NCBI GenBank assembly: GCA_965208575.1
Contig: CBDBOV010000003.1
Location: forward strand, 64,001-128,000
Direction of reading: 5' to 3'
Origin: Spirochaetia bacterium
GTDB taxonomy: Bacteria; Spirochaetota; Spirochaetia; SZUA-6; Bin103
Length of the DNA: 64,000 bases
Notes under the pieces: model-generated
The model's database searches: none
What the model saw: only the letters and a program-made list of their open reading frames with translations
What the model was told of the DNA's origin: nothing
Shown here: positions 1 to 64,000 of the stretch, in pieces
Numbering within the stretch: position 1 is the stretch's first letter
Layout of the letters: every line of letters begins with the position of its first letter
Translations under genes and position numbers: made by a program

Positions 1-324
1 TTTGCTCTGCACCCAGGTGAGCAGGCGCGGCCACTCGGTGCGCACGATCTGCGCGCCTTCCTCCACTTCGGCGATGATCAGGCTGGCAAGCAGCGCTACC
101 GGCCCGGAGCCGACCAGCACCAGGCCGACGATGATCAGCACCGTGGCCTTGCCGCGCTTCATGCCGTGGCGGGTGAGCCAGCCCACCGGGTGGCGCAGCA
201 CCAGCGCCAGGATCACGGCGATCACGACCGCCACCAGCAGCGGCACCAGCAGGCGGACGAACGCCGCGCTGAGAGCGACCAGCATCACGATGAAGAAGGC
301 GTCCTGTATCTGCTTGCGTTGCAC
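1..324 (-). CDS. AI-2E family transporter-like membrane protein (5' part; runs off window)
   Basis: Manual minus-strand translation from GTG 324: [65 protein letters not shown]..., the hydrophobic N-terminus pattern of AI-2E/PerM proteins. Confidence 0.7.
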
Positions 325-404
325 GGCGACGGGGCACTCTGATACGGCGCGCCGAAAATGTCGAGCCCGCGCGCCGGGCACGGCGGGGCCGGATCGGGAT
401 CGGC

Positions 405-743
405 TCAGGCCTGGTAGTAGACGCGCTGCATCTGCTTCCAGGTGGGTTCGCCGGGGAACGGGATCTGCATCGGGCCGCAGGTGGCCAGCCACTGGCGGTT
501 GCGCGGCTCGGCGGCCAGGCGCGCCATGTCGGCGTCGTAGTCGTCGCCGTCGTACTCGTAGTAGCCGAACAGGTAGTGGTTGCCGTCCGGGAACTGCTGC
601 AGGTAGATGGAGAAGTTGCGCATGTGCGCGGCGGCGATCAGGTCGCGCACGCCGGGATGATGGTCGGCGTGCAGGCCTTGGTACTCGGCGAGTTTCTCCG
701 GCCTGATTCCGATTACCATGCCGAAGCGTTGTATCTGACCCAT
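405..743 (-). CDS. rhaM: L-rhamnose mutarotase
   Basis: 112 aa; EY..LH...[14 protein letters not shown] and W..M..VY motifs; divergent from rhamnose isomerase. Confidence 0.85.
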
Positions 744-986
744 GTCCGGTTGCGTAGCCGGTGCGGGCCGCGGCCGTCAAGCGCGGCGTGGACGGGGGCG
801 GCAGGGGCAGGGCGGTGCGTCAGGCGATGCGCGGGCAGGCGAAGGTGCGCGGGGGCGGGCCGCGCGCGCATGGCAGGGCAGGGAAGGGCATGGCGCGGCG
901 GCGACGCGTGGGGCGGCCGGGCCCAGGCGGCGTGCGTGCGGCGAGTGGCGTGGACGCGGCGGGGGCACTTTCTGCATGCTGATCCC

Positions 987-2195
987 ATGGATGCATATCA
1001 GCGGCTGGCGGACGACCTCGCCGCCTCCGGCGTGGACGTGGATGCGGTCAAGGAGAAGCTCGCGGCGCAGGCGATCGAGACGCCCTCCTGGGGCTACGGC
1101 AACAGCGGCACCCGATTCAAGGTGTTCCCGTGGCCGGGAGCGCCGCGCAACGTCTACGAGAAGCTGGACGATGCCGCCTACATCCACCGCCTGACAGGCG
1201 CGGCGCCTACCGTGGCGCTGCACATTCCGTGGGACCGGGTGGACGACTGGCCGGCGCTCGGGCAGTACGCGCAGGAGCGCGGCGTCGGCATCGGAGCGAT
1301 CAATCCCAACGTGTTCCAGGACGAGATCTACCAGCTCGGCAGCGTGTGTCATCCGCAGGCGGCGGTGCGCGAGCGCGCGGTGGCGCACATGGTCGACTGC
1401 TGCGCGGTGATGAAGGCGACCGGCAGCGGCCTGCTCAGCGTGTGGCTCGCCGACGGCACCAACTACGCCGGCCAGGACAGCATGAGCGACCGCAAGGCGC
1501 GGCTGGAGCGGGCGCTGGCGGAGGTGTACGCCCACCTGCCGGACGGCGCGCGCATGCTGGTCGAGTACAAGTTCTTCGAGCCCGGTTTCTATCATACCGA
1601 CCTGGCCGACTGGGGCATCGCCTACGCCACCGCATTGAAGCTCGGGCCGAGTGCCGAGGTGCTGGTCGACACCGGCCACCACGCGCTGTCCACCAACATC
1701 GCGCATATCGTCAGCTACCTGCTTGCCGAGGGCCGGCTCGGCGGCTTCCATTTCAACTCCCGCCGCTACGCCGACGACGACCTGATCGTCGGCAGCGGCA
1801 ACCCGTTCGAGCTGTTCGAGATTTTCTGCGAGCTGGTCAGCGCCGGCGACGCGGCGGCGAACGTGGCCTACATGATCGACCAGAGCCACAACATCGAGCC
1901 CAAGCTGGAGGCGATGCTGGTCAGCGTGCTCAACTGCCAGTCCGCCTATGCCAAGGCGCTGATCGTCGACTACCCGCTGCTGCGCGAGCGGCAGGCGGCC
2001 GGCGACGTGCTCGGCGCCCACCGGGTGTACGTGGACGCGTTCGAATCCGACGTGCGGCCGCTGCTGGCGCAGGTGCGGCGGGAGCAGGACCTGCCGCCCG
2101 ATCCGCTCGCCGCGCTGCGCGCCGACGACTACGCCGCCCGCGTCGCCGCCGAACGCGGCACCGCCGAAACGGGCGGCGGCGGGTATCCGGGCTAG
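987..2195 (+). CDS. rhaI: L-rhamnose isomerase (RhaI type)
   Basis: [49 protein letters not shown] motifs; start ATG 987. Confidence 0.9.
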
Positions 2196-2421
2196 CAGGC
2201 CGCGGCGGAACCCGGTGTCGCGCCGAGAGCGGCCAGCCGGGATGGATCGCTGCTCGAATGCAACTGGAGTTGCGCCACGAGCTGCGAGCTGCCGTCTTGC
2301 AGCGGCCTGCCCCCGAGACGTGCCGGCAGCGCGCGCCGCTGCGCCGGTTGTCCGTTCCATCCGGCGCCGACTGCCCGCGGGCAGCGCCGGCGGGCGCCGG
2401 CTCCGGTACGCCGCTCCCCGG

Positions 2422-2841
2422 TCAGTCGGGGGCGCCGGGGGTGTCTTCGCCGGCGCTGGTGAAGGCGGCGATCGCCGCCACCGCGGCCACCAGCGCGTTG
2501 ATGGCGAGCCAGCCGCGTTCGTCGGCCAGGGTGTCCGCGAACAACACCCCGAAGAACGGGTAGATGATGGCCGGCGCGCTGCTGAACAGCTCGATGGCGA
2601 GCCGGATCGCCACCGCGGCGCCCGCTCCGATGGTGGCGCCGGTAGCCAGCAGTTGGCTGATCGGGCCGCTCTCCTCCAGCCACGAGGTGAGCATCAGCAG
2701 GGCCACAGGCACGGCCGCCGAGTAGAATACGAACAGTCCGCGGCTCTGCTCGCCGAACAACTCGACTTCCAGGCCCGGGAGGTTAAACGCCAACACGCCG
2801 GCCACGACCCCCATTATCGCAACCAGTCCGAGCCGCAGCAT
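2422..2841 (-). CDS. Hypothetical membrane protein (about 4-5 TM segments)
   Basis: Hydrophobic ORF MLRLGLVAIMGVVAGVLAF...; GC3-rich codons; start uncertain. Confidence 0.6.
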   Translation of the reverse strand: MLRLGLVAIMGVVAGVLAFNLPGLEVELFGEQSRGLFVFYSAAVPVALLMLTSWLEESGPISQLLATGATIGAGAAVAIRLAIELFSSAPAIIYPFFGVLFADTLADERGWLAINALVAAVAAIAAFTSAGEDTPGAPD

Positions 2842-2945
2842 GGCGCCATCCTGCACCGTACGGCACGGCCAGGAAAAGCCCGCCGGCGGACCGGGCGGGT
2901 GAAACGGAGGGCGCCAATCTGGTAGGGTGGCGCCCGTCAAGAGCG

Positions 2946-5642
2946 ATGTTCACCAAGACCGACAAGACCGCGCGCCAGATCCGCCAGGACTTTTTCGACT
3001 ATTTCGTGGAACGCGAGCACACGCTGGTGCCGAGCGCGCCGGTGGTGCCGGCCGACGACCCGACGCTGCTGTTCACCAATGCCGGCATGAACCAGTTCAA
3101 GGACGTGTTCCTGGGCACCGGCACGCGTGGCTACCGGCGCGCCGTGGACACCCAGAAGTGCATCCGCGTGAGCGGCAAGCACAACGACCTGGAAGAGGTG
3201 GGCCGCGACACCTACCACCACACCTACTTCGAGATGCTCGGCAACTGGTCGTTCGGCGACTACTTCAAGGCGGAGGCGATCGCCTGGGCGTGGGACCTGC
3301 TCACCCGCGTGTGGGGCCTGCCCAAGGAGCGCCTGTACGCCACCGTGTTCGCCGGCGACGAGGGCGACGGCCTGCCCGCCGACGACGAGGCGGAGCGGCT
3401 GTGGCGCGGCGCGACCGACATCAACCCGGATCACGTACTGCGCTTCGGCAAGAAGGACAACTTCTGGGAGATGGCGGACACCGGCCCATGCGGGCCCAAC
3501 TCGGAGATTCACGTGGACCTGACGCCGGACGGCTCCGGCGGCGGCCTGGTGAATGCCGATGACCCGCGCGTCATGGAGATATGGAACCTCGTGTTCATCC
3601 AGTTCAACCGCACCGCGAGCGGCGTGCTGGAGCCGCTGCCGGCACAGCACGTGGACACCGGCATGGGCTTCGAGCGCATCGTGGCGGTGCTGCAGTGCAC
3701 GGACAACTACGGCACCGACGTGTTCACGCCGCTGATGGACCGCATCGGCGACCTGGCCGGGCAGCGCTACGCCGCCGCCGAGGCCGAGCGGCAGGTGGCG
3801 TTCCGGGTGGTGGCCGACCACGTGCGCATGCTGAGCTTCTCGATCGCCGACGGCGCGCTGCCCTCCAACGAGGGCCGCGGCTACGTGCTGCGCCGCCTGC
3901 TGCGCCGCGCCGCCCGCTACGGCCGCCTGCTGGACATGACCGAGCCGTTCGTGCACCGGCTGGTGGCGACGGTGGCGGAGATGCACGCCGCCGAGTTCCC
4001 GGAGGTGGCGGCGCGCGCCGACTACATCGCCGAGGTGATCAAGGCGGAGGAGGCCAGCTTCGGGCGCACCCTCGGGCGCGGACTGGAGATCTTCGCCGGC
4101 ATCGCAAGCCAGGCGGAGGCGGACGGCAAGGACGCGGTGCCGGGCGGCCAGGCATTCCGCCTGTACGACACCTACGGGTTTCCGCTCGACCTGACCCGCA
4201 TGCTGGCCGAGGAGCGCGGCCTGGGCGTGGACGAGGCCGGTTTCGACACCGCCATGGAACAGCAGCGCGAGCGCGCGAGGCGCGCCGGCAAGTTTGCGGC
4301 CGGCGGCGTGGAGGCCTCCGAGTGGGTGCCGGTGCACGCGCTCGAACGGCAGCGGTTTGTCGGCTACGAGCAGCTCGAGGTGACCACGCTCGTGCACAGG
4401 TGGGCGGTCAAGGACGGCCTCTGCCACGTGGTGCTGGCCGAGACGCCGTTCTATGCCGAGGCCGGCGGCCAGGTGGGCGACCGCGGCGCCATCACATTCG
4501 GCGAGGGCAATGGCGCATTGACCCTGACCGTGGAGGACACGCAGCGCGACGGCGACCTTGTCCTCTGCCGCTGCCCGCTGCCGGAAGGCGCCGCCGCGGA
4601 CCGCCTCGCGGACGCGGACTGGAGCGCGCCGGTCACCGCCCGGGTCGACGCTGCACGGCGCGCGCCGACCACCTCCAACCACACCGCCACCCACCTCCTG
4701 CACATGGCGCTGCGCCGCATCCTGGGCGACCACGTGCACCAGGCGGGCTCGCTGGTGGCCCCGGACCACTTGCGCTTCGACTTCACCCATTGGCAGCGCG
4801 TGGAGCCGGAGCAGCTCGCCGAGCTCGAGCGCATCGTCAACGGCGTGGTGTGCGACGACCACGAGGTGGACTACTTCACCACCGCCTTCGACGACGCGCA
4901 GCGCCTGGGAGCCATGGCGCTGTTCGGCGAGAAGTACGGCGACACGGTGCGCGTGGTGCGCATCGGCGGCGAGCAGCGTCCGGTAAGCCTGGAGCTGTGC
5001 GGCGGCTGCCACGTGCGCCGCACCGGCCAGATCGGGCAGTTCGTGATCAGCTCCGAGGGCAGCATCGCCAGCGGCGTGCGCCGCATCGAGGCGCGCACCG
5101 GCGGCGCCGCGGTGCAGGCGATGCAGGAGCAGCGGGCCTCCCTGCAGCAGGTGAGCGCGCTGCTCGGCGGCGGCACCGGCGAGGCCGCGCAGCGCACCGG
5201 CGAACTGGTACAGCACGCCCGCGAACTGGAAAAGCGCGTCAAGGCGCTGGAGGCCGAGCAGAGCACGCAGCAGGCGCGCGTGCTGGCCGCCGAGGCAGAG
5301 GAGGTCGGCGGCGTGCGACTCATCCTGCGCGCCTTCGACGACCAGCAGCCCGCCGCGCTCAAGAATCTGGCCGAGCGGCTGGCTAGCGAAGCGTCCGGTA
5401 CCGTGGCGTTCCTGGCATCCACCCGGGGCGGCAGATTGGCAATCGCCTGCGCGGTAAGCTCCGATCTGGCCAGCCGGGACGGTGGCCTTTCCGCAGCCGT
5501 CCTTGCCAAGGAAGCCGCGGAAGTGGCAGGCGGCGGCGGCGGCGGGCGACCCACGCTCGCCACCGCCGGCGCAAGAGAGACGGCCGACCTCGACGCAGTG
5601 CTCACCAGCGTCCGTGACCACGTTGCCGCGGCGCGCGGCTGA
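2946..5642 (+). CDS. alaS: Alanine--tRNA ligase
   Basis: DPTLLFTNAGMNQFK, HHTYFEMLGNWSFGDYFK, GPCGPNSEI, DTGMGFER, editing NHTATHLLH and ELCGGCHV, C-terminal GGGGGGRP. Confidence 0.99.
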   Translation: MFTKTDKTARQIRQDFFDYFVEREHTLVPSAPVVPADDPTLLFTNAGMNQFKDVFLGTGTRGYRRAVDTQKCIRVSGKHNDLEEVGRDTYHHTYFEMLGNWSFGDYFKAEAIAWAWDLLTRVWGLPKERLYATVFAGDEGDGLPADDEAERLWRGATDINPDHVLRFGKKDNFWEMADTGPCGPNSEIHVDLTPDGSGGGLVNADDPRVMEIWNLVFIQFNRTASGVLEPLPAQHVDTGMGFERIVAVLQCTDNYGTDVFTPLMDRIGDLAGQRYAAAEAERQVAFRVVADHVRMLSFSIADGALPSNEGRGYVLRRLLRRAARYGRLLDMTEPFVHRLVATVAEMHAAEFPEVAARADYIAEVIKAEEASFGRTLGRGLEIFAGIASQAEADGKDAVPGGQAFRLYDTYGFPLDLTRMLAEERGLGVDEAGFDTAMEQQRERARRAGKFAAGGVEASEWVPVHALERQRFVGYEQLEVTTLVHRWAVKDGLCHVVLAETPFYAEAGGQVGDRGAITFGEGNGALTLTVEDTQRDGDLVLCRCPLPEGAAADRLADADWSAPVTARVDAARRAPTTSNHTATHLLHMALRRILGDHVHQAGSLVAPDHLRFDFTHWQRVEPEQLAELERIVNGVVCDDHEVDYFTTAFDDAQRLGAMALFGEKYGDTVRVVRIGGEQRPVSLELCGGCHVRRTGQIGQFVISSEGSIASGVRRIEARTGGAAVQAMQEQRASLQQVSALLGGGTGEAAQRTGELVQHARELEKRVKALEAEQSTQQARVLAAEAEEVGGVRLILRAFDDQQPAALKNLAERLASEASGTVAFLASTRGGRLAIACAVSSDLASRDGGLSAAVLAKEAAEVAGGGGGGRPTLATAGARETADLDAVLTSVRDHVAAARG

Positions 5643-5818
5643 TGTAGTGCGACGGGCCCGGCGCAGCTCACGGAAGATGAGAGTAAATTGTTAATCATTA
5701 AATAAATATGGGAAGTCGTCAGGGACAACCGAGGTTGGTTGACAACGCGGAGAATGCGCTCGTACATTCAATTGCTACTTGAGTTCGCAGGTGTATCTGT
5801 GAGTGGTGAGAATTCAGC

Positions 5819-6346
5819 GTGAGTAACACAGGGCAAAACAACGATTCATGGCGGCCTGCCGGGAAAGAGTGGCCACTGCTGTTCTCGTACCGAGCGCAGT
5901 TGAAGGTTAAGGGATCACTTGTTCTCATTGAGCTATCGGGTCGCGCTACCGCGTACGTGGATAGGGGTGGCGCTGTTTGGATGGACGGCGTATACCCGGG
6001 AGCATTCACTGCGGCTGGCGATAGTCTGGAGCACGCGGAGGCAGACCTTCGATCGACTCTGACGGAGGTCTTTCTCGATATTGCACACGAGAGCAACGAT
6101 GTAGCCGAGTTTACTTGTCAAGCGGAGGATTTCCTCCGTGCGACCGATGACGACACCGTCGCGGAGTGGAACAGTGCTCTGGCAAGAGTGCGTAGGAGCA
6201 GCGGGGTAGCGGTTGCCGGATTGCAGCGCCGATCCGCAGATGAGCACCAGCCGTCTGTCCAGGTTACCGGCGGGCCTCCCCAAGCCGATGCTCCGCTGCT
6301 GTTGCCTGAAAAACCAGAATCCTTGGAGCTTACAGCCGCCGCTTGA
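5819..6346 (+). CDS. HicB-like antitoxin / hypothetical protein
   Basis: PGAFTAAGDSLEHAEADLRSTL resembles the HicB partial RNase H fold motif; lower-GC islet after alaS; start uncertain. Confidence 0.5.
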   Translation: MSNTGQNNDSWRPAGKEWPLLFSYRAQLKVKGSLVLIELSGRATAYVDRGGAVWMDGVYPGAFTAAGDSLEHAEADLRSTLTEVFLDIAHESNDVAEFTCQAEDFLRATDDDTVAEWNSALARVRRSSGVAVAGLQRRSADEHQPSVQVTGGPPQADAPLLLPEKPESLELTAAA

Positions 6347-6347
6347 G

Positions 6348-6600
6348 ATGCCCCAGGTTCGAGAGAGTAGCGTGTTGGCAGCGCTGGATCAGTGCGCCCC
6401 CGGAGCGACCGTGGAAACCAAGCGCCACAGGAAGTGGGTCATGGTCGCTGGCAAGACCTATCGAGGGTTCCCGAGAGGTGGGCATGGCGAGAAGAACCCT
6501 GAAGTCGAACTTGGCCACGTCAGTAATTGGCCACGTCAGGAAACTGGGGCGATTCTTCGACATCCTCGACTGCCTGAAGCGAATCATCTCTGGCCTCTGA
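6348..6600 (+). pseudogene. HicA-like toxin frameshifted by a 16-bp tandem duplication
   Basis: TTGGCCACGTCAG at 6511-6523 and 6527-6539; removing 16 bp gives a 78-aa ORF ...FPRGGHGEKNPEVELGHVRKLGRFFDILDCLKRIISGL*. Confidence 0.55.
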
Positions 6601-6669
6601 GGGAACCGCGGCGCGGCGCTTGGCGGACGGTGGGTGAATGTAGCATATTCCAGCACCGGAGCAATTTGC

Positions 6670-6909
6670 ATGTCACGAGTCTGTAAGATCACCGGCAAGC
6701 GGCCGATGGCCGGCAACAACGTGTCCAAGGCACACAACAAGACGCGGCGGGTGCAGCGGCCCAACCTGCAGCGCAAGCGCATCTACCTCCCGGAGGAGGG
6801 CCGCACCGTTACCCTGCGGCTGTCGGCGCGCGCCCTGCGCACCGTGGACCGCAAGGGCCTGATGAACTACCTGCGCGACGAGGGGCTGGAGCTCCGCGAC
6901 GTGACCTGA
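6670..6909 (+). CDS. rpmB: 50S ribosomal protein L28
   Basis: MSRVCKITGKRPMAGNNVSKAHNKTRRVQRPNLQ. Confidence 0.97.
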   Translation: MSRVCKITGKRPMAGNNVSKAHNKTRRVQRPNLQRKRIYLPEEGRTVTLRLSARALRTVDRKGLMNYLRDEGLELRDVT

Positions 6910-7472
6910 TGGCCGGTTCCACCGAGGCGCGCATCGGCATCATCAACGTTTCCGACCGCGCCGCCGCCGGCATCTACGAGGACACGCCGGGCAAGGCGGT
7001 GGTCGCCGCGCTCGGCGAGTACCTGCTGTCTCCCTGGAGCAGCGAGTACCGCGTCATTCCCGACGAGCGCGATCAGCTCACCGCGGCCATGATCGAGATG
7101 GCCGACGACAAGGGCTGCTGCCTGGTGGTCACCACCGGCGGCACCGGCCCGGCGGTGCGCGACGTTACCCCGGAGGCCACCGAGGATGCGTGCGAGAAGA
7201 TGCTGCCCGGGTTCGGCGAGCTGATGCGCCAGGTCAGCCTGCAGTACGTACCGACCGCCATCCTGTCGCGGCAGACCGCCGGCGTGCGCGGCGCTACCCT
7301 GATCGTGAACCTGCCCGGGCGCCCGCGCGCCATCCGCCAGTGCCTGGACGCGGTGTTCCCGGCGATCCCCTACTGCGTCGACCTGGTCGGCGGTCCGCGC
7401 CTGGAGGTGAATCCCAACGTGGTCAAGGCATTCCGCCCCGGCGAGGGCAAGCCGTCCGAAGCTCGCTCCTGA
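6909..7472 (+). CDS. mog: Molybdopterin adenylyltransferase
   Basis: VSDRA, TTGGTGPAVRDVTPEAT, PGFGELMR, LSRQTAG, NLPGRP. Confidence 0.95.
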   Translation: MAGSTEARIGIINVSDRAAAGIYEDTPGKAVVAALGEYLLSPWSSEYRVIPDERDQLTAAMIEMADDKGCCLVVTTGGTGPAVRDVTPEATEDACEKMLPGFGELMRQVSLQYVPTAILSRQTAGVRGATLIVNLPGRPRAIRQCLDAVFPAIPYCVDLVGGPRLEVNPNVVKAFRPGEGKPSEARS

Positions 7473-7482
7473 GAAACAACAA

Positions 7483-8871
7483 TCAGGCGGCCTCCGGGAC
7501 AAGCTCATAACCGAGTGCGTGTGCCTGCCTTCGGAGCCGGCGTTCAAAGCGGCGCCGGTCCTGGCGCTCCTCGGCGGCGAGGATGCTGTCATCGTAGGCC
7601 ACGCGATGCGTGATCAGATGGTAGATGATCCGAGCCAGTTTATGCGCGACTGCAGTGGTCGCTTCGGGAGTACCCAGACGCGCCCGCATGCGGCGGAAGT
7701 GCTGGCCCAGGGCCGATGGGCTGCGGTACAACGACTGGGTCGCCCAGTGCAGCGCCTGGGCGGCCCGATTGGTGCCCCGACCGGTGTGCGAGCTGATGAT
7801 CTTGCCGCCGGTGATCTGGTTGTGGGGGCACAGGTGCAGCCAGGAGGCGAATTGCGGTGCGGTCGGAAAGCGGGACAGTTCCGGGCCGAGTTCGGTGAAC
7901 AGAACCAGCGCCGTACTTTCGCCGATGCCGGGAATCAGCGTCAGGTCAGTGCCGAACAGGTGCGTAAGGTGGCCGCGCAGGTCGAACCGCTTGGCCGGTG
8001 ACTCGGTTGGCGCCTCGGGCTCCGCATCGATTCCCTCATCCGGTGGGTCGTCGCCCACCGCGCCGGGTGGCTCGCTGCTGGCTTCGAACGCGCGGATGCC
8101 GGCTTCGATTTCCTGATCGCACTCCGTGATGAGTTGTTGGTAGTGGGCATAGGTCGCTCGCGCGTGCCGCAACGCCAACAGGTGCTCGGCGCGCCAGTCG
8201 CCCTGCAGCGCCTTGATCAAGGTCTCGCGGCTGGCTTTGATCCGCCGGTCGGCCAGAGCGGCCAACCGCGCCGGATCCCGCTCACCCGCCAGGATAGCGT
8301 CCGTAATGGCCAGACCGGTCGTCCCCGTCAGGTCAGAGATGGCATGGTGCAGATGCACGTTCATCTGGCTGTACGCCTTCTGCATGTGCAACACGCTGCG
8401 CGACGCCATCTTGATCAAGGTGTCGCGATGGCGCAGCACCGAGCGCAGTGCACACACCTCGTCGGCAGGGCGGAATGAGCCGCGCAGCAATCCCACCGAG
8501 TGCAGGTAGCGCAACCACTCGCAGTCGGCCACGTCGGACTTCCGACCGGGTACCGAGTGCACGTGACGCGCATTCACCAGCACCACGTCGAAGCCGTGTG
8601 CCTCCAGGATCTGATACACCGGAATCCAGTACACACCGGTGGACTCCATCGCCACCGTGGTGACCTCGCATTCCTTGAGCCAGTCGGCCAAGGCGTGCAG
8701 GTCCGCGGTGAACGTAGCAAAGTTCCGGATCGGGTCCGGGTCGCGCTCCGGGCGCACAGCCGCGTACACCTCGGTAGCGCCTATGTCCAAGCCGGCAGCG
8801 TCCGGGTGCATCACCTTTGGTTGCGCTGTGCGACTGCCCTTGCCCTTGCGTCTGTGTCTGCGTCGTGCCAT
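7483..8871 (-). CDS. IS110 family transposase/recombinase
   Basis: DEDD RuvC-like motifs GLDIG, AMESTG, GRKSDVADC; C-terminal LIPGIG...ITGGK and AVAHKLARIIY; RBS GGAGG before ATG 8871. Confidence 0.95.
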   Translation of the reverse strand: MARRRHRRKGKGSRTAQPKVMHPDAAGLDIGATEVYAAVRPERDPDPIRNFATFTADLHALADWLKECEVTTVAMESTGVYWIPVYQILEAHGFDVVLVNARHVHSVPGRKSDVADCEWLRYLHSVGLLRGSFRPADEVCALRSVLRHRDTLIKMASRSVLHMQKAYSQMNVHLHHAISDLTGTTGLAITDAILAGERDPARLAALADRRIKASRETLIKALQGDWRAEHLLALRHARATYAHYQQLITECDQEIEAGIRAFEASSEPPGAVGDDPPDEGIDAEPEAPTESPAKRFDLRGHLTHLFGTDLTLIPGIGESTALVLFTELGPELSRFPTAPQFASWLHLCPHNQITGGKIISSHTGRGTNRAAQALHWATQSLYRSPSALGQHFRRMRARLGTPEATTAVAHKLARIIYHLITHRVAYDDSILAAEERQDRRRFERRLRRQAHALGYELVPEAA

Positions 8872-8879
8872 GAAACCTC

Positions 8880-9100
8880 CGCTACGACTGAGTGGTGCGG
8901 CCAAGGCGTGTGTAGCAGGTATTCTCCTGAACGGGATGATCGCCACCCGGCCGCGCCGGCTGACAACCTCACCAATGACTACGCCACCCGCCCCGGGGCC
9001 AAGCTCTTGAACGGGTTCGCAGAACGTAACGCCAGTGACGCGCCGGCCTACTTTCGCGCTCCACCCAGAACTCTGCCCACACTATAGCTCACCCTTGTTT
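8880..9100 (+). ncRNA. Candidate IS110 bridge RNA (boundaries approximate)
   Basis: CTCCTGA 8924-8930 matches target flank 7466-7472; AGCTCTTGA 9002-9010 matches element end 9137-9145; each is followed by ACGGG and later CGCGCCGGC. Confidence 0.55.
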
Positions 9101-9146
9101 CTTTCATGACTGCGCCGGCCCAGGGGCCGGTGGGATAGCTCTTGAG

Positions 9147-10286
9147 TTACTGATCCATCACCGAGCCGTCGCTGTTCAGGCGCGTCTCTACCGCTCGCGG
9201 CCGGTAGGGATGGCGCTGGCGGGCGTCCGGTGCCAACTCGATGCCGATGCCCGGACGCTCCGGCAGTAGCAAGAACCCGGCGTCCACCGCGAGAGGCCGG
9301 TCGACGATGGTGCGCTTCGGCGGCAGCTCCTCCCCGGCCGGCAGCTCCTGCAGCGCGAAGTTGGGAATGGCGGCGGCAAGCTGGACGCACGCCGCGGTGC
9401 TCACCGGGCTCAGCGGGTTGTGCGGGACCACCTGGACGTGGAACGCCTCCGCCACCGCCGCGATCTTCCTGGCGTGGGAGATGCCGCCCACCATGCACAC
9501 GTCGGGCCGCACGTACTGGACGGCGCCGCGCTGCAGGAGCGCCTGGAATTCCCAGATGCTGTGCAGCCGCTCTCCGGTGGCGATGGGAATGTGAATCCGC
9601 TCCGCCACCAGGGCCATCTCGTCGAGGTTGTCGGGGAGAATCGGATCCTCGTAGAAGAAAGGGCGATAGGGCTCGATGCCGCGGCCGAGCACCACCGCCT
9701 CGGCCGGGGTCAGGCGGCGGTGTATCTCGATGCACAGGTCCACGTCATTGCCCACCGCCTCCCGGTAGCGGCGCACCGTATCGGCGGCATCCTCCATCTT
9801 GTCGGCGTGGGTCTTGAAGTAGGGCCGGTCGCGCGCCTCGTCCAGGAACGGCGTCAGGTGGCCGACCGCCGTGAAGCCGCGCGCCTTGGCGTCGATGCAG
9901 CCCCCGATCAGCTCTTCCTTGGTACTCCCCTTGACGTGGTAGTAGGCGCGCGCCCGGTCGCGGCACTTGCCGCCGAGGAGCTGGTGTACCGGCACGCCGA
10001 AGTGCTTGCCGGCAATGTCCCACAGGGCAATGTCGACGGCGCTGAGCGCGCCCATGATGGCCGCCCCGCGGAAATGGGTCCAGCGGTACAGGTACTGCCA
10101 GTGGTGCTCGATGCGCAGCGCATCCTGGCCGACCAGGTAGCGTGCAAAGGTGTCGACGGCCGCGGCCGACGCCTCCAGGAAGCCCCACGCCCCTGATTCG
10201 CCGAGGCCGGTGATGCCGGCGTCGGTATGCACCTGCACGTACAGATAGCGATCCACCAGCAGCGTCTCGACGGCGGTGATCTTCAT
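9147..10286 (-). CDS. Mandelate racemase/muconate lactonizing enzyme family (galactonate dehydratase-like)
   Basis: MKITAVET, TDAGITGLGE, SAVDIALWDIAGK, FYEDP, IATGERL, VRPD, PHNP. Confidence 0.9.
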   Translation of the reverse strand: MKITAVETLLVDRYLYVQVHTDAGITGLGESGAWGFLEASAAAVDTFARYLVGQDALRIEHHWQYLYRWTHFRGAAIMGALSAVDIALWDIAGKHFGVPVHQLLGGKCRDRARAYYHVKGSTKEELIGGCIDAKARGFTAVGHLTPFLDEARDRPYFKTHADKMEDAADTVRRYREAVGNDVDLCIEIHRRLTPAEAVVLGRGIEPYRPFFYEDPILPDNLDEMALVAERIHIPIATGERLHSIWEFQALLQRGAVQYVRPDVCMVGGISHARKIAAVAEAFHVQVVPHNPLSPVSTAACVQLAAAIPNFALQELPAGEELPPKRTIVDRPLAVDAGFLLLPERPGIGIELAPDARQRHPYRPRAVETRLNSDGSVMDQ

Positions 10287-11590
10287 TCGACTTCTCCTCG
10301 TGGCGGGCGCCGCCGGTTCTCCCTGGCCACTCCCGCCGGCGCGCCGGCCACGGCCGGCGGTCGTGCCGGCAGGTAACCGGTAAAGCGGCGTCCGAGCAGG
10401 CGCGCGGCCAGCATCAACACCGCAATGGCCGCGAATGCCAGGGTGTAGGCAAGAAAGACGTGCCGCGTACTTGCCTGGATCGAGATCCAGCTTGCCACCA
10501 GCGGTCCGAGCCCGAAGCCGAGCCCGCCCACCAGCGTCTGCAGTCCGAACAGCATCCCGCGCTGCGCGCGTGCGCTGTGTGCCGACAGGTAGGCCTGCGC
10601 GAACGGTTGCACCCCACCGAAGGCGAATCCGCTGATGGTAAAAAACAGGGCGAAGAACAGCACTCCGGGTGCGAAGAAGGTGGGCAGCGCCAGCGCCGCG
10701 CCGACCCCCGCGCAGACGGCAATCAGCCACAGCTTGTTGACGCGGTCTCCGAGGCGTGCCAGCGTGATGCCGGACAGGGCGGCCATCGCGGCCGACCCCG
10801 CGATGATCAGTCCAGTGACGGCGGCATCGCCCGAACCGCCGATGTTGCCGCGCAGCTCGGCGACGTACAGCGGCAGGAACGCCATCGGCTGGGCGCGGGC
10901 AAAGCGCAACAGGAACAGCACGAAGAACAGCACAAGAAAGGGCAGCGTGAGCAGGTCGCGTATCGAGGCTCGGGACGCGACCGACGCGTCTGTGGTTCGC
11001 CGGCGCCATGCCGAGCGCTCCTCGCCGGGCTCTTCGAGAAACAGCACTACCACGACCATCCCGGCCGCCACTACCCCGGCACCGACGAAGAACGACGCGC
11101 GAAAGCCGAACAGGTCGGCGGAGATGCCACCGAGCAGCGGCCCCAGGCTATGGCCGATGAAGGTGGCGGAGCCGAGGAATCCCAGCGCCCGCGTGAGGTG
11201 GGCGTTCGGTGTGCCCGCGGCGACCAGGGTGGCGGCGGCGGTAACCGATCCGGAGAAGAAACCCTGCAGTGCTCGGATCAGGAACACCATCTCCACCGAA
11301 CGCGCGAACGCCAGCGTGATTGCCAGGATGATGGTCGAGGCGAGGGCGCGCACGATCATGACCTTGCGCCCGAAGCGGTCGGAGATCATTCCCCAGAACG
11401 GCGCCGCGAGCGCCATCCCCACTCCGGGGACGGCCGCCGTCACGCCCACCCACATCTTCAGGGAGCGTGGATCGTTCACCCCTAGTTCGCTCATGAACAA
11501 CGGGACGAACGGCAAGATGAAGCCGAAGCCGGTGAGGGTCAGGATCTGCGCGAACCAGGCCAGGTAGAGGTTCTTGCGCCACTGCTCCAC
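10283..11590 (-). CDS. MFS transporter (DHA1/MdtG-like)
   Basis: WRKNLYLAWFAQ, motif A WGMISDRFGRK, multiple TM segments; GTG start 11590. Confidence 0.88.
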   Translation of the reverse strand: MEQWRKNLYLAWFAQILTLTGFGFILPFVPLFMSELGVNDPRSLKMWVGVTAAVPGVGMALAAPFWGMISDRFGRKVMIVRALASTIILAITLAFARSVEMVFLIRALQGFFSGSVTAAATLVAAGTPNAHLTRALGFLGSATFIGHSLGPLLGGISADLFGFRASFFVGAGVVAAGMVVVVLFLEEPGEERSAWRRRTTDASVASRASIRDLLTLPFLVLFFVLFLLRFARAQPMAFLPLYVAELRGNIGGSGDAAVTGLIIAGSAAMAALSGITLARLGDRVNKLWLIAVCAGVGAALALPTFFAPGVLFFALFFTISGFAFGGVQPFAQAYLSAHSARAQRGMLFGLQTLVGGLGFGLGPLVASWISIQASTRHVFLAYTLAFAAIAVLMLAARLLGRRFTGYLPARPPAVAGAPAGVARENRRRPPRGEVE

Positions 11591-11598
11591 GGGCGAGC

Positions 11599-12510
11599 TC
11601 AGCGGGCGGCGTGCGCCGCCAGAAATGGCATCACGGCGGCCAGGAACTCGCGTGGGCGATCGCTGTGGATGCCGTGCCCGGCCCCCGCCACGTGGCGCAC
11701 CTGTATGCGGCACGGGGTGCCGGCCATGGCGTTGCGCGCCTGTACCTGGCGCGCCACCAGCGGGCTGACGATGGCGCCCGCGGCCACGTCGGCGGTCACC
11801 AGCAGCGTGGGAGCGGCGAGGTCGGGCATGAAACGGCTCCAGTGCTCCCGGTCCACCAGCCACTCCAGCACCGCCGGCGAGAGACGGCGGCGGTCCGCCA
11901 TGAGTTCCTCGGTCAGCGCCGGCGGGAGGCCGCGCCAGGGTCCGGCGAGTTGCGCCCGCAGCTCGGCATCGGGCAACCGCTGCTCCGCCAGCAACTGGTC
12001 GTGCCACTCGCGGCGCATCGCCCGGCGCACGCTGAACGGCAAGGGCCACCAGGGCGGGTCCTCCAGCACAACGCACGCCACCCGGTCGGGATGGCGCGCG
12101 GCACAACAGGCGACGTTCTCGGCGCCCATCGACTGTCCGACCAGGGATGCGCGTGCGATACCGAGCGCGTCCAGAACCGCAACCAGGTCGGCCGCGTGGT
12201 GCCGGGCCGAGTATCGGAGCCGGTGGGCGGCCGCGCCGGCGAGGGCGCTGCGGCCGTGACCGCGGGCATCGACGGCGATCACCTCGTAACGGCGCGCCAA
12301 TGCCGGCACCACCGGATGCCACTGCAGGGCGCTGGAGGTGAGGCCGTGCGCCAGCACTACCGGCGCGCCGGCGCCGCAACGGTACACCGTCAGCGGGCCG
12401 CCGGCGCCGCGTACCACGACGCGCCGCCCGCGCAGCGGCGCCAACTCGGCGTCCATGGAGGCGCGGGTGCGACCGGGTGACGCAGCGGCGACCCTATCGG
12501 TTTCCGGCAT
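11599..12510 (-). CDS. Alpha/beta fold hydrolase
   Basis: LAHG, DARGHGRS, nucleophile GQSMG, GAGHGIH. Confidence 0.88.
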   Translation of the reverse strand: MPETDRVAAASPGRTRASMDAELAPLRGRRVVVRGAGGPLTVYRCGAGAPVVLAHGLTSSALQWHPVVPALARRYEVIAVDARGHGRSALAGAAAHRLRYSARHHAADLVAVLDALGIARASLVGQSMGAENVACCAARHPDRVACVVLEDPPWWPLPFSVRRAMRREWHDQLLAEQRLPDAELRAQLAGPWRGLPPALTEELMADRRRLSPAVLEWLVDREHWSRFMPDLAAPTLLVTADVAAGAIVSPLVARQVQARNAMAGTPCRIQVRHVAGAGHGIHSDRPREFLAAVMPFLAAHAAR

Positions 12511-12696
12511 GCGTCTCCCTCCCGCGGGCGCCGAGTGCAAGGGTGTCCCGCGCCGGCATCGATTCTCTCTTGCGGGCCTGACCGAGTGATCGCACCATCA
12601 ACCGCTTGCGCCGCCGGCGGGCGCTTGCGAGGGCAGCCGAAAGAATGAGAAACTGTCCATGTCCGTGCATCATACGCTGCAATTATATCTACGTCT

Positions 12697-14672
12697 GTGC
12701 TGAAGAAATCCGATCAACCCGCCGGCCCGTCGGAGCGGCCAGCGCCCGGGCGTTCCGCCCGTGAGCTTTCCGCGTTTCGCATCAATCTCCGCTTCCTCGC
12801 CTACCTGAAGCCGCGCTGGCGCCGCGTGCTGGCGATCTACGCGGTCATGCTCGCCGGCAGCGGCACCCTGCTGGCGATCCCGCAGCTCGTGCGCTGGATC
12901 GTCGACCACGGCATTGCGCGCCAGGAGCTGGGCGTGGTGTGGCGGGCGGTCGGCCTGCTGCTGCTGTTGGCGCTGGCGCGCGCGGTGCTGGCATTCCTGA
13001 TGGGCCGCTGGACGGAGATCGTCTCGCAGGGCGTGGCGGCCGACCTGCGCCAGGCGATGTTCGACCGGTTCACGGTGATGTCGGTGTCGCTGATAAGCCG
13101 CATGGAGTCGGGCCAGCTCCTGCAGCGCGCGGTACAGGACGTGGAGCGGATCCGTTTTCTCACCGGGCGCGCCGTGCTGCGGGTGGTCGACTCCACGGTG
13201 CTGTTCCTCGGCACGCTGGTGCTGCTGATAAGCATGGACCCGGTGCTCGGCGTGCTGTGCCTGGCGACCATGCCGCTGCTCGCCTACCGCGGCTACCACT
13301 ACGGGCGCCGCCAGCGGCCGCTGTCCACCCGGCTGCAGCAGCAGCTCGGCGAACTGACCGGGTTGCTGGAGCAGAATCTGCGCGGGGTGCGCCTGGTCAA
13401 GGCATTCGCCCAGGAGCGCAACGAGGTGGTGCGCTTCGACTCCGGCAATGACGCCTGGTTCGCACTGGCGGCGCGGCAGGCGCGGCTGGCGGCGGTGAAC
13501 TCGCCGCTGCTCGATCTGCTCGCCAACCTCGGCCTGGTAATCGTGATCGGCGCCGGCGGCCTGTTCACGATCAACGGCCACCTGACCATCGGCGAGCTGG
13601 TGGCGTTCACCACCTACCTGACGCAGTTGTTCGCGCCAATCCGCCGCGTCGGCCTGGTCATTCCCATGCTGGCGATGGCGGCCGCTTCCGGCGAGCGCAT
13701 CGCATCGGTCCTGGATGCGCCCGACGGCGTGCACGAGCGTCCCGGCGCGCGTCCGCTGCCGCCGATTCGCGGTACGGTATCCATGAAGGGAGTTTCCTAT
13801 CGCTACGAAGGCAACGGCGCCGCCGGCGCGGCGGCAGATGGCGCGGCAAGTCCCGGCGGCCCCGGCGACTCCGGCGACTCCGGCGGCTCCGGCAGGTGGG
13901 CCCTGCGTGACGTGAACCTGGACGTTCCGGCAGGCACCACGGTGGCGCTGCTCGGCGCGACCGGCGCCGGCAAGAGCACCCTGGCCGGGCTGGTGCTGCG
14001 CCTGTACGACCCGCAGGCGGGCAGCGTCCGGATCGACGGCGTCGACGTGCGCGAGGTGGCCATCGCATCGCTGCGCTCGCAGATCGGCGTGGTGATGCAG
14101 GATCCGGTGCTGTTCGCCGCCAGCATTCGCGACAACATCGCCTTCGGCGCGCCCGACGCCACCGATGACGACGTACAAGCTGCGGCGCGCGCGGCCTGCA
14201 TTCACGACCACGTGGTAAGCCTGAGCGAGGGGTACGACACCATGGTGGGCGAGCGCGGCGTTACCCTGTCCGGCGGCCAGCGCCAGCGCATCGCGATTGC
14301 GCGCGCCATCCTGGTCGATCCGCGCATCCTGATCCTGGACGACGCCACCTCCAGCGTCGACGCACACACCGAAGAGCTGATTCACGATGCGCTGCGCCGG
14401 CTGCTCGCTGGCCGCACGTCCTACATCATCGCGCAGCGCCTGAGCACCCTGGAACTCGCCGACGTGGTGGTGGTGCTCGACGACGGGCGCATCACCGCGC
14501 AGGGCGGCCACGAGGAGCTGCTCGCCGCCTCGCAGACCTACCGTGCCATCTGCGCCGAGCAACTGCAGCGCGAGGGGGCCGGGCCGCCGGCCCGTCCGCC
14601 GGACGGCTCGGCAGCCGCCCGGCGTGGCGCGGCAGACGGCGCCGACCGGGCGCCGGCAGCGGTGGAGTCGCC

Positions 14673-14676
<4 letters not shown>
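12697..14676 (+). CDS. ABC exporter, fused TMD-NBD subunit 1
   Basis: N-terminal TMD; GATGAGKS, LSGGQRQR, degenerate ILILDD and IAQR (non-canonical site). Confidence 0.92.
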
Positions 14677-16552
<1,876 letters not shown>

Positions 16553-16556
<4 letters not shown>

Positions 16557-17356
16557 CGGTAGCTACCTGGAACATCAACGGCATGCAGGCGCGGTTGGCA
16601 TTCCTGCAACACTGGCTGCGCGCGCGGCAGCCCGACCTGGTGATGCTGCAGGAGTTGAAGCAGACCGCGGACCGCTTTCCGCACGCCGAATTGAGCGAGG
16701 TCGGCTACCGGGCCGTGGTGCACGGCCAGAAGAGCTGGAACGGCGTGGCGATCCTGACCCATGCGGAGCGCGTCGGCGAGGCGCGCGCGGTTACCCGCGA
16801 TCTGCCGGGACTGGAGCAGCACGGCGCGCGCCTGGTCGGCGCGGAGGTGCCGGTGGCCGGGTTGGGGCTGCTGTCCTGCACCTCGGTGTACGTCCCCAAC
16901 GGACGCACCGTGACCCACCCCGAGTTCACCCACAAGCTGGCGTTCCTGGACGGGCTGGCAGAGTACGCGCGGGCGGCGCTGGCGGGACCGCGGACGGTGC
17001 TGATCGGCGGCGACTTCAACCTCTGCCCGGGACCGCTGGACACCTGGCGCGAGGACGCGGCGGAGGGCGCCATCTTCCACACGGCGGCGGAGCGCGAGCG
17101 GTTTGCGATGCTCCTGGGCCTGGGACTGGTCGACCTGTTCCGGCATCGAAACCCCGCCGACCGGCGCTACTCGTGGTGGGACTACCGGGCCGGCAGTTTC
17201 CACAGGAACCAGGGCTTGCGCATCGACTTTCTGCTTGCCGGGGAGGCGCTCGCCGAGCGCACCGGCGCGGTGCGCGTGGACCGCGACTACCGCAAGAAGC
17301 AGGCCGGAATGATCGCCAGCGACCATGCTCCGGTGCTCGCCGATCTCATCCCCTGA
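16553..17356 (+). CDS. xth: Exodeoxyribonuclease III
   Basis: ATWNING, LQELK, YVPNG, GGDFN, YSWWDYR, GLRIDF, SDHAPV. Confidence 0.93.
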
Positions 17357-17443
17357 CCGCGACTCCGGTACCTCCTCTCCAAGGGGCGCACGCACGGCAG
17401 CCCCCTTGCCATCGCCGCCCCGGCCGGGCCACGCTGCCGACTC

Positions 17444-18094
17444 ATGGCAGACCTCTCTCGTCCTCTCTCCCCGCAGCTTGGCGAGTACCTCGACGGCCTG
17501 GTTCCGGAGCGCCACCCGGAGTTGCAGGTCATGGAACAGTGGGGCCGGGAACACCGCTTCCCGATAGTCGGCCCCGCCTCCGGCAACATGTGCTACCTGG
17601 TCGCGCGCCTGATCGGCGCACGCCGCGTGTTCGAGCTCGGCTCCGGATACGGCTACTCCACCGCCTGGTTCTGCCGTGCGGTGCAGGACAACGGCGGCGG
17701 CGTGGTGCACCACGTGGTGTGGGACGAGGAACTGTCGTCCCGCGCCCGCGGCCACCTGACGGCGCTCGGATACGGCGACCTGGTGCGCTACCACGTCAGC
17801 GAGGCGGTGCAGGCGCTGCGCGGCGAGGCGGACGGCAGCTACGACCTGATCTTCAACGACATCGACAAGGACGGCTATCCGGCGGCGCTGCCGGTCATTG
17901 CCGCCAAGCTGCGTCCCGGCGGCGTGCTGATCATCGACAACATGCTGCTGCGCGGGCGCGTCTACGATCCGCAGGCCGCCGGCGACGACCTGGAAGGGGT
18001 GCGCGAGTTTACCCGCATGATCACCACCGACGACGCATGGGTAACCACCCTGGTGCCGATCCGCGACGGCCTGATCGTGGCGCAGCGGGCCTGA
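17444..18094 (+). CDS. O-methyltransferase (class I SAM)
   Basis: ELGSGYGYS, DLIFNDIDK, LRPGGVLIIDN, PIRDG. Confidence 0.9.
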   Translation: MADLSRPLSPQLGEYLDGLVPERHPELQVMEQWGREHRFPIVGPASGNMCYLVARLIGARRVFELGSGYGYSTAWFCRAVQDNGGGVVHHVVWDEELSSRARGHLTALGYGDLVRYHVSEAVQALRGEADGSYDLIFNDIDKDGYPAALPVIAAKLRPGGVLIIDNMLLRGRVYDPQAAGDDLEGVREFTRMITTDDAWVTTLVPIRDGLIVAQRA

Positions 18095-18182
18095 CGGCGG
18101 GCGGGCTCGGCGTTGCGCGGTTTCGCGGGTTTCGCGCACGCTAGCTTGAACCCCGCGCGGCAGGAGTTTAAGAATACCTGAG

Positions 18183-19019
18183 ATGCCTGTACTCGACGCC
18201 CATCCGGGCATGGCGCGTGAATTGCGCTTCTTCCCCATTCACAACCGGCACCCGCGCCATCTCACCCCGGCGCAACTCGCTCAGTTCAACGACAGGGGCT
18301 ACATCTTTCCGCTCGACCTGTTCGACGAGGCTGAAACGGCCGCGCAACGCGCCTACTTCGACCGCCTGCTGGCACTGGCCGCCGAGGCGGGACGCGACAA
18401 CTACGCGGTCAACGGCTGGCACACGCACTGCCGCGGCCTCTACGACCTGGTGTGCCATCCGCGCATGCTGGACTACGTCGAGGACCTGGTGGGGCCCGAC
18501 ATCATCTGCATCATGACCCACTACTTCTCCAAGAATCCCACCGACAGCAAGACGGTGTACTGGCACCAGGACGCGCAGTTCTGGGGGATCACGCCGAGCA
18601 AGGTGGTAACCGCCTGGATCGCGATCGACGACGTGGACCGGGCCAACGGCGCGATGCAGCTCTTCCCGGGCAGCCACCACCGCGGCGTGATTCCGTTCGA
18701 ATACGTCACCGACGAGGAGAACGGCGTGCTGAACGAGCACGTCCACGACCCGGAGCGGTTCGGCCGGCCGGTGGGGGTGGAAATGCACGCCGGCCAGCTC
18801 TCCCTGCACACCGACATGCTGCTGCACGGATCGCTGCCCAACAACTCCGGTCGCCGGCGCTGTGGTCTGACCGTGCGCTACATGCCGCCCGACGTGCGGT
18901 ATGGCGACGACGTGGCCCAGCCGCGCGCGATCATTGCCCGCGGCGGCGATCCGAGCGGTTACTGGCAGGCTGTGCCGCGTCCCGAAACGGACGAACTCCC
19001 ACCTCAGCCAGAGTCGTAA
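18183..19019 (+). CDS. Phytanoyl-CoA dioxygenase (PhyH) family protein
   Basis: WHQD, AWIAIDD, NGAMQLFPGSH, LLHGS..N.S.RRR. Confidence 0.9.
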   Translation: MPVLDAHPGMARELRFFPIHNRHPRHLTPAQLAQFNDRGYIFPLDLFDEAETAAQRAYFDRLLALAAEAGRDNYAVNGWHTHCRGLYDLVCHPRMLDYVEDLVGPDIICIMTHYFSKNPTDSKTVYWHQDAQFWGITPSKVVTAWIAIDDVDRANGAMQLFPGSHHRGVIPFEYVTDEENGVLNEHVHDPERFGRPVGVEMHAGQLSLHTDMLLHGSLPNNSGRRRCGLTVRYMPPDVRYGDDVAQPRAIIARGGDPSGYWQAVPRPETDELPPQPES

Positions 19020-19030
19020 CTTTTTTCTTC

Positions 19031-19954
19031 ATGAGGTTATATCTCGTTGACGGAACCTTCGAGCTGTTCCGCGCCTACTACGCCCACCGCCGCAACCACG
19101 CCGCGGACGGCATGTCCGCTTTGCCCACCGGGGCGGTGCGCGGACTGGTGGCATCCCTGCTCGCCCTGCTGCGCCGCGAACCGGTGGACCTGATCGCGGT
19201 GGCGTTCGACCACGTGATCGAGTCGTTTCGCAACGACCTGTACCCCGGTTACAAGTCGAGCGCCGGCGTGCCGGCGGACCTGCTGCAGCAGTTCGGAGAA
19301 GCCGAGGAGGCGGTGCGCACCCTCGGCATCGTGGCGTGGCCGATGATCGAGTTCGAGGCCGACGATGCCCTTGCCACCGCGGCCGTACGCTGGCGCGATC
19401 ATCCCGACATCGAGCAGATCGTCATCTGCTCTCCCGACAAGGACCTCGCCCAGGTGGTGCACGGCGAACGGGTCGTGACCCGCAACCGGATGCGCGACAC
19501 CACGCTCGACGAGACCGGCGTCCACGCCAAGTTCGGCGTGCCGCCGGCGTCGATCCCCGATTATCTCGCGCTCGTGGGAGACAGCGCCGACGGCATACCG
19601 GGAGTGCCGGCCTGGGGCAGCAAGTCGGCCGCCGCCGCGTTGTCATTCTACGGCACGGTGGATGAGATTCCGCGCGACGCGGCGCAGTGGGAGGTGGAGG
19701 TTCGCGGCAAGCAGCGGCTGGCCGAGAAACTGCGCACCGCCGACCAGGACGTGCGCCTGTACCGCCTGCTTACCACGCTGCGCCAGGATGTGCCGCTGGC
19801 CGAGGAACTGGAAGATCTCGCCTGGCGCGGCGTGGTGCGCAGCGCATACCTGGACCTGTGCGCCCGTCTCGGCTTTCCCGAAATGAGCACGCGCCCGCAC
19901 CGTTGGCGCTCCTCGGACGCTCCGAGTGAAGCGGGCGCCGGCGGCGGTGCGTGA
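19031..19954 (+). CDS. 5'-3' exonuclease / flap endonuclease
   Basis: LVDGT, FRNDLYPGYK, EADDALAT, SPDKD, ALVGDSADGIPGV. Confidence 0.92.
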   Translation: MRLYLVDGTFELFRAYYAHRRNHAADGMSALPTGAVRGLVASLLALLRREPVDLIAVAFDHVIESFRNDLYPGYKSSAGVPADLLQQFGEAEEAVRTLGIVAWPMIEFEADDALATAAVRWRDHPDIEQIVICSPDKDLAQVVHGERVVTRNRMRDTTLDETGVHAKFGVPPASIPDYLALVGDSADGIPGVPAWGSKSAAAALSFYGTVDEIPRDAAQWEVEVRGKQRLAEKLRTADQDVRLYRLLTTLRQDVPLAEELEDLAWRGVVRSAYLDLCARLGFPEMSTRPHRWRSSDAPSEAGAGGGA

Positions 19955-20090
19955 TAAACGGAACCCTTTGTATAAAAAGGGAACCCGTTGTGTTGTCAGG
20001 CGACTGCCGTCCGCATAGAATATGGAAGAGCATGTAAGGTCGGCATCCGCGCCAGCCGTACATAATTTTTACGTCTCCAAGGAGGAGATC

Positions 20091-21116
20091 ATGAGAATCA
20101 AGGTTTGGGCGAAGGGCGCGCTGATTGCCCTCGCCATCGCGATGGCCGGCGTGACCGCCCATGCCGGTACGCTGGAGGACGTGCAGTCTGCCGGCGTGCT
20201 GACGTGCGGCATCAACACCGGCCTGGCCGGGTTTGCATATACCGACGACATGGGCAACTGGACCGGCTTCGACGTGGCCTACTGCCGCGCCCTCGCCGCC
20301 GCCGTGCTCGGCGACCCGGAGAAGATCGAGTTCGTGAACCTCACCGGCAAGACCCGCTTCCCGGCGCTGCAGGCGGGGGAGATCGACGTGCTGTCGCGCA
20401 ACACGACCTGGACCCTGTCGCGCGACGTGGACCTGGGCCTGACCTTCGTCGGAGTCAACTACTACGATGGACAGGGCTTCATCGGGCGCACGGCGCTGGG
20501 CATCATGAGTGCAAAGGAGCTGGACGGCGCGTCGGTGTGCATCCAGACCGGAACCACCACCGAGCTCAACCTGGCGGACTTCTTCCGCACCAACAACATG
20601 ACCTACGAGCCGGTGCCGATCGAGACCAACGCGGAGGCGCGTGCCGCCTACGAGGCCGACCGCTGCGACGTGTACACCACCGACGCTTCCGGCCTGGCCG
20701 CCACCAAGGCGACCTTCGACGATCCGGACGCCCACATGGTGTACCCGGAGATCGTGTCCAAGGAGCCGCTGGGGCCGCTGGTACGCCACGGTGATGACCA
20801 GTGGGCCGACATTGCACGCTGGGTGCTGAACGCGCTGATAATCGCCGAGGAGCTTGGCGTGACGCAGGGCAACGTGGAGCGCATGTCGATGGGTACCGAC
20901 CAACCCGAGATCAACCGCATGCTCGGCTCCGAGGGCAGCTACGGCGAAATGCTGGGGCTGGACGCCAAGTGGGCCGTGCGCGCCATCATGGCGGAAGGCA
21001 ACTACGCGGAGATCTTCGACCGCTACATCGGCCCGGACACCAAGCTGGGTCTGCAGCGGGGGCTGAACGCGCTGTACAAGGACGGAGGCATCCTCTACGC
21101 ACCGCCGTTCCGGTAG
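20091..21116 (+). CDS. aapJ: General L-amino acid ABC transporter substrate-binding protein
   Basis: GFDVAYCRA, LSRNTTWTLSRD, YYDGQGF, SKEPLGP, YAPPFR; RBS AAGGAGGA. Confidence 0.9.
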   Translation: MRIKVWAKGALIALAIAMAGVTAHAGTLEDVQSAGVLTCGINTGLAGFAYTDDMGNWTGFDVAYCRALAAAVLGDPEKIEFVNLTGKTRFPALQAGEIDVLSRNTTWTLSRDVDLGLTFVGVNYYDGQGFIGRTALGIMSAKELDGASVCIQTGTTTELNLADFFRTNNMTYEPVPIETNAEARAAYEADRCDVYTTDASGLAATKATFDDPDAHMVYPEIVSKEPLGPLVRHGDDQWADIARWVLNALIIAEELGVTQGNVERMSMGTDQPEINRMLGSEGSYGEMLGLDAKWAVRAIMAEGNYAEIFDRYIGPDTKLGLQRGLNALYKDGGILYAPPFR

Positions 21117-21220
21117 ACCGACAGGCCGAATCTGTAGACCGACAGATCGGTCCACATCGACCGGCCGAGTCCATGGACCGGCAGGACGGATTCATGCCGC
21201 CCTGCCGGTCTTGACCGGTA

Positions 21221-22390
21221 ATGTCCTCTAGGCCCTCCAGCCGCGGGGGATCGCTCCTGGGCGGTTCCTCGCGTGGCGTCATCCTGCAGTTGCTGCTGGT
21301 GCTCGGGGTGGCGCTCTTCATCGCGTTCATCGTGGCCAACACCAAGGCCAACCTGGAGCGAGCGGGGCTGTCCGCAGGATATGGCTTTCTGTGGGACACG
21401 TCTGCGTTCGACATCAACCAGCGCCTCATCTCCTACGATTCCACCAACACCTACGGGCGGGCGTTCATCGTCGGCGGCCTGAATACGGTCCTGGTGGCGT
21501 CAATGGGCGTTGTCGCCGCCACCGTCATCGGTTTCCTGGCCGGTATCCTGCGCCTGTCGCGCAACTACCTGGTCAGCCGCATCGTCACCGTGTACGTGGA
21601 GTTCACGCGCAACGTCCCGCTGCTGCTGCAGATCATCTTCTGGTGGGTCATCCTGCTGGCGCTGCCGCGGGTGCGCGACAGCATTCAGTTCGCCGGCGCC
21701 GTGTACCTGAACAACCGGGGCGTGCGCATGCCGGCGCCGGTGTTCGAGCAGGGCTCGGCGGTGTTGCTGATCGCGCTCGTGGCCGGGGTGGCGGCCACCG
21801 TGGTGCTGGCGCGCTGGGCGAGGGCGCGGCAAGATGCCACCGGGCGCAAGTTCCCGGTCGTCTGGACCGGCGTGGGCCTGGTGGTCGGGTTGCCGCTGAT
21901 ACTGTTCTTCGTCACCGGGCGCCCGATCGGGCTGGACATGCCGGAGATGGGCAGGTTCAACCTGCAGGGCGGCTTCAACGTCACCCCGGAGCTGGTGGCG
22001 CTGTGGCTCGCGCTGGCTACCTATACCGGCGCGTTCATCTCCGAAATCGTGCGCGGCGGGATTCTGTCGGTGAACAAGGGGCAGACCGAGGCGGCCGGCG
22101 CGCTCGGGCTTCCGCGCGGCCTGACCCTGCGCAAGGTGATCCTGCCGCAGGCGTTGCGCGCCATCATTCCGCCCCTGACCAGCCAGTTCCTGAACCTGAC
22201 CAAGAATTCCTCGCTGGCGGTGGCAATCGGCTACCAGGACCTGGTTTCGATCGGCGACACCATACTGAACCAGAGCGGCCAGGCGCTGGAGGTGATCTCC
22301 ATCTACATGATCACCTACCTGTCCCTCAGCCTGCTCACGTCGACGTTCATGAACTGGTATAACGGGCGCATCGCGCTGATAGAACGATGA
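21221..22390 (+). CDS. aapQ: Amino acid ABC transporter permease
   Basis: RNVPLLLQI, EIVRGGI...GQTEAA, NLTKNSSLA. Confidence 0.88.
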   Translation: MSSRPSSRGGSLLGGSSRGVILQLLLVLGVALFIAFIVANTKANLERAGLSAGYGFLWDTSAFDINQRLISYDSTNTYGRAFIVGGLNTVLVASMGVVAATVIGFLAGILRLSRNYLVSRIVTVYVEFTRNVPLLLQIIFWWVILLALPRVRDSIQFAGAVYLNNRGVRMPAPVFEQGSAVLLIALVAGVAATVVLARWARARQDATGRKFPVVWTGVGLVVGLPLILFFVTGRPIGLDMPEMGRFNLQGGFNVTPELVALWLALATYTGAFISEIVRGGILSVNKGQTEAAGALGLPRGLTLRKVILPQALRAIIPPLTSQFLNLTKNSSLAVAIGYQDLVSIGDTILNQSGQALEVISIYMITYLSLSLLTSTFMNWYNGRIALIER

Positions 22391-23556
22391 ACGCACCACC
22401 CTCGGCATCGCGGGCCTTCTTTCGCAACCGCGACCAGATGGTCCCCGGCAGGCCCGCGCCGGCAACGCACGTCGGGGTGATCGGCTGGCTGCGCACCAAC
22501 CTGTTCTCCAGTTGGTTCAACACCCTGCTGACCGTGGCCGCGCTGCTGCTGCTGTGGCGCATCGTGCCGCCGCTGCTGGGCTGGACGCTGTTCAACGCCG
22601 ACTTCAGCGGGGTAACCGGCGAGGAGTGCACCGCGGAGGGCGCCTGCTGGGCGTGGGTGGATCAGCGCATCAACCAGTTTCTGTACGGTTTCTACCCCGC
22701 CGATTCATACTGGCGGGTCAACGCCGCGCTGATCCTGCTGATCCCCGCAGTGGCGTACGTGCTGTTCGACAGGATTCCCTACGCTCGCTACGGGCGCTGG
22801 TACTCGCTTGCGTACCCGGTGATCGCGGTGTTCCTGCTGGTTGCCGGGTTACCGGTGTACGACGACCAGGGAGAGATGGTCGGCAGTTTGTTCGGCATCC
22901 GTGGCATTACCACCGACCAGTTCGGCGGCTTCATGCTCAACCTGGTGGCCGGCTTGGCCGGCATCGCGCTGTCGCTGCCGATCGGCATCCTGCTGGCGCT
23001 GGGCCGGCGCGCGCGGCTGCCGGTGGTGCGCTACGCCTCGATCATCTTCATCGAGGTGGTGCGCGGCGTGCCGCTGATCACGCTGCTGTTCGTCGCGATC
23101 ATCATCCTGGAGCTGTTCCTGCCGCCGGGGGTGTCGCTCGACCAACTCGTGCGCGTCATGATCATGATCACCGCGTTCTCCTCCGCGTACATGTCGGAGG
23201 TGATCCGCGGCGGCCTGCAGGCGATTCCCAGCGGCCAGTACGAGGCCGCGCAGGCGATGGGGTTGAGCTACTGGAAGATGATGCGCCTGGTGATCCTGCC
23301 GCAGGCGCTCAAGATCGCCATCCCCGGCATCGTCAACACCTTCATCGGCCTGTTCAAGGACACCACGCTGGTGGTGACCATCGGACTGTTCGACATTCTC
23401 GGCCAGGCGCGGCTGCTGCAGACCAACCCGGAGTGGATCGGCAAGGTCGATCACGAGACCTTCCTGCTCGCCGCGCTGTTCTTTTTCGTGATCTGCTTTT
23501 CGATGTCGCGTTATTCGATCAACCTCGAAAGGCGGCTGGATACCACCCGGCGCTGA
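22387..23556 (+). CDS. aapM: Amino acid ABC transporter permease
   Basis: [36 protein letters not shown]. Confidence 0.88.
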
Positions 23557-23587
23557 TGACGGCCGGAGCACGCTAAGGGAGCACCGC

Positions 23588-24340
23588 ATGTCAGGAAATA
23601 CCACCACCGCCGAGCCGATCATCCGCATCACCGGCCTCAACAAGTGGTTCGGGACGCTGCACGTGCTGCGCGACATCGACCTGGAGGTGGAGCGGCAGGA
23701 GCGCATCGTGATCTGCGGGCCGTCGGGATCGGGCAAGTCGACGCTGATCCGCTGCATCAATCGGCTCGAAGAGCACCAGCGCGGCTCGATCGTGGTGGAA
23801 GGCACGGAGTTGACCAACGACCTGAAGAACATCGACGTCATTCGCAGCGAGATCGGCATGGTGTTCCAGCAGTTCAACCTGTTCCCGCACCTGACCGTGC
23901 TGGAGAACTGCACCCTGGCGCCGATCTGGGTGCGCAAGATGTCGCGCGCCGACGCCGAGCAGCAGGCGATGGAGTTCCTGGAGCGGGTGAAGATCCCGGA
24001 GCAGGCGCACAAGTATCCGGGCCAGCTCTCCGGCGGCCAGCAACAGCGCGTCGCCATTGCCCGGTCACTGTGCAAGCGGCCCAAGATCATGCTGTTCGAC
24101 GAGCCCACCTCGGCGCTCGACCCGGAGATGATCAAGGAGGTGCTCGACGTGATGATCGACGTCGCCGGGACCGGCATGACCATGTTGGTGGTGACTCACG
24201 AGATGGGCTTCGCGCAGCAGGTCGCCGACCGGGTGATGCTGATGGACCAGGGCCAGATCGTGGAGCAGAACACCCCCGACGAGTTCTTCAACAATCCGCA
24301 ATCCGACCGCACCAAGCTGTTCCTCAGCCAGATCCTGTAG
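23588..24340 (+). CDS. aapP: Amino acid ABC transporter ATP-binding protein
   Basis: [27 protein letters not shown]. Confidence 0.92.
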
Positions 24341-24374
24341 TGCCTGCCGTCGCCCGGTGGGGTGGTAGCCGCTC

Positions 24375-27300
24375 GTGGCGTTGAACTTTCCGAGGGTTGA
24401 GCCGCCCGACCTGCGGGCGCAGTTTGACGCGCTTTCGGAGGAGGAGCGGCTGACCGCGCTGGTCGCCGGGGTGGTGGCACCGGTGCTGTACGAGGCGCGC
24501 GAGTTGGCGCGCATGCTGCGCAACGCGGACGTGCGCGTCGGCAAGCGGCACCTCACGGTGGCAACGGTGGAGCAGGCGTGCGGCGCGCTGTTGCGGCGCG
24601 GCGTGCTGTTCGGGCTGCGCGAAAGGGACCAGGTGGTGGCGGCGCCGGCCTGGGCACCGTGGCTGACCCTGGAGGCACGGCGGGTCGACCTTCTGGAGCG
24701 CCTCTGGGCCGCGTTTCAGGCGGAGCGCACCCCTTACTACTGGCACTACCGGGAGCACGAGCAGCGCGACGCGGCGCGGCTCCGCTACGCCGCCGTAGCC
24801 GGGCGATTCGACTTGGTGCCCGGCGGAATCGAGCCGGAGAACTGGGCGTTCCTGGCGCAGCCGGGGGCACTCGCGCTGCTCGACTCGCTGCCCGAACGGT
24901 ACCGGGAGATGGCGCTGCGCGGCTGCCTGAACGAGGCCGTCAACCTGGCTGCCGATTCCGACCCGGTGATAGCCGCCTGCCGCGAGCACGCCCGCGACCT
25001 GGAACCGTATGCCGCCGACATCGCGCTGGTCCGCGTGCTGCAGGGGCGCTTCGACGAAGTCGAAACCACGTTCGATCAACTGACGGAGGTCGAGCAGGGC
25101 AGCAAGCGGGTCCGCGTCGGCCGCGCCGCGGCGTGCGGCCTGGTGGCGACGCTGCGCGGCGACGACGACGCGGCGTTGCGCGCGATCGAGGAAGCGCTCG
25201 CCATCGAGAAGGAGGGCACGCGGAGGCGGTCCGTGTTTCCCGAGTCGGTGCCGTTCGCGTTGTCGCTGCTGTCGCTGGTGCGGGCCGACACCCCGGCGGC
25301 GCGCAGCCGGCTCACGGCGCTGGTGACCACGGCGCGGCGGCAGCAGGTCGCCGAGCCGATCGTCGCAGCGGTGGCGTATGCCGGGGAGCTGCGCGCCGGT
25401 GGCGCCGCCTTCCGCGAAATCGACGTGGGTTCATCGTGTCTGGACGCGCTGCTGGAAGGGTGGATGTACTGCTGGTCCAAGCTTGGCCCGGGAACTGCGC
25501 CCTACGTGCCTCCCGGCGCGGCGCGCATGCTCGGCTACCATGTCGAACAGCTCGCGGCGTTTGGCTTCGGCTGGGCACTGGCGGAGTTCCTGGCCGTCAT
25601 CGGGAGCGCCGGCGCCGCGCTGGACCCGCGCGGCGGCAAGTCGTTCGGGGCGGCCGGCCGGCAGGCGGCGGCGATGCACGGGCAACTCGGCACGCGTACG
25701 CTCACCACGCTGGTGCCGGCGGCCGTACCGCGGTGGGAGTACGATCTCAAGGCGCTGGAGCAGTTCGCGTACGACACCAGCACCACGCCTCCGCGGCGGG
25801 AGAAAGGAGGGGCACGCGAGGGCCAGCAGCGGCTGGTGTGGGACCTGGTCGACATCGGCGACAACCTCGCGGTGACGCCGCGTGAGCAGCGCGGCTACCG
25901 CAACGGCGCCTGGTCCAAGGGCCGCGCCCGCACGCTGCGCTGGCTGGCCACGGCGGCGGACGTCGCCAAGTTCCCGCACGAACAGGATCGCGCGGCCGCG
26001 GCGGCGGCGGTACGGCACGGCGCAGCCGCGGGCAAGCGGGTGCCGGTGGAGGCACTGCTGTTCGAGCTGGCCGGTCACCCGCATGTACTCGACGAGGGCG
26101 GTGACCCGGTGGAGGTCGTGCGCGCCGACCCGGAATTGCTGATCGAGCAAACCGCCGCCGGGCTGCGCGCGGTGCTGGTCCCCGACTACTGGGAGGATGA
26201 CCGCTTTCACGCCTGGATGGTCGATGCGCGACGTTGCGAGGTGATCCGCCTCACCGATGCGCACCGGCGTTTGCGGACCATCATTCCACGTGACGGCCTG
26301 GACCTGCCGGCCGGTGCCCGCGCGCGGCTGCTGGAGGCGGTGTCGGCGCTGGTGACGGTGGTGCGCATTCACGGCGGCGTGGAGGGCGGCGCCGGCTCGG
26401 CGCGACGGGTGGAGGCCGACGCGGAGCCGCGGGTCCGGCTGGAGCCGTACCGTGGCGGGGTGAGCGCCGAGCTGGTAGTGGAACCGATCGCCGGGTCGGA
26501 AACCCGCTTCATGCCCGGTACCGGCGGTACCCTGGTGTTCGCCCAGCTCGCCGGCGAGGCGGTGCAGGCGCGCCGCGACCCGGCCGCCGAGCGCGCCGCC
26601 GCCGGGCGTCTGCTGGAGGCGTGTCCGCGGCTTGCGGCCGGCGTGCCGGGGTCGTGGGCCGTGGAATTGCCGGAGGCCGCGGACGCGCTGGAGCTGCTGG
26701 AGCAGTTGGACGCCGCCGGCGCGCGCTGCCTGTGGCCGCAGGGCGAGCGGTTCCGGATCGTGGCGCGCGCCGACGCCGGAACGCTACGGCTGCAGGTCAA
26801 GACGGCCGAGGACTGGCTGCAGGCGTCCGGCGAGCTGCGCATCGATCCGCAGCGCGCCGTAGACCTGAAACAGTTGTTTGCCATGCTCGACGCCAGCCCC
26901 GGTTCGCGCTTCCTGGAGCTCGGTGCCGGCGAGTTCGTGGCGCTTACCGAGTCGTTCCGCCGCCAGTTGGAGGACTTGCAGGTCGTGTCGAGTCCGGCGG
27001 CGGGCGGCGCGGTGCGCGTGGCGCCGGTTGCCGCGGTCGCCCTGGAGGAGCTGATCGACCAGGCGCAGCTCGACGCCGACCGGCAATGGCGCGGCCTCCG
27101 GCGGCGGCTGCGCGAGGCGCGGAAGTTCGAGCCGGAGGTGCCGAGCACTTTGCAGGCGGAACTGCGCCCCTACCAGGTGACCGGGTTCGGCTGGCTGGCC
27201 CGCCTCAGCCGCTGGGGCGCGGGCGCCTGCCTGGCGGACGACATGGGCCTCGGCAAGACGGTGCAGGTGCTGGCGCTGCTGCTGGAGCGCGCCGCCGGGG

Positions 27301-28559
27301 GCCCGGCGCTGGTGGTGGCGCCCACCTCGGTGGTAGCCAACTGGCTCGACGAGGCGCGCCGCTTCGCGCCGACCCTGAACGCGGTGCCCTACGTGGGACC
27401 GGACCGGGCCGCCCTGCTCGACGATGACCCCGGTGCGTTCGACCTGGTGGTGACCACCTATACGCTGTTGCACCTGGACGCGGAGCGGCTGGCCTCCGTG
27501 ACGTGGCACAGCGCGGTGCTCGATGAAGCGCAGGCGATCAAGAACCGGAACACCAAGCGCGCCCGCGCCGCCCGCGCGCTACGGGCGGACTTCCGCGCGG
27601 TCACCACCGGCACCCCGATCCAGAACCACGTATCCGATCTGCACTCCCTGTTCAGCTTCATCAACCCCGGCCTGCTGGGGTCCGCGCAGCAGTTCAGCCG
27701 TAACTTCGCGCGCGCCGCGGACGGCAACACGGACGGCGCCGTGCAGGCGCGGACGCGGCTGCGCCGGCTGGTGGCGCCGTTCATCCTGCGCCGGCTGAAG
27801 AGCGAGGTGCTCGACGACCTGCCGCCGCGCACCGAGATCACCCTGCACGTGGAGATGTCGCCGGCGGAGGCGTCGTTCTACGAGGCGCTGCGCCGCCGCG
27901 CCGTGGAGGACCTGGAGGCGCTGGCGGCGGCCGGGCCGCCCGCCGGCGGCGACGGCCGGCTGGAGATCCTGGCCCACCTGACGCGGCTGCGCCGCGCCTG
28001 CTGCAACCCGGCGCTGGTGCGCCCGGAGGGGGCGCCGGCGAGTTCCAAGCTGGCGGTGTTCGGGGACACCCTCGCCGAGCTGCTCGACAACCGCCACAAG
28101 GTGCTGGTGTTCTCGCAGTTCGTGGGCCACCTGAAGCTGATCGAGACCTGGCTGCGCCGGGAGGGGATCGGCTACCAGTACCTGGACGGCAGCACCCCGG
28201 TCGGCGCCCGGAGCGAGCGCATCGCCGCGTTCCAGTCCGGGCAGGGCGACGTGTTCCTGATCTCGCTGACCGCCGGCGGGGTGGGCCTGAACCTGACCGC
28301 CGCCGACTACGTCATCCACATGGACCCGTGGTGGAACCCGGCGGTGGAGGACCAGGCGTCCGACCGCGCCCACCGCATCGGCCAGACCCGCCCGGTCACC
28401 ATCTACCGGCTGGTCACCAAGGGCACCATCGAAGAGCAGATCGTCGATCTGCACCACCACAAGCGCGACCTCGCCGACCGCCTGCTCGAAGCCGGCGACA
28501 CCCCCGCCCGCCTCGACCCCGCCGAACTGCTCGCCCTGCTCCGCCATCCCCCCACCTGA
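24375..28559 (+). CDS. SNF2-family helicase/ATPase with long N-terminal extension
   Basis: LRPYQ, LADDMGLGKT, LDEAQ, TGTPIQN, FILRRLK, VFSQF, GLNLT, WWNPAVEDQASDRAHRIGQ. Confidence 0.93.
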   Translation: MALNFPRVEPPDLRAQFDALSEEERLTALVAGVVAPVLYEARELARMLRNADVRVGKRHLTVATVEQACGALLRRGVLFGLRERDQVVAAPAWAPWLTLEARRVDLLERLWAAFQAERTPYYWHYREHEQRDAARLRYAAVAGRFDLVPGGIEPENWAFLAQPGALALLDSLPERYREMALRGCLNEAVNLAADSDPVIAACREHARDLEPYAADIALVRVLQGRFDEVETTFDQLTEVEQGSKRVRVGRAAACGLVATLRGDDDAALRAIEEALAIEKEGTRRRSVFPESVPFALSLLSLVRADTPAARSRLTALVTTARRQQVAEPIVAAVAYAGELRAGGAAFREIDVGSSCLDALLEGWMYCWSKLGPGTAPYVPPGAARMLGYHVEQLAAFGFGWALAEFLAVIGSAGAALDPRGGKSFGAAGRQAAAMHGQLGTRTLTTLVPAAVPRWEYDLKALEQFAYDTSTTPPRREKGGAREGQQRLVWDLVDIGDNLAVTPREQRGYRNGAWSKGRARTLRWLATAADVAKFPHEQDRAAAAAAVRHGAAAGKRVPVEALLFELAGHPHVLDEGGDPVEVVRADPELLIEQTAAGLRAVLVPDYWEDDRFHAWMVDARRCEVIRLTDAHRRLRTIIPRDGLDLPAGARARLLEAVSALVTVVRIHGGVEGGAGSARRVEADAEPRVRLEPYRGGVSAELVVEPIAGSETRFMPGTGGTLVFAQLAGEAVQARRDPAAERAAAGRLLEACPRLAAGVPGSWAVELPEAADALELLEQLDAAGARCLWPQGERFRIVARADAGTLRLQVKTAEDWLQASGELRIDPQRAVDLKQLFAMLDASPGSRFLELGAGEFVALTESFRRQLEDLQVVSSPAAGGAVRVAPVAAVALEELIDQAQLDADRQWRGLRRRLREARKFEPEVPSTLQAELRPYQVTGFGWLARLSRWGAGACLADDMGLGKTVQVLALLLERAAGGPALVVAPTSVVANWLDEARRFAPTLNAVPYVGPDRAALLDDDPGAFDLVVTTYTLLHLDAERLASVTWHSAVLDEAQAIKNRNTKRARAARALRADFRAVTTGTPIQNHVSDLHSLFSFINPGLLGSAQQFSRNFARAADGNTDGAVQARTRLRRLVAPFILRRLKSEVLDDLPPRTEITLHVEMSPAEASFYEALRRRAVEDLEALAAAGPPAGGDGRLEILAHLTRLRRACCNPALVRPEGAPASSKLAVFGDTLAELLDNRHKVLVFSQFVGHLKLIETWLRREGIGYQYLDGSTPVGARSERIAAFQSGQGDVFLISLTAGGVGLNLTAADYVIHMDPWWNPAVEDQASDRAHRIGQTRPVTIYRLVTKGTIEEQIVDLHHHKRDLADRLLEAGDTPARLDPAELLALLRHPPT

Positions 28560-28641
28560 CCGGACGCGTACGAATTCCCAGAGTCAGGCCGGGTCGGCAT
28601 GGGCGGAGTGTATCGGTACACTGGGCGCGTGGTGGATCGCC

Positions 28642-29262
28642 GTGATCGATGACCGGACGACCGTGCCGGCCGAGCCTGACGACGACGGCGGCAAGCCGAC
28701 CGCGTATGGCGTACCCAAGCTGAGGCGGCAGGTGCTGCAGAAGCTGGCGGATGCCTTTGCCGACGACAACCTGGAGTTGGCCGAGTACGAGCGCCGGGTG
28801 CGGGCCGCCGAGCTGGCCACCACCATCGGCGAGTTGGAGGCCGTGGTCGCCGACTTTCCCGACAGCGCCGGCGGCGGCGACCGGCCAGTTCCGCACGTGA
28901 CGGGCGCGGTCGCGGCTGCCGGCGCCGCGGTTACCGTGATGGGTAACCGGGAGATGGAGATCCACGAGGCGGGCGATGTCCCGAGTTTCGTGATCAACGT
29001 CATGGGCGATACCCGCATCGACCTGAGCGCGGCGCCGCCGGGGGTATACGACCTGCGCATCTGCTGCGTGATGGGCGACGTGCAAGTAGCCGTTCCGCCC
29101 GGCAGCCAGGTAAACCGCTCGCTGTGGTGCCTGATGAGCGACGTGAAAACGCGCCCGTCGAAGGCGAAGCGCCCGCCGGCGGCCCGCTTCAACAGTCACC
29201 AGGTCAATCTCGCCGGCTTCAGCCTGATGAGCGACGTGATCATCCGAGAGGAGCAGAAATGA
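28642..29262 (+). CDS. DUF1707 (SHOCT-like) plus LiaF/DUF2154-like domain protein
   Basis: LADAFADDNLELAEYERRV...LEAVVADFP, then MGD-repeat beta domain. Confidence 0.7.
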   Translation: MIDDRTTVPAEPDDDGGKPTAYGVPKLRRQVLQKLADAFADDNLELAEYERRVRAAELATTIGELEAVVADFPDSAGGGDRPVPHVTGAVAAAGAAVTVMGNREMEIHEAGDVPSFVINVMGDTRIDLSAAPPGVYDLRICCVMGDVQVAVPPGSQVNRSLWCLMSDVKTRPSKAKRPPAARFNSHQVNLAGFSLMSDVIIREEQK

Positions 29263-30857
29263 AACACACCAGGATAACCCTCGATCACCCCTACCTGATC
29301 CTGCCCGTGCGCCGCGGCCCGGTGAGTGGCCGCATGCGGGTAGTCGCCGAAGGTGGCGAGGTGCGCGAGTTCGACATCGAGCTCGGCGACGACGCCGCCA
29401 GCGACTACGACGTATTCAGCGACTTCGGAGCGCACCTGGGCACGACGCTGACGGTGGAGTACGAGGGGGCGGCGTCCCTGGAGGGGGTGCACGTCGCCGC
29501 CGAGCCGCCGGGCGCCGCCGAGCGGTACGGGGAGCCGCTGCGCCCCCAGTTCCACTTCTCGTCGCGGCGCGGCTGGCTGAACGATCCCAACGGGCTGGTC
29601 CACTACGACGGCACCTACCACCTGTTCTACCAGCACAACCCGTACGGCACCGAGTGGGGCAACATGCACTGGGGCCACGCCACCAGCAGCGACATGCTGC
29701 ACTGGCGGGAGGGGCCGGTGGAGCTCTATCCCGACGAGCTCGGCACCATGTTCACCGGTTGCGCGGTGGTCGACCATGCCAACACGTCCGGGCTGGGCAG
29801 CGGTGCGCACCCGCCGATCGTGCTGCTGTATACGGCGGCGGGCAAGACTCCGGAAGACTTCACCCAATGCTTGGCGTTCAGCGCCGACGGCGGCGCCACC
29901 TGGCAGAAGTACGACGGCAACCCCGTGCTGCCGCAGGAAGCGCCGAGCAACCGCGACCCGAAGGTGATCTGGCACGCCCCGACCGGGCGCTGGATCATGG
30001 CGCTGTACCTGCACCGCACCGCGTACGCCCTGTACGCATCGCCGGATCTGATCCACTGGGAGAAGACCTGCGACCTCGACCTGCCGCAGTGCACGGAGGT
30101 GCCGGACTTCTTCCCGCTGGCCGTCGATGACGACCCCGACGACCAGAAGTGGGTGTTCTGGGGCGCCAACACCACCTACCTCACCGGCACCTTCGACGGG
30201 CGCACGTTCACGCCGGAGGGCGGCCCCAAGCGCCTGCAGCCGGCCGGCTTGCACTACGCCGCGCAGACCTTCAGCGACCTCCCGGCCGGTGACGGGCGGC
30301 GCATCATGATGGGCTGGATGCGGCAGCCGCTGCCCGGCATGCCGTTCTCACAGTTCATGAGCGTGCCGCACACCCTGCACCTGCGCCGCCACGGCGGCGA
30401 GGTGGTGCTGACCACCGCCCCGGTCCGTGAGCTGGAAGCGCTGCGCGAGGCGACCTGGCAGGCCGAGGACCGGGCGCTGGCCGACGGCGCCGGCGTGCAG
30501 GCGGAGGTGGCGGGCGAGCTGCTCGACGTGGAGGCGACCATCGAGCTGCGCGGCGCCGACGCCGCCGGCATCGCGGTACGCGGCGTCAACGTGTGGTACG
30601 ACCGGCGTACCGGCGGCCTGTACAACGGCTCATACGGCGCGCAGATCGCCGCCGGCCAGGACAGCGTCGACCTGCGCGTGCTGGTGGACCGAGCATCGGT
30701 GGAGTTATTCGCCGACCAGGGCCGGGTGATGCTGGCCGGCGGCATCGTGCTGGCGCCGGGCGCCGATCAGGTGCGCTTCTTCGCCGCCGGCGGGGACGCC
30801 CGCTTGCGGCAGGCGCGCGTGTCGACGCTGCGCGCGGTGTGGCCGGCGACCGGTTAG
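29259..30857 (+). CDS. Glycoside hydrolase family 32 (levanase/beta-fructosidase)
   Basis: WLNDPNG, HLFYQHNP, WGHATS, RDPKV, EVPDFF, YAAQTF. Confidence 0.93.
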   Translation: MKHTRITLDHPYLILPVRRGPVSGRMRVVAEGGEVREFDIELGDDAASDYDVFSDFGAHLGTTLTVEYEGAASLEGVHVAAEPPGAAERYGEPLRPQFHFSSRRGWLNDPNGLVHYDGTYHLFYQHNPYGTEWGNMHWGHATSSDMLHWREGPVELYPDELGTMFTGCAVVDHANTSGLGSGAHPPIVLLYTAAGKTPEDFTQCLAFSADGGATWQKYDGNPVLPQEAPSNRDPKVIWHAPTGRWIMALYLHRTAYALYASPDLIHWEKTCDLDLPQCTEVPDFFPLAVDDDPDDQKWVFWGANTTYLTGTFDGRTFTPEGGPKRLQPAGLHYAAQTFSDLPAGDGRRIMMGWMRQPLPGMPFSQFMSVPHTLHLRRHGGEVVLTTAPVRELEALREATWQAEDRALADGAGVQAEVAGELLDVEATIELRGADAAGIAVRGVNVWYDRRTGGLYNGSYGAQIAAGQDSVDLRVLVDRASVELFADQGRVMLAGGIVLAPGADQVRFFAAGGDARLRQARVSTLRAVWPATG

Positions 30858-30870
30858 CAAGGCCCCAGGT

Positions 30871-32298
30871 ATGGCTTCCCGACCTCCGAACGTGCTGATC
30901 TTCTTTGCCGACGACCAGCGCTTCGACACCATCCGCGCCCTCGGCAACCCGGACATACACACTCCCAACCTGGACTGGCTGGTGCGCGAGGGCACGGCGT
31001 TCACCCGCGCCCACATCATGGGCGGCACCGTGGCGGCGGTGTGCATGCCGAGCCGCGCCATGCTGATGACCGGGCGCACCCTGTTCCACCTGCAGGACTC
31101 GGGCGAGACTATCCCCGACGAGCACGTCATGCTGCCCGAGCTGCTGCGCGGCGCCGGCTACGACACCTTCGGCACCGGCAAGTGGCACAACGGGCCGGCC
31201 TCCTACGCGCGCTGCTTCTCGCACGGCGACCAGATCTTCTTCGGCGGCATGGACGACCACTGGAACGTGCCGGTGTGCCGCTTCGATCCCACCGGCGCCT
31301 ATCCCGAGCCGCGCCCGCATCCGTTCGACCCCGGCACCGGCACCGTGCAGATGCTGGGCAAGCGCTTCGACGGGGTGGCCAGCGGCACCCACTCGTCGGA
31401 GCTGTTCGCCGACGCCACCATCGAGTTCCTGCATGGACGCGCCGGCTCGGGGGCGCGCGCCCGCGCCGGCGGCGACGGCTGCGCGCCGTTCCTGGCCTAC
31501 CTGTCGTTCATGGCGCCGCACGACCCGCGCACCATGCCGCAGCGGTTCCTGACCATGTACGACCCGGACCGCATCCCGCTGCCGGACGCGTTTCTGCCCG
31601 AGCATCCGTTCGACCTCGGCTGGCGAGGGCGCGACGAGCTGCTGGAGCGTTTCCCGCGCACGCCGGCCGCCATCCGCCGCCACATCGCCGAGTACTACGC
31701 CATGATCAGCCACCTGGACGCCGAGATGGGCCGCGTGATCGACGCGCTGCGCACTACCGGGGAGCTGGACAACACCATCATCGTGTTCGCCGGCGACAAC
31801 GGGCTGGCGCTCGGCCAGCACGGCCTGATGGGCAAGCAGAGCACCTACGACCACAGCGTGCACGTACCGTTGCTGATGGCCGGACCGGGCATCCCGCGCG
31901 GCGAGCGGCGCGAGGCGCTGTGCTACCTGCTCGACATCCATCCCACGCTGTGCGGGATGCTCGGCGTGGCGGCGCCGCCGTCGGTCGAGGGGCGCAGCCT
32001 GCAGCCGGTGCTCGCCGATCCGGGCGTAGCGGTGCGCGACCGGCTGCACTTCGCCTACATGGACCTGCACCGCGCGGTGACCAACGGGCGCCACAAGCTG
32101 ATCGAGTGCGTGGTAGAGGGTGAGCGGCACACCCAGCTCTTCGACCACGCCGCCGACCCGCACGAGCTGCACAATCTCGCCGCCGAGCCCGGGCAGCGCG
32201 ACAATCTGCGCCGCCTGCAGGCCGACCTGCGCGAGCTGCGCGAGTGCTGGGACGACCCGGCGGACAACGTCTGGCAGGTACTGGAGCAAGGGAGTTAG
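30871..32298 (+). CDS. Sulfatase (Cys-type, choline-sulfatase-like)
   Basis: ADDQR, CMPSRAMLMTG, GKWH, PHDP, GDNG...HGLMGKQ. Confidence 0.93.
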   Translation: MASRPPNVLIFFADDQRFDTIRALGNPDIHTPNLDWLVREGTAFTRAHIMGGTVAAVCMPSRAMLMTGRTLFHLQDSGETIPDEHVMLPELLRGAGYDTFGTGKWHNGPASYARCFSHGDQIFFGGMDDHWNVPVCRFDPTGAYPEPRPHPFDPGTGTVQMLGKRFDGVASGTHSSELFADATIEFLHGRAGSGARARAGGDGCAPFLAYLSFMAPHDPRTMPQRFLTMYDPDRIPLPDAFLPEHPFDLGWRGRDELLERFPRTPAAIRRHIAEYYAMISHLDAEMGRVIDALRTTGELDNTIIVFAGDNGLALGQHGLMGKQSTYDHSVHVPLLMAGPGIPRGERREALCYLLDIHPTLCGMLGVAAPPSVEGRSLQPVLADPGVAVRDRLHFAYMDLHRAVTNGRHKLIECVVEGERHTQLFDHAADPHELHNLAAEPGQRDNLRRLQADLRELRECWDDPADNVWQVLEQGS

Positions 32299-32300
32299 CA

Positions 32301-32678
32301 ATGGAACTGGATCGCACCACCATCATTCTGCTGTGCATCGGCTTCATCATCGTGTGGGTGGTGTTCAAGAAGTTCACCCACAAGCCGCAGCAGCCGCAGG
32401 ACCCGCACCAGCGGCGCTACGCGGCGTCGACGCCGGGCGACGCCAGCTTCGACCTGGACAAGTGGTTCGGCCGCGCCCAGGACGTGATCGGCGTCATGGA
32501 CGACACCCGGCGCTCGGAGCTGGAAACGCAGTGGCGGGAGATGGACGAGGAGCGCCAGCTCATCCTCGCCGACGAGTTCCTGCGCCGCAACGGCGCCGAG
32601 GCCGACACCGCCAAGCTGAGCGACGACGAACGGCGCCGGGTCGGCTGGGCCTACTACGTCAGCCGCCTGGAAGCGTAG
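32301..32678 (+). CDS. Hypothetical single-TM protein
   Basis: N-terminal TM IILLCIGFIIVWVVF; RBS GGAG; follows the sulfatase. Confidence 0.7.
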   Translation: MELDRTTIILLCIGFIIVWVVFKKFTHKPQQPQDPHQRRYAASTPGDASFDLDKWFGRAQDVIGVMDDTRRSELETQWREMDEERQLILADEFLRRNGAEADTAKLSDDERRRVGWAYYVSRLEA

Positions 32679-32846
32679 GTCTCCATCACGGTACGGCGGT
32701 CGCCTTCGGGACACCGCCGGCCGCCTCGTGCCGCCAGCCGCATCCGGGCAGCCGCGGCGCCGGCCACGGCTCCGCGATCAAGGCGTGCGCACACGGTTGG
32801 CAGGGATTCCGGTTGGCACCCACCGCCGCGAGTGCGTGCCCGCTGG

Positions 32847-33713
32847 TCAGACAGAGGCCAGGAAGGCGCCGCCGGCCTTCAGGCCGGCCTTCTCGCCCGC
32901 CTCGCTGCCGTTGAAGTGCTTGTCCTCCAGCTCGATGGAGACGCCACCGCCGTAACCGGCTGCCTGCAGCGCCTGCAGCGCCGCCGTCCAGCGCATCTCG
33001 CCGTGACCGGGAATGGTGTAGCGCCAGTGGTTTTCGCCGAACCGCTCGCGCTCGGCCAGCGGCGGCTGACGGATGCCGTACTGGTACTGCGACTCGGCTG
33101 AGATCTCCGTGTCCTTGCCATGCGCGTGGCGAACGTGGCCGGCGAACTCCTGCGCGAAGCGCACCGGGTCGATGCCGGTGGCGATCAGGTGCGACGGATC
33201 GTAGTTGATGCCGACCGCCGCCGACTCGCAGCCGTCCAGCACTGCCCGGTACGACTCGGGAGTGGAAGCGACCGCGCCGGGGCCGGGCCAGCCCTCGATG
33301 GCCAGGCAGGACCCCGTGTCCTCGAACACCGGCACCAGCTCGCGCATCGAGGCGATGAACCGTTCGACATTCTCGGCCCGCGGCAGGGAGGGATCCTCGG
33401 GAATGCCGCAGATGTTGAAGATGCGCACGCCGCCGGCGGTGGCCGCGCGGATGTAGCGGATCGCTTCCCGAACGCCGGCGCGGCGCGTGTCGGGGTCGGC
33501 GGAGGTAAACGGCTCGCGCCCGATCAGGTCCGCTGAGCCGATTGCGAAGCCGGCCTCGGTCACCAGACTGGCAGTTTCGTCGGCGTCCTCGTCCAGGTCG
33601 ATGAAGGCGAAGCCGTGGTCGGTGGCCCAGCGCGCCACCGCCAGCAGGTCATCCTTCCAGGTGAGCTGCTTTACGTAGAATCCAATGGGAAAGTTCCCGG
33701 TTCGGGTATGCAT
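32847..33713 (-). CDS. Sugar phosphate isomerase/epimerase (xylose isomerase-like TIM barrel)
   Basis: LAIEG, NYDPSH, HAHGKD, PGHG, SIELED. Confidence 0.85.
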   Translation of the reverse strand: MHTRTGNFPIGFYVKQLTWKDDLLAVARWATDHGFAFIDLDEDADETASLVTEAGFAIGSADLIGREPFTSADPDTRRAGVREAIRYIRAATAGGVRIFNICGIPEDPSLPRAENVERFIASMRELVPVFEDTGSCLAIEGWPGPGAVASTPESYRAVLDGCESAAVGINYDPSHLIATGIDPVRFAQEFAGHVRHAHGKDTEISAESQYQYGIRQPPLAERERFGENHWRYTIPGHGEMRWTAALQALQAAGYGGGVSIELEDKHFNGSEAGEKAGLKAGGAFLASV

Positions 33714-33779
33714 GGCCGATCTGATCGCACGCCGCCCGCCGCCGTGTCAATCTCCCGCCGCGCGGCTGTCATCCGGCCG

Positions 33780-33808
33780 TTGACGCTGGGAGATGGGGGA
33801 GGTACAGT
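33780..33808 (+). promoter_or_regulatory. Sigma70-like promoter, probably leaderless transcript
   Basis: TTGACG-17 bp-TACAGT, 6 nt upstream of ATG 33815. Confidence 0.6.
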
Positions 33809-33814
33809 CGGGCG

Positions 33815-34846
33815 ATGGAGTACGCAGACCTCCCGGGCAGGGACGCCCGGGGCAACTGGAAACCGGTAGCGCGCATCGAGTTGCCCGCGTTCCCACGCTG
33901 GCCGTTCCGGCTCGTCCCCTTCCTCCGGTGGCTGTTCGGGTTTCCCGGCTTCTTGTGGCCCTACAAGGCGGTGATCTTCGGCCTGACCGCGGTGACCTGG
34001 TTCTTCCTGACGCCGCCCCTGGAGACGATGGCGACGCTGCGGCCGGACTGGATCGCGCTGATTCTGCTACGGAATGTCGCCCTGATTGCCGTGTGGTACA
34101 GCATCTTTCACGTGCGCCTGCACGTCCAGCGTGCCCAGGGACTGCGCTACAAGTTCAACAACCGTTGGCTCGCGGAGAAGAGCCGGGCCTTCTTCCTCGG
34201 CGGCCAGACGGCCGACAACGTGTTCTACAGCATCGTCAGCGGCGGCGGGATCTGGTCGGCGTACGAGGTGGTCACCCTGTGGGCGTACGCCAACGGCCTG
34301 CTTCCCTTCATGGCGTTCCGTACCAGCCCGGTTGCATTCGTGCTGCTGTTCCTGGCGATCCCGTTCTTCCGCGCCGCCCATTTCTACGTAGTGCACCGGC
34401 TGATGCACTGGAAGCCGTTGTACAAGGCCGCCCACTACGTCCACCACCGCAACGTCAACGTGGGCCCGTGGTCGGGCATCTCGATGCACCCCATCGAGAG
34501 TCTGATCTACTTCAGCTACATGTTCGTGCACCTGATCGTGCCGTCGCATCCGCTGCATGCAATCTTCCACCTGCAGTACGCCGGCCTGACGCCGGCGCTG
34601 GGACACACCGGCTTTTCGAAGGTGGAGCTCGGTCACGAGAAGGCCGCGCTGGCCCACGGCAGCTATTTTCACTACCTGCACCACCGCTACTTCGAGTGCA
34701 ACTACGCGTCCGACGAGGACATGTTCCTGGACAAGCTGTTCGGCAGCATGCACGACGGCACCGCCGAGGCGCACGCCAAGATGCGCGCGCGGGCGCAGAC
34801 GCGCATACGCGCGCGGAAGGCGGCGGCCGAGTCGCCCCTTGGCTGA
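33815..34846 (+). CDS. Sterol desaturase / fatty acid hydroxylase family protein
   Basis: His boxes HRLMH, HYVHH, HYLHH; SMHPIE. Confidence 0.9.
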   Translation: MEYADLPGRDARGNWKPVARIELPAFPRWPFRLVPFLRWLFGFPGFLWPYKAVIFGLTAVTWFFLTPPLETMATLRPDWIALILLRNVALIAVWYSIFHVRLHVQRAQGLRYKFNNRWLAEKSRAFFLGGQTADNVFYSIVSGGGIWSAYEVVTLWAYANGLLPFMAFRTSPVAFVLLFLAIPFFRAAHFYVVHRLMHWKPLYKAAHYVHHRNVNVGPWSGISMHPIESLIYFSYMFVHLIVPSHPLHAIFHLQYAGLTPALGHTGFSKVELGHEKAALAHGSYFHYLHHRYFECNYASDEDMFLDKLFGSMHDGTAEAHAKMRARAQTRIRARKAAAESPLG

Positions 34847-34862
34847 CCGGGCTGACCTGCTG

Positions 34863-35310
34863 AGGAGGCCTTCTCGACGTTCCACAGGTGCGCGGCGGTG
34901 CCGTGGCCACCCCAGTCCTGCTCGGTGAACTCGTAGCCACTGGGGTCGGCTCCACCCCGCCAGCCGCTCCACACCGCCGCGCACGACGAGGTGTACACCA
35001 CCCGCTTCACGCTGCCTGCCTTGCGGCACGACTCCAGCACGCCCCTGGTGCCGTCCATGATGGCGTCGTAGGTGCGTTGCGCGCTGCCTTCTCCGTAGGC
35101 GGCATCGGTGTGCAGGTCGGCGGCGACGTGAAACACGGCCGAGCAGCCGGCACACACCTCGTCGTAGGCGCCGCCGGTGGCCTGCAGCAGGTCGGCCGCG
35201 AAGATCTCGACGCTGCCCGCGCCGAGGTGGTTCATGGCCAGCAGGAAGTCGGTCTTGTCCCGGCGGCTGGCGTCGCGCACGCTGGCGCGTACCGCGTAGC
35301 CCGCCTCGAC
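34863..35310 (-). pseudogene. Internal fragment of the NAD-dependent epimerase
   Basis: Near-identical to about 55907-56354; lacks both ends. Confidence 0.9.
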
Positions 35311-35328
35311 TGCGCCTGCGCACGGCCG

Positions 35329-36417
35329 TCACCCCGACAGGACGCGCCGCACCTCGTCCGCATCCACCGCCAGCGCCGCGGCGATCGCCCCGGCATCCTG
35401 CCCCAGGCCATGCAGGCGCCGAATCGCCTGCGTGAGCAGCAGGCGCCGCTCCTGCTCCGCCTGCTGCCCTGCCCGCTCCGCTCGCTGCGCCCGCTGCCGC
35501 TCCTGCTGCTGCGCCTGCTCCGCTCGCTGCTGCCCCTGTTCCGCTCGCTGCTGCGCCTGCTCCGCTCGCTGCTGCGCCTGTTCCGCTCGCTGCTGCCCCT
35601 GTTCCGCCTGCTCCGCACGACGCTCGTGATGCTCCACCTGCCGCGCCAACAGCATCGAGTCCCGCAGCAGCAGGTCCTCACCCTCCATCGTGCGCCGCAC
35701 CTCTTCTTCCGCCATCGCCTCCCGCAACTGCCGCAGTACGAAGGCGCACTCCACCGGGTACTCCCCTTCCTCGATCGTCAGCACGTGCGCGTCACCCCGA
35801 CCGTTGCCCTTCACCAGGCCCTGGTCGAAGATCGCCAGCAGCCGCTCCAGCTCGTCCCGCCGCCGGCTCGCCAGCCGCGGGATCTGGATGATGTGGCTGC
35901 GGTGATGGATGCCTTCCACCAGCGGATGGCTCGCCGCAAGCTCCCGCCCCGTGCGCCGCTCGGTCACCCGCGGGCACACGTCGATCACCGCCTCGTCCGA
36001 CAGGTCATCCAGGGCGTAGCCCAGGAAGTAGATCGTCACGATCGGCACCGCCTCGGTGCGGCCCGAAGGGTGGGTGAGGATGTTGTCCCCGCTGCCGATC
36101 TGCTGGCCCAGGTAGCGCCGGAAGCGCTCGATTACCGTGGGCGCGTTGGCCTTCTGGATCTCGATCAGCACTTGCCGCTCGGCGCCGGCGGCGGTGCGCA
36201 CGCGGGCTGCGAAGTCCATGCGCAGCAGCGTCAGCGGCAGGCCGTGGACGGAGGCGTCCGGGGTGCGGGGCACGGCGGTCTCCTGTGGGCTGACGGTGAG
36301 CGACTGCACCGCCAGGCCGGTGATCCTGCCGATCAGCAGGCGGGCGACCCGCTGGTCCTGCATCAGGTACTTGAACACCACGTCGTAGATCGGGTTGGCG
36401 ACGTCCACGCTCCGCAT
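35329..36417 (-). CDS. Rpn / PD-(D/E)XK nuclease family protein with coiled-coil tail
   Basis: NPIYDVVFKYL, RMDF...LIEIQK; C-terminal RAEQAQQ heptads and short HTH-like end. Confidence 0.75.
   Translation of the reverse strand: MRSVDVANPIYDVVFKYLMQDQRVARLLIGRITGLAVQSLTVSPQETAVPRTPDASVHGLPLTLLRMDFAARVRTAAGAERQVLIEIQKANAPTVIERFRRYLGQQIGSGDNILTHPSGRTEAVPIVTIYFLGYALDDLSDEAVIDVCPRVTERRTGRELAASHPLVEGIHHRSHIIQIPRLASRRRDELERLLAIFDQGLVKGNGRGDAHVLTIEEGEYPVECAFVLRQLREAMAEEEVRRTMEGEDLLLRDSMLLARQVEHHERRAEQAEQGQQRAEQAQQRAEQAQQRAEQGQQRAEQAQQQERQRAQRAERAGQQAEQERRLLLTQAIRRLHGLGQDAGAIAAALAVDADEVRRVLSG
35446..35617 (-). repeat. 21-bp coding tandem repeat (RAEQ[A/G]QQ)
   Basis: Repeated CTGYTCCGCTCGCTGCTGCSC units. 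Confidence 0.85.
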
Positions 36418-36552
36418 TGAACCTGCGCTCCGCGCGGTCAGTCAATCGACTTGCCGGTGTTGCGATTGATCGGTGCGGCGGCGCTGTCGTTCACTGACAG
36501 GCGTGCTCCCTGGTCCATCGCCGGGGGCGGGCGGCGCGGGACGCCGGCACAC

Positions 36553-36806
36553 GAGATGGCGCCGCGGCTGGCGATGATGTATCATGTGAGCCAGCCGTGG
36601 TTGAACGGATATAACGGCGAAGCGGTCTTGGGGAATTGGGAATTAACGAGCTATTTGCCCGCCTATGGATTGACCAGGAGCTGAAGGCAGAAATGGGATG
36701 CGATAGACGCGATGGCGGTTGAACTGGAAGCTCTGGGTTTCATCGTGGACCGTGAAGCTCCAGCCAGCCAGCCGGATCGATCCAACTCCAGGTATCGATC
36801 CTCGTA
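36553..36806. pseudogene. Mosaic of fragments: permease C, SBP 3' end, permease B, AAA ATPase
   Basis: EMAPRLA (matches 54413-54435), MYHVSQPWLNGYNGE (cf. 60366 onward), DAIDAMAVELEALGFIVDREA (cf. 60674 onward), minus-strand YEDRYLELDRSGWLA (cf. about 49200-49242). Confidence 0.8.
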
Positions 36807-36836
36807 CCCGGTCGAGAGTCGGTTGACCGAGCAAGG

Positions 36837-37019
36837 CTGAATGTTGAGGATCCCGGTCACATTGAATTGGAGCCGAGGTATCACGCCCTCGGCGTGTCGA
36901 GCGGGGGACGCCGACTCCACGTGACGTTTACGCTGCGGGAGCAGGACACGATGATTCGAGTCATATCCGCCCGCGACATGAGTCGCAGGGAGCGTATGCA
37001 CTATGAGCGAGAGACGTAA
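36837..37019 (+). pseudogene. BrnT toxin, 5'-truncated
   Basis: EDPGHIELEPRYHALGVSSGGRRLHVTFTLREQDTMIRVISARDMSRRER; N-terminus replaced by unrelated fragments. Confidence 0.8.
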
Positions 37020-37275
37020 GCCCGTTCCCGACCTCCGGGATGAAGCGGAAGCGCGGGCCTTCTGGGAGCGTCATGACTCCAGCGAGTACGTGGATTGGAA
37101 TGCTGCCGTACGGGCACGCTTCCCGAATCTGAAACCTTTGAACCGGTCGATTTCTCTGAGGTTGCCGCTGGATTTGCTTGAGCGCATCAAGATCGCCGCC
37201 AACAAGCGCGACGTGCCGTATCAATCGCTGATCAAGGTGTGGCTGGCCGAGAAGGTGAGCGCGGCGGAAGAGTAG
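37003..37275 (+). CDS. BrnA-family antitoxin (CopG/RHH)
   Basis: EAEARAFWERHDS.EYVDW, ISLRLP, IKIAANKRDVPYQSLIK. Confidence 0.88.
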   Translation: MSERRKPVPDLRDEAEARAFWERHDSSEYVDWNAAVRARFPNLKPLNRSISLRLPLDLLERIKIAANKRDVPYQSLIKVWLAEKVSAAEE

Positions 37276-37314
37276 CGGCTCACCCACAAGCACGGTATCC
37301 ACACGTTGGTGCGC

Positions 37315-37385
37315 CGCCGAAGTCAAGCGGCGCCTCTGGCGTGGGCGCCACCGGAGATGGCCGGCTCGACTTGGCCCTCTGATCA
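37315..37385. repeat. ~66-bp dispersed element, copy 1 (diverged)
   Basis: CGCCRAAGTCMAGCGGCG...GGAGAYGG...TCTGATCA; other copies at 47605 and 56467. Confidence 0.7.
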
Positions 37386-37790
37386 TCGTGGGTGTACAGC
37401 ATCAACATGTTCGGCGACGCCCTGCGCGACCTGCTCGACCCCCGCCTGCGCGGCAGCATCTGACCGCCGCTGTCGGCGGCGACGTGAACCACCGCCGAGC
37501 AGCCGGCACACACCTCGTCGTGGGCGCCGCCGGTGGCCTGCAGCAGGTCGGCCGCGAAGATCTCGACGCTGCCCGCGCCGAGGTCATTCATGGCCAGCAG
37601 GTACGCGGTCTTGTCCCGGCGGCTTGGCGTCGCGCCCGCTGGCGCGCACCGCGCAGCCCGCCTCGACCAGGTTCTTGACGACGTGCGATCCGATATTGCC
37701 GGAGGCGCCGGTTACGGCGACCGGCCCGTCGGTAGGTCCCGTGACAGGTGGCATGGGTGGATGGTGTGCCTTGGGTGAGCGCCGAAGTCA
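37381..37790. pseudogene. Permease C 3' end fused to an eroded epimerase 5' fragment
   Basis: YSINMFGDALRDLLDPRLRGSI* then minus-strand epimerase N-terminus; same junction as 62325-62668. Confidence 0.85.
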
Positions 37791-37925
37791 TGCGGCCTCT
37801 CTGGCAACAACCCACGAAACCCGCCGGAAACGGCGGAATTCGCATGGCCGGGATCGACGGCAGACCGCTTGCAGGAGCGCACGACGGGCGGCCAACTCCG
37901 CACGCGCCACCGCGTGGAGGCGGCG

Positions 37926-40523
37926 CTACCGCGACGGCTCAGGCGGCGGAGCTGGTCCGTAACCGTGGCACATGCGGTGGTGCGCCAGGCACGCAAGAGC
38001 CAGGTTCTCCGGCTCCGGGCCGCCCCCCTCGGCAACCGGCAGCAGGTGGTGGATCTGTAGCAGGTGGGAGGAATTGCAGCGGCGACCGGTGAGCGGATCT
38101 CGATAGCGGCAGCGCCCCCCGTCACGCAGCCAGACGTGACGCCGGACCGCCGCCGGAATGGGGCGCCGCCGCGGCGGCCGGCGCGGGCCAGGCGGAGCAT
38201 CGCTGGTGCACCGCGGCGACGCTCCCCCCGGCGTGCCGCCCGCACCACGCGCACACCGCACGCCGCTGTCCAACTGCGGCGCCGCAGCCGTGACCGGGCG
38301 GATCGGCGTGGCATCAGCGCCGTCGCTGGAGCCGTCGCCGGCCAACTGCGGCGCCGCAGCCGTGACCGGGCGGACCGGCATGGCATGAGCGCCGTCGGCG
38401 GGGCGGCCGCTGGCCAACTTCAGCGCCGCAGTCGTGGCCGACCGGATCGGCGTCGCACCAGCGTCGTCGGCGGGGTCGCCGCCGACCAACTTCGGCGCCG
38501 CAGTCGTAGCTCGCCGGATTGGCGTCGCATCAGCGCCCTCGGCGGGGCCGCCGCCGACCAACTTCGGCGCCGCACCAGCGCTGTCGGCGGGGCCGCCGCC
38601 AGCGCTCCGACCCTCCGGCGCCGCAGCAACGGCGGGCGGGGCCGAAGCAGCAGCACCTGCGCGGGCGCCAACTGACGTTGCACCGCCCGCCGGGGCGGCG
38701 GGCGCTACGCCGCGCACCCCGGCAGCGTTGCGGGACGGCGCGGCCCGCGGCTGCTCCCCGCCGGCCGCGGCCGCCGCCACGACCGAGGGTGCGCCGGTCC
38801 GCTCCCGCCGCGACGATGCTGCCGTGCCGCCCGTACGCCCCCGCCTGCCACCGCCGCGGCGCGGGTCGTGCCGCGCCACCGCCTCGCGCACCAGGCGCGC
38901 CACCAGGTCGCCCCACGACATGCGCGGGTCGACGTGCGACCACAGGTCCTTCAGGTGGCGCAGTCCCTGCTCGCACTCCTGGTCGATGCTCACCTTCAAC
39001 GTGTAGCGGTCCGGCGCCACCGCGCGCAGCGTGTCGCGTGGCGGCGCCACCTGCGGCGCGGCACTGGCCAGCAGGCCGGCGACCTGGCGCGTGGTCATGC
39101 CGGCGGCCTGCTCGATCAGCTCGCGCTGGCGCCGCGGGTGCAGCAGCGCTGCGGCCGATACCGGCCCGGCGGACCGCGGCTCCGGGTTGGAACACGGTTC
39201 CGGGTTCCGGTCACCTCGCGACGGCGCCGGTGCGAGCGCAGCGGTGAGCCGCGGCTCCGATGGGGCCACGACCGGCAACGGTACCGGTTCGGCGCAACTC
39301 GCCGGCGTTGGAGGTGGCGCAGCCGGGCCTTGGTCCGAAGCGGCCGCGGCGGCACCGGGAGGGCGCAACGGTGCCGGACAGTGCCCGGCGGCTCCGCTCG
39401 GTTCCCGCCGCGCCGGCAGCGCATCGGCATGCCGGGCGCCGCGGTGCCGCGCAGCCGCGAGGCTCGCCGCCGGCACCACCGGCGTGGCCGCCGCCTCGTT
39501 ACCCGTGAGCCCGGGCCGCGGTACACGCCCCGGCGCCGCAGGCGGTGGCGCGTGCAGCGTGGCGGCCGTCGAAGCCCGTGCAGCGCCCGAGGTGGCCGCA
39601 CTCGAGTCCAATCGGCCCACCGGCTGCGCACCCGCCGCTGCCGGGCGGGCACCGACTGCCGCCGCGTCGTCCGAAGATCGCCTGCAACGGTCGCTCACGG
39701 TATGCCGGTCTTCGCGGTCCCCGGCGGCACGGGACGACTGCGCCCCCAGGCCGTCCGCCGATGGCCTGCAGCGGTCGTTCACGATGTGCCGGTCTTCGCG
39801 GTCCCCGGCGGCACGGGACGACTGCGCCCCCAGGCCGTCCGCCGATGGCCTGCAGCGGTCGTTCACGGTGTGCCGGTCCTCGTGGCTTCCGGCGTCATCG
39901 AGCGACCTCACCTCAAGCTCGTCCGCCGATGGCCCGCAACGGTCGCTCACGGTATGCCGGGCCCCGCGGCCTCCGGCGTCACCGGGCGACCGCGCCTCCT
40001 GGTCGACGGCGGCCACGCCGGGCGGCGCCGATGCCGTCACCGCCGCGGCACCGGCCATCCCCGCTCCCGACGCTTCGGCATCCTGGTCTCCCGCTCCGCT
40101 CGGCACCGCAGGCAGCCCATGCAGATCTTCGCAGCGCTCCTCATCGACGCTCGCGCTCGCTCTCCGGCACTGGCGCTCGGCGGCGCCAAACGCGGTCTCC
40201 AACTGCGCCGCCGACGTCACACTCAACTCGCCGCTGTGCAGCATCGCCCGCACCCAGCCATGCCGCCGGCACAACCTCATGGTCTGAATACGCCGTTGCG
40301 CGGCCGCATCGGTGAACCGCAACTCCCGCACCGCGTAGTCGAACAGGCTCGAGAACCCGCGCCGCAGCGCCAGCCCGCGACGGTCGATCTCGTCGAGATG
40401 GTCCAGGATGTGCACTTCGAGGCCGCGCTGGTTGGCCGCCAGGCGCCTGGTCTGCTCGAGGAGCTGCTGATCACCGAGTGAGCTGAAGGGTCGTCTGGCG
40501 GTCCCGCCGGTCATGTTTGGCAT
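37926..40523 (-). CDS. HNH endonuclease with DUF222-like N-terminal domain and repeat-rich linkers
   Basis: N-terminal HLDEIDRRGL...GFSSLFDY..RELRF....AQRRI; C-terminal IPAAVRRHVWLRDGGRC...C...QIHH...GG...NL...C.AHH. Confidence 0.85.
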   Translation of the reverse strand: MPNMTGGTARRPFSSLGDQQLLEQTRRLAANQRGLEVHILDHLDEIDRRGLALRRGFSSLFDYAVRELRFTDAAAQRRIQTMRLCRRHGWVRAMLHSGELSVTSAAQLETAFGAAERQCRRASASVDEERCEDLHGLPAVPSGAGDQDAEASGAGMAGAAAVTASAPPGVAAVDQEARSPGDAGGRGARHTVSDRCGPSADELEVRSLDDAGSHEDRHTVNDRCRPSADGLGAQSSRAAGDREDRHIVNDRCRPSADGLGAQSSRAAGDREDRHTVSDRCRRSSDDAAAVGARPAAAGAQPVGRLDSSAATSGAARASTAATLHAPPPAAPGRVPRPGLTGNEAAATPVVPAASLAAARHRGARHADALPARREPSGAAGHCPAPLRPPGAAAAASDQGPAAPPPTPASCAEPVPLPVVAPSEPRLTAALAPAPSRGDRNPEPCSNPEPRSAGPVSAAALLHPRRQRELIEQAAGMTTRQVAGLLASAAPQVAPPRDTLRAVAPDRYTLKVSIDQECEQGLRHLKDLWSHVDPRMSWGDLVARLVREAVARHDPRRGGGRRGRTGGTAASSRRERTGAPSVVAAAAAGGEQPRAAPSRNAAGVRGVAPAAPAGGATSVGARAGAAASAPPAVAAAPEGRSAGGGPADSAGAAPKLVGGGPAEGADATPIRRATTAAPKLVGGDPADDAGATPIRSATTAALKLASGRPADGAHAMPVRPVTAAAPQLAGDGSSDGADATPIRPVTAAAPQLDSGVRCARGAGGTPGGASPRCTSDAPPGPRRPPRRRPIPAAVRRHVWLRDGGRCRYRDPLTGRRCNSSHLLQIHHLLPVAEGGGPEPENLALACLAHHRMCHGYGPAPPPEPSR
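38268..38600 (-). repeat. 72-bp coding tandem repeat (4 full units plus partial)
   Basis: CCAACT recurs at 38270, 38342, 38414, 38486, 38558. Confidence 0.85.
39680..39990 (-). repeat. 84-bp coding tandem repeat (about 3.5 units, 28 aa)
   Basis: H[TI]V[NS]DRC[RG]PSAD...EDR units; CCGGCGGCACGGGACGACTG at 39721 and 39805. Confidence 0.85.
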
Positions 40524-40929
40524 GTCTTAAATATAACACTGGTATGTAGATAGCACTTTCTTACAGGTCCTCGAACCGGTACCGGCAGCGCCCGTCGGGC
40601 GCGAATTGGCGGCTCCAGGGGCACGCGGTCGGCCACTTGACGGTCGCACACCATTGCCGGGCTTCACGGCCCGCCAGCGGCGTTTAGCGGCAGCGCAAAA
40701 GTGCGTCAACCCCTGCGCCCGATTTTCTGCAGTTATTTTGGTGCAGGTCGACAGGAACCCACCCCGCGCCGCAACAGATGGTCCGACCCGCCCGGTACGC
40801 GGGCCCTCACGACACCGGCGCCCGCGGCAGCCCGCTCGGTCCTCCATCTGCTGCCGACCTGCGCCGGACGCTCGCTCTGCTCAGTTGCCGTACGCGCGTA
40901 TCGTCCTTGCTCCCCGCTGCTGATCGGGG

Positions 40930-41145
40930 TCAAACTTCGGGAGGCTCTCCGGGCTCTCCCTCGGCTGACGTTCGCTCGGGTGGACGTTCATTCGGTTCCG
41001 GGAGTTCCGACTCGATGGCGGCGACGAGTCGCATGCAGATCCGGTGGCTGCGTCCATATCCTGCAAGTACTCGGCGGCCATCGTCATCAGCCTGCGGCCG
41101 CGCTCCCCGTTGTTCATGGCAACCGCTACGTCGCTACAGAGCGAC
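40930..41145 (-). pseudogene. Possible MNT-HEPN remnant (MNT stop plus internally deleted downstream gene)
   Basis: TCGCTACAGAGCGA at 41131-41144 equals the MNT 3' end at 54550-54563; followed by MNNGERGRRLMTMAAEYLQDMD, similar to HEPN first helices. Confidence 0.4.
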
Positions 41146-41360
41146 GTTCGGCGTGGCGGTCGATACCGTTCGGCGCTGGAAGTCGGTCCTGGTTACGAGC
41201 TTCGTTGTCACTCTGCCCTCGGTGAGCGTTGGCGGGTGGTCATGTTCGCCGGCAACCGCCGCCGCCGCCGGGAGGAGTTCCACGCACTCCCGTTGCGCGA
41301 CAACTGCTTAGGATCGAGCGGTCTCAGGGTCTCAGGGTCTCAGGACCGGCTCTCGTGTCA

Positions 41361-41647
41361 TTGACGGAGTTGACGGGTGGCCGCGCGCGTGCAACACTGC
41401 CGATGGCAGGATACGAGCACATGTGCGTAACGGCTAAGGAATCCCTCCAGCGCGGCTGCCGCTTGAAGATCGTGCAACCGGTGCGTTCTACCCCCGTTCT
41501 ACCCCCCCCCAAAAAAAGGTCGACAACACCTAACTCTCCATTCATCCGACAAATAACTAACCGTTCCGGGCAATCGGGCCGCTTTCGCCGCACCTCCGTG
41601 TACGCCCGCCCGGCGCCTTCGCCAGCACTCCGTCAAATACCATTCCC
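41361..41647 (+). promoter_or_regulatory. Module promoter and 5' half of conserved leader (copy A)
   Basis: TTGACG-17 bp-AACACT; homologous to 58123-58412. Confidence 0.65.
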
Positions 41648-41655
41648 CGGGCCAA

Positions 41656-42024
41656 TTCGTTCCGTTCGAAGAGTGGCCCGAAGAGGTCAAGAACGTCTTT
41701 AACTACGATCCGGAAGGCGCGGAGGCGCTGCTGGATGAAGCCGGATATCCTCGCGGCTCGGATGACATTCGATTCAAGACCACGTTGAAATGGATAGAAT
41801 CTTTTGATGTAGGCTATGCGGAATTGGCCATTGGATTCTGGCGCGAAATTGGTGTTGACGTACAGCTTGAGCTGATGCCCGGTGCCGAATTCACTCCTGT
41901 CACGGGTGATAGGGATTACGAAATGGTCACCAGCATAACGGCAAACCTCAGCCCGGGATATATCCACTATTCCGACGCGTTCAATTGGAACACAGCCAAC
42001 CGGGCGGCGGTCTTGGGGCGCTAG
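41656..42024 (+). pseudogene. Family 5 solute-binding protein, internal fragment
   Basis: FVPFEEWPEEVK..FNYDPEGAEALLDEAGYPRG...WREIGVDV; no N-terminus. Confidence 0.85.
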
Positions 42025-42042
42025 GCGATAGTTCAATACTAG

Positions 42043-42093
42043 CAGCCCGTTCCGGCTGCTCCAAGGTCCTCCTTGGGCGGTTGGGACGGGCTG
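42043..42093 (+). terminator. Intercistronic hairpin after SBP
   Basis: CAGCCCGTTCC...GGGACGGGCTG stem followed by TCTTGTT. Confidence 0.55.
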
Positions 42094-42133
42094 TCTTGTT
42101 GGAGGAAGTGGCTAAAGGAGAGAGGCGTGTGAC

Positions 42134-43096
42134 ATGAGAGCCTACATCATCAGGCGGCTATTGCTGATGATCCTTTCACTGTTTCTCTTGACCATCCTGG
42201 TATTTCTCTCGGTGCGCTTGCTCCCCGGCGATGTCATAGACGCAATACTGAGTCGGATGATGGAAATATCAACGGTAGGGACGATTGACCGGGAAGCACT
42301 TGAGCGTCAGCTGGGATTGGACGTGCCTGGCTACGTACAGTATGCCCGCTGGTTGGTGGGGATTCTCCTGCGCGGCAGCCTTGGCGAATCACTGATGGGT
42401 CGAGGAGCGGTGGAACAGCAGATAATCAACAGACTACCGGTCACCCTCGAGCTTGGCCTCCTGGCAATCGTGATCGGGCTGGTGATTGCCCTGCCGGTGG
42501 GCATCTTTTCGGCCGTTCGCCAGGATACCGCCGCCGACTACGCGGGGCGCTCCATCGCCATTGTCGGTCTGGCAACGCCCAACTTCTGGCTGGGCATTAT
42601 GGTCATGGTCTACCCGGCAATCTGGTGGGGCTGGTCGCCATCGATGGAGCTGATTCCGTTCTCTGAAGACCCGTTGGGTAATCTGGGCATGTTCCTCATT
42701 CCCAGCCTGATTCTCGGGACAGCCTCGGCAGCCGCCATCATGCGGCTGACGCGCACCATGATGCTGGAGGTGCTGCGCCAGGACTACATTCGCACCGCTT
42801 GGTCCAAGGGGCTTCGGGAGAAAGTCGTGATTATCCGGCATACCATCAAGAATGCCCTGATCCCGGTGGTGAGTCTGATCGGCCTGCAGGTGCCGATCCT
42901 GGTTGGCGGCTCCGTCATCATGGAAAACATCTTCAACCTGCCTGGAATAGGTCGTCTCGCCCTGATCGCCCTCAATGACAGAGACTTCACGATGGTCGCC
43001 GGAGTAAACTTGTTCTTCGCAGCCACGGTTATGGGGGCCAATCTTGTCACCGACCTGATCTATGCGTTCTTGGATCCCAGAGTTCGTTACCACTAG
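42134..43096 (+). CDS. Opp/Dpp-type ABC permease B
   Basis: MRAYIIRR, LPGD, TPNFWL, QDYIRTAWSKGL, LDPRVR. Confidence 0.93.
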   Translation: MRAYIIRRLLLMILSLFLLTILVFLSVRLLPGDVIDAILSRMMEISTVGTIDREALERQLGLDVPGYVQYARWLVGILLRGSLGESLMGRGAVEQQIINRLPVTLELGLLAIVIGLVIALPVGIFSAVRQDTAADYAGRSIAIVGLATPNFWLGIMVMVYPAIWWGWSPSMELIPFSEDPLGNLGMFLIPSLILGTASAAAIMRLTRTMMLEVLRQDYIRTAWSKGLREKVVIIRHTIKNALIPVVSLIGLQVPILVGGSVIMENIFNLPGIGRLALIALNDRDFTMVAGVNLFFAATVMGANLVTDLIYAFLDPRVRYH

Positions 43097-43111
43097 GGAG
43101 AATCGTCACGT

Positions 43112-44014
43112 ATGAGGGAGCACAGGAGACGTGCCGGGATTGCTGGTTTCCTGCTCAGGTTGGTCAAGGAAAAGCCACTGGGCACTGTTTGCGGGATTAT
43201 CGTACTTATATTGATTCTCGTGGCTATCTTCGCGGATGCTCTGGCTCCCTATGAACACTATCAAATGCACCTGAAAGACCGGATGCAGGGCTCCTCAGCC
43301 CGGTATCTGCTCGGTACCGACCACCTGGGGCGCGACTTCCTGAGCCGAATCATCTATGGGGCCCGTATTTCACTGACGGTCGGTCTGGCCGCGACCGCTC
43401 TCAATGTCGTAGTCGCTGTACTGGTAGGCGGCGTTTCAGGATTCTTTGGCGGTAAAGCAGACCTCGTGGTGCAGAGGTTTGTCGATACCTGGATGTCGTT
43501 CCCGAGTCTGATCCTGTTGTTGACCGTTATGTCCGTATTGGGGAAGGGTTTAGTCCAGATAATAGTCGTGCTTGGAGTAGCAGGAGGCATCGGCAGCTCA
43601 AGAGTAGTCAGAGGCGCCGTTATCGCAGTAAAAGAGAATACCTATTTTCAGGCGGCGGAGTCGATCGGCTCTTCCAAGTGGAGAGCCTATATCCGACATG
43701 TGCTGCCCAATATCGTGGCTCCCGTAATCATCATATTCAGCATCAACATTGGGGGCGTGATCATGTCCGAGTCTGCTCTGAGTTTTCTTGGATTTGGATT
43801 GCCACCCGGTATTCCGAGCTGGGGAGGGATGCTCAGCCGGGAAGGGCGTCAATACATGGAGGAAGGGCCATGGCTGGCGCTCTGGCCAGGTCTCTATCTT
43901 ACGATTCTCGTCTACAGTCTGAACATGTTCGGCGATGCGGTAAGGGACCTGCTCGACCCGAGGCTGAGGGGTGGCGCGGGGCGCTATGGTGCCCATACCG
44001 GCAAGTCGGTCTAG
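43112..44014 (+). CDS. Opp/Dpp-type ABC permease C
   Basis: LGTDHLGRD, RHVLPN, LSFLGFG, PSWGGML, GDAVRDLLDPR. Confidence 0.93.
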   Translation: MREHRRRAGIAGFLLRLVKEKPLGTVCGIIVLILILVAIFADALAPYEHYQMHLKDRMQGSSARYLLGTDHLGRDFLSRIIYGARISLTVGLAATALNVVVAVLVGGVSGFFGGKADLVVQRFVDTWMSFPSLILLLTVMSVLGKGLVQIIVVLGVAGGIGSSRVVRGAVIAVKENTYFQAAESIGSSKWRAYIRHVLPNIVAPVIIIFSINIGGVIMSESALSFLGFGLPPGIPSWGGMLSREGRQYMEEGPWLALWPGLYLTILVYSLNMFGDAVRDLLDPRLRGGAGRYGAHTGKSV

Positions 44015-44110
44015 AAGAGCACGCGCACAACGGCATGGCAGGTGCGGATCTCAAGTGATGTGCGCCGATGCGGTTGCAAGCTTGGACCGAGCCGCCCGCT
44101 GCGGCCAGGG

Positions 44111-45241
44111 TCACCGGGGCGGCCGCGTCCGAGGCCGCCGCTGGCCCGAGACGGCGCGGGCCGGGCTGCGGTAGACCCCGAGCGCGCGCCCACCGCCGCC
44201 CTTGAGGCGCGGGTCGAGCAGGTCGCGTACGGCGTCGCCGAACATGTTGACGCCGTACACCACCACCGCCAGACAGATGCCGGGAAACAGCGCCAGCTCC
44301 GGCTTGCGCTCCATGTAGCGGCGGCCGTCGAAGCTGAGCATGCCGCCCCAGCTCGGCACCTCCAGCGGCAGGCCGAAGCCGAGGAAGCTGAGCGCCGCCT
44401 CGTCCAGGATGATGTAGCCGATGTTGATGGAGTAGATGACGATCACCGGCGCCACGATGTTGGGCAGCACGTGGCGCAGCACGGTGCGCAGCCTGCGGTT
44501 GCCGATCGCGGCCGCCGCCGCGATGTAGTCGTTCTCCTTGATGCCGATCACGGCGCTGCGCAGGACGCGCGAGTTGTGGATGCCGTACAGGACGCCCAGC
44601 ACCACGATGATCTGCAACGTGCCGCGGCCGACGATCGACATTACCGTGAGCAGCACCAGCAGCCCCGGAAACGCCATCCAGCCGTCCACGAAGCGCTGCA
44701 CCACGAGGTCGTAGCGGCCGCCGAGGTAGCCGGACGGCACCCCGATCGCCGCCGCCACCACGATGGTCACCGTGGTCGCGGCCAGGCCCACCACCAGCGA
44801 GATGCGGGCGCCGTGAATCAGCCGGGTCAGGATGTCGCGGCCCGCCCCGTCGGCACCCAGCAGGTGCCTGGCGGACGGCGGCGCCAGCCGGTCCATCACG
44901 ATCATCTCGTCCACCTCGTAGCGGGTCAGCACGTCGGCGAAGATCCCGCACACCAGCAGCAGCAGGATGATGATCGCCCCCACCAGGCCGAGCGGCTTCT
45001 CGCGCACCAGGCGCACGAAGAAGTCGGCCACCGGGCCGCGCGCACCGGCGCCGCGCGGGCCACGATCCGGTGAACCCGTGTCCGGTGAGTGTACGCGGCG
45101 CGTGACGCGGCGGCGCGGTGTGGCTTCCGGTCCACCGGATGGGTGGGGGGAGGCCCGGCTGTCTTGGCCGCCCACGTCGCGGGAGTTGCCGGCTCGGGCG
45201 CGGTTGCCGTTGCCGGCGCCGCCGTCGGCAAGATCCGCCAT
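44111..45241 (-). CDS. Opp/Dpp-type ABC permease C (inverted module)
   Basis: LGADGAGRD, RHVLPN, PSWGGML, GDAVRDLLDPR. Confidence 0.9.
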   Translation of the reverse strand: MADLADGGAGNGNRARAGNSRDVGGQDSRASPHPSGGPEATPRRRVTRRVHSPDTGSPDRGPRGAGARGPVADFFVRLVREKPLGLVGAIIILLLLVCGIFADVLTRYEVDEMIVMDRLAPPSARHLLGADGAGRDILTRLIHGARISLVVGLAATTVTIVVAAAIGVPSGYLGGRYDLVVQRFVDGWMAFPGLLVLLTVMSIVGRGTLQIIVVLGVLYGIHNSRVLRSAVIGIKENDYIAAAAAIGNRRLRTVLRHVLPNIVAPVIVIYSINIGYIILDEAALSFLGFGLPLEVPSWGGMLSFDGRRYMERKPELALFPGICLAVVVYGVNMFGDAVRDLLDPRLKGGGGRALGVYRSPARAVSGQRRPRTRPPR

Positions 45242-46209
45242 TACCGGTACCTGACCCGCGGGTCGAGGAACGCGTAGGACAGGTCCACCAGCAGGTTGGC
45301 CAGCACCACCGCGGTGGCGATCACCAGGTTGATGCCGGACACCAGCGTGTAGTCGCGCCGCTGCAGGGCGTCCAGCGCCAGCCGCCCGAGACCGGGCAGC
45401 GCGAAGATCTGCTCAATGATCACGGCGCCGCCCACCATCACCGGCAGGCTGGCGCCGACGATGGTCACCACCGGGATCAGCGCGTTCTGCAGCGCGTGTC
45501 CGATCACTACCGCGCGCTGCCGCAGCCCCTTGGACCACGCCGTCCTGATGTAGTCCTGGCGCAGTACCTCCAGCATCATGGCACGCGTCATGCGCATGGT
45601 GGTGCCGGCCATCGCCATCGCCAGGATGAACGCCGGGACCACGAACATGCCCAGGTTGGCGAGCGGATCGTCCCGGAACCGCACCAGCTCCGGGCTGGGC
45701 GACCATCCCCACCAGATCGCCGGGTACAGCACCACCAGCGTCGCCACCCAGAAGCTCGGCACGGCGATGAACACGATCGCCACGCTGCGCGCCGCGAAGT
45801 CGCCGGCGGTGTCCTGGCGCACCGCCGAGTAGATGCCGATCGGCAGCGAGATCAACAGCGACAGCAGCACCGCCAGGAAGCCGAGCTCGAAGGTCACCCC
45901 GATGCGGCTGCCGATCATCTGCGTCACCGGCAGGTGCGAGCGCAGCGAGTCGCCCAGGCTGCCGCGCAGCACGATGCCGGACAGCCAGCGCGCGTACTGC
46001 ACGTGCATCGGCACGTCCAGTCCGAGCGCCTTCTCCAGCGCTTCGCGGTCGAACACCTCGGCGCCGGCGGTGCCGCCGCCCACCACCTCGGCCGCCATGG
46101 CGTCGATCACGTCGACCGGCAGCAGGCGCACCACCGCGAACACGATCAGCGACACCATGAACAGGGTGACGACGACCAGCAGCAGCCGGCGGATCAGGTA
46201 GGTGTGCAC
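45241..46209 (-). CDS. Opp/Dpp-type ABC permease B (inverted module)
   Basis: YLIRRLL, PSFWVA, QDYIRTAWSKGL, LDPRVR. Confidence 0.92.
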   Translation of the reverse strand: MHTYLIRRLLLVVVTLFMVSLIVFAVVRLLPVDVIDAMAAEVVGGGTAGAEVFDREALEKALGLDVPMHVQYARWLSGIVLRGSLGDSLRSHLPVTQMIGSRIGVTFELGFLAVLLSLLISLPIGIYSAVRQDTAGDFAARSVAIVFIAVPSFWVATLVVLYPAIWWGWSPSPELVRFRDDPLANLGMFVVPAFILAMAMAGTTMRMTRAMMLEVLRQDYIRTAWSKGLRQRAVVIGHALQNALIPVVTIVGASLPVMVGGAVIIEQIFALPGLGRLALDALQRRDYTLVSGINLVIATAVVLANLLVDLSYAFLDPRVRYR

Positions 46210-46391
46210 CGGTCAGCGGGCGCCGGACCGCACCGGACGCGCTGGGGCCCGTCCGGTGCCGGGCGCGCTGAGGGCCGTCCGGTGGTGCCCTCCGAGGCGG
46301 CGCAAGAAGCGGCCGCCAGGGGAAGAGGCCCCCGGCGGCCGCGAGGTTCTCAAGTCAGATGCGAATCGCAGCCGTGTTTCGCCGCGGGCTG

Positions 46392-47345
46392 CTACTCGTG
46401 GCCCATTTCGGCGCGGAGGTCCTGGTCGATCCACAGGTAGGTCAGCACCTGCAGGGTGCGCTCGGTGCTGCCGCCCCACTCGCCGCGGTAGCCCTTGATC
46501 CACGGCTGGTACAGCGCGTGGAACGGCCCGCGCGGCAGCACCAGGTTGTACACCTGGCTGATGATGTAGTTGTCCATCTCCTTGAACGAGGCCACCAGCG
46601 CGTCCTGGTCGGGCGCCGCCATGGCGGCGTCGATCATGGCGTTGAGCGTGTCGTCGGTGACCTGCGTGTTGACGTTCGGAGATCCATACCAGTGGGCCGT
46701 TACCCAGAACGGGTTGTCCAGGTTCGGCCGCCGCGGCGACCACACCGAGTTCAGTTCCTTGGCCCTGCCCTCGCCCTTGGCGGTCCAGGCCATGCCGCCG
46801 TCCTCGTACAGGTTGATCTCGACGTCGACGCCGATCTTGTCCCAGTAGCTGGTCACCACCTGGGCCAGGTCCAGGTCGTTGCTGGAGCATGGGCACACGT
46901 CCCAACCGGCGCTGAACCTGGTGCCGCCGGCACCGCGCGGATAACCCGCCTCGTCGAGCAGCCGCTCGGCGCCGGCCGGGTCGAAGGTGTACAGCTCCTG
47001 CACCTCCGCCGGCCACTCGTCGAACGGGTTGGACATGCCCAGGGCGAAGCGCGGGATGTGGCCCCACAGCGAGGTGTCCGCCTCGCCGCCGAAGAACGCG
47101 GCGTTGAGCTCGTCGAGGTCGATCGCCTTCTGCATCGCCGCACGCACCCGCACGTCGTCGAACGGCGGCTTCGATGCCGTGAACGTCGGGCTGGTATTCT
47201 CGTTGTGCCCGAGCAGCAGCTTGACCAGCTCGGGGTTGGACTTGGCCAGGGCGTCCACCTGTTCCAGCGACAGGCCGGGCGCGAACGCGCTCCTGCCGGT
47301 GCGCAGCGCCGCCACCCGGGCGGCGGCGTCCGGCATGATGAACAT
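46392..47345 (-). pseudogene. Family 5 solute-binding protein, C-terminal half only
   Basis: IMPDAAARVAALRTG, PPFDDVRVR, QPWIKGY, LWIDQDL; lacks signal peptide and about 280 N-terminal aa present in paralogues. Confidence 0.8.
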
Positions 47346-47411
47346 TATGCCCCACCCTCCCGCGCCGTCAAGCAAGCCGAGCTGGCCGGCTGTCCGGCCA
47401 CCACCTTCAGG

Positions 47412-47604
47412 TTACGCAAGGCCTGCCGTGAGCCCGAGGCACCTGGCGCAGAGGTTCATGCCCTTGTCGTGCGAGAACAGCGCTATCCCACCGACCTCCT
47501 CGCCGACCGCGAGCGCGGTCGCGACATGCAGCGCGTCGAGGGTGCGCACGTGCACCCGGGAACGGTTCCATCGCCCGCCGCTTGATCTGCGTCGACATCT
47601 CCAG
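47412..47604 (-). pseudogene. VapC/PIN toxin 3' remnant
   Basis: VRTLDALHVATAL...FSHD...ARCLGL; frameshifted, no N-terminus. Confidence 0.7.
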
Positions 47605-47670
47605 CGCCAAAGTCCAGCGGCGTCTCCGCCGTGGGCGGCACAGGAGACGGCGCCGCGGCCAATCTGATCA
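47605..47670. repeat. ~66-bp dispersed element, copy 2
   Basis: CGTCTCC-GCCG TGGG CGGC-ACA-GGAGACG hairpin. Confidence 0.75.
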
Positions 47671-47825
47671 ATTCGAGACCCGCGCAGCGCCGCCTTCGGG
47701 AAGCTGGCGCTCACGGACCCTGTCATTCACAGGTGGCCGCACATCAACCGGCTGCCATGGCATGCACGTAGGTGCCGGTTGACGTTGCGCGGGGGACCGC
47801 GTATACATGATGTGGAGTTGTATAC

Positions 47826-48125
47826 GTGCAAACGGTAACCGTGTCGTTGCGACTGCCGGAGTCCGAGGTGTCTCGGCTGGAGAGCGCCGCGCAGGCTATG
47901 GGTGTCGACCGCTCCACCCTGTTGCGGTGGGCGGTCAGACGGGGCGCCAGCGCGCTCCTGCTCGAACGTGCGTGCGACGCCTACCGGCGCGGGGAAGTAA
48001 CCCTCTCGCGCGCCGCCGAGATGGCCGGCCTGAGCCTCCGTGACCTGATTCTCCGGTTGCGCGGTCAGGACCTGGTGTTGAACTACGGTCCGGAGGACTT
48101 GGCGGCGGACCTGCAGCCGCTTTGA
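47826..48125 (+). CDS. UPF0175-family antitoxin
   Basis: RHH-like N-terminus; YRRGEVTLSRAAEMAGLS...DL. Confidence 0.82.
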   Translation: MQTVTVSLRLPESEVSRLESAAQAMGVDRSTLLRWAVRRGASALLLERACDAYRRGEVTLSRAAEMAGLSLRDLILRLRGQDLVLNYGPEDLAADLQPL

Positions 48126-48613
48126 CCGTCGTCGCCGATGCCAGCCCGCTGATTTTTCTGGGCAAGATCCGGCGGCTTGCCCTGATTCACCGCGTCCTGG
48201 GAGGCGACGTCGTCGTCCCGCAGCAGGTTCGAGACGAGGTGTTGGCGCGGCCGCTCGACCCCGCCGAATCCGACGAGCTGCATCGGTTCCTGGCGACGGT
48301 ACGCATGGAACGTGTCGACAGCCCGCGAGTCTTTGCCGCCGGCATGAGCCGCGCCGACAACGCCGCCATGACGCTGGCCGTCCGACTTGAGGCGGACCTG
48401 CTGCTCGCCGACGACCGGACCGTTCGCCGCTTGGCCGCGGTGGAAGGCATTCGACCGCTCGGCACGCTCGGCGTGCTGCTGCTCGCGCTGCGGCGGGGAC
48501 TGGTGGAGCGGGCCGAGGTGCGCCGGCTGGTCGACGAACTCGTACGCTCCCATGGCTTCCGCATCGGGGTGGAACTGTATGCCGCGGTGATTCGCGAAGT
48601 CGACCGGCCGTAG
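48122..48613 (+). CDS. DUF3368-family PIN-domain toxin
   Basis: VVADASPLIFL, LLADDR..RR.A...G....GTLGVL; overlaps the antitoxin stop. Confidence 0.82.
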   Translation: MTVVADASPLIFLGKIRRLALIHRVLGGDVVVPQQVRDEVLARPLDPAESDELHRFLATVRMERVDSPRVFAAGMSRADNAAMTLAVRLEADLLLADDRTVRRLAAVEGIRPLGTLGVLLLALRRGLVERAEVRRLVDELVRSHGFRIGVELYAAVIREVDRP

Positions 48614-48673
48614 CTGCAGTGGCTCGAACGTTCGGATTCGCTGCCGGCGATCCAGCAATGCCCATATACGACG

Positions 48674-48850
48674 GTGATACGGATATCTGCAACCGAGGCG
48701 AGCCGTTCGTTCTCGAAGCTGCTCGACCGGATCGAATCGGACGGTGGCTGTCGTCGAAGGCATTCGACCGCTCGGCACGCTTGGCGTATTGCTGCGGGCG
48801 CTGCGGCGGGGACTGCTCGGCCGGGCCGAGGTGCGCCTCTGATCGTTGAG
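48674..48850 (+). pseudogene. Phd/YefM antitoxin 5' remnant fused to a second DUF3368 3' fragment
   Basis: MIRISATEASRSFSKLLDRIES, then GAAGGCATTCGACCGCTCGGCACGCT duplicated from 48443. Confidence 0.7.
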
Positions 48851-48890
48851 ATCGATTCGATGCGGCCACGATCCGCTATGGGTTGCCGCG

Positions 48891-50096
48891 TCATTCGACA
48901 GGATACATGCCGGGGGACGAGCGGAGTTGTCTGGTCTCGGGAAGTGCTTCTCCCTGCGTCGGTGCGGCGTGGTCGAGGAGGTAAGCCATCAGCGAGGGAA
49001 TTCCGGGCTCGTAGCGAACCGGCGGAAGCTGGCCGGGCGGGCGCCAGACGAAGCCCAGGCGCTGCAGGGCGGCCAGGGCCGTATGCACCTGCCGCGGGTC
49101 CGCGTTCGCAGCGAGACCGGCGGCGACCGCGGACTTCAACTGCTCATAGGTGAGCGTCGGCATGGATTGAAAACGGTCGGCCACGCGCTCGGCGACGGCC
49201 AGCCAGCCGGATCGATCCAACTCGATATACCGGTCCTCGTAGTAGTCGGTGACCCTGGTTGCCACGTCGGGCTGCGCTGCCGCCGCGTGGGCGGCGGTCA
49301 GCCGGGTCGCGCCGGTCGCCAAGCGCCGCTGCCACAGGGCGCGGCCCCAGACCTGGATGAAGTACGGGTAGCATTGGCTGTCCTTGACCACCGCATCGAG
49401 GGTGGCGGCGTCGATGCTCACGCCATGAGCCGCGAGCGGCACGACCAGAGCAGCGCGGGCGGCGCCCGAACTCAGCAGGCCGATGCCCAGGCGACCTTCG
49501 TCCAGCCGACTCCAGAACGTCGCATTCATGGCGCCAAGATGCGCCGCCAGGCCCGGCGTGCCGGCCAGCACCAGCAGAAACGGCGCCTCGTCGCGCACCT
49601 GCTGACTGGCGTTGAGCAGCGTTCTGCCCACCTCGAGGTCAAGCGTGTGCGCCTCGTCGACCAGCGTCGCCAGCGGCCTCCTGCGGCACCGGGCGGTCAA
49701 CTCCTGCCGCAGGTTGCGCATGCCCCCGGCCGGCGGCGCCCACTCGACCGAGCCCACCGCTGCCACGCCAAGTTTCCGGGGCAGCAGCTTCGCCAACCCG
49801 GGCGGCGGCGTGAGAACCTCGGTCAGTGCGTCCCGGGTGGGGATGTCGGCAGGGGTCAGGCTCACCACGTCCACTTCCGGTTCGCGGTCTCGGCAGGCGC
49901 GCTTGAACCAGTTGAGCAGCACCGTCTTGCCGGTGCCGCGCGGCCCCGTCAGGGCGACGTTGTGCGGTGGAGCCCGACCTCCGAGCAGGTCGCCCAGGCA
50001 CCGCGTCAGCACGGCCTCCTCCCGCTCGCGTCCGGTGAGGGCCGGCGGCGTGGCGCCGTCGCCGGGAGTGAACAGGCGTTGCTCGATTGCCTTCAT
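48891..50096 (-). CDS. P-loop ATPase (AAA_16 / archaeal ATPase-like) with probable C-terminal wHTH
   Basis: FTPG.G..PP.LTGRE.E, GPRGTGKT, LVDEAH, YPYFIQ. Confidence 0.85.
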   Translation of the reverse strand: MKAIEQRLFTPGDGATPPALTGREREEAVLTRCLGDLLGGRAPPHNVALTGPRGTGKTVLLNWFKRACRDREPEVDVVSLTPADIPTRDALTEVLTPPPGLAKLLPRKLGVAAVGSVEWAPPAGGMRNLRQELTARCRRRPLATLVDEAHTLDLEVGRTLLNASQQVRDEAPFLLVLAGTPGLAAHLGAMNATFWSRLDEGRLGIGLLSSGAARAALVVPLAAHGVSIDAATLDAVVKDSQCYPYFIQVWGRALWQRRLATGATRLTAAHAAAAQPDVATRVTDYYEDRYIELDRSGWLAVAERVADRFQSMPTLTYEQLKSAVAAGLAANADPRQVHTALAALQRLGFVWRPPGQLPPVRYEPGIPSLMAYLLDHAAPTQGEALPETRQLRSSPGMYPVE

Positions 50097-50189
50097 ATCG
50101 ACCAACGTAACGTATATCAGACCACCGCATCAGCGCCAACGGCCGAGATCTCGGCATGCTGGTCGCGCGTGCGGGAAGGCGTCACGCCG

Positions 50190-50239
50190 ATCACCGTGTT
50201 CAGTCTGAACATGTTCGGCGACGCGCTGCGCGACCTGCT
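50190..50239 (+). pseudogene. 50-bp permease C 3' fragment
   Basis: Identical to 62325-62374. Confidence 0.8.
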
Positions 50240-50574
50240 TCGAATACGACGAACAGCCGGCCGGCGCTCGCGGGGCGGCGGCCGACGCGCGTCGCATCCA
50301 GCGCCTGTGCGCCCGCATCGCGGCGGATATCGAACGGGCGGCTGTCGCGCGGCAGGAGCAGGCCGGCGGAGACCGGGAGCCGCCCGCCGGCGCAGCCGAT
50401 TAGCGCGTCAGGACGCGGTTGCGTTCCGCGCTGCGCATGCGGCATGACGTGGTCGCCGGACGGAGCGAAAGACATGCTCGCCGAGAATTGCCTGTTCGGA
50501 CGGTCCGCCCGCCTGGCCGCCTCGGGCCGTTTGACGGTGCCCTCCTCAGCTGCTACAGTATCTCCGATTAGGGC

Positions 50575-50777
50575 CCTCCGCGGGCCGTGCGCTCGGCCTT
50601 GAACACCGAAATCCCCGCAAAAAGGAGGTGCAGTTCGCGGCCCGAGTTCATGACGCTCATGCCGGGTGCGTGACGACCTGAGATTGCCGTCGCTGTTTGG
50701 CCGCCTGCGCTGCGGGCGCGAGAGTGCGCAGGGAACGGCAACTCGCTCAAGCACTCTCAGAATCTGGAGAGTTCAGT
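50575..50777 (+). promoter_or_regulatory. 3' half of conserved structured leader (copy C)
   Basis: Homologous to about 58440-58685; several complementary segments. Confidence 0.65.
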
Positions 50778-52560
50778 ATGAATCATCCGAGAATTGCACA
50801 CACCTTGGTGTTTGTGCTCGTGCTCAGCTTGGCCGCAACCGGCCTCTGGGCGGCCGCGGAGAGCGAGGAGCCGGCCGCGGCGGTGGAGAAGGAGATGGTG
50901 CTCGACCCATCCACCGGCGAGATGGTGGAGGCGCCACGCTACGGTGGGACCATCACCTACGGCCGGCCCAACCATGGGGAGCATACCGATGCCTGGTACA
51001 TCGGCGGCTGGGCGAGCCACTTCACCAGCGAGGTCCTCGAGAAGCTCGTCATCGGCGATTGGGCGATAGACCGGAGCGTGAACCACTTGCGCACCTACGA
51101 CCAGCCCTTTTCCATCAATCGAGGGGCGTTGGCGGAAAGCTGGGAAACGCCAGATGCGACCACGATGATCGCCCACATCCGACAGGGCGTTCACTGGCAC
51201 GACAAGGCACCGATGAACGGCAGGGAGCTGACCGCAAAAGATATCGAGTTCAACTATCATCGTCTCTATGGGATCGGCAGCGGCTTCACCGAATCGTGCC
51301 CCGTGTGTGGCGGCAAGGAAAAGAACCTCGAATCCATAACGGCCACTGACGATTGGACGGTGGTTTTCAAGCTGAAGCAGCCTGACCTTCTTGCCCTGGA
51401 CAAGTTCTTCGACCCCTGGGAGACCTTCATCCACGCGCCTGAGGTGATCAAGGAGCACGGCGACGTCAAGGACTGGCGGAACATGGTCGGCACCGGCCCC
51501 ATGGAGCTCACGGAGTATATCGATGCCACCTCCATGAAATGGACCAGGGTCCCCAACTACTGGGGGTTCGATGAGAAATTTCCCCAGAACCGCTTGCCCT
51601 ACGTCGACGAGATCAACGCCGTCATCATGACCGATATGGCGGCGCGGCTGGCGGCCCTGCGGTCGGGGAAGATTGACATACTCGGGACGGCCGGCGACTC
51701 TCAAATCAGGTCGGTCGACCAGTTGAAGAGCCTGCAGGAGAAGAATCCCGAGATCAACGTGTGGACCTTCGATTTTCGGGCCGGCACAGGTTTCGTGTTC
51801 AACAACGTCAACAACCCGCCCTTTGATGACATCCGCGTGCGCCGGGCCATGCAGATGGCGCTGGATCTGGAGACGATTCAATGCGACCTTCTTCGGCGGT
51901 TTGGGAGATCCGACTCCGAACGGATTGTGGGCCAACTCCAAGGAGGGGGTTGGCACGCCCTTCGACCAGTGGACCGAAGAGATCAAGCCATACTACCGGT
52001 ATGACCCGGAAGGAGCGAAGCAATTGCTGGCCGATGCGGGCTATCCCGATGGCTTCAACACCCGTTTGGACTACGACGTGCGCGCCGATACGAGCTACGC
52101 GGAATTGATCGCGAACTACTGGCGTGAGATTGGCGTGGAAGTCGAGATCCACACGGCGGACGCTACGCAAACCACGGTGTTCTGGCGAGACAATACTGCG
52201 GAAGGAATGATCGGTGGGACCACGGCCATGACGTATAGCGCTGCAGGCCTGGAGAACTGGATCACTGGGGGAACGTGGAACGGGTCCGCGGGCAGCGACC
52301 CGGAACTTGATGAACTCTGGGGGCGTGCCGAGTTTGCGGCCACGATCGACGAGCAGAACGCGGCGTTCAAAAGGATGAACATGCGCCTCTCGGAACTGCA
52401 TTGGGTCCTTACTGGTCCCGTGTCCCCGCAATTCAACGTCGCCCAACCGTGGATCAAGGGGTATAACGGCGAGGTCGCGATCAGCATAAATGGCCAATAC
52501 TCGACGGTCTTGACCCGCGTATGGGTCGACCAGGATCTGAAGCGGGAGATGGGCTTCTAA
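50778..52560 (+). pseudogene. Family 5 solute-binding protein with single +1 frameshift near 51879
   Basis: ORF1 ...LDLETI continues in ORF2 as NATFFGG; paralogue reads LDMETINETY; could be a sequencing error. Confidence 0.85.
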
Positions 52561-52592
52561 GGAGTCGCTACGGGAGTCTCCTGCTCGCGAAG

Positions 52593-52632
52593 AAGGGGCG
52601 CTGGGATCCTCGCCGGTCCCGGCGCCCTTTTT
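52593..52632 (+). terminator. Intercistronic hairpin/terminator after SBP
   Basis: AAGGGGCGCTGGGATC...GGTCCCGGCGCCCTTTTT. Confidence 0.7.
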
Positions 52633-52643
52633 GAAAGGACGAC

Positions 52644-53603
52644 ATGAGAGCGTATATCATCCGCCGCGTTCTGCTTCTCATACCCACCTTCCTGCTGCTG
52701 TCGATCCTGGTGTTCCTGTCCCTGCGTTTCCTCCCGGGCGACGCCATAGATGCGTTGGCGGCGCAAATGGCGAGTTTCATGGACCCCGATATAGACCGTG
52801 AAAAGCTGGAGCGGATGTTGGGACTGGACCGGCCGATCTACGTGCAGTATGGACGCTGGCTGGGGGGTATCTTCCTGCACGGCACGCTGGGCGATTCCCT
52901 GCTGGGCGCCTGGCGGGTCGAGGAGAAGATACTCGCCAGATTACCGGCAACCGTCCAACTGGGAGTGATGGCGATCGTGATCGGTCTGCTGATCGGGCTG
53001 CCGGTCGGCATCTACTCGGCGATGCGCCGCAATACGGCCGCCGACTACGTCGGTCGGTCGGTCGCCATCATCGGCCTGGCGACCCCCAACTTCTGGCTGG
53101 CGACCCTGATCCTGACCTTTCCCGCCATCTGGTGGGCGTGGTCGCCACCGTTGACGCTGGTGCCGTTCCGCGACGATCCGCTGGGCAGCATCGGCGTGTT
53201 CATCGTGCCGAGCCTGATTCTGGGCACCTACCTGGCCGCGGCCACGATGCGGATGACGCGCACCATGATGCTGGAGGTACTCCGGCAGGACTACGTCAGG
53301 ACCGCCTGGTCCAAGGGTCTGCAGGAGCGGGTCGTGATCGTCAGACACGCGATCAAGAATGCCCTGATCCCGGTCGTGACGCTGATCGGCTTGCAAATGC
53401 CGATCCTGATCGGCGGCTCGGTGATCATGGAGAGCATCTTCAGTCTGCCGGGGCTCGGCCGCCTCATGCTGGACGCGCTCAACGACCGCGACTACCCGGT
53501 GGTCTCCGGCGTAAACCTGACGTTCGCCGCCTCGGTAATGGCAATCAACCTGGTGGTCGACCTGATCTATGCCGTTCTGGATCCGCGGGTCGGGTACCGC
53601 TGA
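52644..53603 (+). CDS. Opp/Dpp-type ABC permease B
   Basis: MRAYIIRR, TPNFWL, QDYVRTAWSKGL. Confidence 0.93.
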   Translation: MRAYIIRRVLLLIPTFLLLSILVFLSLRFLPGDAIDALAAQMASFMDPDIDREKLERMLGLDRPIYVQYGRWLGGIFLHGTLGDSLLGAWRVEEKILARLPATVQLGVMAIVIGLLIGLPVGIYSAMRRNTAADYVGRSVAIIGLATPNFWLATLILTFPAIWWAWSPPLTLVPFRDDPLGSIGVFIVPSLILGTYLAAATMRMTRTMMLEVLRQDYVRTAWSKGLQERVVIVRHAIKNALIPVVTLIGLQMPILIGGSVIMESIFSLPGLGRLMLDALNDRDYPVVSGVNLTFAASVMAINLVVDLIYAVLDPRVGYR

Positions 53604-54535
53604 TGGCACTGATGGGTGAGCGAGTGACGGAAGAACAAGCAGCCGAACGGGCAGCCGCCGCGTCGCCGAAGCGAGCGGAGCGACGGTTGTTCCTGGGCGG
53701 GTTGCCGCGACGATTCATCAAGGAGCAGCCGCTGGGTGCGTTCGGCGGCGCGGTGCTGCTGGCGCTGGTACTGGTCAGCATCTTCGCACCGTACCTGGCG
53801 GGGCACGATCCCAACCAGATGACGCTGGCCGACCGGCTGCAGGGTCCGTCGGGCGAGTATCTCCTGGGCACCGATCAGCTCGGGCGCGACTTCCTGAGCC
53901 GCCTGATCTACGGGGCGCGCATCTCGTTGTTCGTCGGCTTGGCGGCGACCACGTTGCACGTGGTGGTTGCGGTGCTGATCGGCGGCAGCGCGGGGTTCAT
54001 CGGCGGCAAGCTGGACCTGTTGGTGCAGCGGTTCGTCGATGCCTGGATGTCGTTCCCGGGCCTGCTGCTGTTGCTCACCATCATGTCGATCGCCGGGCAG
54101 GGGCTGCTGCAGGTGATCGTGATTCTGGGGGTGTCGTCCGGCATCACCAACTCGCGGGTGGTGCGCGGCGCGGTGATCGGCATCAAGGAGAACGACTACT
54201 TCCAGGCGGCGCAGGCCATTGGCGAGCGCACTTTCGGGACCCTGCTGCGGCACGTGCTGCCCAACATCATGGCGCCGATCATCGTGATCTTCTCGATCAC
54301 CATCGGCGGCATCATCGTGGCGGAGGCTTCCTTGAGCTTCTTGGGGTTCGGTCTGCCGCCCGGGGTGCCGAGCTGGGGCGGGATGCTGAGCCGGGAGGGC
54401 CGCCAGTACATGGAGATGGCGCCGCGGCTGGCGATCTGGCCGGGCCTGTGCCTGACCATCGTCGTGTACAGCATCAACATGTTCGGCGACGCCCTGCGCG
54501 ACCTGCTCGACCCCCGCCTGCGCGGCAGCGTCTGA
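53603..54535 (+). CDS. Opp/Dpp-type ABC permease C
   Basis: LGTDQLGRD, RHVLPN, GDALRDLLDPRLRGSV; TGATG coupling. Confidence 0.92.
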   Translation: MALMGERVTEEQAAERAAAASPKRAERRLFLGGLPRRFIKEQPLGAFGGAVLLALVLVSIFAPYLAGHDPNQMTLADRLQGPSGEYLLGTDQLGRDFLSRLIYGARISLFVGLAATTLHVVVAVLIGGSAGFIGGKLDLLVQRFVDAWMSFPGLLLLLTIMSIAGQGLLQVIVILGVSSGITNSRVVRGAVIGIKENDYFQAAQAIGERTFGTLLRHVLPNIMAPIIVIFSITIGGIIVAEASLSFLGFGLPPGVPSWGGMLSREGRQYMEMAPRLAIWPGLCLTIVVYSINMFGDALRDLLDPRLRGSV

Positions 54536-54552
54536 CCGTCGCCGCTGCTTCG

Positions 54553-55074
54553 CTACAGAGCGATGACCTCGCCGGGGCGCATATCGGGCTTCAGATCCCA
54601 ATACCACGAACCGTCGGCCAGCTCCACGCGGCGTGAGCCAAGTTCGCGCAGCCGCAGCCGCAGGCTCGCCAGCTTGCGCGCCAGTACGTGGCGCGGATCA
54701 AACAGAATGATGCCGTGGTCGCAGATGTCCAGCATGAGCCAGGGGGTATCGGCCAGCTCCGTCTCGGTACGGAACACCGCGTACGGCTCGGTCGGAATCT
54801 TGCGCGCCTACAACTCACCTACGAGCGGATGGTCCCGCAACTGCAGCGCGATCTGCAGGAATGCCTCGAACACGGCAGCACGCGGGCCGCGATGGACCAC
54901 GAACAGGTCCACGTCGCTCGCCGCCTGTGCCTGTCCGCGGGCCACCGAGCCATAGAGGGCTACCGCCGACAAGCGATCCCTGAGCCGGTCGCGCACCCTG
55001 GCCAGGTACAGGTCCAGAAGCGGCTTCAGTTCGAGGTACCCCTGACCCCGATGCTGCTGGCGGAGCGACGACAC
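54553..55074 (-). pseudogene. Minimal nucleotidyltransferase (MNT) with one in-frame TAG at 54808-54810
   Basis: LYGSVARG.....SDVDL motif; two ORFs in the same frame ending WYWDLKPD..PGEVIAL. Confidence 0.8.
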
Positions 55075-55185
55075 GTCGCAATCAGAATACCACGAACCAG
55101 GCGGCGATGGGGATCCGGTACCTGCAACTACCGCGGGCCGGCAGCAACGTCGCCTTCAAGGGCACTGGCTTTCAGCGCGGCCCGG

Positions 55186-55291
55186 TTGAACTTGGGAGAC
55201 GGGGCAGGTACTGTCGGGCGCGGACGCGCATACGCGAGCGGAAGGCGGCGGCCGAGTCGCCGCTTGGCTGCCGGGCTGACCTGATGAGGCC
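55186..55291 (+). pseudogene. Scar of a second sterol desaturase copy (promoter joined to last codons)
   Basis: Matches 33780-33814 then 34796-34865, joined at CGGGCG. Confidence 0.85.
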
Positions 55292-55322
55292 CTGAAGAAG
55301 CGGCTCGGGCTCGACGGAAAGG

Positions 55323-56441
55323 TCACTTCAACGCCAGCTCGATGGCGCCACACTCCAGCAGCGAGTCACCCGTGGCCCGGAGCGTGTCCAGCACGGGATG
55401 AGTCTTCAGCCCCAGTTCGCGAATGGCCTTGGTGCACTTGGCGTGCCAGAAGTCCGGCGTGTCCGGCGTCTGCCAGTCGCCGCCCACCGCGACGTCGGGA
55501 TACAGCCCGCTGAGCGCATCGCGCATCTGCCGCGCGGTGAGCTCCCCGGACTCGTCGGTGGCGCCCAGGATGTAGCGGGATCCATTGGTGGCGACGCTGC
55601 TGGTTGCCATCAGGCGCTGCGCCTGGCCGATGTCGCGCACGTCGATCACGTTCCACAGGAAGCCGGGCGCCGCGCCCTCCAGCGACGCGATGGCCGGCCC
55701 GAAGCCGAGGCCGATCCAGTTCCCGGCGGCGTCTTGCCCGCTTTGCCCGGACAGCGCCTGGCCGATCTTCTTCTGCCACACGTTGTTCTGCGTCCTGTTG
55801 AGCACCGGACCGAGCACGTGGCTGGGCATGTTGGAGACCACGTCGATGCCGGTCTCCTCGCCCCAGGCGTAGCCATACTTCTCGGCATCCACCTTGCCCT
55901 TGGCGTAGGAGGCCTTCTCGACGTTCCACAGGTGCGCGGCGGTGCCGTGGCCACCCCAGTCCTGCTCGGTGAACTCGTAGCCGCTGGGGTCGGCTCCACC
56001 CCGCCAGCCGCTCCACACCGCCGCGCACGACGAGGTGTACACCACCCGCTTCACGCTGCCTGCCTTGCGGCACGACTCCAGCACGCCCCTGGTGCCGTCC
56101 ATGATGGCGTCGTAGGTGCGTTGCGCGCTGCCTTCTCCGTAGGCGGCATCGGTATGCAGGTCGGCGGCGACGTGAAACACCGCCGAGCAGCCGGCACACA
56201 CCTCGTCGTAGGCGCCGCCGGTGGCCTGCAGCAGGTCGGCCGCGAAGATCTCGACGCTGCCCGCGCCGAGGTGGTTCATGGCCAGCAGGAAGTCGGTCTT
56301 GTCCCGGCGGCTGGCGTCGCGCACGCTGGCGCGTACCGCGTAGCCCGCCTCGACCAGGTTCTTGACGACGTGCGATCCGATGTAGCCGGAGGCGCCGGTA
56401 ACGGCGACCGGCCCGTCGGTGGGTCCAGTGACAGGTGGCAT
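55323..56441 (-). CDS. NAD-dependent epimerase/dehydratase (dihydroflavonol reductase-like SDR)
   Basis: VTGASGYIG, VFHVAA, VYTSS, YAKGK, IDVRD. Confidence 0.9.
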   Translation of the reverse strand: MPPVTGPTDGPVAVTGASGYIGSHVVKNLVEAGYAVRASVRDASRRDKTDFLLAMNHLGAGSVEIFAADLLQATGGAYDEVCAGCSAVFHVAADLHTDAAYGEGSAQRTYDAIMDGTRGVLESCRKAGSVKRVVYTSSCAAVWSGWRGGADPSGYEFTEQDWGGHGTAAHLWNVEKASYAKGKVDAEKYGYAWGEETGIDVVSNMPSHVLGPVLNRTQNNVWQKKIGQALSGQSGQDAAGNWIGLGFGPAIASLEGAAPGFLWNVIDVRDIGQAQRLMATSSVATNGSRYILGATDESGELTARQMRDALSGLYPDVAVGGDWQTPDTPDFWHAKCTKAIRELGLKTHPVLDTLRATGDSLLECGAIELALK

Positions 56442-56466
56442 GGGTGGATGGTGTGCCTTGGGTGAG

Positions 56467-56532
56467 CGCCAAAGTCAAGCGGCGTCTCCGGCGCGGGCGA
56501 CACAGGAGATGGCGCCGTGGCCAATCTGATCA
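56467..56532. repeat. ~66-bp dispersed element, copy 3
   Basis: Collinear with 47605-47670; directly upstream of the epimerase. Confidence 0.75.
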
Positions 56533-56621
56533 ATATGATCGATGGTGGATGTCGAATCCAAATCACACTCTCTTTCGACGTACCATAATATCGATACTCT
56601 ATAGAGGGAGTGAACGTAGAT

Positions 56622-57950
56622 ATGGATATTCCGTACACTGAACGTCACGGTGAGCGTGTTCTCGAACGGTTCATTGTGGACCGCGTGCCGCACAAGCCGG
56701 TGCTCCTCGTGGAGGGCGCTCGCCAAGTGGGGAAGACGACTCTCGTGGAGCATGTCCTGGCGGGCTCGGCCAAGCCAACCGTCCGGATCAACCTGGAGCG
56801 TGACTCGCTGGATCGCATGGCGTTCGACGAATGCCGAGACTTCGCCGCGTTCCAGGACCTGCTGCTCGACCGCCACCGGTTTCGCCCGAACGCCGGCCAG
56901 GTCCTGTTCATCGACGAAGCGCAGGAGAGCCGCAGGCTCGGCGGGTTCGTGCGCTTCATGAAGGAAGAGTGGCCGCGCGCCACGGTAATTCTCTCGGGTT
57001 CGACGCTGAGGCGCCTGTTTCGCCCGCACACTCGCTACCCGGTGGGCCGCGTTCGCCGCCTGGTGCTGGGCCCGTTTTCCTTCTCCGAGTTCCTGCGGGC
57101 GGTGGGGCAGAGCCACCTGGCCGACCAGGTCCTCGGTGACGACACGCAGATCAGCGACCAGCGGCACGACCATCTGCTTGCCCGGTTCGACCAGTTTATC
57201 GCAGTGGGCGGGCTGCCCGCGGTAGTGCAGGCATACGTGGCGGGCGAGGACCACGCCCTGGTGCGCCGCCAGATCGCGGCCGACTACGAGCAGGACTTCA
57301 TACGGCTGTTCGGTGAGGAGAGCGTCGACATCGCCACCGCGTGCCTGCGCAGCGTCGCCAATTTCGTGGGCGGCGTGTCCAAGAACACCTCGGTGGTGCC
57401 GGCACCGGGTAGCCGCGTGAACGCCAGGATCAACGAGGTGTTCGCGCGCCTGGAGAGCTGGCACCTGGTCCTGCGCTCCGATCAACGGGGGTCGAGTACA
57501 TACGCCAGTCATGCCTACCTGCCCAAGCGCTACCTGTTCGACACCGGTGTGCTGCGCGAGCTGCGCGAGTCGGCCGTGCCGGCCATCAGCGCGGTGCACA
57601 CGATGGCGGCGGCCGCGCGCACTCCGCTCGGCGCAATCATCGAGAACCAGGCCGCAATCGAGCTGGCGCGCGGCGGGCGGCCGCTGGCCGGCTGGAAACG
57701 CTCTCCGGCGGGGTCGGAGATCGACTTCATCGGCAAGACCGGTACGGCGGCGGTCCCGGTCGAGTGCAAGGCGAGCCTGTCCGTGAACCTCCGGCACATG
57801 CGCGGCCTGATTGCCTATCTGCGCGCTCATGGCCAGCAGCGCGGGTACATCGCGAGCCTGGCGCCCTACGGGGAAACCGGCGTGGACGGCGCAAAGATCG
57901 TGAACCTGCCCGCCTATCTCCTGGAGCGGCTTGCGCGGGGAGTGCCGTGA
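56622..57950 (+). CDS. AAA_14 ATPase with DUF4143 / PD-(D/E)XK-like C-terminus
   Basis: GARQVGKT, FIDEAQ, LSGS, GGLP, KRYLFDTG, EIDFI...VECK. Confidence 0.87.
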   Translation: MDIPYTERHGERVLERFIVDRVPHKPVLLVEGARQVGKTTLVEHVLAGSAKPTVRINLERDSLDRMAFDECRDFAAFQDLLLDRHRFRPNAGQVLFIDEAQESRRLGGFVRFMKEEWPRATVILSGSTLRRLFRPHTRYPVGRVRRLVLGPFSFSEFLRAVGQSHLADQVLGDDTQISDQRHDHLLARFDQFIAVGGLPAVVQAYVAGEDHALVRRQIAADYEQDFIRLFGEESVDIATACLRSVANFVGGVSKNTSVVPAPGSRVNARINEVFARLESWHLVLRSDQRGSSTYASHAYLPKRYLFDTGVLRELRESAVPAISAVHTMAAAARTPLGAIIENQAAIELARGGRPLAGWKRSPAGSEIDFIGKTGTAAVPVECKASLSVNLRHMRGLIAYLRAHGQQRGYIASLAPYGETGVDGAKIVNLPAYLLERLARGVP

Positions 57951-57990
57951 GGGTTCTACCGCACCACAGCGCACTTTCGGGCGGCGGGCC

Positions 57991-58034
57991 GGGTCGGCGT
58001 GGCATCAGCGCCGTCGGCGGAGTTGCCGCCGACC
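57991..58034 (-). pseudogene. Remnant of one 72-bp repeat unit of the HNH gene
   Basis: TCGGCGTGGCATCAGCGCCGTCG is shared with 38303-38325. Confidence 0.6.
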
Positions 58035-58122
58035 GAAGAGCAGCTTCCCGGTGGGCCGCGCACCCGCCTGGTGCCGGGTCCGTTTTCCTTGCTGGCCTCG
58101 GTGCTCTCTGGCGCGAACCTCA

Positions 58123-58685
58123 TTGACGGCATTGACGGAAGTTGACGGGTAGTCGCGCGCGTGCAACACTGTCGATGGTGGGATTACGAGCACATGGGCC
58201 CAACGGCGAGAGATCCCTTGCAGCGCGGTTGCCGGTTGAAGATCACGCGACCGGTGCGCTTCCCCCGCCACGGGCGACAGCACCTGACTATCCATTCATC
58301 CGAGAAATAACTACCAACCGCCGCGGCCAACCGGGCGGCGTTCGCCGCACCTGCGTGTACGCCCGTCCGGCCCTGCGACAGCACTCCGTCCAATTCCAGG
58401 TCATTCCGTCAACTACCGGGATCGCCGCCACCCTTGCGCGTGCCTCGCGGCCGCGCGCTCGGCGTCGAGTACCGGAATTCCGCGCAACGGGGAGGTGCAA
58501 GCTGATACTCAAAGAACTGCACCATGCGCGCGGCCCGCGAGAGTTCACGACGCTCATGCCGCGCGCGTGACCACCTGAGGTTGCCCTCTCGGCTTGGCCG
58601 CCTGCGTTGCGGGCGCGAGAGTGGGCAGGGAACGGCAACTCGCACCGGAAGCACTCTCACAAACTCACATATGGGAGAGATCAGT
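58123..58685 (+). promoter_or_regulatory. Complete module promoter plus ~510-nt leader (copy B)
   Basis: TTGACG(58142)-17 bp-AACACT; 5' half matches copy A, 3' half matches copy C. Confidence 0.65.
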
Positions 58686-60494
58686 ATGAATCTTCCAAGA
58701 ATTGTACACGCCTTCGTGGTTGTGCTCGTGTTCGCCCTGACCGCGACCGGCGTCTGGGCCAGCGGCGAGAGCGACCAGCCGGCCGCGGCGGCCGAGAAGG
58801 AAATGGTGCTCGACCCCCGAACCGGGGAGATGGTGGAGGCGCCACGATATGGCGGGACATTGACCTATGCCACCGTCATGCCCGAGACGGGGGCCGCCGA
58901 CGAGGCGTTGAACGGTCGGTCCGGTCTCTTGCTCGTCCAAGGCGTGCTCGAGAAACCATCGATAGCGAACTGGGCTCTGCCTGCAGACGAATGGGGCAGG
59001 AGGATGGTCAGCTCCGACACCCCGCTCTGGAGTCTCACGGGATCGCTGGCGGAGAGCTGGGAAACACCCGACGACACGACCATCGTTCTCAACATCCGCC
59101 AGGGCGTTCACTGGCATGACAAGCCGCCGATGAACGGCCGGGAGCTGACTGCCGATGACATCGCATACAACTATCACCGCTATCTCGGTCTGGGCAGCGG
59201 CTTCACGGAGGCTGCCCCGGGAGCGGGCCCGCTGGGCGCAGTGGGAGTCGAATCGGTAACGGCCACCGACCAATGGACGGTCGTGATCGAGCTGGAGCGG
59301 CCCAACCCTGTCGCGCTGTTTACGCTCCTCCAGTGGTACACGTTCGACATCCATCCCCCGGAGGTGATCGAGGAACACGGCAACATCAACGACTGGAGGA
59401 ACCTGGTCGGCACGGGGCCGTTCATGCTGACCGACTATGTCGAAGGATCGTCCGTCACCTGGCTCAAGAATCCCAACTACTGGGGCTTCGACGAAAAGTA
59501 CCCGGACAACCGGTTGCCCTACATTGACGAGCTGGTAGCGCTGATCATGCGAGAAGAGGCCACCCGCACGGCGGCACTGCGCTCCGGCAAGCTCGACTAC
59601 AGGGGGTATGCCGGGGAAGCCCAATTGAGGACCATAGACTTGGCGGAAAGTCTCGCCAAGAGCAACCCCGAAATAACGCAGTGGCCGTACTATGTGCGGT
59701 CGGAGTTCGCTTTCGGGTTCAACACCAGCAACCCGCCGTTCGACGACATCAGGGTGCGCAAGGCACTGCAGATGGCGCTGGACATGGAGACGATCAACGA
59801 AACCTACCTCGGAGGGAGGGGAGATATCACGCCTCATGGGAAGGTCGGAACAGCTCAGAAGGGGCTCTTCGTCCCGTTCGAGGAGTGGCCGGACGAGGTG
59901 AAGAAGGGCCACAGGTACGATCCCGAAGGTGCCGAGAAGCTCCTCGATGAGGCCGGCTACCCGCGCGGCGCCGACGGCACGAGATTCAAGACCTCCGTTG
60001 TCCTTCACGCAAATACTGTTCTCAGCTACTATGAATTGGCGGCTGCATACTGGAGCGAGCTTGGCATTGATCTGGAGATTCAGGTGCTGTCTACAGGGGC
60101 CGAGTTCGGCGCGGTCCTACGTGAAGGCAGATTCGAAGCTCTTATAGGCACGATTTCGGGCGCCAACTACTTCAATGAGAATCATGCAACGGGATGGCGT
60201 TCAGGCACTTCAGGTAACGCCGCGGTCGTCAGCGATCCTCACATGGACGCCTTGATTGATGCCCTGAAGGCGAGCACGAGTCTCGACGAGTACCACGGGT
60301 GGTTCCGCGAGATAGATATGTACGCGGTGGAGCAACATTGGAATATCTGGGGTCCCGTTTCCCCGATGTATCATGTCAGCCAGCCGTGGTTGAAGGGGTA
60401 TAACGGCGAAGCGACCATGGGGAATTGGCAAATGAGCGACCTGTACGCCCGTGTCTGGATTGACCAGGAGCTGAGGGCAGAACTGGTAAATTAG
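58686..60494 (+). CDS. Family 5 (Opp/Dpp-type) solute-binding protein
   Basis: Signal peptide, APRYGG, LAESWETPD, RQGVHWH, GTGPF, NPNYWG, PPFDDIRVR. Confidence 0.93.
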   Translation: MNLPRIVHAFVVVLVFALTATGVWASGESDQPAAAAEKEMVLDPRTGEMVEAPRYGGTLTYATVMPETGAADEALNGRSGLLLVQGVLEKPSIANWALPADEWGRRMVSSDTPLWSLTGSLAESWETPDDTTIVLNIRQGVHWHDKPPMNGRELTADDIAYNYHRYLGLGSGFTEAAPGAGPLGAVGVESVTATDQWTVVIELERPNPVALFTLLQWYTFDIHPPEVIEEHGNINDWRNLVGTGPFMLTDYVEGSSVTWLKNPNYWGFDEKYPDNRLPYIDELVALIMREEATRTAALRSGKLDYRGYAGEAQLRTIDLAESLAKSNPEITQWPYYVRSEFAFGFNTSNPPFDDIRVRKALQMALDMETINETYLGGRGDITPHGKVGTAQKGLFVPFEEWPDEVKKGHRYDPEGAEKLLDEAGYPRGADGTRFKTSVVLHANTVLSYYELAAAYWSELGIDLEIQVLSTGAEFGAVLREGRFEALIGTISGANYFNENHATGWRSGTSGNAAVVSDPHMDALIDALKASTSLDEYHGWFREIDMYAVEQHWNIWGPVSPMYHVSQPWLKGYNGEATMGNWQMSDLYARVWIDQELRAELVN

Positions 60495-60516
60495 TACTGG
60501 TAAATTAGTGCCCGCT

Positions 60517-60547
60517 GAGACTGGGGGGCTCAGGCCCCCCGGTTTTC
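60517..60547 (+). terminator. Intercistronic hairpin after SBP
   Basis: GAGACTGGGGGGC-TCAG-GCCCCCCGGTTTTC. Confidence 0.6.
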
Positions 60548-60577
60548 CTCTACCCGTTGGAACTGACGTGATGTGAC

Positions 60578-61537
60578 ATGAGAGCCTACATCATCCGCCG
60601 GCTCCTGCTGATGATTCCGACCCTGTTCATAGTGACCATCGTGACGTTTCTCTCGGTGCGCTTCATTCCCGGCGATGCAATAGACGCAATGACGGTTCAA
60701 CTGGAAATGATGGGGTTTGTGCCGGACCGTGAAGCTCTCGTGAAACAGCTTGGATTGGACGTGCCGATCCACGTGCAGTATGGACGCTGGATCGGAGGTA
60801 TCCTGTTGCGCGGCACGCTTGGAAATTCACTCTGGGGGACCGATGTTTCGATAGAGCAGAGAATATCGGCCAGATTGCCGGTGACCATCGAGCTGGGTGT
60901 TCTGGCAATCCTGATCGGGCTGGTGATCGCCGTGCCGGTCGGCATCTACTCGGCGGTGCGCCGTAATTCGGCCGCCGACTACGTGGGGCGCGCCGCCGCC
61001 GTCATCGGCCTGGCAACGCCCAACTTCTGGCTGGCCCTGATGGTGATTATTTACCCGGCACTCTGGTGGGGCTGGTCGCCGCCGATGCGGCTGGTCTCTT
61101 TCACCCAAGACCCGCTCGGCAATCTCGCGGTGTTCATCGTTCCGAGCCTGATTCTGGGCACGGCTCTTGCTGCCGGCACCATGCGGCTGACGCGTACCAT
61201 GATGCTGGAGGTGCTGAGGCAGGACTATATCAGGACGGCGTGGTCCAAGGGCCTCAAGGAGCGATTCGTCATCATGAGACACGCCATCAAGAACGCCCTG
61301 ATCCCGGTGGTTACCCTGATCGGCCTGCAGTTGCCTATCCTGGTTGGTGGCTCCGTTATCATGGAGAACATCTTCAACCTGCCCGGATTGGGTCGCCTCA
61401 TGGTGTTGGCGCTCGAAGAGAGAGACTACCCGGTGGTGTCCGGGGTAAACCTGTTTTTCGCAACCGCGGTGGTGTGCTTCAATTTGATGATAGACCTGAT
61501 TTATCCTCTGTTCGACCCCCGGGTCCGCTATGCGTGA
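60578..61537 (+). CDS. Opp/Dpp-type ABC permease B
   Basis: MRAYIIRR, TPNFWL, QDYIRTAWSKGL. Confidence 0.93.
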   Translation: MRAYIIRRLLLMIPTLFIVTIVTFLSVRFIPGDAIDAMTVQLEMMGFVPDREALVKQLGLDVPIHVQYGRWIGGILLRGTLGNSLWGTDVSIEQRISARLPVTIELGVLAILIGLVIAVPVGIYSAVRRNSAADYVGRAAAVIGLATPNFWLALMVIIYPALWWGWSPPMRLVSFTQDPLGNLAVFIVPSLILGTALAAGTMRLTRTMMLEVLRQDYIRTAWSKGLKERFVIMRHAIKNALIPVVTLIGLQLPILVGGSVIMENIFNLPGLGRLMVLALEERDYPVVSGVNLFFATAVVCFNLMIDLIYPLFDPRVRYA

Positions 61538-62402
61538 AGCGACCAGGAGGCGTACCGCGCTGGCTGATTTCTTTGCCAGGATGGTCAGGGAGCAGCCTCT
61601 CGGTGTCGGCTGCGGTATTGTCGTATTGCTATTGATTCTCGTGGCTATATTTGCCGATGTTCTGGCCCCCTATGGCTTCCTTGAAGTGCACCTCAGGGAC
61701 AGACTGCAGGGCTCATCGGCCCAGTATCCGCTGGGCACCGACCAGTTGGGTCGGGACTTGTTGAGCCGGGTCATCTACGGGGCCCGGCTGTCGATAGCGG
61801 TCGGTCTGGCGGCCACCAGTATCAATGTCGTGGTGGCGCTCCTGATCGGCGGCACGTCCGGATTCCTCGGCGGCAAGTTCGACCTGGCCGTGCAGAGATT
61901 CGTCGATGCCTGGATGGCGTTCCCGGGATTGTTGATCCTGTTGACGATAATGTCGCTGGTCGGGCGCGGCGTAACGCAGATAATAGTCGTCCTGGGCATA
62001 GCCGGCGGCATCGGCGGCTCGCGAGTGGTGCGAGGCGCGGTCGTCGGCATAAAGGAGAATCTCTACTTTCAGGCCGCGGCGGCGATTGGCGCCTCGAAAT
62101 GGCGAGCGTTCGTGCGCCATGTTCTGCCCAATATCATGCCTGTCGCAATCATCATATTCAGCATCAACATCGGCGGGGTGATGATATCCGAGGCGTCTCT
62201 GAGCTTCCTCGGGTTTGGACTGCCTCCCACCGTTCCAAGCTGGGGAGGCTTGCTCAGCCGGGAAGGACGCGAGTACATGGAGCGGGCGCCGTGGCTGGCC
62301 GCCTGGCCAGGGCTCTGCCTGACCATCACCGTGTTCAGTCTGAACATGTTCGGCGACGCGCTGCGCGACCTGCTCGACCCCCGCCTGCGCGGCAGCGTCT
62401 GA
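61530..62402 (+). CDS. Opp/Dpp-type ABC permease C
   Basis: LGTDQLGRD, RHVLPN, GDALRDLLDPRLRGSV. Confidence 0.93.
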   Translation: MREATRRRTALADFFARMVREQPLGVGCGIVVLLLILVAIFADVLAPYGFLEVHLRDRLQGSSAQYPLGTDQLGRDLLSRVIYGARLSIAVGLAATSINVVVALLIGGTSGFLGGKFDLAVQRFVDAWMAFPGLLILLTIMSLVGRGVTQIIVVLGIAGGIGGSRVVRGAVVGIKENLYFQAAAAIGASKWRAFVRHVLPNIMPVAIIIFSINIGGVMISEASLSFLGFGLPPTVPSWGGLLSREGREYMERAPWLAAWPGLCLTITVFSLNMFGDALRDLLDPRLRGSV

Positions 62403-62410
62403 CCGCCGCT

Positions 62411-62668
62411 GTCGGCGGCGAGGTGAAACACCGCCGAGCAGCCGGCACACACCTCGTCGTAGGCGCCGCCGGTGGCCTGCAGCAGGTCGGACGCGAAGAT
62501 CTCGACGCTGCCCGCGCCGAGGTCGTTCATGGCCAGCAGGTACGCGGTCTTGTCCCGGCGGCTTGGCGTCGCGCCTGCTGGCGCGCACCGCGCAGCCCGC
62601 CTCGACCAGGTTCTTGACGACGTGCGATCCGATGTAGCCGGAGGCGCCGGTAACGGGGACCGGCCCGC
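62411..62668 (-). pseudogene. Epimerase 5' fragment (frameshifted)
   Basis: VTGASGYIGSHVVKNLVEAG...; homologous to about 56160-56415. Confidence 0.85.
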
Positions 62669-62709
62669 GGGCGGCCAACTCCGCACGCGGCCACGGCGTG
62701 GAGGCGGCG

Positions 62710-64000
62710 CTACCGCGACGGCTCAGGCGGCGGAGCTGGTCCGTAACCGTGGCACATGCGGTGGTGCGCCAGGCACGCAAGAGCCAGGTTCTCCGCCTCC
62801 GGGCCGCCCCCTTCGGCGACCGGCAGCAGGTGGTGGATCTGTAGCAAGTGGGAGGAATTGCAGCGGCGACCGGTGAGCGGATCCCGATAGCGGCAGCGCC
62901 CCCCGTCGCGCAGCCAGACGAGACGCCGGACCGCCGCTGGAATGGTGCGCCGCGGCGACGGCCGGCGCGGGCCGAGCGGAGCATCGCGGGTGCACCGCGG
63001 CGACGCTCCCCCCGGCGTGCCGCCCGCACCACGCGCACACCGCACGCCGCTGGCCAACTTCGGCGCCGTAGCCGTAGCCCGCCGGATCCGCGTCGCATCT
63101 GCGCCGCCGGCGGAGCCGTCGCCGGCCAACTTCGGCGCCGCAGCCGTGACCGACCGGATCGGCGTGGCACCAGCGTCGTCGGCGGGGTCGCCACTGGCCA
63201 ACTTCGGCGCCGCAGCCGTGACCGACCGGATCGGCGTGGCACCAGCGTCGTCGGCGGGGTCGCCACTGGCCAACTTCGGCGCCGCAGCCGTGACCGACCG
63301 GATCGGCGTGGCACCAGCGTCGTCGGCGGGGTCGCCACTGGCCAACTTCGGCGCCGCAGCCGTGACCGACCGGATCGGCGTGGCACCAGCGTCGTCGGCG
63401 GGGTCGCCACTGGCCAACTTCGGCGCCGCAGTCGTAGCCGACCGGATCGGCGTGGCACCAGCGTCGTCGGCGGGGTCGCCACTGGCCAACTTCGGCGCCG
63501 TAGCCGTAGCCGGCCGGATCCGCGTCGCACCAGCGCTGTCGGCGGGGCCGCCGCCGGCGCTCCGACCCTCCGGCGCCGCAGCAACGGCGGGCGGGGCCGA
63601 AGCAGCGGCACCTGCGCGGGTGCCAACTGAACTTGCACCGCCCGCAGGGGCGGCGGGCGCAACGCCGCGCACCCCGGCAGCGTTGCGGGTCGTCGCGGCC
63701 CGCGGCTGCTCCCCGCCGGCCGCGGCCGCCGCCACGACCGAGGGTGTGCCGGTCCGCTCCCGCCGCGACGATGCTGCCGTGCCGCCCGTACGCCCCCGCC
63801 TGTCACCGCCGCCGCGCGGGTCGTGCCGCGCCACCGCCTCGCGCACCAGGCGCGCCACCAGGTCCCCCCACGACATGCGCGGGTCGACGTGCGACAGCAG
63901 GTTCTTCAGGTGGCGCAGTCCCTGCTCGCACTCCTGGTCGATGCTCACCTTCAAGGTGAAGCGGTCCGGCGCCACCGCGCGCAGGGTGTCGCGCGGCGGC
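62710..64000 (-). CDS. HNH endonuclease, second copy (5' end beyond window)
   Basis: Close paralogue of 37926-39045 with the same HNH motif. Confidence 0.85.
   Translation of the reverse strand, partial: PPRDTLRAVAPDRFTLKVSIDQECEQGLRHLKNLLSHVDPRMSWGDLVARLVREAVARHDPRGGGDRRGRTGGTAASSRRERTGTPSVVAAAAAGGEQPRAATTRNAAGVRGVAPAAPAGGASSVGTRAGAAASAPPAVAAAPEGRSAGGGPADSAGATRIRPATATAPKLASGDPADDAGATPIRSATTAAPKLASGDPADDAGATPIRSVTAAAPKLASGDPADDAGATPIRSVTAAAPKLASGDPADDAGATPIRSVTAAAPKLASGDPADDAGATPIRSVTAAAPKLAGDGSAGGADATRIRRATATAPKLASGVRCARGAGGTPGGASPRCTRDAPLGPRRPSPRRTIPAAVRRLVWLRDGGRCRYRDPLTGRRCNSSHLLQIHHLLPVAEGGGPEAENLALACLAHHRMCHGYGPAPPPEPSR
63052..63555 (-). repeat. 72-bp coding tandem repeat (about 7 units)
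   Basis: GGCCAACTTCGGCGCCG at 63052, 63124, 63196, 63268, 63340, 63412, 63484. Confidence 0.95.

Follow-up and report, generated by a model that had tools for sequence, protein, structure and literature searches.

An IS110-family insertion sequence in a Spirochaetia bacterium carries a probable bridge RNA gene with a variant guide layout

The closest described systems are the bridge RNAs and seekRNAs of IS110-family elements. In the text of the two reports on IS621, the 5' side of each RNA loop pairs with the left part of the bottom strand (9 nt) and the 3' side with the right part of the top strand (4 nt) (PMC11208160, PMC11208158). Along one strand, 5' to 3', come RE, the CT core and the RNA-encoding LE (PMC11208160), and a handshake guide position follows on the 3' side of the right guide (PMC11208158). 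The text on ISEc21 gives its seekRNA the IS621 order, in which the stretch that pairs with the bottom strand comes first, 5' of the one that pairs with the top strand, and it writes the nucleophile motif of IS1111 transposases as S(t)G, that is, Thr-Gly in some members (PMC11187229). As far as the published text goes, IS1111 elements have a non-coding region downstream of the gene, transposases of 330-350 amino acids and subterminal inverted repeats of 7-17 bp.

We analyzed an insertion sequence in the window (the whole stretch of 64,000 nucleotides of the Spirochaetia contig). On its protein matches, the element belongs to the IS110 family. Its main parts, with the ends as argued below, are as follows.

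7466-7467: the other copy of the CT core, on the flank side of the element
7468-9140, minus strand: IS110-family insertion sequence, 1673 bp including one copy of the CT core (9139-9140)
7468-7472, plus strand: element terminus CCTGA, the donor half-site that the donor guide would read
7483-8871, minus strand: recombinase (transposase) gene, 462 amino acids plus stop
8877-8881, minus strand: GGAGG, ribosome-binding site of the recombinase gene, 5 bases before the ATG and aligned in relatives
9141-9145, plus strand: CTTGA, target half-site in the flank, outside the element; in related subfamilies it differs between copies of one element

The recombinase matches the Pfam domains DEDD_Tnp_IS110 (PF01548, 6.4e-20) and Transposase_20 (PF02371, 1.5e-11), and scores 251 bits against NCBIfam NF033542 ("IS110 family RNA-guided transposase", cut-off 140). 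It also aligns with the IS621 chain 8wt6_A (E 1.3e-7), with a Thr at the nucleophile Ser. The Thr-Gly that faces the catalytic Ser-Gly of IS621 is common among 47 relatives: 24 have TG, 21 have SG and 2 have no motif, with Thr in the branch of the window element and Ser in an Acidobacteriaceae branch. An acidic, Pro-rich insert between the two domains (residues ~256-310) brings the protein to its 462 amino acids, against 328 in the IS621 chain.

In the genome of the window (G000) we counted 15 full copies of the element, with 100% identity to one another over 1651 nt. About 400 bp away from one full copy there is also a fragment of 278-320 nt (G000:C2:51408-51713), which corresponds to the recombinase-3' end at 95-97% identity. 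Elsewhere this genome has a second IS110-family gene, distinct from that of the window (168 bits), and, at 74% identity, what is left of a related element (G000:C6:68538-69722 and G000:C4:146529-147232). Among plasmids, matches from Citrobacter and Enterobacter (matches H5-H13) encode a 46% identical recombinase with similar CCCG-guide modules, which is common on enterobacterial plasmids; this recombinase was found in 61 Citrobacter records, and in the one record inspected it is inserted in an IS66-family element.

The position of the element ends determines how the guides are read. At the left junction, all 15 copies have xCTCCTGA followed by GAAAC, which with the ends adopted here is xCT-CCTGAGAAAC. 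The right junction is GATAGCTCTTGA in 14 copies (GATAG-CT-CTTGA). The remaining one, between two tandem copies, reads GATAGCTCCTGA followed by GAAAC, i.e. GATAG-CT-CCTGAGAAAC. CT is common to both junctions, and the core is CT on the plus strand of the window. Two placements of the ends fit these junctions because the target (CTC-T-TGA) and the donor (CTC-C-TGA) are nearly identical. One places the element at 7473-9145 with CTCCTGA as the target, as an earlier sequence-only reading of this DNA had done; the other takes the CT of GCT as the core, which gives an element at 7468-9140 and a target of the form x-CT-CTTGA.

Related elements with 74-81% identity to the window element decide between the two, because their two half-sites are unlike each other. 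For instance, the junctions of one such element (L072) are GCGGG-CT-CCTTAGAAAC and GGATAG-CT-TCACAC, and the homologous empty site in G000 is GCGGG-CT-TCACAC. A second (L067) behaves in the same way against its empty homologous site in G000. A third (L074), compared with a repeat family of G000, leaves no gap with ends at 7468 and 9140 and a 3-base gap with ends at 7473 and 9145. For all three, the comparison with the empty G000 sites gives flank-CT-flank with zero extra bases.

We also looked for empty sites of the window element itself in relatives. Ten were tried and eight were resolved; two loci (L007 and L010) yielded no empty site. Six of the eight have CTCTTGA (L002, L003, L005, L006, L008 and L009), and at L009 the same heptamer is present in all four paralogous copies fetched. 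In the nearest relative the remaining two, the window site and L004, have CTCCTGA instead, a result expected with ends at 7473 and 9145 and not with ends at 7468 and 9140; the window's own site, empty in three relatives (G006, G004 and G003), has the C. We estimate the chance of two such sites at about 0.06-0.1, a rough figure that assumes word counts and a few per cent of C-to-T divergence; G000 contains 317 unoccupied CTCTTGA words versus about 620 CTCCTGA. At both C sites the right junction in G000 is nonetheless CT-CTTGA, and the C form matches the donor guide perfectly. That match may be no accident, and a second crossover, or conversion at a site matching the donor guide, is a weaker possibility to which the two sites point.

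Given the empty sites of the related elements, six of the eight own sites, and a tandem junction identical to the expected circle junction, we accept, on these sequence comparisons, an element at 7468-9140 with a CT core. Insertion leaves no target duplication, the empty sites being flank-CT-flank, with two of the eight deviating at one base. The stretches that the sequence-only reading had labelled target flank and element end are thus 5 bp off: 7466-7472 consists of the core CT and the first five element bases, and 9137-9145 of the last two element bases, the core CT and five bases of target flank.

Several features of the copies and ends are worth recording. The tandem pair is a head-to-tail dimer outside the window (G000:C4:1265899-1269251) in which two copies have one common core, so that its junction is the predicted circle (donor) junction; such dimers may act as standing donors. 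In two related elements, L066 (G014) and L073 (G005), the left flank is itself an element end. L009 (G000:C6:987586-989267) lies within a repeat that G000, G001, G006 and G007 contain in dozens of copies; many of these carry AGCTCTTGA at the same place, so that this one repeat family offers many ready targets. An inverted 7-mer, GAAACAA / TTGTTTC, lies 5 bases from one end of the element and about 40 from the other (7473-7479 and 9095-9101) and may be a short subterminal repeat; its GTTTC block is kept in all subfamilies. A hairpin CCGGCC-CAGG-GGCCGG (9112-9132), located upstream of the -10-like box described below and at the extreme end of the element, is kept as a hairpin in relatives.

Two words in the non-coding end repeat the DNA at the element boundaries. 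Read on the minus strand, they are as follows.

9004-9010, minus strand: target guide UCAAGAG, predicted to pair with plus-strand CT-CTTGA of the target (five flank bases plus the core)
9002-9003, minus strand: CU after the target guide, matching the last two bases of the element end (AG, plus strand)
8924-8930, minus strand: donor guide UCAGGAG, predicted to pair with plus-strand CT-CCTGA (the core plus the first five element bases, at the recombinase 3' end)

The strings had been cited exactly in the sequence-only reading: CTCCTGA at 8924-8930 equals 7466-7472, and AGCTCTTGA at 9002-9010 equals 9137-9145. The nonamer occurs at 2 places in the 64-kb window against 0.11 expected, and 1 of 100 shuffles reached 2. 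The heptamer CTCCTGA matches 4 times in the window, fewer than the 6.3 expected, and 89 of 100 shuffles had at least as many; by itself it is unremarkable, and its weight comes only from covariation in relatives.

We compared the related elements together with 52 further loci from a scan of genome contigs, whose proteins are 42-71% identical (best segment); both guide contexts are present in 58 of 76 sequences. In the alignment of the non-coding ends, the 9002-9010 word keeps the frame AG-CT-NNNNN across related elements. Its five variable bases track those beside the non-coding end (CTTGA here; TGACA, TTACT, TCACA and TGACT in relatives), and these are flank because they differ between copies of one element in relatives. 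The 8924-8930 word keeps CT-CCTNA and tracks the other end of the element (CCTGA, CCTTA or CCTAA).

For 40 distinct guide/junction pairs, leaving out duplicates and 11 loci without a recognisable end motif, 161 of 200 target-guide positions match the flank, against 106.9 +/- 6.0 in permutations, none of 10,000 being as high, although the kinship among the 40 sequences means that the shuffle controls overstate significance. For the donor guide, the element end was located independently of the guide. The guide 5-mer equals the element-end 5-mer in 43 of 51 loci across six guide classes (cross-class control 0 of 306), and the eight misses have truncated or divergent ends. There are at least 13 classes of target guide and 6 of donor guide, while the protein stays similar. 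Because each word covaries with its own DNA partner, we assign 9002-9010, on comparative sequence evidence, as the target guide and 8924-8930 as the donor guide. Both long matches noticed earlier are thus real guides with their roles exchanged: the heptamer that was proposed to covary with insertion sites follows the element end, and it is the 9002-9010 word that follows the flank.

The shorter pairings are less regular. The CU at 9002-9003 resembles the handshake guide of IS621 and, by analogy, may act as one; in a second clade (group 2) the handshake-like position has CG, and the non-coding end begins with CG. Group 2 also has a match between the other (left) flank and the 5' strand of the target loop, at 28 of 35 positions (permutations 22.3 +/- 2.3, 46 of 10,000 as high): the loop 5' sides GCCGA, GGGGA, GGCGA and CGGGA face TCGGC, TCCCC, TCGCT and TCCCA. 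With the plus strand of the window as top, this side reads like the left flank plus C. In the window element's own subfamily we found no partners for the 5' loop strands, the flank there being barely conserved (G in 9 of 14), and target choice rests on about 7-8 bp. The tetramers CAAC and TTTC, which had been taken for short right guides, are chance matches, as the partner flank is unconserved beyond its first base (G in 11 of 14 flanks). We also considered GGUGGCGUAG (5' strand of the donor loop, 8990-8975), for which the first 10 bases of the non-coding end offer a potential partner (8 Watson-Crick pairs and 1 G-U); other subfamilies have no covariation there and we do not claim this pairing.

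The guides lie in a predicted RNA with the following parts.

8889-9068, minus strand: predicted body of the bridge RNA, closed by helix H1 (9068-9060 with 8897-8889)
8997-9048, minus strand: target-binding module, with H2 (9048-9043 with 9002-8997) and H3 (9034-9029 with 9016-9012)
9042-9035 and 9011-9003, minus strand: 5' and 3' loop strands of the target module, the latter UUCAAGAGC
8901-8996, minus strand: donor-binding module, with H5 (8996-8991 with 8906-8901) and H7 (8974-8967 with 8939-8932, variable tip)
8990-8975 and 8931-8907, minus strand: 5' and 3' loop strands of the donor module, the latter beginning UUCAGGAG
9081-9086, minus strand: -10-like box TATAGT, with a TAnnnT aligned to it in each of the 9 subfamily representatives

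A consensus derived from 40 sense-strand sequences (RNAalifold plus pair counts) has 35 pairs in six helices, with 94.5% of cells paired; 22 of the 35 pairs have changes on both sides, and slid controls are 29-49% paired. In the target module, such changes affect 4 of 6 pairs in H2 (96.6% of cells paired) and 1 of 5 in H3 (100%); in the donor module, 5 of 6 in H5 (97.1%) and 3 of 7 in H7 (99.6%). Each module consists of an outer helix around an internal loop and an inner hairpin ending in CCCG, and the long guide directly follows the CCCG. This bears out the two parallel guide modules of the sequence-only reading, and the ACGGG found after each match is explained as the CCCG strand of H3 and H7. 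Its further repeat CGCGCCGGC, correctly located at 8952 and 9039, carries no such meaning: it is a common G+C-rich word with 11 + 11 occurrences in the window, and the copy at 8952 lies in a variable hairpin and is unconserved in relatives.

Guide-DNA matches alone are strand-neutral, so we judged the strand from the allowed pairings, the covarying structure and the promoter-like box. With the corrected ends, a plus-strand RNA would read like the core and right half of the top strand, which is neither of the pairings allowed in IS621, and a minus-strand RNA is complementary to the core and right half of the top strand, which is an allowed one. The same helices are 75.7% paired on the plus strand (1033 Watson-Crick, 287 G-U and 24 A-C cells), a comparison with the 94.5% of the minus strand that is biased to sense, as the structure was predicted on the sense strand. 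The consensus folding energy is -89.7 for sense versus -66.1 for antisense. A structure predicted on the antisense alignment is no better there, with 85.3% paired on antisense versus 85.9%. Single-sequence folds are no better than shuffles on either strand (z -0.86 on minus, -0.05 on plus).

Upstream of the RNA body, the ACTATA of the plus strand at 9081-9086 is indeed TATAGT on the minus strand, and this -10-like box would place the RNA start near 9074. On the plus strand, TAnnnT occurs in only 2 of 9 subfamily representatives and lies within the guide itself. A consensus scan of both strands gave no full sigma-70 promoter and no terminator. A scan of 7000-9600 against Rfam 15 (E up to 10) gave no family match, with a single chance hit at E 5.5. 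In the metatranscriptome X1, three strandless contigs with a depth <3 and 95-99% alike fall in the recombinase gene only, none over the non-coding end. Because the covarying helices with their many G-U pairs and the conserved -10-like box favor the minus strand, the RNA gene most likely lies, as judged from these sequence features, on the strand of the recombinase.

We therefore put at roughly 0.85 the probability that 8889-9068 encodes, on the minus strand, the bridge RNA of the IS110-family element at 7468-9140. In its first (5') module, UCAAGAG (9010-9004) would pair with plus-strand CT-CTTGA of the insertion site, and the CU that follows would match the last two bases of the element. In the second module, UCAGGAG (8930-8924) would pair with CT-CCTGA, the core and the other element end in the arrangement they take up in the excised circle. 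The recombinase, by analogy with IS621, would bind this RNA, which would bring together the circle junction (GATAG-CT-CCTGAG) and the target (x-CT-CTTGAg), and strand exchange at the CT core would insert the element with no target duplication. Transcription, protein binding and chemistry would, on the same analogy, follow IS621.

A bridge RNA on the plus strand, antisense to the recombinase, had been proposed for this locus, with CUCCUGA (8924-8930) as the left target guide, AGCUCUUGA (9002-9010) as the left guide for the donor and the element bounded by 7473 and 9145. With those ends, the order of target loop then donor loop on the plus strand would copy IS621, and the window site and L004 have the CTCCTGA that it predicts when empty in the nearest relative. 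We consider it very improbable all the same. CTCTTGA stands at the other six of the eight resolved empty sites, the ends of three related elements differ from this proposal by 3 bases of length, and its circle junction would read GATAGCTCT-TGA-GAAAC and not GATAG-CT-CCTGAGAAAC, the tandem junction having C where T is required. The 9002-9010 word tracks bases that vary between copies of one element, hence flank. The helices pair at 75.7% on the plus strand against 94.5% on the minus, the plus strand is without a conserved -10-like box, and with corrected ends the RNA would pair with the 5' part of the strand at the crossover, a pairing that IS621 does not use. The plus-strand proposal arose because the ends had been set 5 bp off; corrected ends, G-U-rich covarying helices and the -10-like box all favor the minus strand.

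Two other explanations would do away with a guide RNA altogether. The internal copies of end and flank could be DNA sites, for example subterminal repeats bound by the recombinase, since matches at the DNA level are strand-neutral and each end has a copy of the inverted repeat GAAACAA / TTGTTTC nearby (7473-7479 and 9095-9101). Helix pairs kept through two-sided changes (22 of 35) and 287 G-U cells are expected of RNA and not of duplex DNA, however, the guides sit in loops between helices as in IS621, and the name of the NCBIfam protein family is itself RNA-guided, so that we give this explanation scarcely any credence. Alternatively, the structured minus-strand RNA could be a mere leader of the recombinase mRNA that controls translation or stability, with the protein choosing the target. 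The RNA body stops 8 bases ahead of the GGAGG ribosome-binding site, and the consensus scan shows no terminator between RNA and gene, which would suit a leader. Yet among similar proteins the loops change in step with target and element ends, in no fewer than 13 classes of target guide and 6 of donor guide, and a leader function has no need of such covariation. The two roles are compatible, and a leader with no guide role is improbable, if marginally less so than the two preceding alternatives. The bridge RNA on the minus strand remains our preferred explanation. What stands of the earlier proposals is a non-coding end of an IS110 element with a bridge-RNA-like gene.

As far as the texts cited above describe them, much of this locus resembles IS621. 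The recombinase has DEDD and Transposase_20 domains and a long non-coding end upstream of its gene; the predicted RNA is about 180 nt long, with the target module first and the donor module second, each with an internal loop between a stem and an inner hairpin. The guides span a 2-bp CT core in donor and target, there is no target duplication, and one guide is followed by two bases that match the other DNA, handshake-style. Calling the window plus strand top reproduces the layout of the IS621 text, with a 5' side that reads like left plus core, a 3' side complementary to core plus right, and handshake bases thereafter.

This top strand is, unlike in the published IS621 description, antisense to the genes: the gene direction reads RE-AG-LE here and RE-CT-LE in IS621. 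A layout specific to IS621, with the CT core on the gene strand, fails for the window element, whose core is AG in gene direction. Seen in that direction, and again relative to the IS621 text, guides identical to left plus core lie 3' of the inner hairpins, and the 5' side in group 2 is complementary to the right flank. The long guides of the window element (7 nt) are on the 3' sides of the loops and the 5' side is short or unassigned. The protein also differs (462 versus 328 amino acids in the IS621 structure chain, distant at E 1.3e-7, with Thr for the nucleophile Ser), and we saw no promoter rebuilt at the circle junction when the sequence was read by eye. The sequence-only reading is borne out in so far as the polarity of the site relative to the recombinase gene is the reverse of that in IS621; an RNA strand opposite to the transposase is not supported.

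The published text on ISEc21 describes a non-coding region upstream, RNA stretches complementary to both target strands, and close relatives naturally redirected by few changes of guide bases, all as here; the order of the stretches in the window clade is opposite in gene direction (PMC11187229). In that order, with the top-strand match 5' of the bottom-strand match, the clade is like the IS1111-type seekRNAs of ISEc11, ISPa11 and ISKpn4 as the same text gives them (PMC11187229). In other respects it departs from the published description of IS1111 elements: with a protein of 462 amino acids and an upstream non-coding region, the window element has 269 nt of its sequence before the start codon (8872-9140) and only 15 nt after the stop (7468-7482), and the only repeat seen is the 7-nt GAAACAA / TTGTTTC, unevenly placed. 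The running text of the literature searched yielded no inverted or antisense bridge RNA arrangement and no upstream RNA gene with the IS1111 guide order.

The bridge RNA gene thus looks real and its guide layout looks like a variant of known ones. The striking claim of an antisense bridge RNA gives way to an ordinary sense-strand reading. It also exposes a pitfall: where half-sites differ by one base (CTTGA versus CCTGA), ends misplaced by 5 bp are enough to reverse the strand inferred for the RNA. The relatives further provide a natural series of reprogrammed guides, at least 13 target and 6 donor classes with matching insertion sites, and the system is compact, its main guide being 7 bp long.

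More tentatively, and with somewhat less than even confidence, we suggest that a whole clade uses a mirror-image arrangement undescribed for elements with an upstream RNA gene, the clade comprising the window element, its genus, many Acidobacteriota assemblies and plasmids of several phyla. In it, the strand opposite to the RNA and recombinase genes would bear the CT core, so that the long programmable guides would come to lie on the 3' sides of both loops, and one branch would have a Thr in place of the nucleophile Ser. If this is true, the polarity of the bridge-recombination site relative to cargo is free, and the guide orders of IS110 and IS1111 elements are linked. These observations suggest that bridge systems need not follow IS621 in how the site is oriented with respect to the genes or in which side of the loop holds the long guide, a flexibility that would be of use for mining or engineering bridge recombinases.

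Follow-up and report, generated by a model that had tools for sequence, protein, structure and literature searches.

A probably recombination-scrambled cluster of Opp/Dpp-family binding protein and permease modules in a spirochaete genome

Gene content of the locus

We describe here the part from position 36,553 onwards of a 64,000-nucleotide window, the whole stretch of DNA analysed, from a Spirochaetia bacterium (GCA_965208575.1, CBDBOV010000003.1:64001-128000). It comes from a metagenome-type assembly of 6 contigs, for which contamination is estimated at 5.75%, and the host spirochaete is probably sponge-associated. Pfam matches in the window define four modules, each with one SBP_bac_5 substrate-binding protein (SBP) gene and two BPD_transp_1 permease genes: M1 at about 41.6-44.0 kb (plus strand), M2 at 44.1-47.4 kb (minus strand), M3 at 50.7-54.5 kb (plus strand) and M4 at 58.5-62.4 kb (plus strand). 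M2 and M3 are the further modules that the original prediction, made from this DNA alone, had placed at ~44.1-47.3 kb, inverted, and at ~50.6-54.5 kb. It had also described the permease pairs as intact and a single SBP as intact, and both descriptions hold: 4/4 pairs are full length, combining BPD_transp_1 with BPD_transp_1_N or OppC_N, while the SBPs of M1 and M2 are partial and that of M3 is frameshifted. The best NCBIfam matches of the permeases are Opp2B and Opp4C, under the equivalog cut-offs.

The sole intact SBP gene, SBP4 (58524..60494, plus; PF00496 E 2.4e-66, profile positions 3-364 of 368), follows a leader (58130..58398, plus) that was recognised by its match to sequence ahead of SBP1; it is 97% identical in nucleotides to its counterpart in the related genome G006. 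Its true start is likely an internal methionine ahead of a signal-peptide-like hydrophobic stretch. The permease genes permB4 (60578..61537, plus) and permC4 (61530..62402, plus) complete M4, both identified by Pfam and NCBIfam. M1 carries a leader-like sequence (41359..41642, plus) with 77.5% identity to 58130-58398 upstream of SBP4, an SBP1 remnant covering residues about 428-546 of about 634 (41647..42000, plus), a full-length OppB-type permB1 (42134..43096, plus; BPD_transp_1 and BPD_transp_1_N) and a full-length OppC-type permC1 (43112..44014, plus; BPD_transp_1 and OppC_N). Orthologues of SBP1 are full length in G001, G003, G005 and G007, and permB1 shares 91-95% nucleotide identity with the orthologues of four relatives.

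On the minus strand, M2 consists of full-length permC2 (44111..45241) and permB2 (45241..46209) and of the C-terminal half of SBP2, residues about 300-618 (46395..47384). M3 comprises SBP3 (50697..52560, plus), permB3 (52644..53603, plus) and permC3 (53603..54535, plus, start approximate), both permeases being full length by Pfam. SBP3 is complete save one extra base, a +1 frameshift near 51877 with the frame switch between 50697-52004 and 51823-52560. The frameshift is polymorphic among public samples: the base is absent in contigs of X1 (39.7 of 97.4 depth), X5 and X6, and no contigs without it occur in X4 (0 of 142.2 depth). By tblastn, the SBP paralogues show 36-54% amino acid identity to SBP4 and the permeases about 50-79%.

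A fifth module, M0, is almost gone, its remains lying on both sides of a BrnT/BrnA pair. The first is an SBP 3'-end relic split over two frames (36463..36698, plus), which a blastx search against SBP paralogues from this genome aligns with residues about 594-660, and 36576-36696 has 84% identity to 60365-60486. The second, seen by direct reading of the sequence, comprises the last ~30 codons and stop of a permC (37370..37463, plus; repeat family D18), and the GC hairpin 3' of it is the hairpin found after permC4 (inverted pair I9). An orphan permC 3' tail of the same repeat family (50190..50239, plus) is identical at 50/50 nucleotides to 62325-62374.

Between the modules stand genes of other kinds. 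The BrnT toxin gene (36756..37019, plus; PF04365 E 1.7e-11) is probably 5'-truncated, matching profile positions 26-77 of 77 in a stop-to-stop frame without a listed start codon. Its neighbour, a BrnA/CopG-type antitoxin gene (36982..37275, plus; PF12441 E 9.7e-34, positions 1-79 of 79), is complete. An MNT-like nucleotidyltransferase gene (54553..55155, minus; NTP_transf_2) consists of two contiguous same-frame ORFs separated by an in-frame stop at 54805-54807. An intact NAD-dependent epimerase/dehydratase-family gene (55323..56441, minus; Pfam, tblastn) is the source of three fragments, at 34863-35310, 37472-37805 and 62411-62667. The second of these (minus) includes 51 upstream nucleotides, is 94% identical to 56160-56492 and covers epimerase residues 1-33 and 48-94 by tblastn; the third (minus) duplicates 37472-37728. 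Pfam further identifies an AAA_16/AAA_22 ATPase gene (48891..50105, minus) outside any module, whose 87% identical copy in G006 lies at another position, and an AAA_14/DUF4143 ATPase gene (56610..57950, plus).

The HNH gene and its element

Two genes encoding HNH-domain proteins lie in this region, both on the minus strand and both belonging to what we term A-type elements. Copy 1 (37822..40856), delimited by blastn against 11 other copies and by end alignment, holds an intact 865-aa ORF (37926-40523) with an HNH domain by Pfam. Its left terminus is degenerate and it lacks the right terminus of about 80 nt; the terminus motif scan found neither. Copy 2 (62668..64000, continuing to about 65950 past the window) has its left end deleted and encodes an intact 928-aa protein, with the HNH domain in 62713-63999. 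As originally proposed, the junction of permC stop, epimerase fragment and HNH gene is duplicated. The block spans 3.6 kb at 91-95% identity: 37392-37728 equals 62331-62667 at 95% and 37885-40980 equals 62668-65950 at 91%, with 156 nt absent from copy 2. Within it, 38261-40980 matches 63189-65950 at 91.5%, and the flank at 40857..40980 is found only in the two window copies, other copies ending at about 40856. Because both flanks and the right-end truncation are common to the two, we infer that they are a single insertion event, segmentally duplicated and copied passively.

The larger repeating unit that had been proposed, from epimerase through HNH and leader to SBP and permeases at 37.4-44.0 and again at 55.3-62.4 kb, stands in part. 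Its pieces exist, but M1 and M4 share 74% nucleotide identity and are old paralogues rather than recent copies, and in the second unit the AAA_14/DUF4143 gene stands between the epimerase and the HNH remnant. That remnant, predicted near 57991, is an isolated relic, at 57983..58034, of a single 72-nt repeat from the A-type HNH gene (85% over 52 nt, E 1e-12; repeat family D8). Its position is not equivalent to that of copy 1, since its source is the repeat region at the 3' end of that gene and the AAA_14/DUF4143 gene intervenes. Nor does a unit restart at 62.4 kb: after HNH copy 2 come about 6 kb of debris, and the next module lies only at 72.3 kb.

PF01844 (HNH) matches the last 85 residues of the A-type protein at E 4.8e-6, and likewise the proteins of a second group of elements, B-type. 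In both types the HNH-domain protein (520-1016 aa) is the only recognisable gene between inverted termini, and Pfam and profile searches detected no transposase domain in it or in 7 other ORFs within the element. All 12 full A-type copies have intact ORFs of 804-1016 aa despite 8-27% nucleotide divergence, so the HNH protein does something under selection. Long low-complexity stretches containing tandem repeats of 24 and 28 residues are inserted in the HNH proteins. The HNH gene, which is dispersed in many copies and encodes a protein with a helical N-terminal portion and an HNH motif near the C-terminus, resembles the DUF222-HNH genes of REP13E12, a repetitive-element category of Mycobacterium tuberculosis in the account of PMC10589994, and DUF222 occurs in 23% of members of the feature-based neighbour cluster of the HNH protein. 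However, Pfam DUF222 (PF02720) has no match at E <= 1 in residues 1-135 and 456-560 or at E <= 0.01 in the whole protein; the proteins here thus differ from REP13E12 in lacking DUF222 and in their long tandem-repeat inserts.

The HNH element is dispersed; its termini are inverted, and target duplications of 8-9 bp flank it. Flanking direct repeats of at least 7/8 or 9/9 nt occur in 8 of the 9 elements with both termini found, against a maximum of 5/8 among 72 mismatched control pairs, and both G007 and G001 have an empty site where the element at G000:C6:160173-163231 lies. A co-resident insertion sequence (IS) of 1,438 bp, present in 10 copies at 100% identity, likewise has inverted termini and 8-9-bp duplications, and it seems to have been active in this genome recently. 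It encodes a 434-aa ISKra4-type transposase (NF033572, E 1.6e-58, positions 18-422 of 422), at 198.8 bits under the NCBI cut-off of 205. Its termini have 24/25 and 22/23 nt in common with B-type elements, and only 13/14 nt with A-type elements. The IS also has two 570-bp deletion derivatives, both single-copy and differing in their flanks, which suggest that the transposase acts in trans. Because the termini match, the HNH gene is most likely cargo, and the HNH elements non-autonomous derivatives moved in trans by an ISKra4-type transposase.

In its protein, inverted termini and duplication length, the 1,438-bp IS resembles the ISKra4 group, the Mutator-related DDE IS (p-MULT 4) treated in PMC3942029. 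Passages of that study report that transposases of the group insert just upstream of sigma-A promoters and that some members carry extra genes; HNH cargo is not named in these passages, though the supplementary table may list such cargo. Like the group, the IS often adjoins promoter-like sequences. Under a definition set after the flanks had been viewed, promoter-like pairs 9-18 nt outside an end were found at 3/11 IS/MITE sites, 2/10 HNH elements and 46/20,000 random sites. The HNH elements differ from the ISKra4 IS in having no transposase between their matching termini, their only recognisable gene being that of the HNH-domain protein.

Expansion of the module family

The modules belong to a family that is greatly expanded. 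A tblastn search of the own genome with the M4 proteins, at a threshold of at least 35% identity, returned 110 near-full SBP, 122 permB and 111 permC hits, which fall into 168 blocks and make up 7.2% of the genome. Full permB and permC occur together in 103 blocks; by make-up, 82 blocks are complete, 21 have permeases but lack a full SBP, and 15 have only an SBP. A first look at SBP_bac_5 candidates gave 169-226 in G000, G001, G003, G005 and G006 and 10-90 in the other six members of the genus, where the two smallest counts, 10 and 37, come from 76-81% complete assemblies. The sister genus has 24-25 candidates, and other families of the order 4-25.

ATPase genes are not found beside the permeases. 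An ABC ATPase lies within 3 kb of 0/103 permease-pair blocks (112 ATPase domains being detected genome-wide in that search; hmmsearch found 128), and inside the module region there is no ABC_tran match, the nearest in the window being at 13.9-24.1 kb. The oligo_HPY domain has 28 matches at 14 loci, among them a stand-alone OppD/F pair at G000:C2:725627-726888 that is a candidate partner only. Thus, SBP_bac_5 and the two permeases of an Opp/Dpp importer are present, while OppD/OppF (oligo_HPY) genes are absent from the operon. Opp/Dpp importers need two ATPase subunits. Shared 'multitask' ABC ATPases are exemplified by MsiK of Streptomyces and MsmX of Bacillus, which serve sugar (CUT1) importers with one ATPase. 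As in those systems, operons lacking an ATPase gene would have to rely on one encoded elsewhere, for which we have a candidate; unlike them, the family here is Opp/Dpp, not CUT1. A spirochaete precedent is the Opp system of Borrelia burgdorferi, described in PMC5736914 as five binding proteins, two permease heterodimers and one ATPase heterodimer. The likeness lies in SBP_bac_5 with OppB/OppC-type permeases and in binding-protein paralogues outnumbering ATPases in a spirochaete. In contrast, the expansion here took in the permease pair as well as the SBP, giving 103 pairs that all lack a neighbouring ATPase, alongside only 14 OppD/F loci.

Origin of the arrangement

Taken together, the locus is best explained, with a probability of roughly 0.8, as a cluster of paralogous SBP-permease modules of the peptide/nickel type (Opp/Dpp family), scrambled by recombination and in part decayed, formed by duplication, ectopic recombination and decay within a hugely expanded family, the HNH gene being transposable-element cargo and not the driver of rearrangement. 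What is observed of turnover are segmental duplications, relic gene tails, three broken SBP genes, the polymorphic frameshift and a different order of pieces in the nearest relative. These agree with the original prediction that the locus duplicates, rearranges and prunes, and passive duplication and decay, which it had held in reserve, fits. In G006, the closest relative (96-97% nucleotide identity), shared pieces are ordered differently. There the epimerase match lies 514 nt from the M4 match, against 1,993 nt here; the AAA_14/DUF4143 stretch is unmatched in the 50-kb G006 region, which has no epimerase fragment and no HNH after permC4.

Paralogous modules would have undergone ectopic homologous recombination and deletion with one another, often, as the relics rather than dated events suggest, within the highly conserved 3' end of permC, and the region would thereby have been rearranged with no dedicated machinery. 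One A-type copy probably inserted upstream of the epimerase gene, beside the divergent module leader, later losing its usable ends; passive duplication of this end-damaged copy with its flanks would account for HNH genes now standing at two module borders.

Those two borders had suggested that SBP modules are amplified, diversified and pruned through cutting by the HNH nuclease at such sites, while toxin-antitoxin genes hold the array together. The intact ORFs leave room for a role in DNA breakage, and G003 has a different HNH paralogue (48-53% amino acid identity) in the same intergenic region between the epimerase and SBP1. We attribute that shared position to promoter targeting, although a module-linked role would predict it too. 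Genome-wide, HNH copies are not enriched at modules beyond random: 1/14 A-type copies lie within 1 kb and 2/14 within 2 kb (binomial p 0.91 and 0.77), and 5/25 B-type copies within 1 kb (p 0.37), the values for random sites being 16% and 19%. Such random placement is what the original prediction had named as refuting it. At 5 kb the B-type copies lean weakly towards modules (10/25 against 25% random, p 0.065). None of the 5 permC-tail copies of family D18 directly abuts an HNH terminus. M4 of G006 has no adjoining HNH, yet that region is rearranged too. The toxin-antitoxin genes do not support a stabilising role: BrnT is probably truncated, with no listed start codon in its frame, and the nucleotidyltransferase gene has an in-frame stop. 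They are probably decayed passengers. With the window copies being one duplicated event and the gene lying inside a TIR/TSD element, an HNH-driven array is very improbable. Equally improbable is that the HNH protein is the transposase of its own element through a new HNH-based cut-and-paste mechanism. Its being the only recognisable gene between the termini in both types, intact in every full A-type copy and without a detected DDE domain, would fit this, but termini and duplication length equal those of the co-resident IS with its ISKra4-type DDE transposase, and the 570-bp derivatives point to action in trans.

That the repeats are collapsed or mis-joined metagenome copies is even harder to credit. 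The assembly type and its contamination give grounds for caution, more than 100 paralogues invite mis-joins, and the long-range order rests on the assembly, public contigs being too short to span the long junctions. However, copies are 91-99%, not 100%, alike, which argues against an artefact, and they differ in repeat number and carry indels of their own, the 156-nt deletion among them. Contigs of X1 match six stretches with 0 differences (44001-44554, 44531-45556, 45819-47556, 55004-55684, 56441-57928 and 57899-58508), and G006 independently has the epimerase beside M4. A weightier, though still doubtful, alternative is that turnover is functional rather than neutral decay, the more than 100 ATPase-less modules being selected, fast-turnover receptors for host- or seawater-derived peptides and the cluster a site where selection discards and replaces specificities. 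The lineage-specific expansion, intact permease pairs beside broken SBPs, the SBP3 polymorphism and the far greater divergence of SBPs than of permeases are in keeping with it. Yet binding proteins usually diverge faster in ABC importers, and the make-up of the blocks reveals no strong loss bias.

The statement that no described system has this layout is true, but trivially so, because the layout is a by-product of more than 100 paralogous modules and a promoter-seeking transposon. Speculatively, and with the odds well against the proposal as a whole, the lineage may hold over 100 ATPase-less Opp-type modules that draw on few ATPase pairs elsewhere, perhaps on one stand-alone OppD/F pair. Renewed by ectopic recombination, these would be fast-evolving nutrient receptors, to which promoter-seeking ISKra4-type HNH elements would add a second layer in the module promoters.

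Organisation and decay of the module cluster

The window was mapped by combining Pfam searches of 42 candidate ORFs with blastx against the genome's own paralogues, and its second half contains five intact or decayed modules, M0 to M4, of a type built from an SBP_bac_5 binding protein (SBP) and two OppB/OppC-type permeases (permB and permC). M0 is almost erased: what survives is the tail of its SBP gene (36463-36698) and, beyond a BrnT/BrnA pair, the end of permC including the stop (37370-37463). An epimerase fragment (37472-37805, minus strand) and copy 1 of the HNH element (37822-40856; ORF 37926-40523 on the minus strand, 865 aa) follow. M1 retains its leader and intact permB and permC, its SBP being cut down to residues ~428-546, and of the SBP of the inverted M2 only the C-terminal half is left. 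Between M2 and an orphan permC tail (50190-50239) lies an AAA_16 ATPase gene. The SBP of M3 is complete except for one extra base near 51877, and a nucleotidyltransferase gene carries an in-frame stop at 54805-54807. An intact epimerase gene (55323-56441, minus strand) is separated from M4 by an AAA_14/DUF4143 ATPase gene (56610-57950); a 52-nt relic of the HNH repeat unit is found at 57983-58034. M4 itself is fully intact and is followed by an epimerase fragment (62411-62667) and by copy 2 of the HNH element, which extends to ~65950. No substrate-level name was obtained from NCBIfam for SBP4 or the permeases.

The observations behind the original prediction were largely right. Its count of one intact SBP and four intact permease pairs is correct, and the duplicated junction that it described is real, with 37392-37728 matching 62331-62667 at 95% and 37885-40980 matching 62668-65950 at 91%, copy 2 being 156 nt shorter. 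Further duplications link 34863-35310 to 55907-56354 (99.3%) and five pieces of 48.3-55.1 kb to 65.9-69.8 kb (91-95%). The layout had also been read as one unit recurring as M1 and M4 and starting again at 62.4 kb. M1 and M4 are just 74% identical and are therefore old paralogues, not copies of one recent unit; what follows copy 2 is debris, the next module beginning only from 72.3 kb.

A 50-nt stretch of the permC tail occurs five times in the window region, two of the copies being orphan tails, and more tail-only matches are found elsewhere in the genome. Ectopic recombination and deletion among the many paralogues probably produced the locus, and the strongly conserved 3' end of permC was probably a frequent breakpoint. 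GC content gave no sign of a foreign origin of the modules, whose GC3 (0.62-0.97) falls inside the wide background of the genome (5th-90th percentile 0.62-0.91).

Three other ORFs of the window deserve mention. The ORF at 35332-36417 (minus strand, 362 aa) contains a GC-rich repeat with 9/12-nt periodicity (35436-35633) and has no family match above noise. Two long ORFs of high GC3, at 47727-48869 (minus strand, 380 aa) and 33793-34863 (plus strand, 356 aa), are without match in Pfam and NCBIfam, and pieces of both recur at other positions in the related genomes G006 and G003.

The HNH gene as probable transposon cargo

The N-terminal, middle and C-terminal segments of the HNH protein match 14 close loci (A-type, 72-100% aa identity; 12 full and 2 partial), with 25 more distant loci made up of B-type relatives and fragments. 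All 12 full A-type copies have an intact ORF, of 804-1016 aa; these ORFs contain 24- and 28-residue repeats that vary in number between copies and appear as 72-nt and 84-nt tandem repeats (window 38189-38704 and 39574-39993; contig C3, 337755-341256). This conservation indicates that the protein does something. Pfam detects the HNH motif only, with no match to DUF222, and the 426 relatives found at E <= 1e-5 include among those listed 'hypothetical protein [Spirochaetaceae bacterium]'. An AlphaFold2 model from a 30-row alignment has a mean pLDDT of 51, only the helical N-terminal and middle parts reaching 70-83. No fold was assigned, as the best PDB match (Z 5.8, Cdt1 domain, VIA-align) is within the noise of helical models.

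The HNH copies agree in their ends, while the flanks are unique to each. Direct repeats of at least 7/8 or of 9/9 nt flank eight of the nine elements for which both termini were found, compared with a maximum of 5/8 in 72 mismatched-pair controls, target duplications being scored strictly over 8 nt. The site of the element at C6:160173-163231 is uninterrupted in the relatives G007 and G001, and the flanks of that at C2:502246-505615 lie 10 kb apart in G006 and map singly in other relatives. Scanning the genome for the termini revealed the same ends on a 1,438-bp ISKra4-family IS, present in 10 copies of 100% identity with 8-9-bp target duplications, one of them 12 kb before the window (C3:50315-51752) and the others at nine further sites. 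The IS has a 434-aa ORF that scores 198.8 bits (E 1.6e-58) with the model for ISKra4-family transposases, the cut-off of which is 205. The terminal nucleotides in common with the IS are 24/25 and 22/23 for B-type elements and 13/14 for A-type elements. Two 570-bp internal-deletion derivatives (C4:140189-140758 and C5:154972-155541) and two full copies back to back (C4:511218-514101) were also found. None of seven other ORFs inside the HNH element has a relevant Pfam match. Target duplications, empty sites, matching termini and the lack of another transposase thus point to a hitchhiking transposon, the HNH elements being most simply non-autonomous, cargo-carrying relatives of the 1,438-bp IS that are probably mobilised in trans. 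Our limited search of the literature on HNH with IS, TIR or TSD returned no description of an HNH-only IS, which is not proof of absence. HNH-domain genes within ordinary ISKra4-type ends hint at transposon cargo, not at autonomous mobile nucleases.

According to the original prediction, cutting by the HNH nuclease at module borders drives module turnover and toxin-antitoxin genes stabilise the array, a model that random placement of HNH copies was said to refute. Placement is at the random level. For A-type loci, 1/14 lies within 1 kb of a module gene (random sites 16%; binomial p 0.91) and 2/14 within 2 kb (19%; p 0.77); for B-type loci and fragments the figures are 5/25 within 1 kb (16%; p 0.37) and 10/25 within 5 kb (25%; p 0.065). 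Counting by blocks, 2/14 A-type loci are within 1 kb versus 17%, and both are the window's two copies, which have their two flanks and the right-end truncation in common and therefore represent one event. Published work describes ISKra4-group transposases as inserting immediately 5' of sigma-A promoters (PMC3942029). Insertion near promoters offers a plain reason why the element sits where the promoters of the epimerase and the module diverge. By a criterion chosen after the flanks had been seen, promoter-like -35/-10 pairs stand 9-18 nt outside an end at 3/11 IS/MITE sites and in 2/10 HNH elements, compared with 46/20,000 random sites. Insertion of this kind would also account for the relative G003, in which the corresponding intergenic region (C5, ~6511573-6518650) holds another HNH paralogue and where an epimerase, a B-type element and a full-length SBP1 orthologue follow one another; the protein of that element is 48-53% identical to the window's, and the element is an independent insertion into the same divergent promoter region. 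An HNH-driven, TA-stabilised system is thus not supported. The nuclease-driven shuffling of modules that had been proposed is absent, which saves follow-up effort.

Turnover between relatives and strains

Orthologues of the M1 permeases (91-95% nt) are found in G001, G003, G005 and G007. All four are accompanied by a full-length SBP, so only the lineage of the source genome carries the SBP1 deletion. Beyond M1, no synteny at >=85% nt was found in 80-kb regions of G001, G005 and G007. The nearest relative for the region, G006, is 96-97% identical, and the pieces common to both genomes differ in order. The distance from the end of the epimerase match to the M4 match is 514 nt in G006 versus 1,993 nt in the window. 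In the 50-kb G006 region compared, nothing matches the stretch with the AAA_14 gene and the M4 leader (56527-58518), so the AAA_14/DUF4143 gene was either gained recently in the source genome or lost in G006. Sequence 3' of permC4 in G006 is unrelated and contains neither epimerase fragment nor HNH. The extra base in SBP3 (51877) is missing from some contigs of the public sequencing runs X1 (39.7 of 97.4 depth), X5 and X6, while in X4 no depth (0 of 142.2) lacks it; it is therefore a strain-level polymorphism, not a fixed pseudogene. These short Logan contigs confirm stretches of the window as well as this polymorphism, and are too short to span the duplicated junctions.

The locus thus displays duplications, relic tails, deletions, a frameshift, an end-damaged transposon and an arrangement that differs from that of a close relative. 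Both of its components are of known types: a cluster of paralogues that duplicate and decay, and a cargo-carrying IS derivative.

A transporter family expanded without ATPases

The source genome, G000 (6.5 Mb, 67% GC, six contigs), contains 110 near-full SBP, 122 permB and 111 permC matches (tblastn with M4 proteins, >=35% identity), forming 168 blocks that occupy 7.2% of it. Across the whole genome, none of the 103 blocks with both OppB/OppC-type permeases complete (for example C6:936841-940575) lies within 3 kb of an ABC ATPase, in a proximity scan that detected 112 ATPase domains versus 128 by hmmsearch. To our knowledge, ~100 permease pairs without their own ATPase rank among the larger single-family transporter expansions. 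Matches to oligo_HPY (OppD/F) number only 28, in 14 loci, 13 of which adjoin distant permeases (25-35% identity). Only the remaining OppD/F-type pair, C2:725627-726888, has neither a family-5 SBP match nor a permease match within 14 kb; it is a candidate for an ATPase shared by the modules that lack one.

First-look SBP_bac_5 figures, which count candidates rather than genes because at most 57 matches per genome were scored, are 169-226 in G000, G001, G003, G005 and G006, 54-90 in G007-G010, 10 and 37 in G002 and G004 (assemblies 76-81% complete), 24-25 in the sister genus and 4-25 in other families of the order. Five genomes of the genus, probably one of sponge-associated spirochaetes, thus show the strongest expansion. 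Sponge metagenome runs contain DNA near-identical to the window's, and a sponge study tabulates a Spirochaetae bin of 5.5 Mb and 67.4% GC (PMC5649159). Our limited search of the literature on sponge spirochaete transporters returned no description of the expansion, again not proof of absence. This ATPase-less expansion is the most interesting feature of the analysis and belongs to the genome as a whole rather than to the window locus. It raises a testable question: how so many importers get power, and why.

Follow-up and report, generated by a model that had tools for sequence, protein, structure and literature searches.

The SAM-II, preQ1-II/III and NAD+-II riboswitches are H-type pseudoknots that lie just 5' of a transporter or metabolic gene and are presumed to control its translation. 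The protein-bound operators in the leaders of ribosomal proteins S15 and S4 and of phage T4 gene 32 place a pseudoknot beside an unstructured ribosome-binding site and control initiation. These operators are single-copy and autoregulatory. In the leader-peptide attenuators and nascent-peptide sensors of trp, his, tnaC and ermC, a short conserved leader peptide has its stop in or beside a stable stem, and the position of the ribosome remodels the leader.

Short upstream elements can also act with no useful peptide. Start-stop elements inside the E. coli genes yecJ and hslR have a reported effect of about 16% (bioRxiv 10.1101/520783). In Sinorhizobium meliloti, upstream ribosome-binding sites are described as acting by coupling or occlusion, and occlusion requires close sites (PMC13285730). 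Such elements consist of a Shine-Dalgarno site, a start and an early stop; ribosomes bind to them, and a main ORF close by is modulated. A study of the Mycobacterium tuberculosis B12 leaders describes an interplay between a riboswitch and uORF translation, in which a known riboswitch controls the uORF (PMC11260477).

The spirochaete leaders described here likewise have an H-type pseudoknot just 5' of a transporter gene, preceded by a Shine-Dalgarno site, a start and an early stop. In contrast to the SAM-II, preQ1-II/III and NAD+-II riboswitches, they have no Rfam match, no pocket that we could see, a mini-uORF and more than 80 copies per genome, and the downstream Shine-Dalgarno site lies outside the pseudoknot, beyond an A-rich, unstructured spacer of 6-15 nt. 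The copy number also separates them from the S15, S4 and T4 gene 32 operators, and no binding protein was identified. Unlike trp, his, tnaC and ermC, they have no regulatory codon runs, no terminator/antiterminator pair in the three leaders scanned and many bare start-stops. Occlusion as described for S. meliloti involves close sites, whereas here the upstream Shine-Dalgarno site and the main start are roughly 100-190 nt apart with the pseudoknot in between. Compared with the M. tuberculosis leaders as described, which also combine structure with a translated uORF, the uORF here precedes an unclassified pseudoknot and its translation is predicted.

Two leader copies in the window

The window, the 64,000-nucleotide stretch of DNA that was analyzed, contains two copies of the leader, each before a gene for a family-5 ABC substrate-binding protein (Table 1). 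By sequence comparison, they are two members of a previously undescribed, lineage-specific family of 5' leader RNAs for such genes. A sequence-only reading of this DNA had proposed a structured leader before transporter binding-protein genes, with an outer stem, a CGCCTGC/GCGGGCG hairpin and a GAGAGTG segment complementary to CACTCTC in both copies. The leader was upheld, and all of these segments were confirmed at the same positions. The element is larger than first proposed, since conservation extends about 90-160 nt further 5'. The uORF with its Shine-Dalgarno site, the 12-bp stem H1 and the decay of copy 1 had no place in that reading.

Table 1. Features of the two leader copies and of the genes behind them (window positions).
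Feature	Sequence or detail	Position	Strand	Remark
Promoter-like site 5' of copy 1	TTGACG-17-TACAGT	50531..50559	+	consensus match only
Copy 1, remnant uORF Shine-Dalgarno	GGAGGTG	50624..50630	+	
Copy 1, pseudoknot core	P1, P2, GAGAGUG, CACUCUC	50680..50758	+	
Copy 1, P1 5' strand	GAG-A-TTGCCG	50680-50689	+	
Copy 1, P2 hairpin	CGCCTGC/GCGGGCG	50702-50718	+	
Copy 1, pseudoknot 5' strand	GAGAGTG	50720-50726	+	
Copy 1, P1 3' strand	CGGCAACTC	50736-50744	+	
Copy 1, pseudoknot 3' strand	CACTCTC	50752-50758	+	
Copy-1 gene, Shine-Dalgarno	GGAGAG	50766-50771	+	start codon ATG 50778
Copy-1 binding-protein gene	with Shine-Dalgarno	50766..52560	+	frameshifted
Copy 2, uORF Shine-Dalgarno	GGGAGGTG	58490..58497	+	strong
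Copy 2, uORF	CTG start, 22 codons, LILKELHHARGPREFTTLMPRA	58502..58570	+	TGA 58568-58570
Copy 2, stem H1	58523-58534 with 58559-58570	58523..58570	+	12 bp, one G-U
Copy 2, P1 5' strand	GAG-G-UUGCC	58577..58585	+	
Copy 2, P2 hairpin	CGCCUGC-GUU-GCGGGCG	58599..58615	+	
Copy 2, pseudoknot 5' strand	GAGAGUG	58617..58623	+	
Copy 2, P1 3' strand	DNA GGCAACTC / RNA GGCAACUC	58634..58641	+	
Copy 2, pseudoknot 3' strand	CACUCUC	58652..58658	+	
Copy-2 gene, Shine-Dalgarno	GGGAGAG	58673-58679	+	start codon ATG 58686
Copy-2 gene	family-5 ABC substrate-binding protein, 602 aa	58686..60494	+	Pfam PF00496, E = 1.9e-66
Two permease genes after copy-2 gene		60578-61537; 61530-62402		PF00528 matches

In a pairwise alignment, the upstream regions of the two copies have a mean column identity of 81%, and the proteins encoded behind them are only 55% identical. 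The window genes score 225.1 and 155.5 bits with SBP_bac_5 (Pfam PF00496; gathering cut-off 32.4), and their nearest relatives of solved structure bind peptides, opines and nickel, with E values of about 1e-23 or weaker. In copy 2, H1 encloses the 3' part of the uORF and ends on the uORF stop codon. Copy 1 has lost the uORF start and the 5' arm of H1, which shows as a gap in the alignment with copy 2, and a search of this copy for a uORF start codon found none. The frame of the copy-1 gene that opens at its start codon stops at 52004, and homology goes on in the next frame to the end of the gene.

Single-sequence folding energies were no better than those of shuffles (z = 0.25, -0.38, 0.30 and 1.68), so the two window copies alone prove nothing. 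The sequence-only reading had itself cautioned that two paralogous copies offer little evidence of covariation. A covariance model built from divergent copies only recovered both copy 1 (50681-50761, 31.1 bits) and copy 2 (58578-58661, 27.2 bits).

Covariation in the leader family

The pseudoknot is supported by covariation in the leader alignments. In this fold, P1, which encloses the GAGAGYR strand and an optional hairpin P2, crosses a GAGAGYR/YRCUCUC helix whose CUCUC strand is 3' of P1. Homologous leaders were gathered, a check that the sequence-only reading had suggested. Alignment A5 contains 61 distinct leaders, taken from loci of genomes G000, G001, G003 and G005-G008 and from named MAG records. 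In this alignment, 89.9% of cells were paired, compared with at most 45.6% for slid pairings. Double, compensatory changes were found in 22 of 27 pairs against 10.2 ± 1.8 in shuffles, a control that overstates the support because the leader copies are paralogues with common ancestry, and the covariation score was 0.218 against 0.123. Alignment A3, with 37 divergent leaders, had 86.9% of cells paired (32-44% when slid) and double changes in 18 of 27 pairs, where shuffles, with the same overstatement, gave 7.5 ± 1.8 and none of 500 equaled the observed count.

The model used to align A5 included P1 and P2 and was made without the pseudoknot helix. P1 has 12 pairs in this alignment, which are 89.7% paired, with double changes in 11. 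The pseudoknot helix has eight, of which the first seven are 96.2% paired and the eighth 83.9%, with double changes in five. One pair of this helix is UA in 37 leaders, CG in 16 and UG in three, and the next is GC in 24, AU in 17 and GU in six. The covariation has G-U pairs, which are sensible in RNA alone, and the element is a structured leader on the sense strand. The proposed pairing of GAGAGTG with CACTCTC is borne out as a pseudoknot helix. The helix extends by two further pairs, the inner pair 1 being present in 53 of 62 and the inner pair 2 in 51 of 62, and the position beyond is paired in only 6 of 62. The sequence of the GAGAG/CUCUC helix is strictly kept in A5, beyond the need of pairing, while P1 covaries freely.

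The main-class alignment has scant covariation, with double changes in 9 of 56 pairs. Its P2 hairpin is 98.9% paired, and its equivalent of H1, which RNAalifold also predicts, is 97.1% paired across 27 leaders. P2 is missing in at least seven divergent copies, and its place may be 5' or 3' of the GAGAG strand (A3, by eye). The P1 bulge and the loop from P1 to CUCUC differ in sequence and length between leaders, also by eye. Conserved bases sit almost all in helices in A2, A3 and A5, and no conserved unpaired block common to all classes, such as a ligand pocket, was seen by eye in these alignments.

Searches with Rfam 15 gave no matches on the whole window at the gathering threshold, nothing relevant on either window leader at E <= 10 and, for 14 loci from both the main and the divergent classes, no leader match at E <= 1, consistent with the earlier failure to match a riboswitch class. 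No intrinsic terminators were found on the + strand of three leaders scanned. We consider it very probable that this leader RNA is genuine, structured, cis-acting and under selection.

Family size and placement

The leader family is associated with family-5 binding-protein genes in one orientation. The window's own genome has 57 full-length window-type leaders plus fragments and a further 25 divergent leaders; nearly all of these copies, more than 80 in total, are just 5' of paralogous genes for family-5 ABC substrate-binding proteins. All but one of the 25 divergent leaders end within 35 nt of a binding-protein start, and of the roughly 160 tblastn clusters that resemble binding proteins, 56 carry a main-class leader. 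In the genomes of relatives, 25 of 26 model matches end 5-36 nt before the start of a binding-protein homologue. Dozens of leaders per genome were found in 6-7 of the 10 other genomes of the genus, and a search of 90 genomes outside the genus found none. The binding proteins behind the leaders are about 45-55% identical to one another. Over 51 copies (1275 pairs), the leaders have a median pairwise identity of 0.714 and the coding sequences beyond nt 120 one of 0.588, in favor of selection on the leader. An intergenic repeat of the REP or MITE kind was ruled out by the single orientation and the placement directly 5' of binding-protein starts.

The upstream ORF

A strong Shine-Dalgarno site and a mini-uORF of 1-22 codons are conserved 5' of the pseudoknot, the site being of the GGAGGTG type in most copies. 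The sequence thus has the parts of a start-stop or mini-uORF: a Shine-Dalgarno site at the right spacing, a start and an early stop. Among the 61 distinct pseudoknot leaders, a Shine-Dalgarno site with a start codon is present in 46, and this rule finds no uORF in the other 15. The uORF is a bare start-stop in 16 leaders and a three-codon ORF in 13. In 22 of the 46, 4-17 nt separate its stop from the P1 that follows. Main-class leaders have about 60-70 nt between the stop and the pseudoknot, and coupling there would therefore need H1 and a GAGUCA/UGACUC stem.

The window-type uORF encodes MILKEP..., and in 15 of 57 copies exactly MILKEPHARAA. The copy-2 uORF is homologous to the main-class MILKEPHARAA uORF; its CTG start is weak, and its translation is predicted. 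The K-E-P codons vary almost only at third positions (Lys AAA 53, AAG 8; Glu GAA 49, GAG 11, GAC 1; Pro CCG 46, CCA 6, CCT 5, CCC 4), in a count biased by a regular expression that admitted Lys, Glu/Asp and Pro only and left out 8 of 69 copies, at least two of which carry amino-acid changes there. No conservation of the uORF peptide was found between classes.

A classical leader-peptide transcription attenuator was ruled out, as the uORFs seen (MILKEPHARAA, start-stops or ORFs of 3-8 codons) have no repeated codons and the three leaders scanned have no intrinsic terminators.

A possible translational gate and its alternatives

Judged from its sequence features, the leader probably sets the amount made of each binding protein. 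From 5' to 3', it consists of the Shine-Dalgarno site and mini-uORF, H1 (in the window and main classes, a GC stem that contains the final uORF codons and the stop), the pseudoknot, the spacer, and the gene's own Shine-Dalgarno site and start codon. We tentatively favor a translational gate, with competition between pseudoknot folding and a ribosome occupying the uORF. A ribosome on the mini-uORF, or terminating at it, would cover or melt the base of P1 (in main-class leaders, H1), so that uORF occupancy and the pseudoknot would be mutually exclusive. The folded pseudoknot would sequester CUCUC and the downstream ribosome-binding site would stay free. In the unfolded leader, CUCUC or other GC-rich segments would hide that site. 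Output, up or down, would track ribosome or initiation capacity, or a stabilizer of the pseudoknot, across all transporter genes of the set. In nested thermodynamic models of four main-class leaders, masking a ribosome footprint over the stop of the uORF did not alter the helices farther 3', and no switch was predicted.

The sequence-only reading had the CUCUC strand pair alternatively with the GGAGAG ribosome-binding site. A clean 5-bp match is present in the window and one other subclass, although any pyrimidine run trivially complements a Shine-Dalgarno site. In the main class, where the downstream site is GGAGU, GGAGG or GGAAG, the match is only weak and includes G-U, and this part of the proposal is weakened.

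A ligand riboswitch is possible but unlikely, and less likely than a gate formed by the uORF and the pseudoknot. The pseudoknot would be a small-molecule aptamer, and a ligand stabilizing it would alter how accessible the ribosome-binding site is; as the ligand, a second messenger or another global signal is more plausible than the substrate of each transporter. Riboswitches for second messengers are multi-copy within single genomes, as is this leader. A compact covarying pseudoknot so close to the ribosome-binding site, with a GAGAG/CUCUC sequence far stricter than pairing alone needs and no match to a known family, would make a new class. Of the original riboswitch proposal, the conserved fold stands. 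The nearly all-helical conserved bases, variable P1 bulge and loop, and optional P2 do not suggest a common pocket, and the copies precede diverged binding proteins within one genus. A riboswitch would also leave the conserved uORF without a role.

Another explanation, which we find distinctly unlikely, is an operator for a trans-acting factor, either a protein that recognizes the pseudoknot or a small RNA pairing with GAGAG or CUCUC, which would repress or activate the whole transporter set much as at the ribosomal-protein and T4 gene 32 pseudoknots. The strict sequence of this helix beside a freely covarying P1 fits such a site, as do the unstructured spacer before the ribosome-binding site and the regulon-like sharing of one leader by a large gene set. 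However, no candidate factor was found: a search of the window's own genome, which is 95% complete, gave no match to CsrA (PF02599), and GGA motifs of the CsrA type lack conservation between classes. This explanation, too, leaves the uORF unaccounted for.

A role in message stability or processing seems about equally improbable. A ribosome parked at the strong upstream Shine-Dalgarno site and the pseudoknot would jointly shield the binding-protein message from decay and raise the yield of the first gene over that of the permeases with no switching. Binding proteins are usually needed in excess of permeases, the near-perfect Shine-Dalgarno sites can serve no useful peptide in the 16 bare start-stops, and the thermodynamic models give independent modules instead of a switch. 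Yet simple stem-loops would be enough for protection, and the window's own genome gave no match to RNase J (TIGR00649), the 5'-exonuclease that elements of this kind block in Bacillus. The K-E-P coding conservation of the main class suggests that more than occupancy matters.

That the leaders have no function of their own and look alike from recent duplication or gene conversion of paralogous 5' ends would agree with their confinement to one genus and with a first 120 nt of coding sequence as conserved as the leader (median identity 0.746 in the same 51 copies), but is very improbable given the compensatory changes, a fold kept across several genomes of the genus and between classes with protein identities of about 45-50%, a median leader identity too low for ongoing homogenization, and the coincidence of gene and leader damage, with a lost uORF start before the frameshifted copy-1 gene and a truncated gene behind an intact pseudoknot core at locus L105.

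Implications

If the translational gate were correct, one RNA device would stand before half the members of a nutrient-binding protein family that is exceptionally expanded, and would rank among the cis-regulatory RNAs with the most copies in any one bacterial genome. Such an element could explain how symbionts of this kind coordinate their uptake systems. A broader form of the gate, a new class in which a near-perfect Shine-Dalgarno site with a start-stop or mini-uORF abutting a pseudoknot would read free-ribosome or initiation capacity, or a still-unknown global ligand, and set at least 80 transporter binding-protein genes regulon-wide in a sponge symbiont, is rather doubtful. Reports of bacterial start-stops have so far come mainly from within E. 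coli genes, with small effects, and the geometry here suggests a clear job for them. The leaders would provide a natural series of start-stops and mini-uORFs at defined distances from a pseudoknot, and their hundreds of natural variants are a ready mutational series for both fold and mechanism. The host genus is an uncultured, probably sponge-associated spirochaete. Contigs from sponge metatranscriptomes cover conserved parts of the leader, and one spans the core into the coding sequence, a faint hint that the leader RNA is expressed.

A leader family upstream of binding-protein genes

The genome that carries the window (6.5 Mb, 67% G+C, six contigs) was searched for further copies of the leader. 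BLAST with copy 1, the first of the two window leaders, returned dozens of matches to a core of about 50 nt, and a profile search recovered 57 full-length leaders of the main class plus a few fragments. Main-class leaders lie about 85 nt 5' of the ATG of a binding protein of about 600 amino acids with a conserved signal-anchor N-terminus. Clusters of tblastn matches resembling SBP_bac_5, the Pfam family of these ABC substrate-binding proteins, number about 160 in this genome, and 56 of them carry a main-class leader. For a 6.5-Mb genome, one binding-protein family has thus expanded to an unusual size.

Other paralogues are preceded by a divergent leader that shares this core, in this genome as well as in related metagenome-assembled genomes under the label Spirochaetia or Spirochaetaceae. 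Its profile found 25 further copies in the window's own genome; 24 end no more than 35 nt 5' of a binding-protein start, and the lone exception lies upstream of a truncated gene remnant. Of the 10 remaining genomes in the genus, the divergent-core model matched 6, some with at least 43 copies; it had no match in 13 genomes of the sister genus or in 77 genomes of other families. Main-class DNA was matched in 7 of those 10. Counts per genome were capped at 40-43, which implies several hundred copies over the 8 genomes with the leader. When matches were fetched from relatives, 25 of 26 ended 5-36 nt 5' of a binding-protein homologue. The element is absent at the homologous binding-protein genes of low-G+C genomes and of Dehalococcoidia metagenome genomes.

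The leader family is new and lies outside every known RNA family. No Rfam family matched in the window at its gathering score, none matched the two window leaders at E ≤ 10, and none matched 14 loci of both classes at E ≤ 1. No description of the element was found in the literature, which was searchable by words rather than by sequence and with subscription journals outside its coverage.

The core folds as a pseudoknot

The segments of the core follow a constant order: the 5' strand of the outer stem P1, an optional hairpin P2, GAGAGYR, the 3' strand of P1, a variable loop and YRCUCUC. As judged by comparison of the copies, this is the arrangement of an H-type pseudoknot. Three alignments were scored for pairing and for double changes that preserve it.

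Pairing and double changes in three leader alignments. Leader copies are paralogues and the shuffled controls ignore relatedness; the A5 alignment of P1 and P2 followed a model that contains them.
Alignment	Sequences	Cells paired	Slid controls	Pairs with double changes	Shuffles
A3 (MAFFT, divergent leaders)	37	86.9%	32-44%	18/27	7.5 ± 1.8; 0/500 reach
A5 (covariance-model alignment)	61 distinct (69 matches)	89.9%	≤45.6%	22/27	10.2 ± 1.8
A4 (main class, full leader)	27	90.9%	≤49.5%	9/56	3.9 ± 1.4

A5 was gathered with a covariance model built from A3 with nested helices only, and its sequences come from loci of seven genomes (G000, the window's own, G001, G003 and G005-G008) and from named metagenome records. 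Its covariation score was 0.218 vs 0.123. The pseudoknot helix, which was absent from the model, is 96.2% paired in A5, and its two variable pairs alternate between UA and CG and between GC and AU. This helix consists of GAGAG and exactly two more pairs, the next position being paired in only 6 of 62 cases (ungapped offsets). G-U pairs are common in the proposed leader helices, which points to an RNA of the sense strand rather than a DNA palindrome. The main class is compatible with every proposed helix and adds little covariation because it is too uniform. The divergent-leader covariance model recovers both window copies, with scores of 31.1 and 27.2 bits.

Two other readings of the core were rejected. 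TTGACTC and the hairpin were considered as a DNA operator or promoter; the G-U pairs fit one strand only, and the spacing to a -10 element is poor by eye. Protein coding, on the opposite strand or in frame, was discarded since indel lengths do not keep to a triplet pattern and the substitutions compensate for one another (by eye). Separately, two main-class leaders of the window's genome (G000:C3:713708 and C6:964084) have the uORF, H1 and P2 while the segment from GAGAG to CUCUC is wholly deleted. These natural deletion variants are useful for tests.

A short upstream ORF ends in a conserved stem

Conservation reaches about 90-160 nt further upstream than the sequence-only reading had placed the leader. 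In the main and window classes, the latter being the small subclass that includes both window copies, a GGAGGUG site is followed after 5-7 nt by a short ORF (uORF). Its exact peptide is MILKEPHARAA in 15 of 57 copies, with close variants in most of the others. A coding-like constraint, as seen in the codon variation, acts on part of the main-class uORF. Differences in the Lys (AAA 53, AAG 8), Glu (GAA 49, GAG 11, GAC 1) and Pro codons (CCG 46, CCA 6, CCT 5, CCC 4) are nearly all at the third position, among copies chosen by a pattern that admits only those amino acids (this left out 8 of 69, at least two with replacements there). H1, a 12-bp GC stem, contains the final uORF codons together with the stop in its 5' arm, and is 97.1% paired in 27 main-class leaders.

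Across the pseudoknot family, 46 of 61 distinct leaders have a Shine-Dalgarno site and a start codon. Sixteen of the uORFs are bare start-stops, 13 have three codons, and further ones finish with ...PTGYD or ...SPYD. The distance from the stop to P1 is 4-17 nt in 22 of the 46, within reach of a terminating ribosome. Fusion of the uORF to the binding protein by readthrough or frameshifting was rejected, since in 47 of 51 main-class copies the leader itself contains the nearest upstream in-frame stop, whose location varies.

The two window copies

The outer stem, the CGCCTGC/GCGGGCG hairpin, GAGAGTG, CACTCTC, the GGAGAG-type ribosome-binding site and the ATG, all reported from the sequence alone, were found where they had been placed in both copies. 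The upstream regions of the copies align with 81% mean column identity, and the proteins encoded downstream, both SBP_bac_5, are merely 55% identical to each other. Single-sequence folding gave energies not better than those of shuffled sequence (z between -0.38 and 1.68), and the two window copies on their own are little proof. They belong to a seven-member subclass with a long outer stem (UUGCC/GGCAA) and a weak inner P1. Copy 1 has lost its uORF start and one arm of H1 by deletion and looks like a decaying locus. The frameshift in its gene is due either to decay into a pseudogene or to a mistake in the assembly.

Coordinates of features in the window and at related loci
Feature	Position	Strand	Remark
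Core, copy 1	50680-50758		5' of ATG 50778
Core, copy 2	58577-58658		5' of ATG 58686
uORF of copy 2	CTG start 58502; stop 58568-58570	+	Stop six bases 5' of P1
Gene of copy 1	50778-52560		Frameshifted: frame from 50778 ends 52004; next frame keeps homology to 52560
Promoter-like site	50531-50559		5' of copy 1; window scan
Metatranscriptome contig (152 nt)	58594-58741		Spans core through into coding sequence
Group II intron D1-D4 model RF02005	L008:1190-1366	minus	Just 5' of a main-class leader; sub-threshold
Neighbouring paralogous leaders L122, L123	G000:C5:238190-238596, 244780-245186		Differ by extra tandem ~22-nt units in uORF region
Third leader (example)	G000:C6:487045-536153		Own genome

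A possible ribosome-gated element

The element is very probably a cis-regulatory leader containing a uORF and a pseudoknot, and the comparisons establish its fold and its fixed place before binding-protein genes. No intrinsic terminators were found on the + strand of the three leaders scanned, which makes translational control likelier than classical attenuation. Judging from the geometry, the base of P1 (or H1) and a ribosome sitting on the mini-uORF would be mutually exclusive. The pseudoknot would also occupy CUCUC, the sole strongly pyrimidine-rich segment just 5' of the ribosome-binding site. Together these two features lead us to favour, tentatively, a pseudoknot gated by the ribosome that would set access to the binding-protein start, whether upward or downward. 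Three results count against such a gate: nested folding models with the uORF stop masked gave no rearrangement in four main-class leaders, uORF and pseudoknot lie far apart in the main class, and by the rule applied 15 of 61 leaders lack a uORF.

The sequence-only reading had proposed a riboswitch-like leader with a possible Shine-Dalgarno switch. That reading is supported in part: the structured leader with a pseudoknot is real, as covariation indicates, and new, but neither a riboswitch for a metabolite nor a plain Shine-Dalgarno switch is established. A riboswitch sensing a global ligand seems unlikely. We regard as distinctly improbable, to the same degree, that the leader is an operator for a protein or small RNA or that it is a stability element; searches of the window's own genome, which is 95% complete, gave no match for CsrA or RNase J. 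Hitch-hiking is a very improbable account of the leader's conservation. Median pairwise identity among 51 main-class genes is 0.714 in the 215-nt leader, 0.746 in the first 120 coding bases and 0.588 in the remainder of the gene.

Transcripts and promoters

Contigs from sponge metatranscriptomes with at least 90% likeness cover the uORF region and the core, and one runs on into the coding sequence of copy 2. They give a weak hint that transcription begins upstream of the leader structure, since they are assembled, derive mostly from paralogues or relatives and may include carried-over DNA; starts, ends and levels are not readable from them, and stretches that they leave uncovered carry no weight. 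The window scan found a promoter-like site 5' of copy 1 and none 5' of copy 2. Upstream of the main-class uORF (43 of 49 leaders), no sigma-70-like site occurs at a fixed distance, and most best scores are below 9 of 12.

Other leader features

A third, unrelated conserved leader precedes another binding-protein subfamily in the window's own genome, for example at G000:C6:487045-536153 and at S7 loci L052, L089, L092, L096, L100 and L101. Its features are small hairpins such as CCGGAGUUUCCGG and, 3' of them, a GAGGAGGAG ribosome-binding site. In an unrelated genome (L037-L098; OZ242383.1, CBDBHR01...), homologous binding-protein genes have AT-rich upstream regions with tandem repeated mini-ORFs, each preceded by a Shine-Dalgarno site and without the pseudoknot core. 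Leaders rich in uORFs may recur in this gene family. The intron-model match at L008 reached 30.1 bits (E = 1.5e-5), below the gathering score of 49. The GC-GUU-GC top of P2 is shared by a small hairpin (CCGGCGUUGCCGG) that recurs further upstream in several classes, for example at L050, L099 and L107. The main class also has a small hairpin in the approximately 20 nt up to and including the ATG, whose loop contains the Shine-Dalgarno site and whose stem (CAUACG...CGUAUG) includes the ATG; pairing across 27 leaders is 77.4%, and one compensatory variant, CAUAGG/CCUAUG, occurs.
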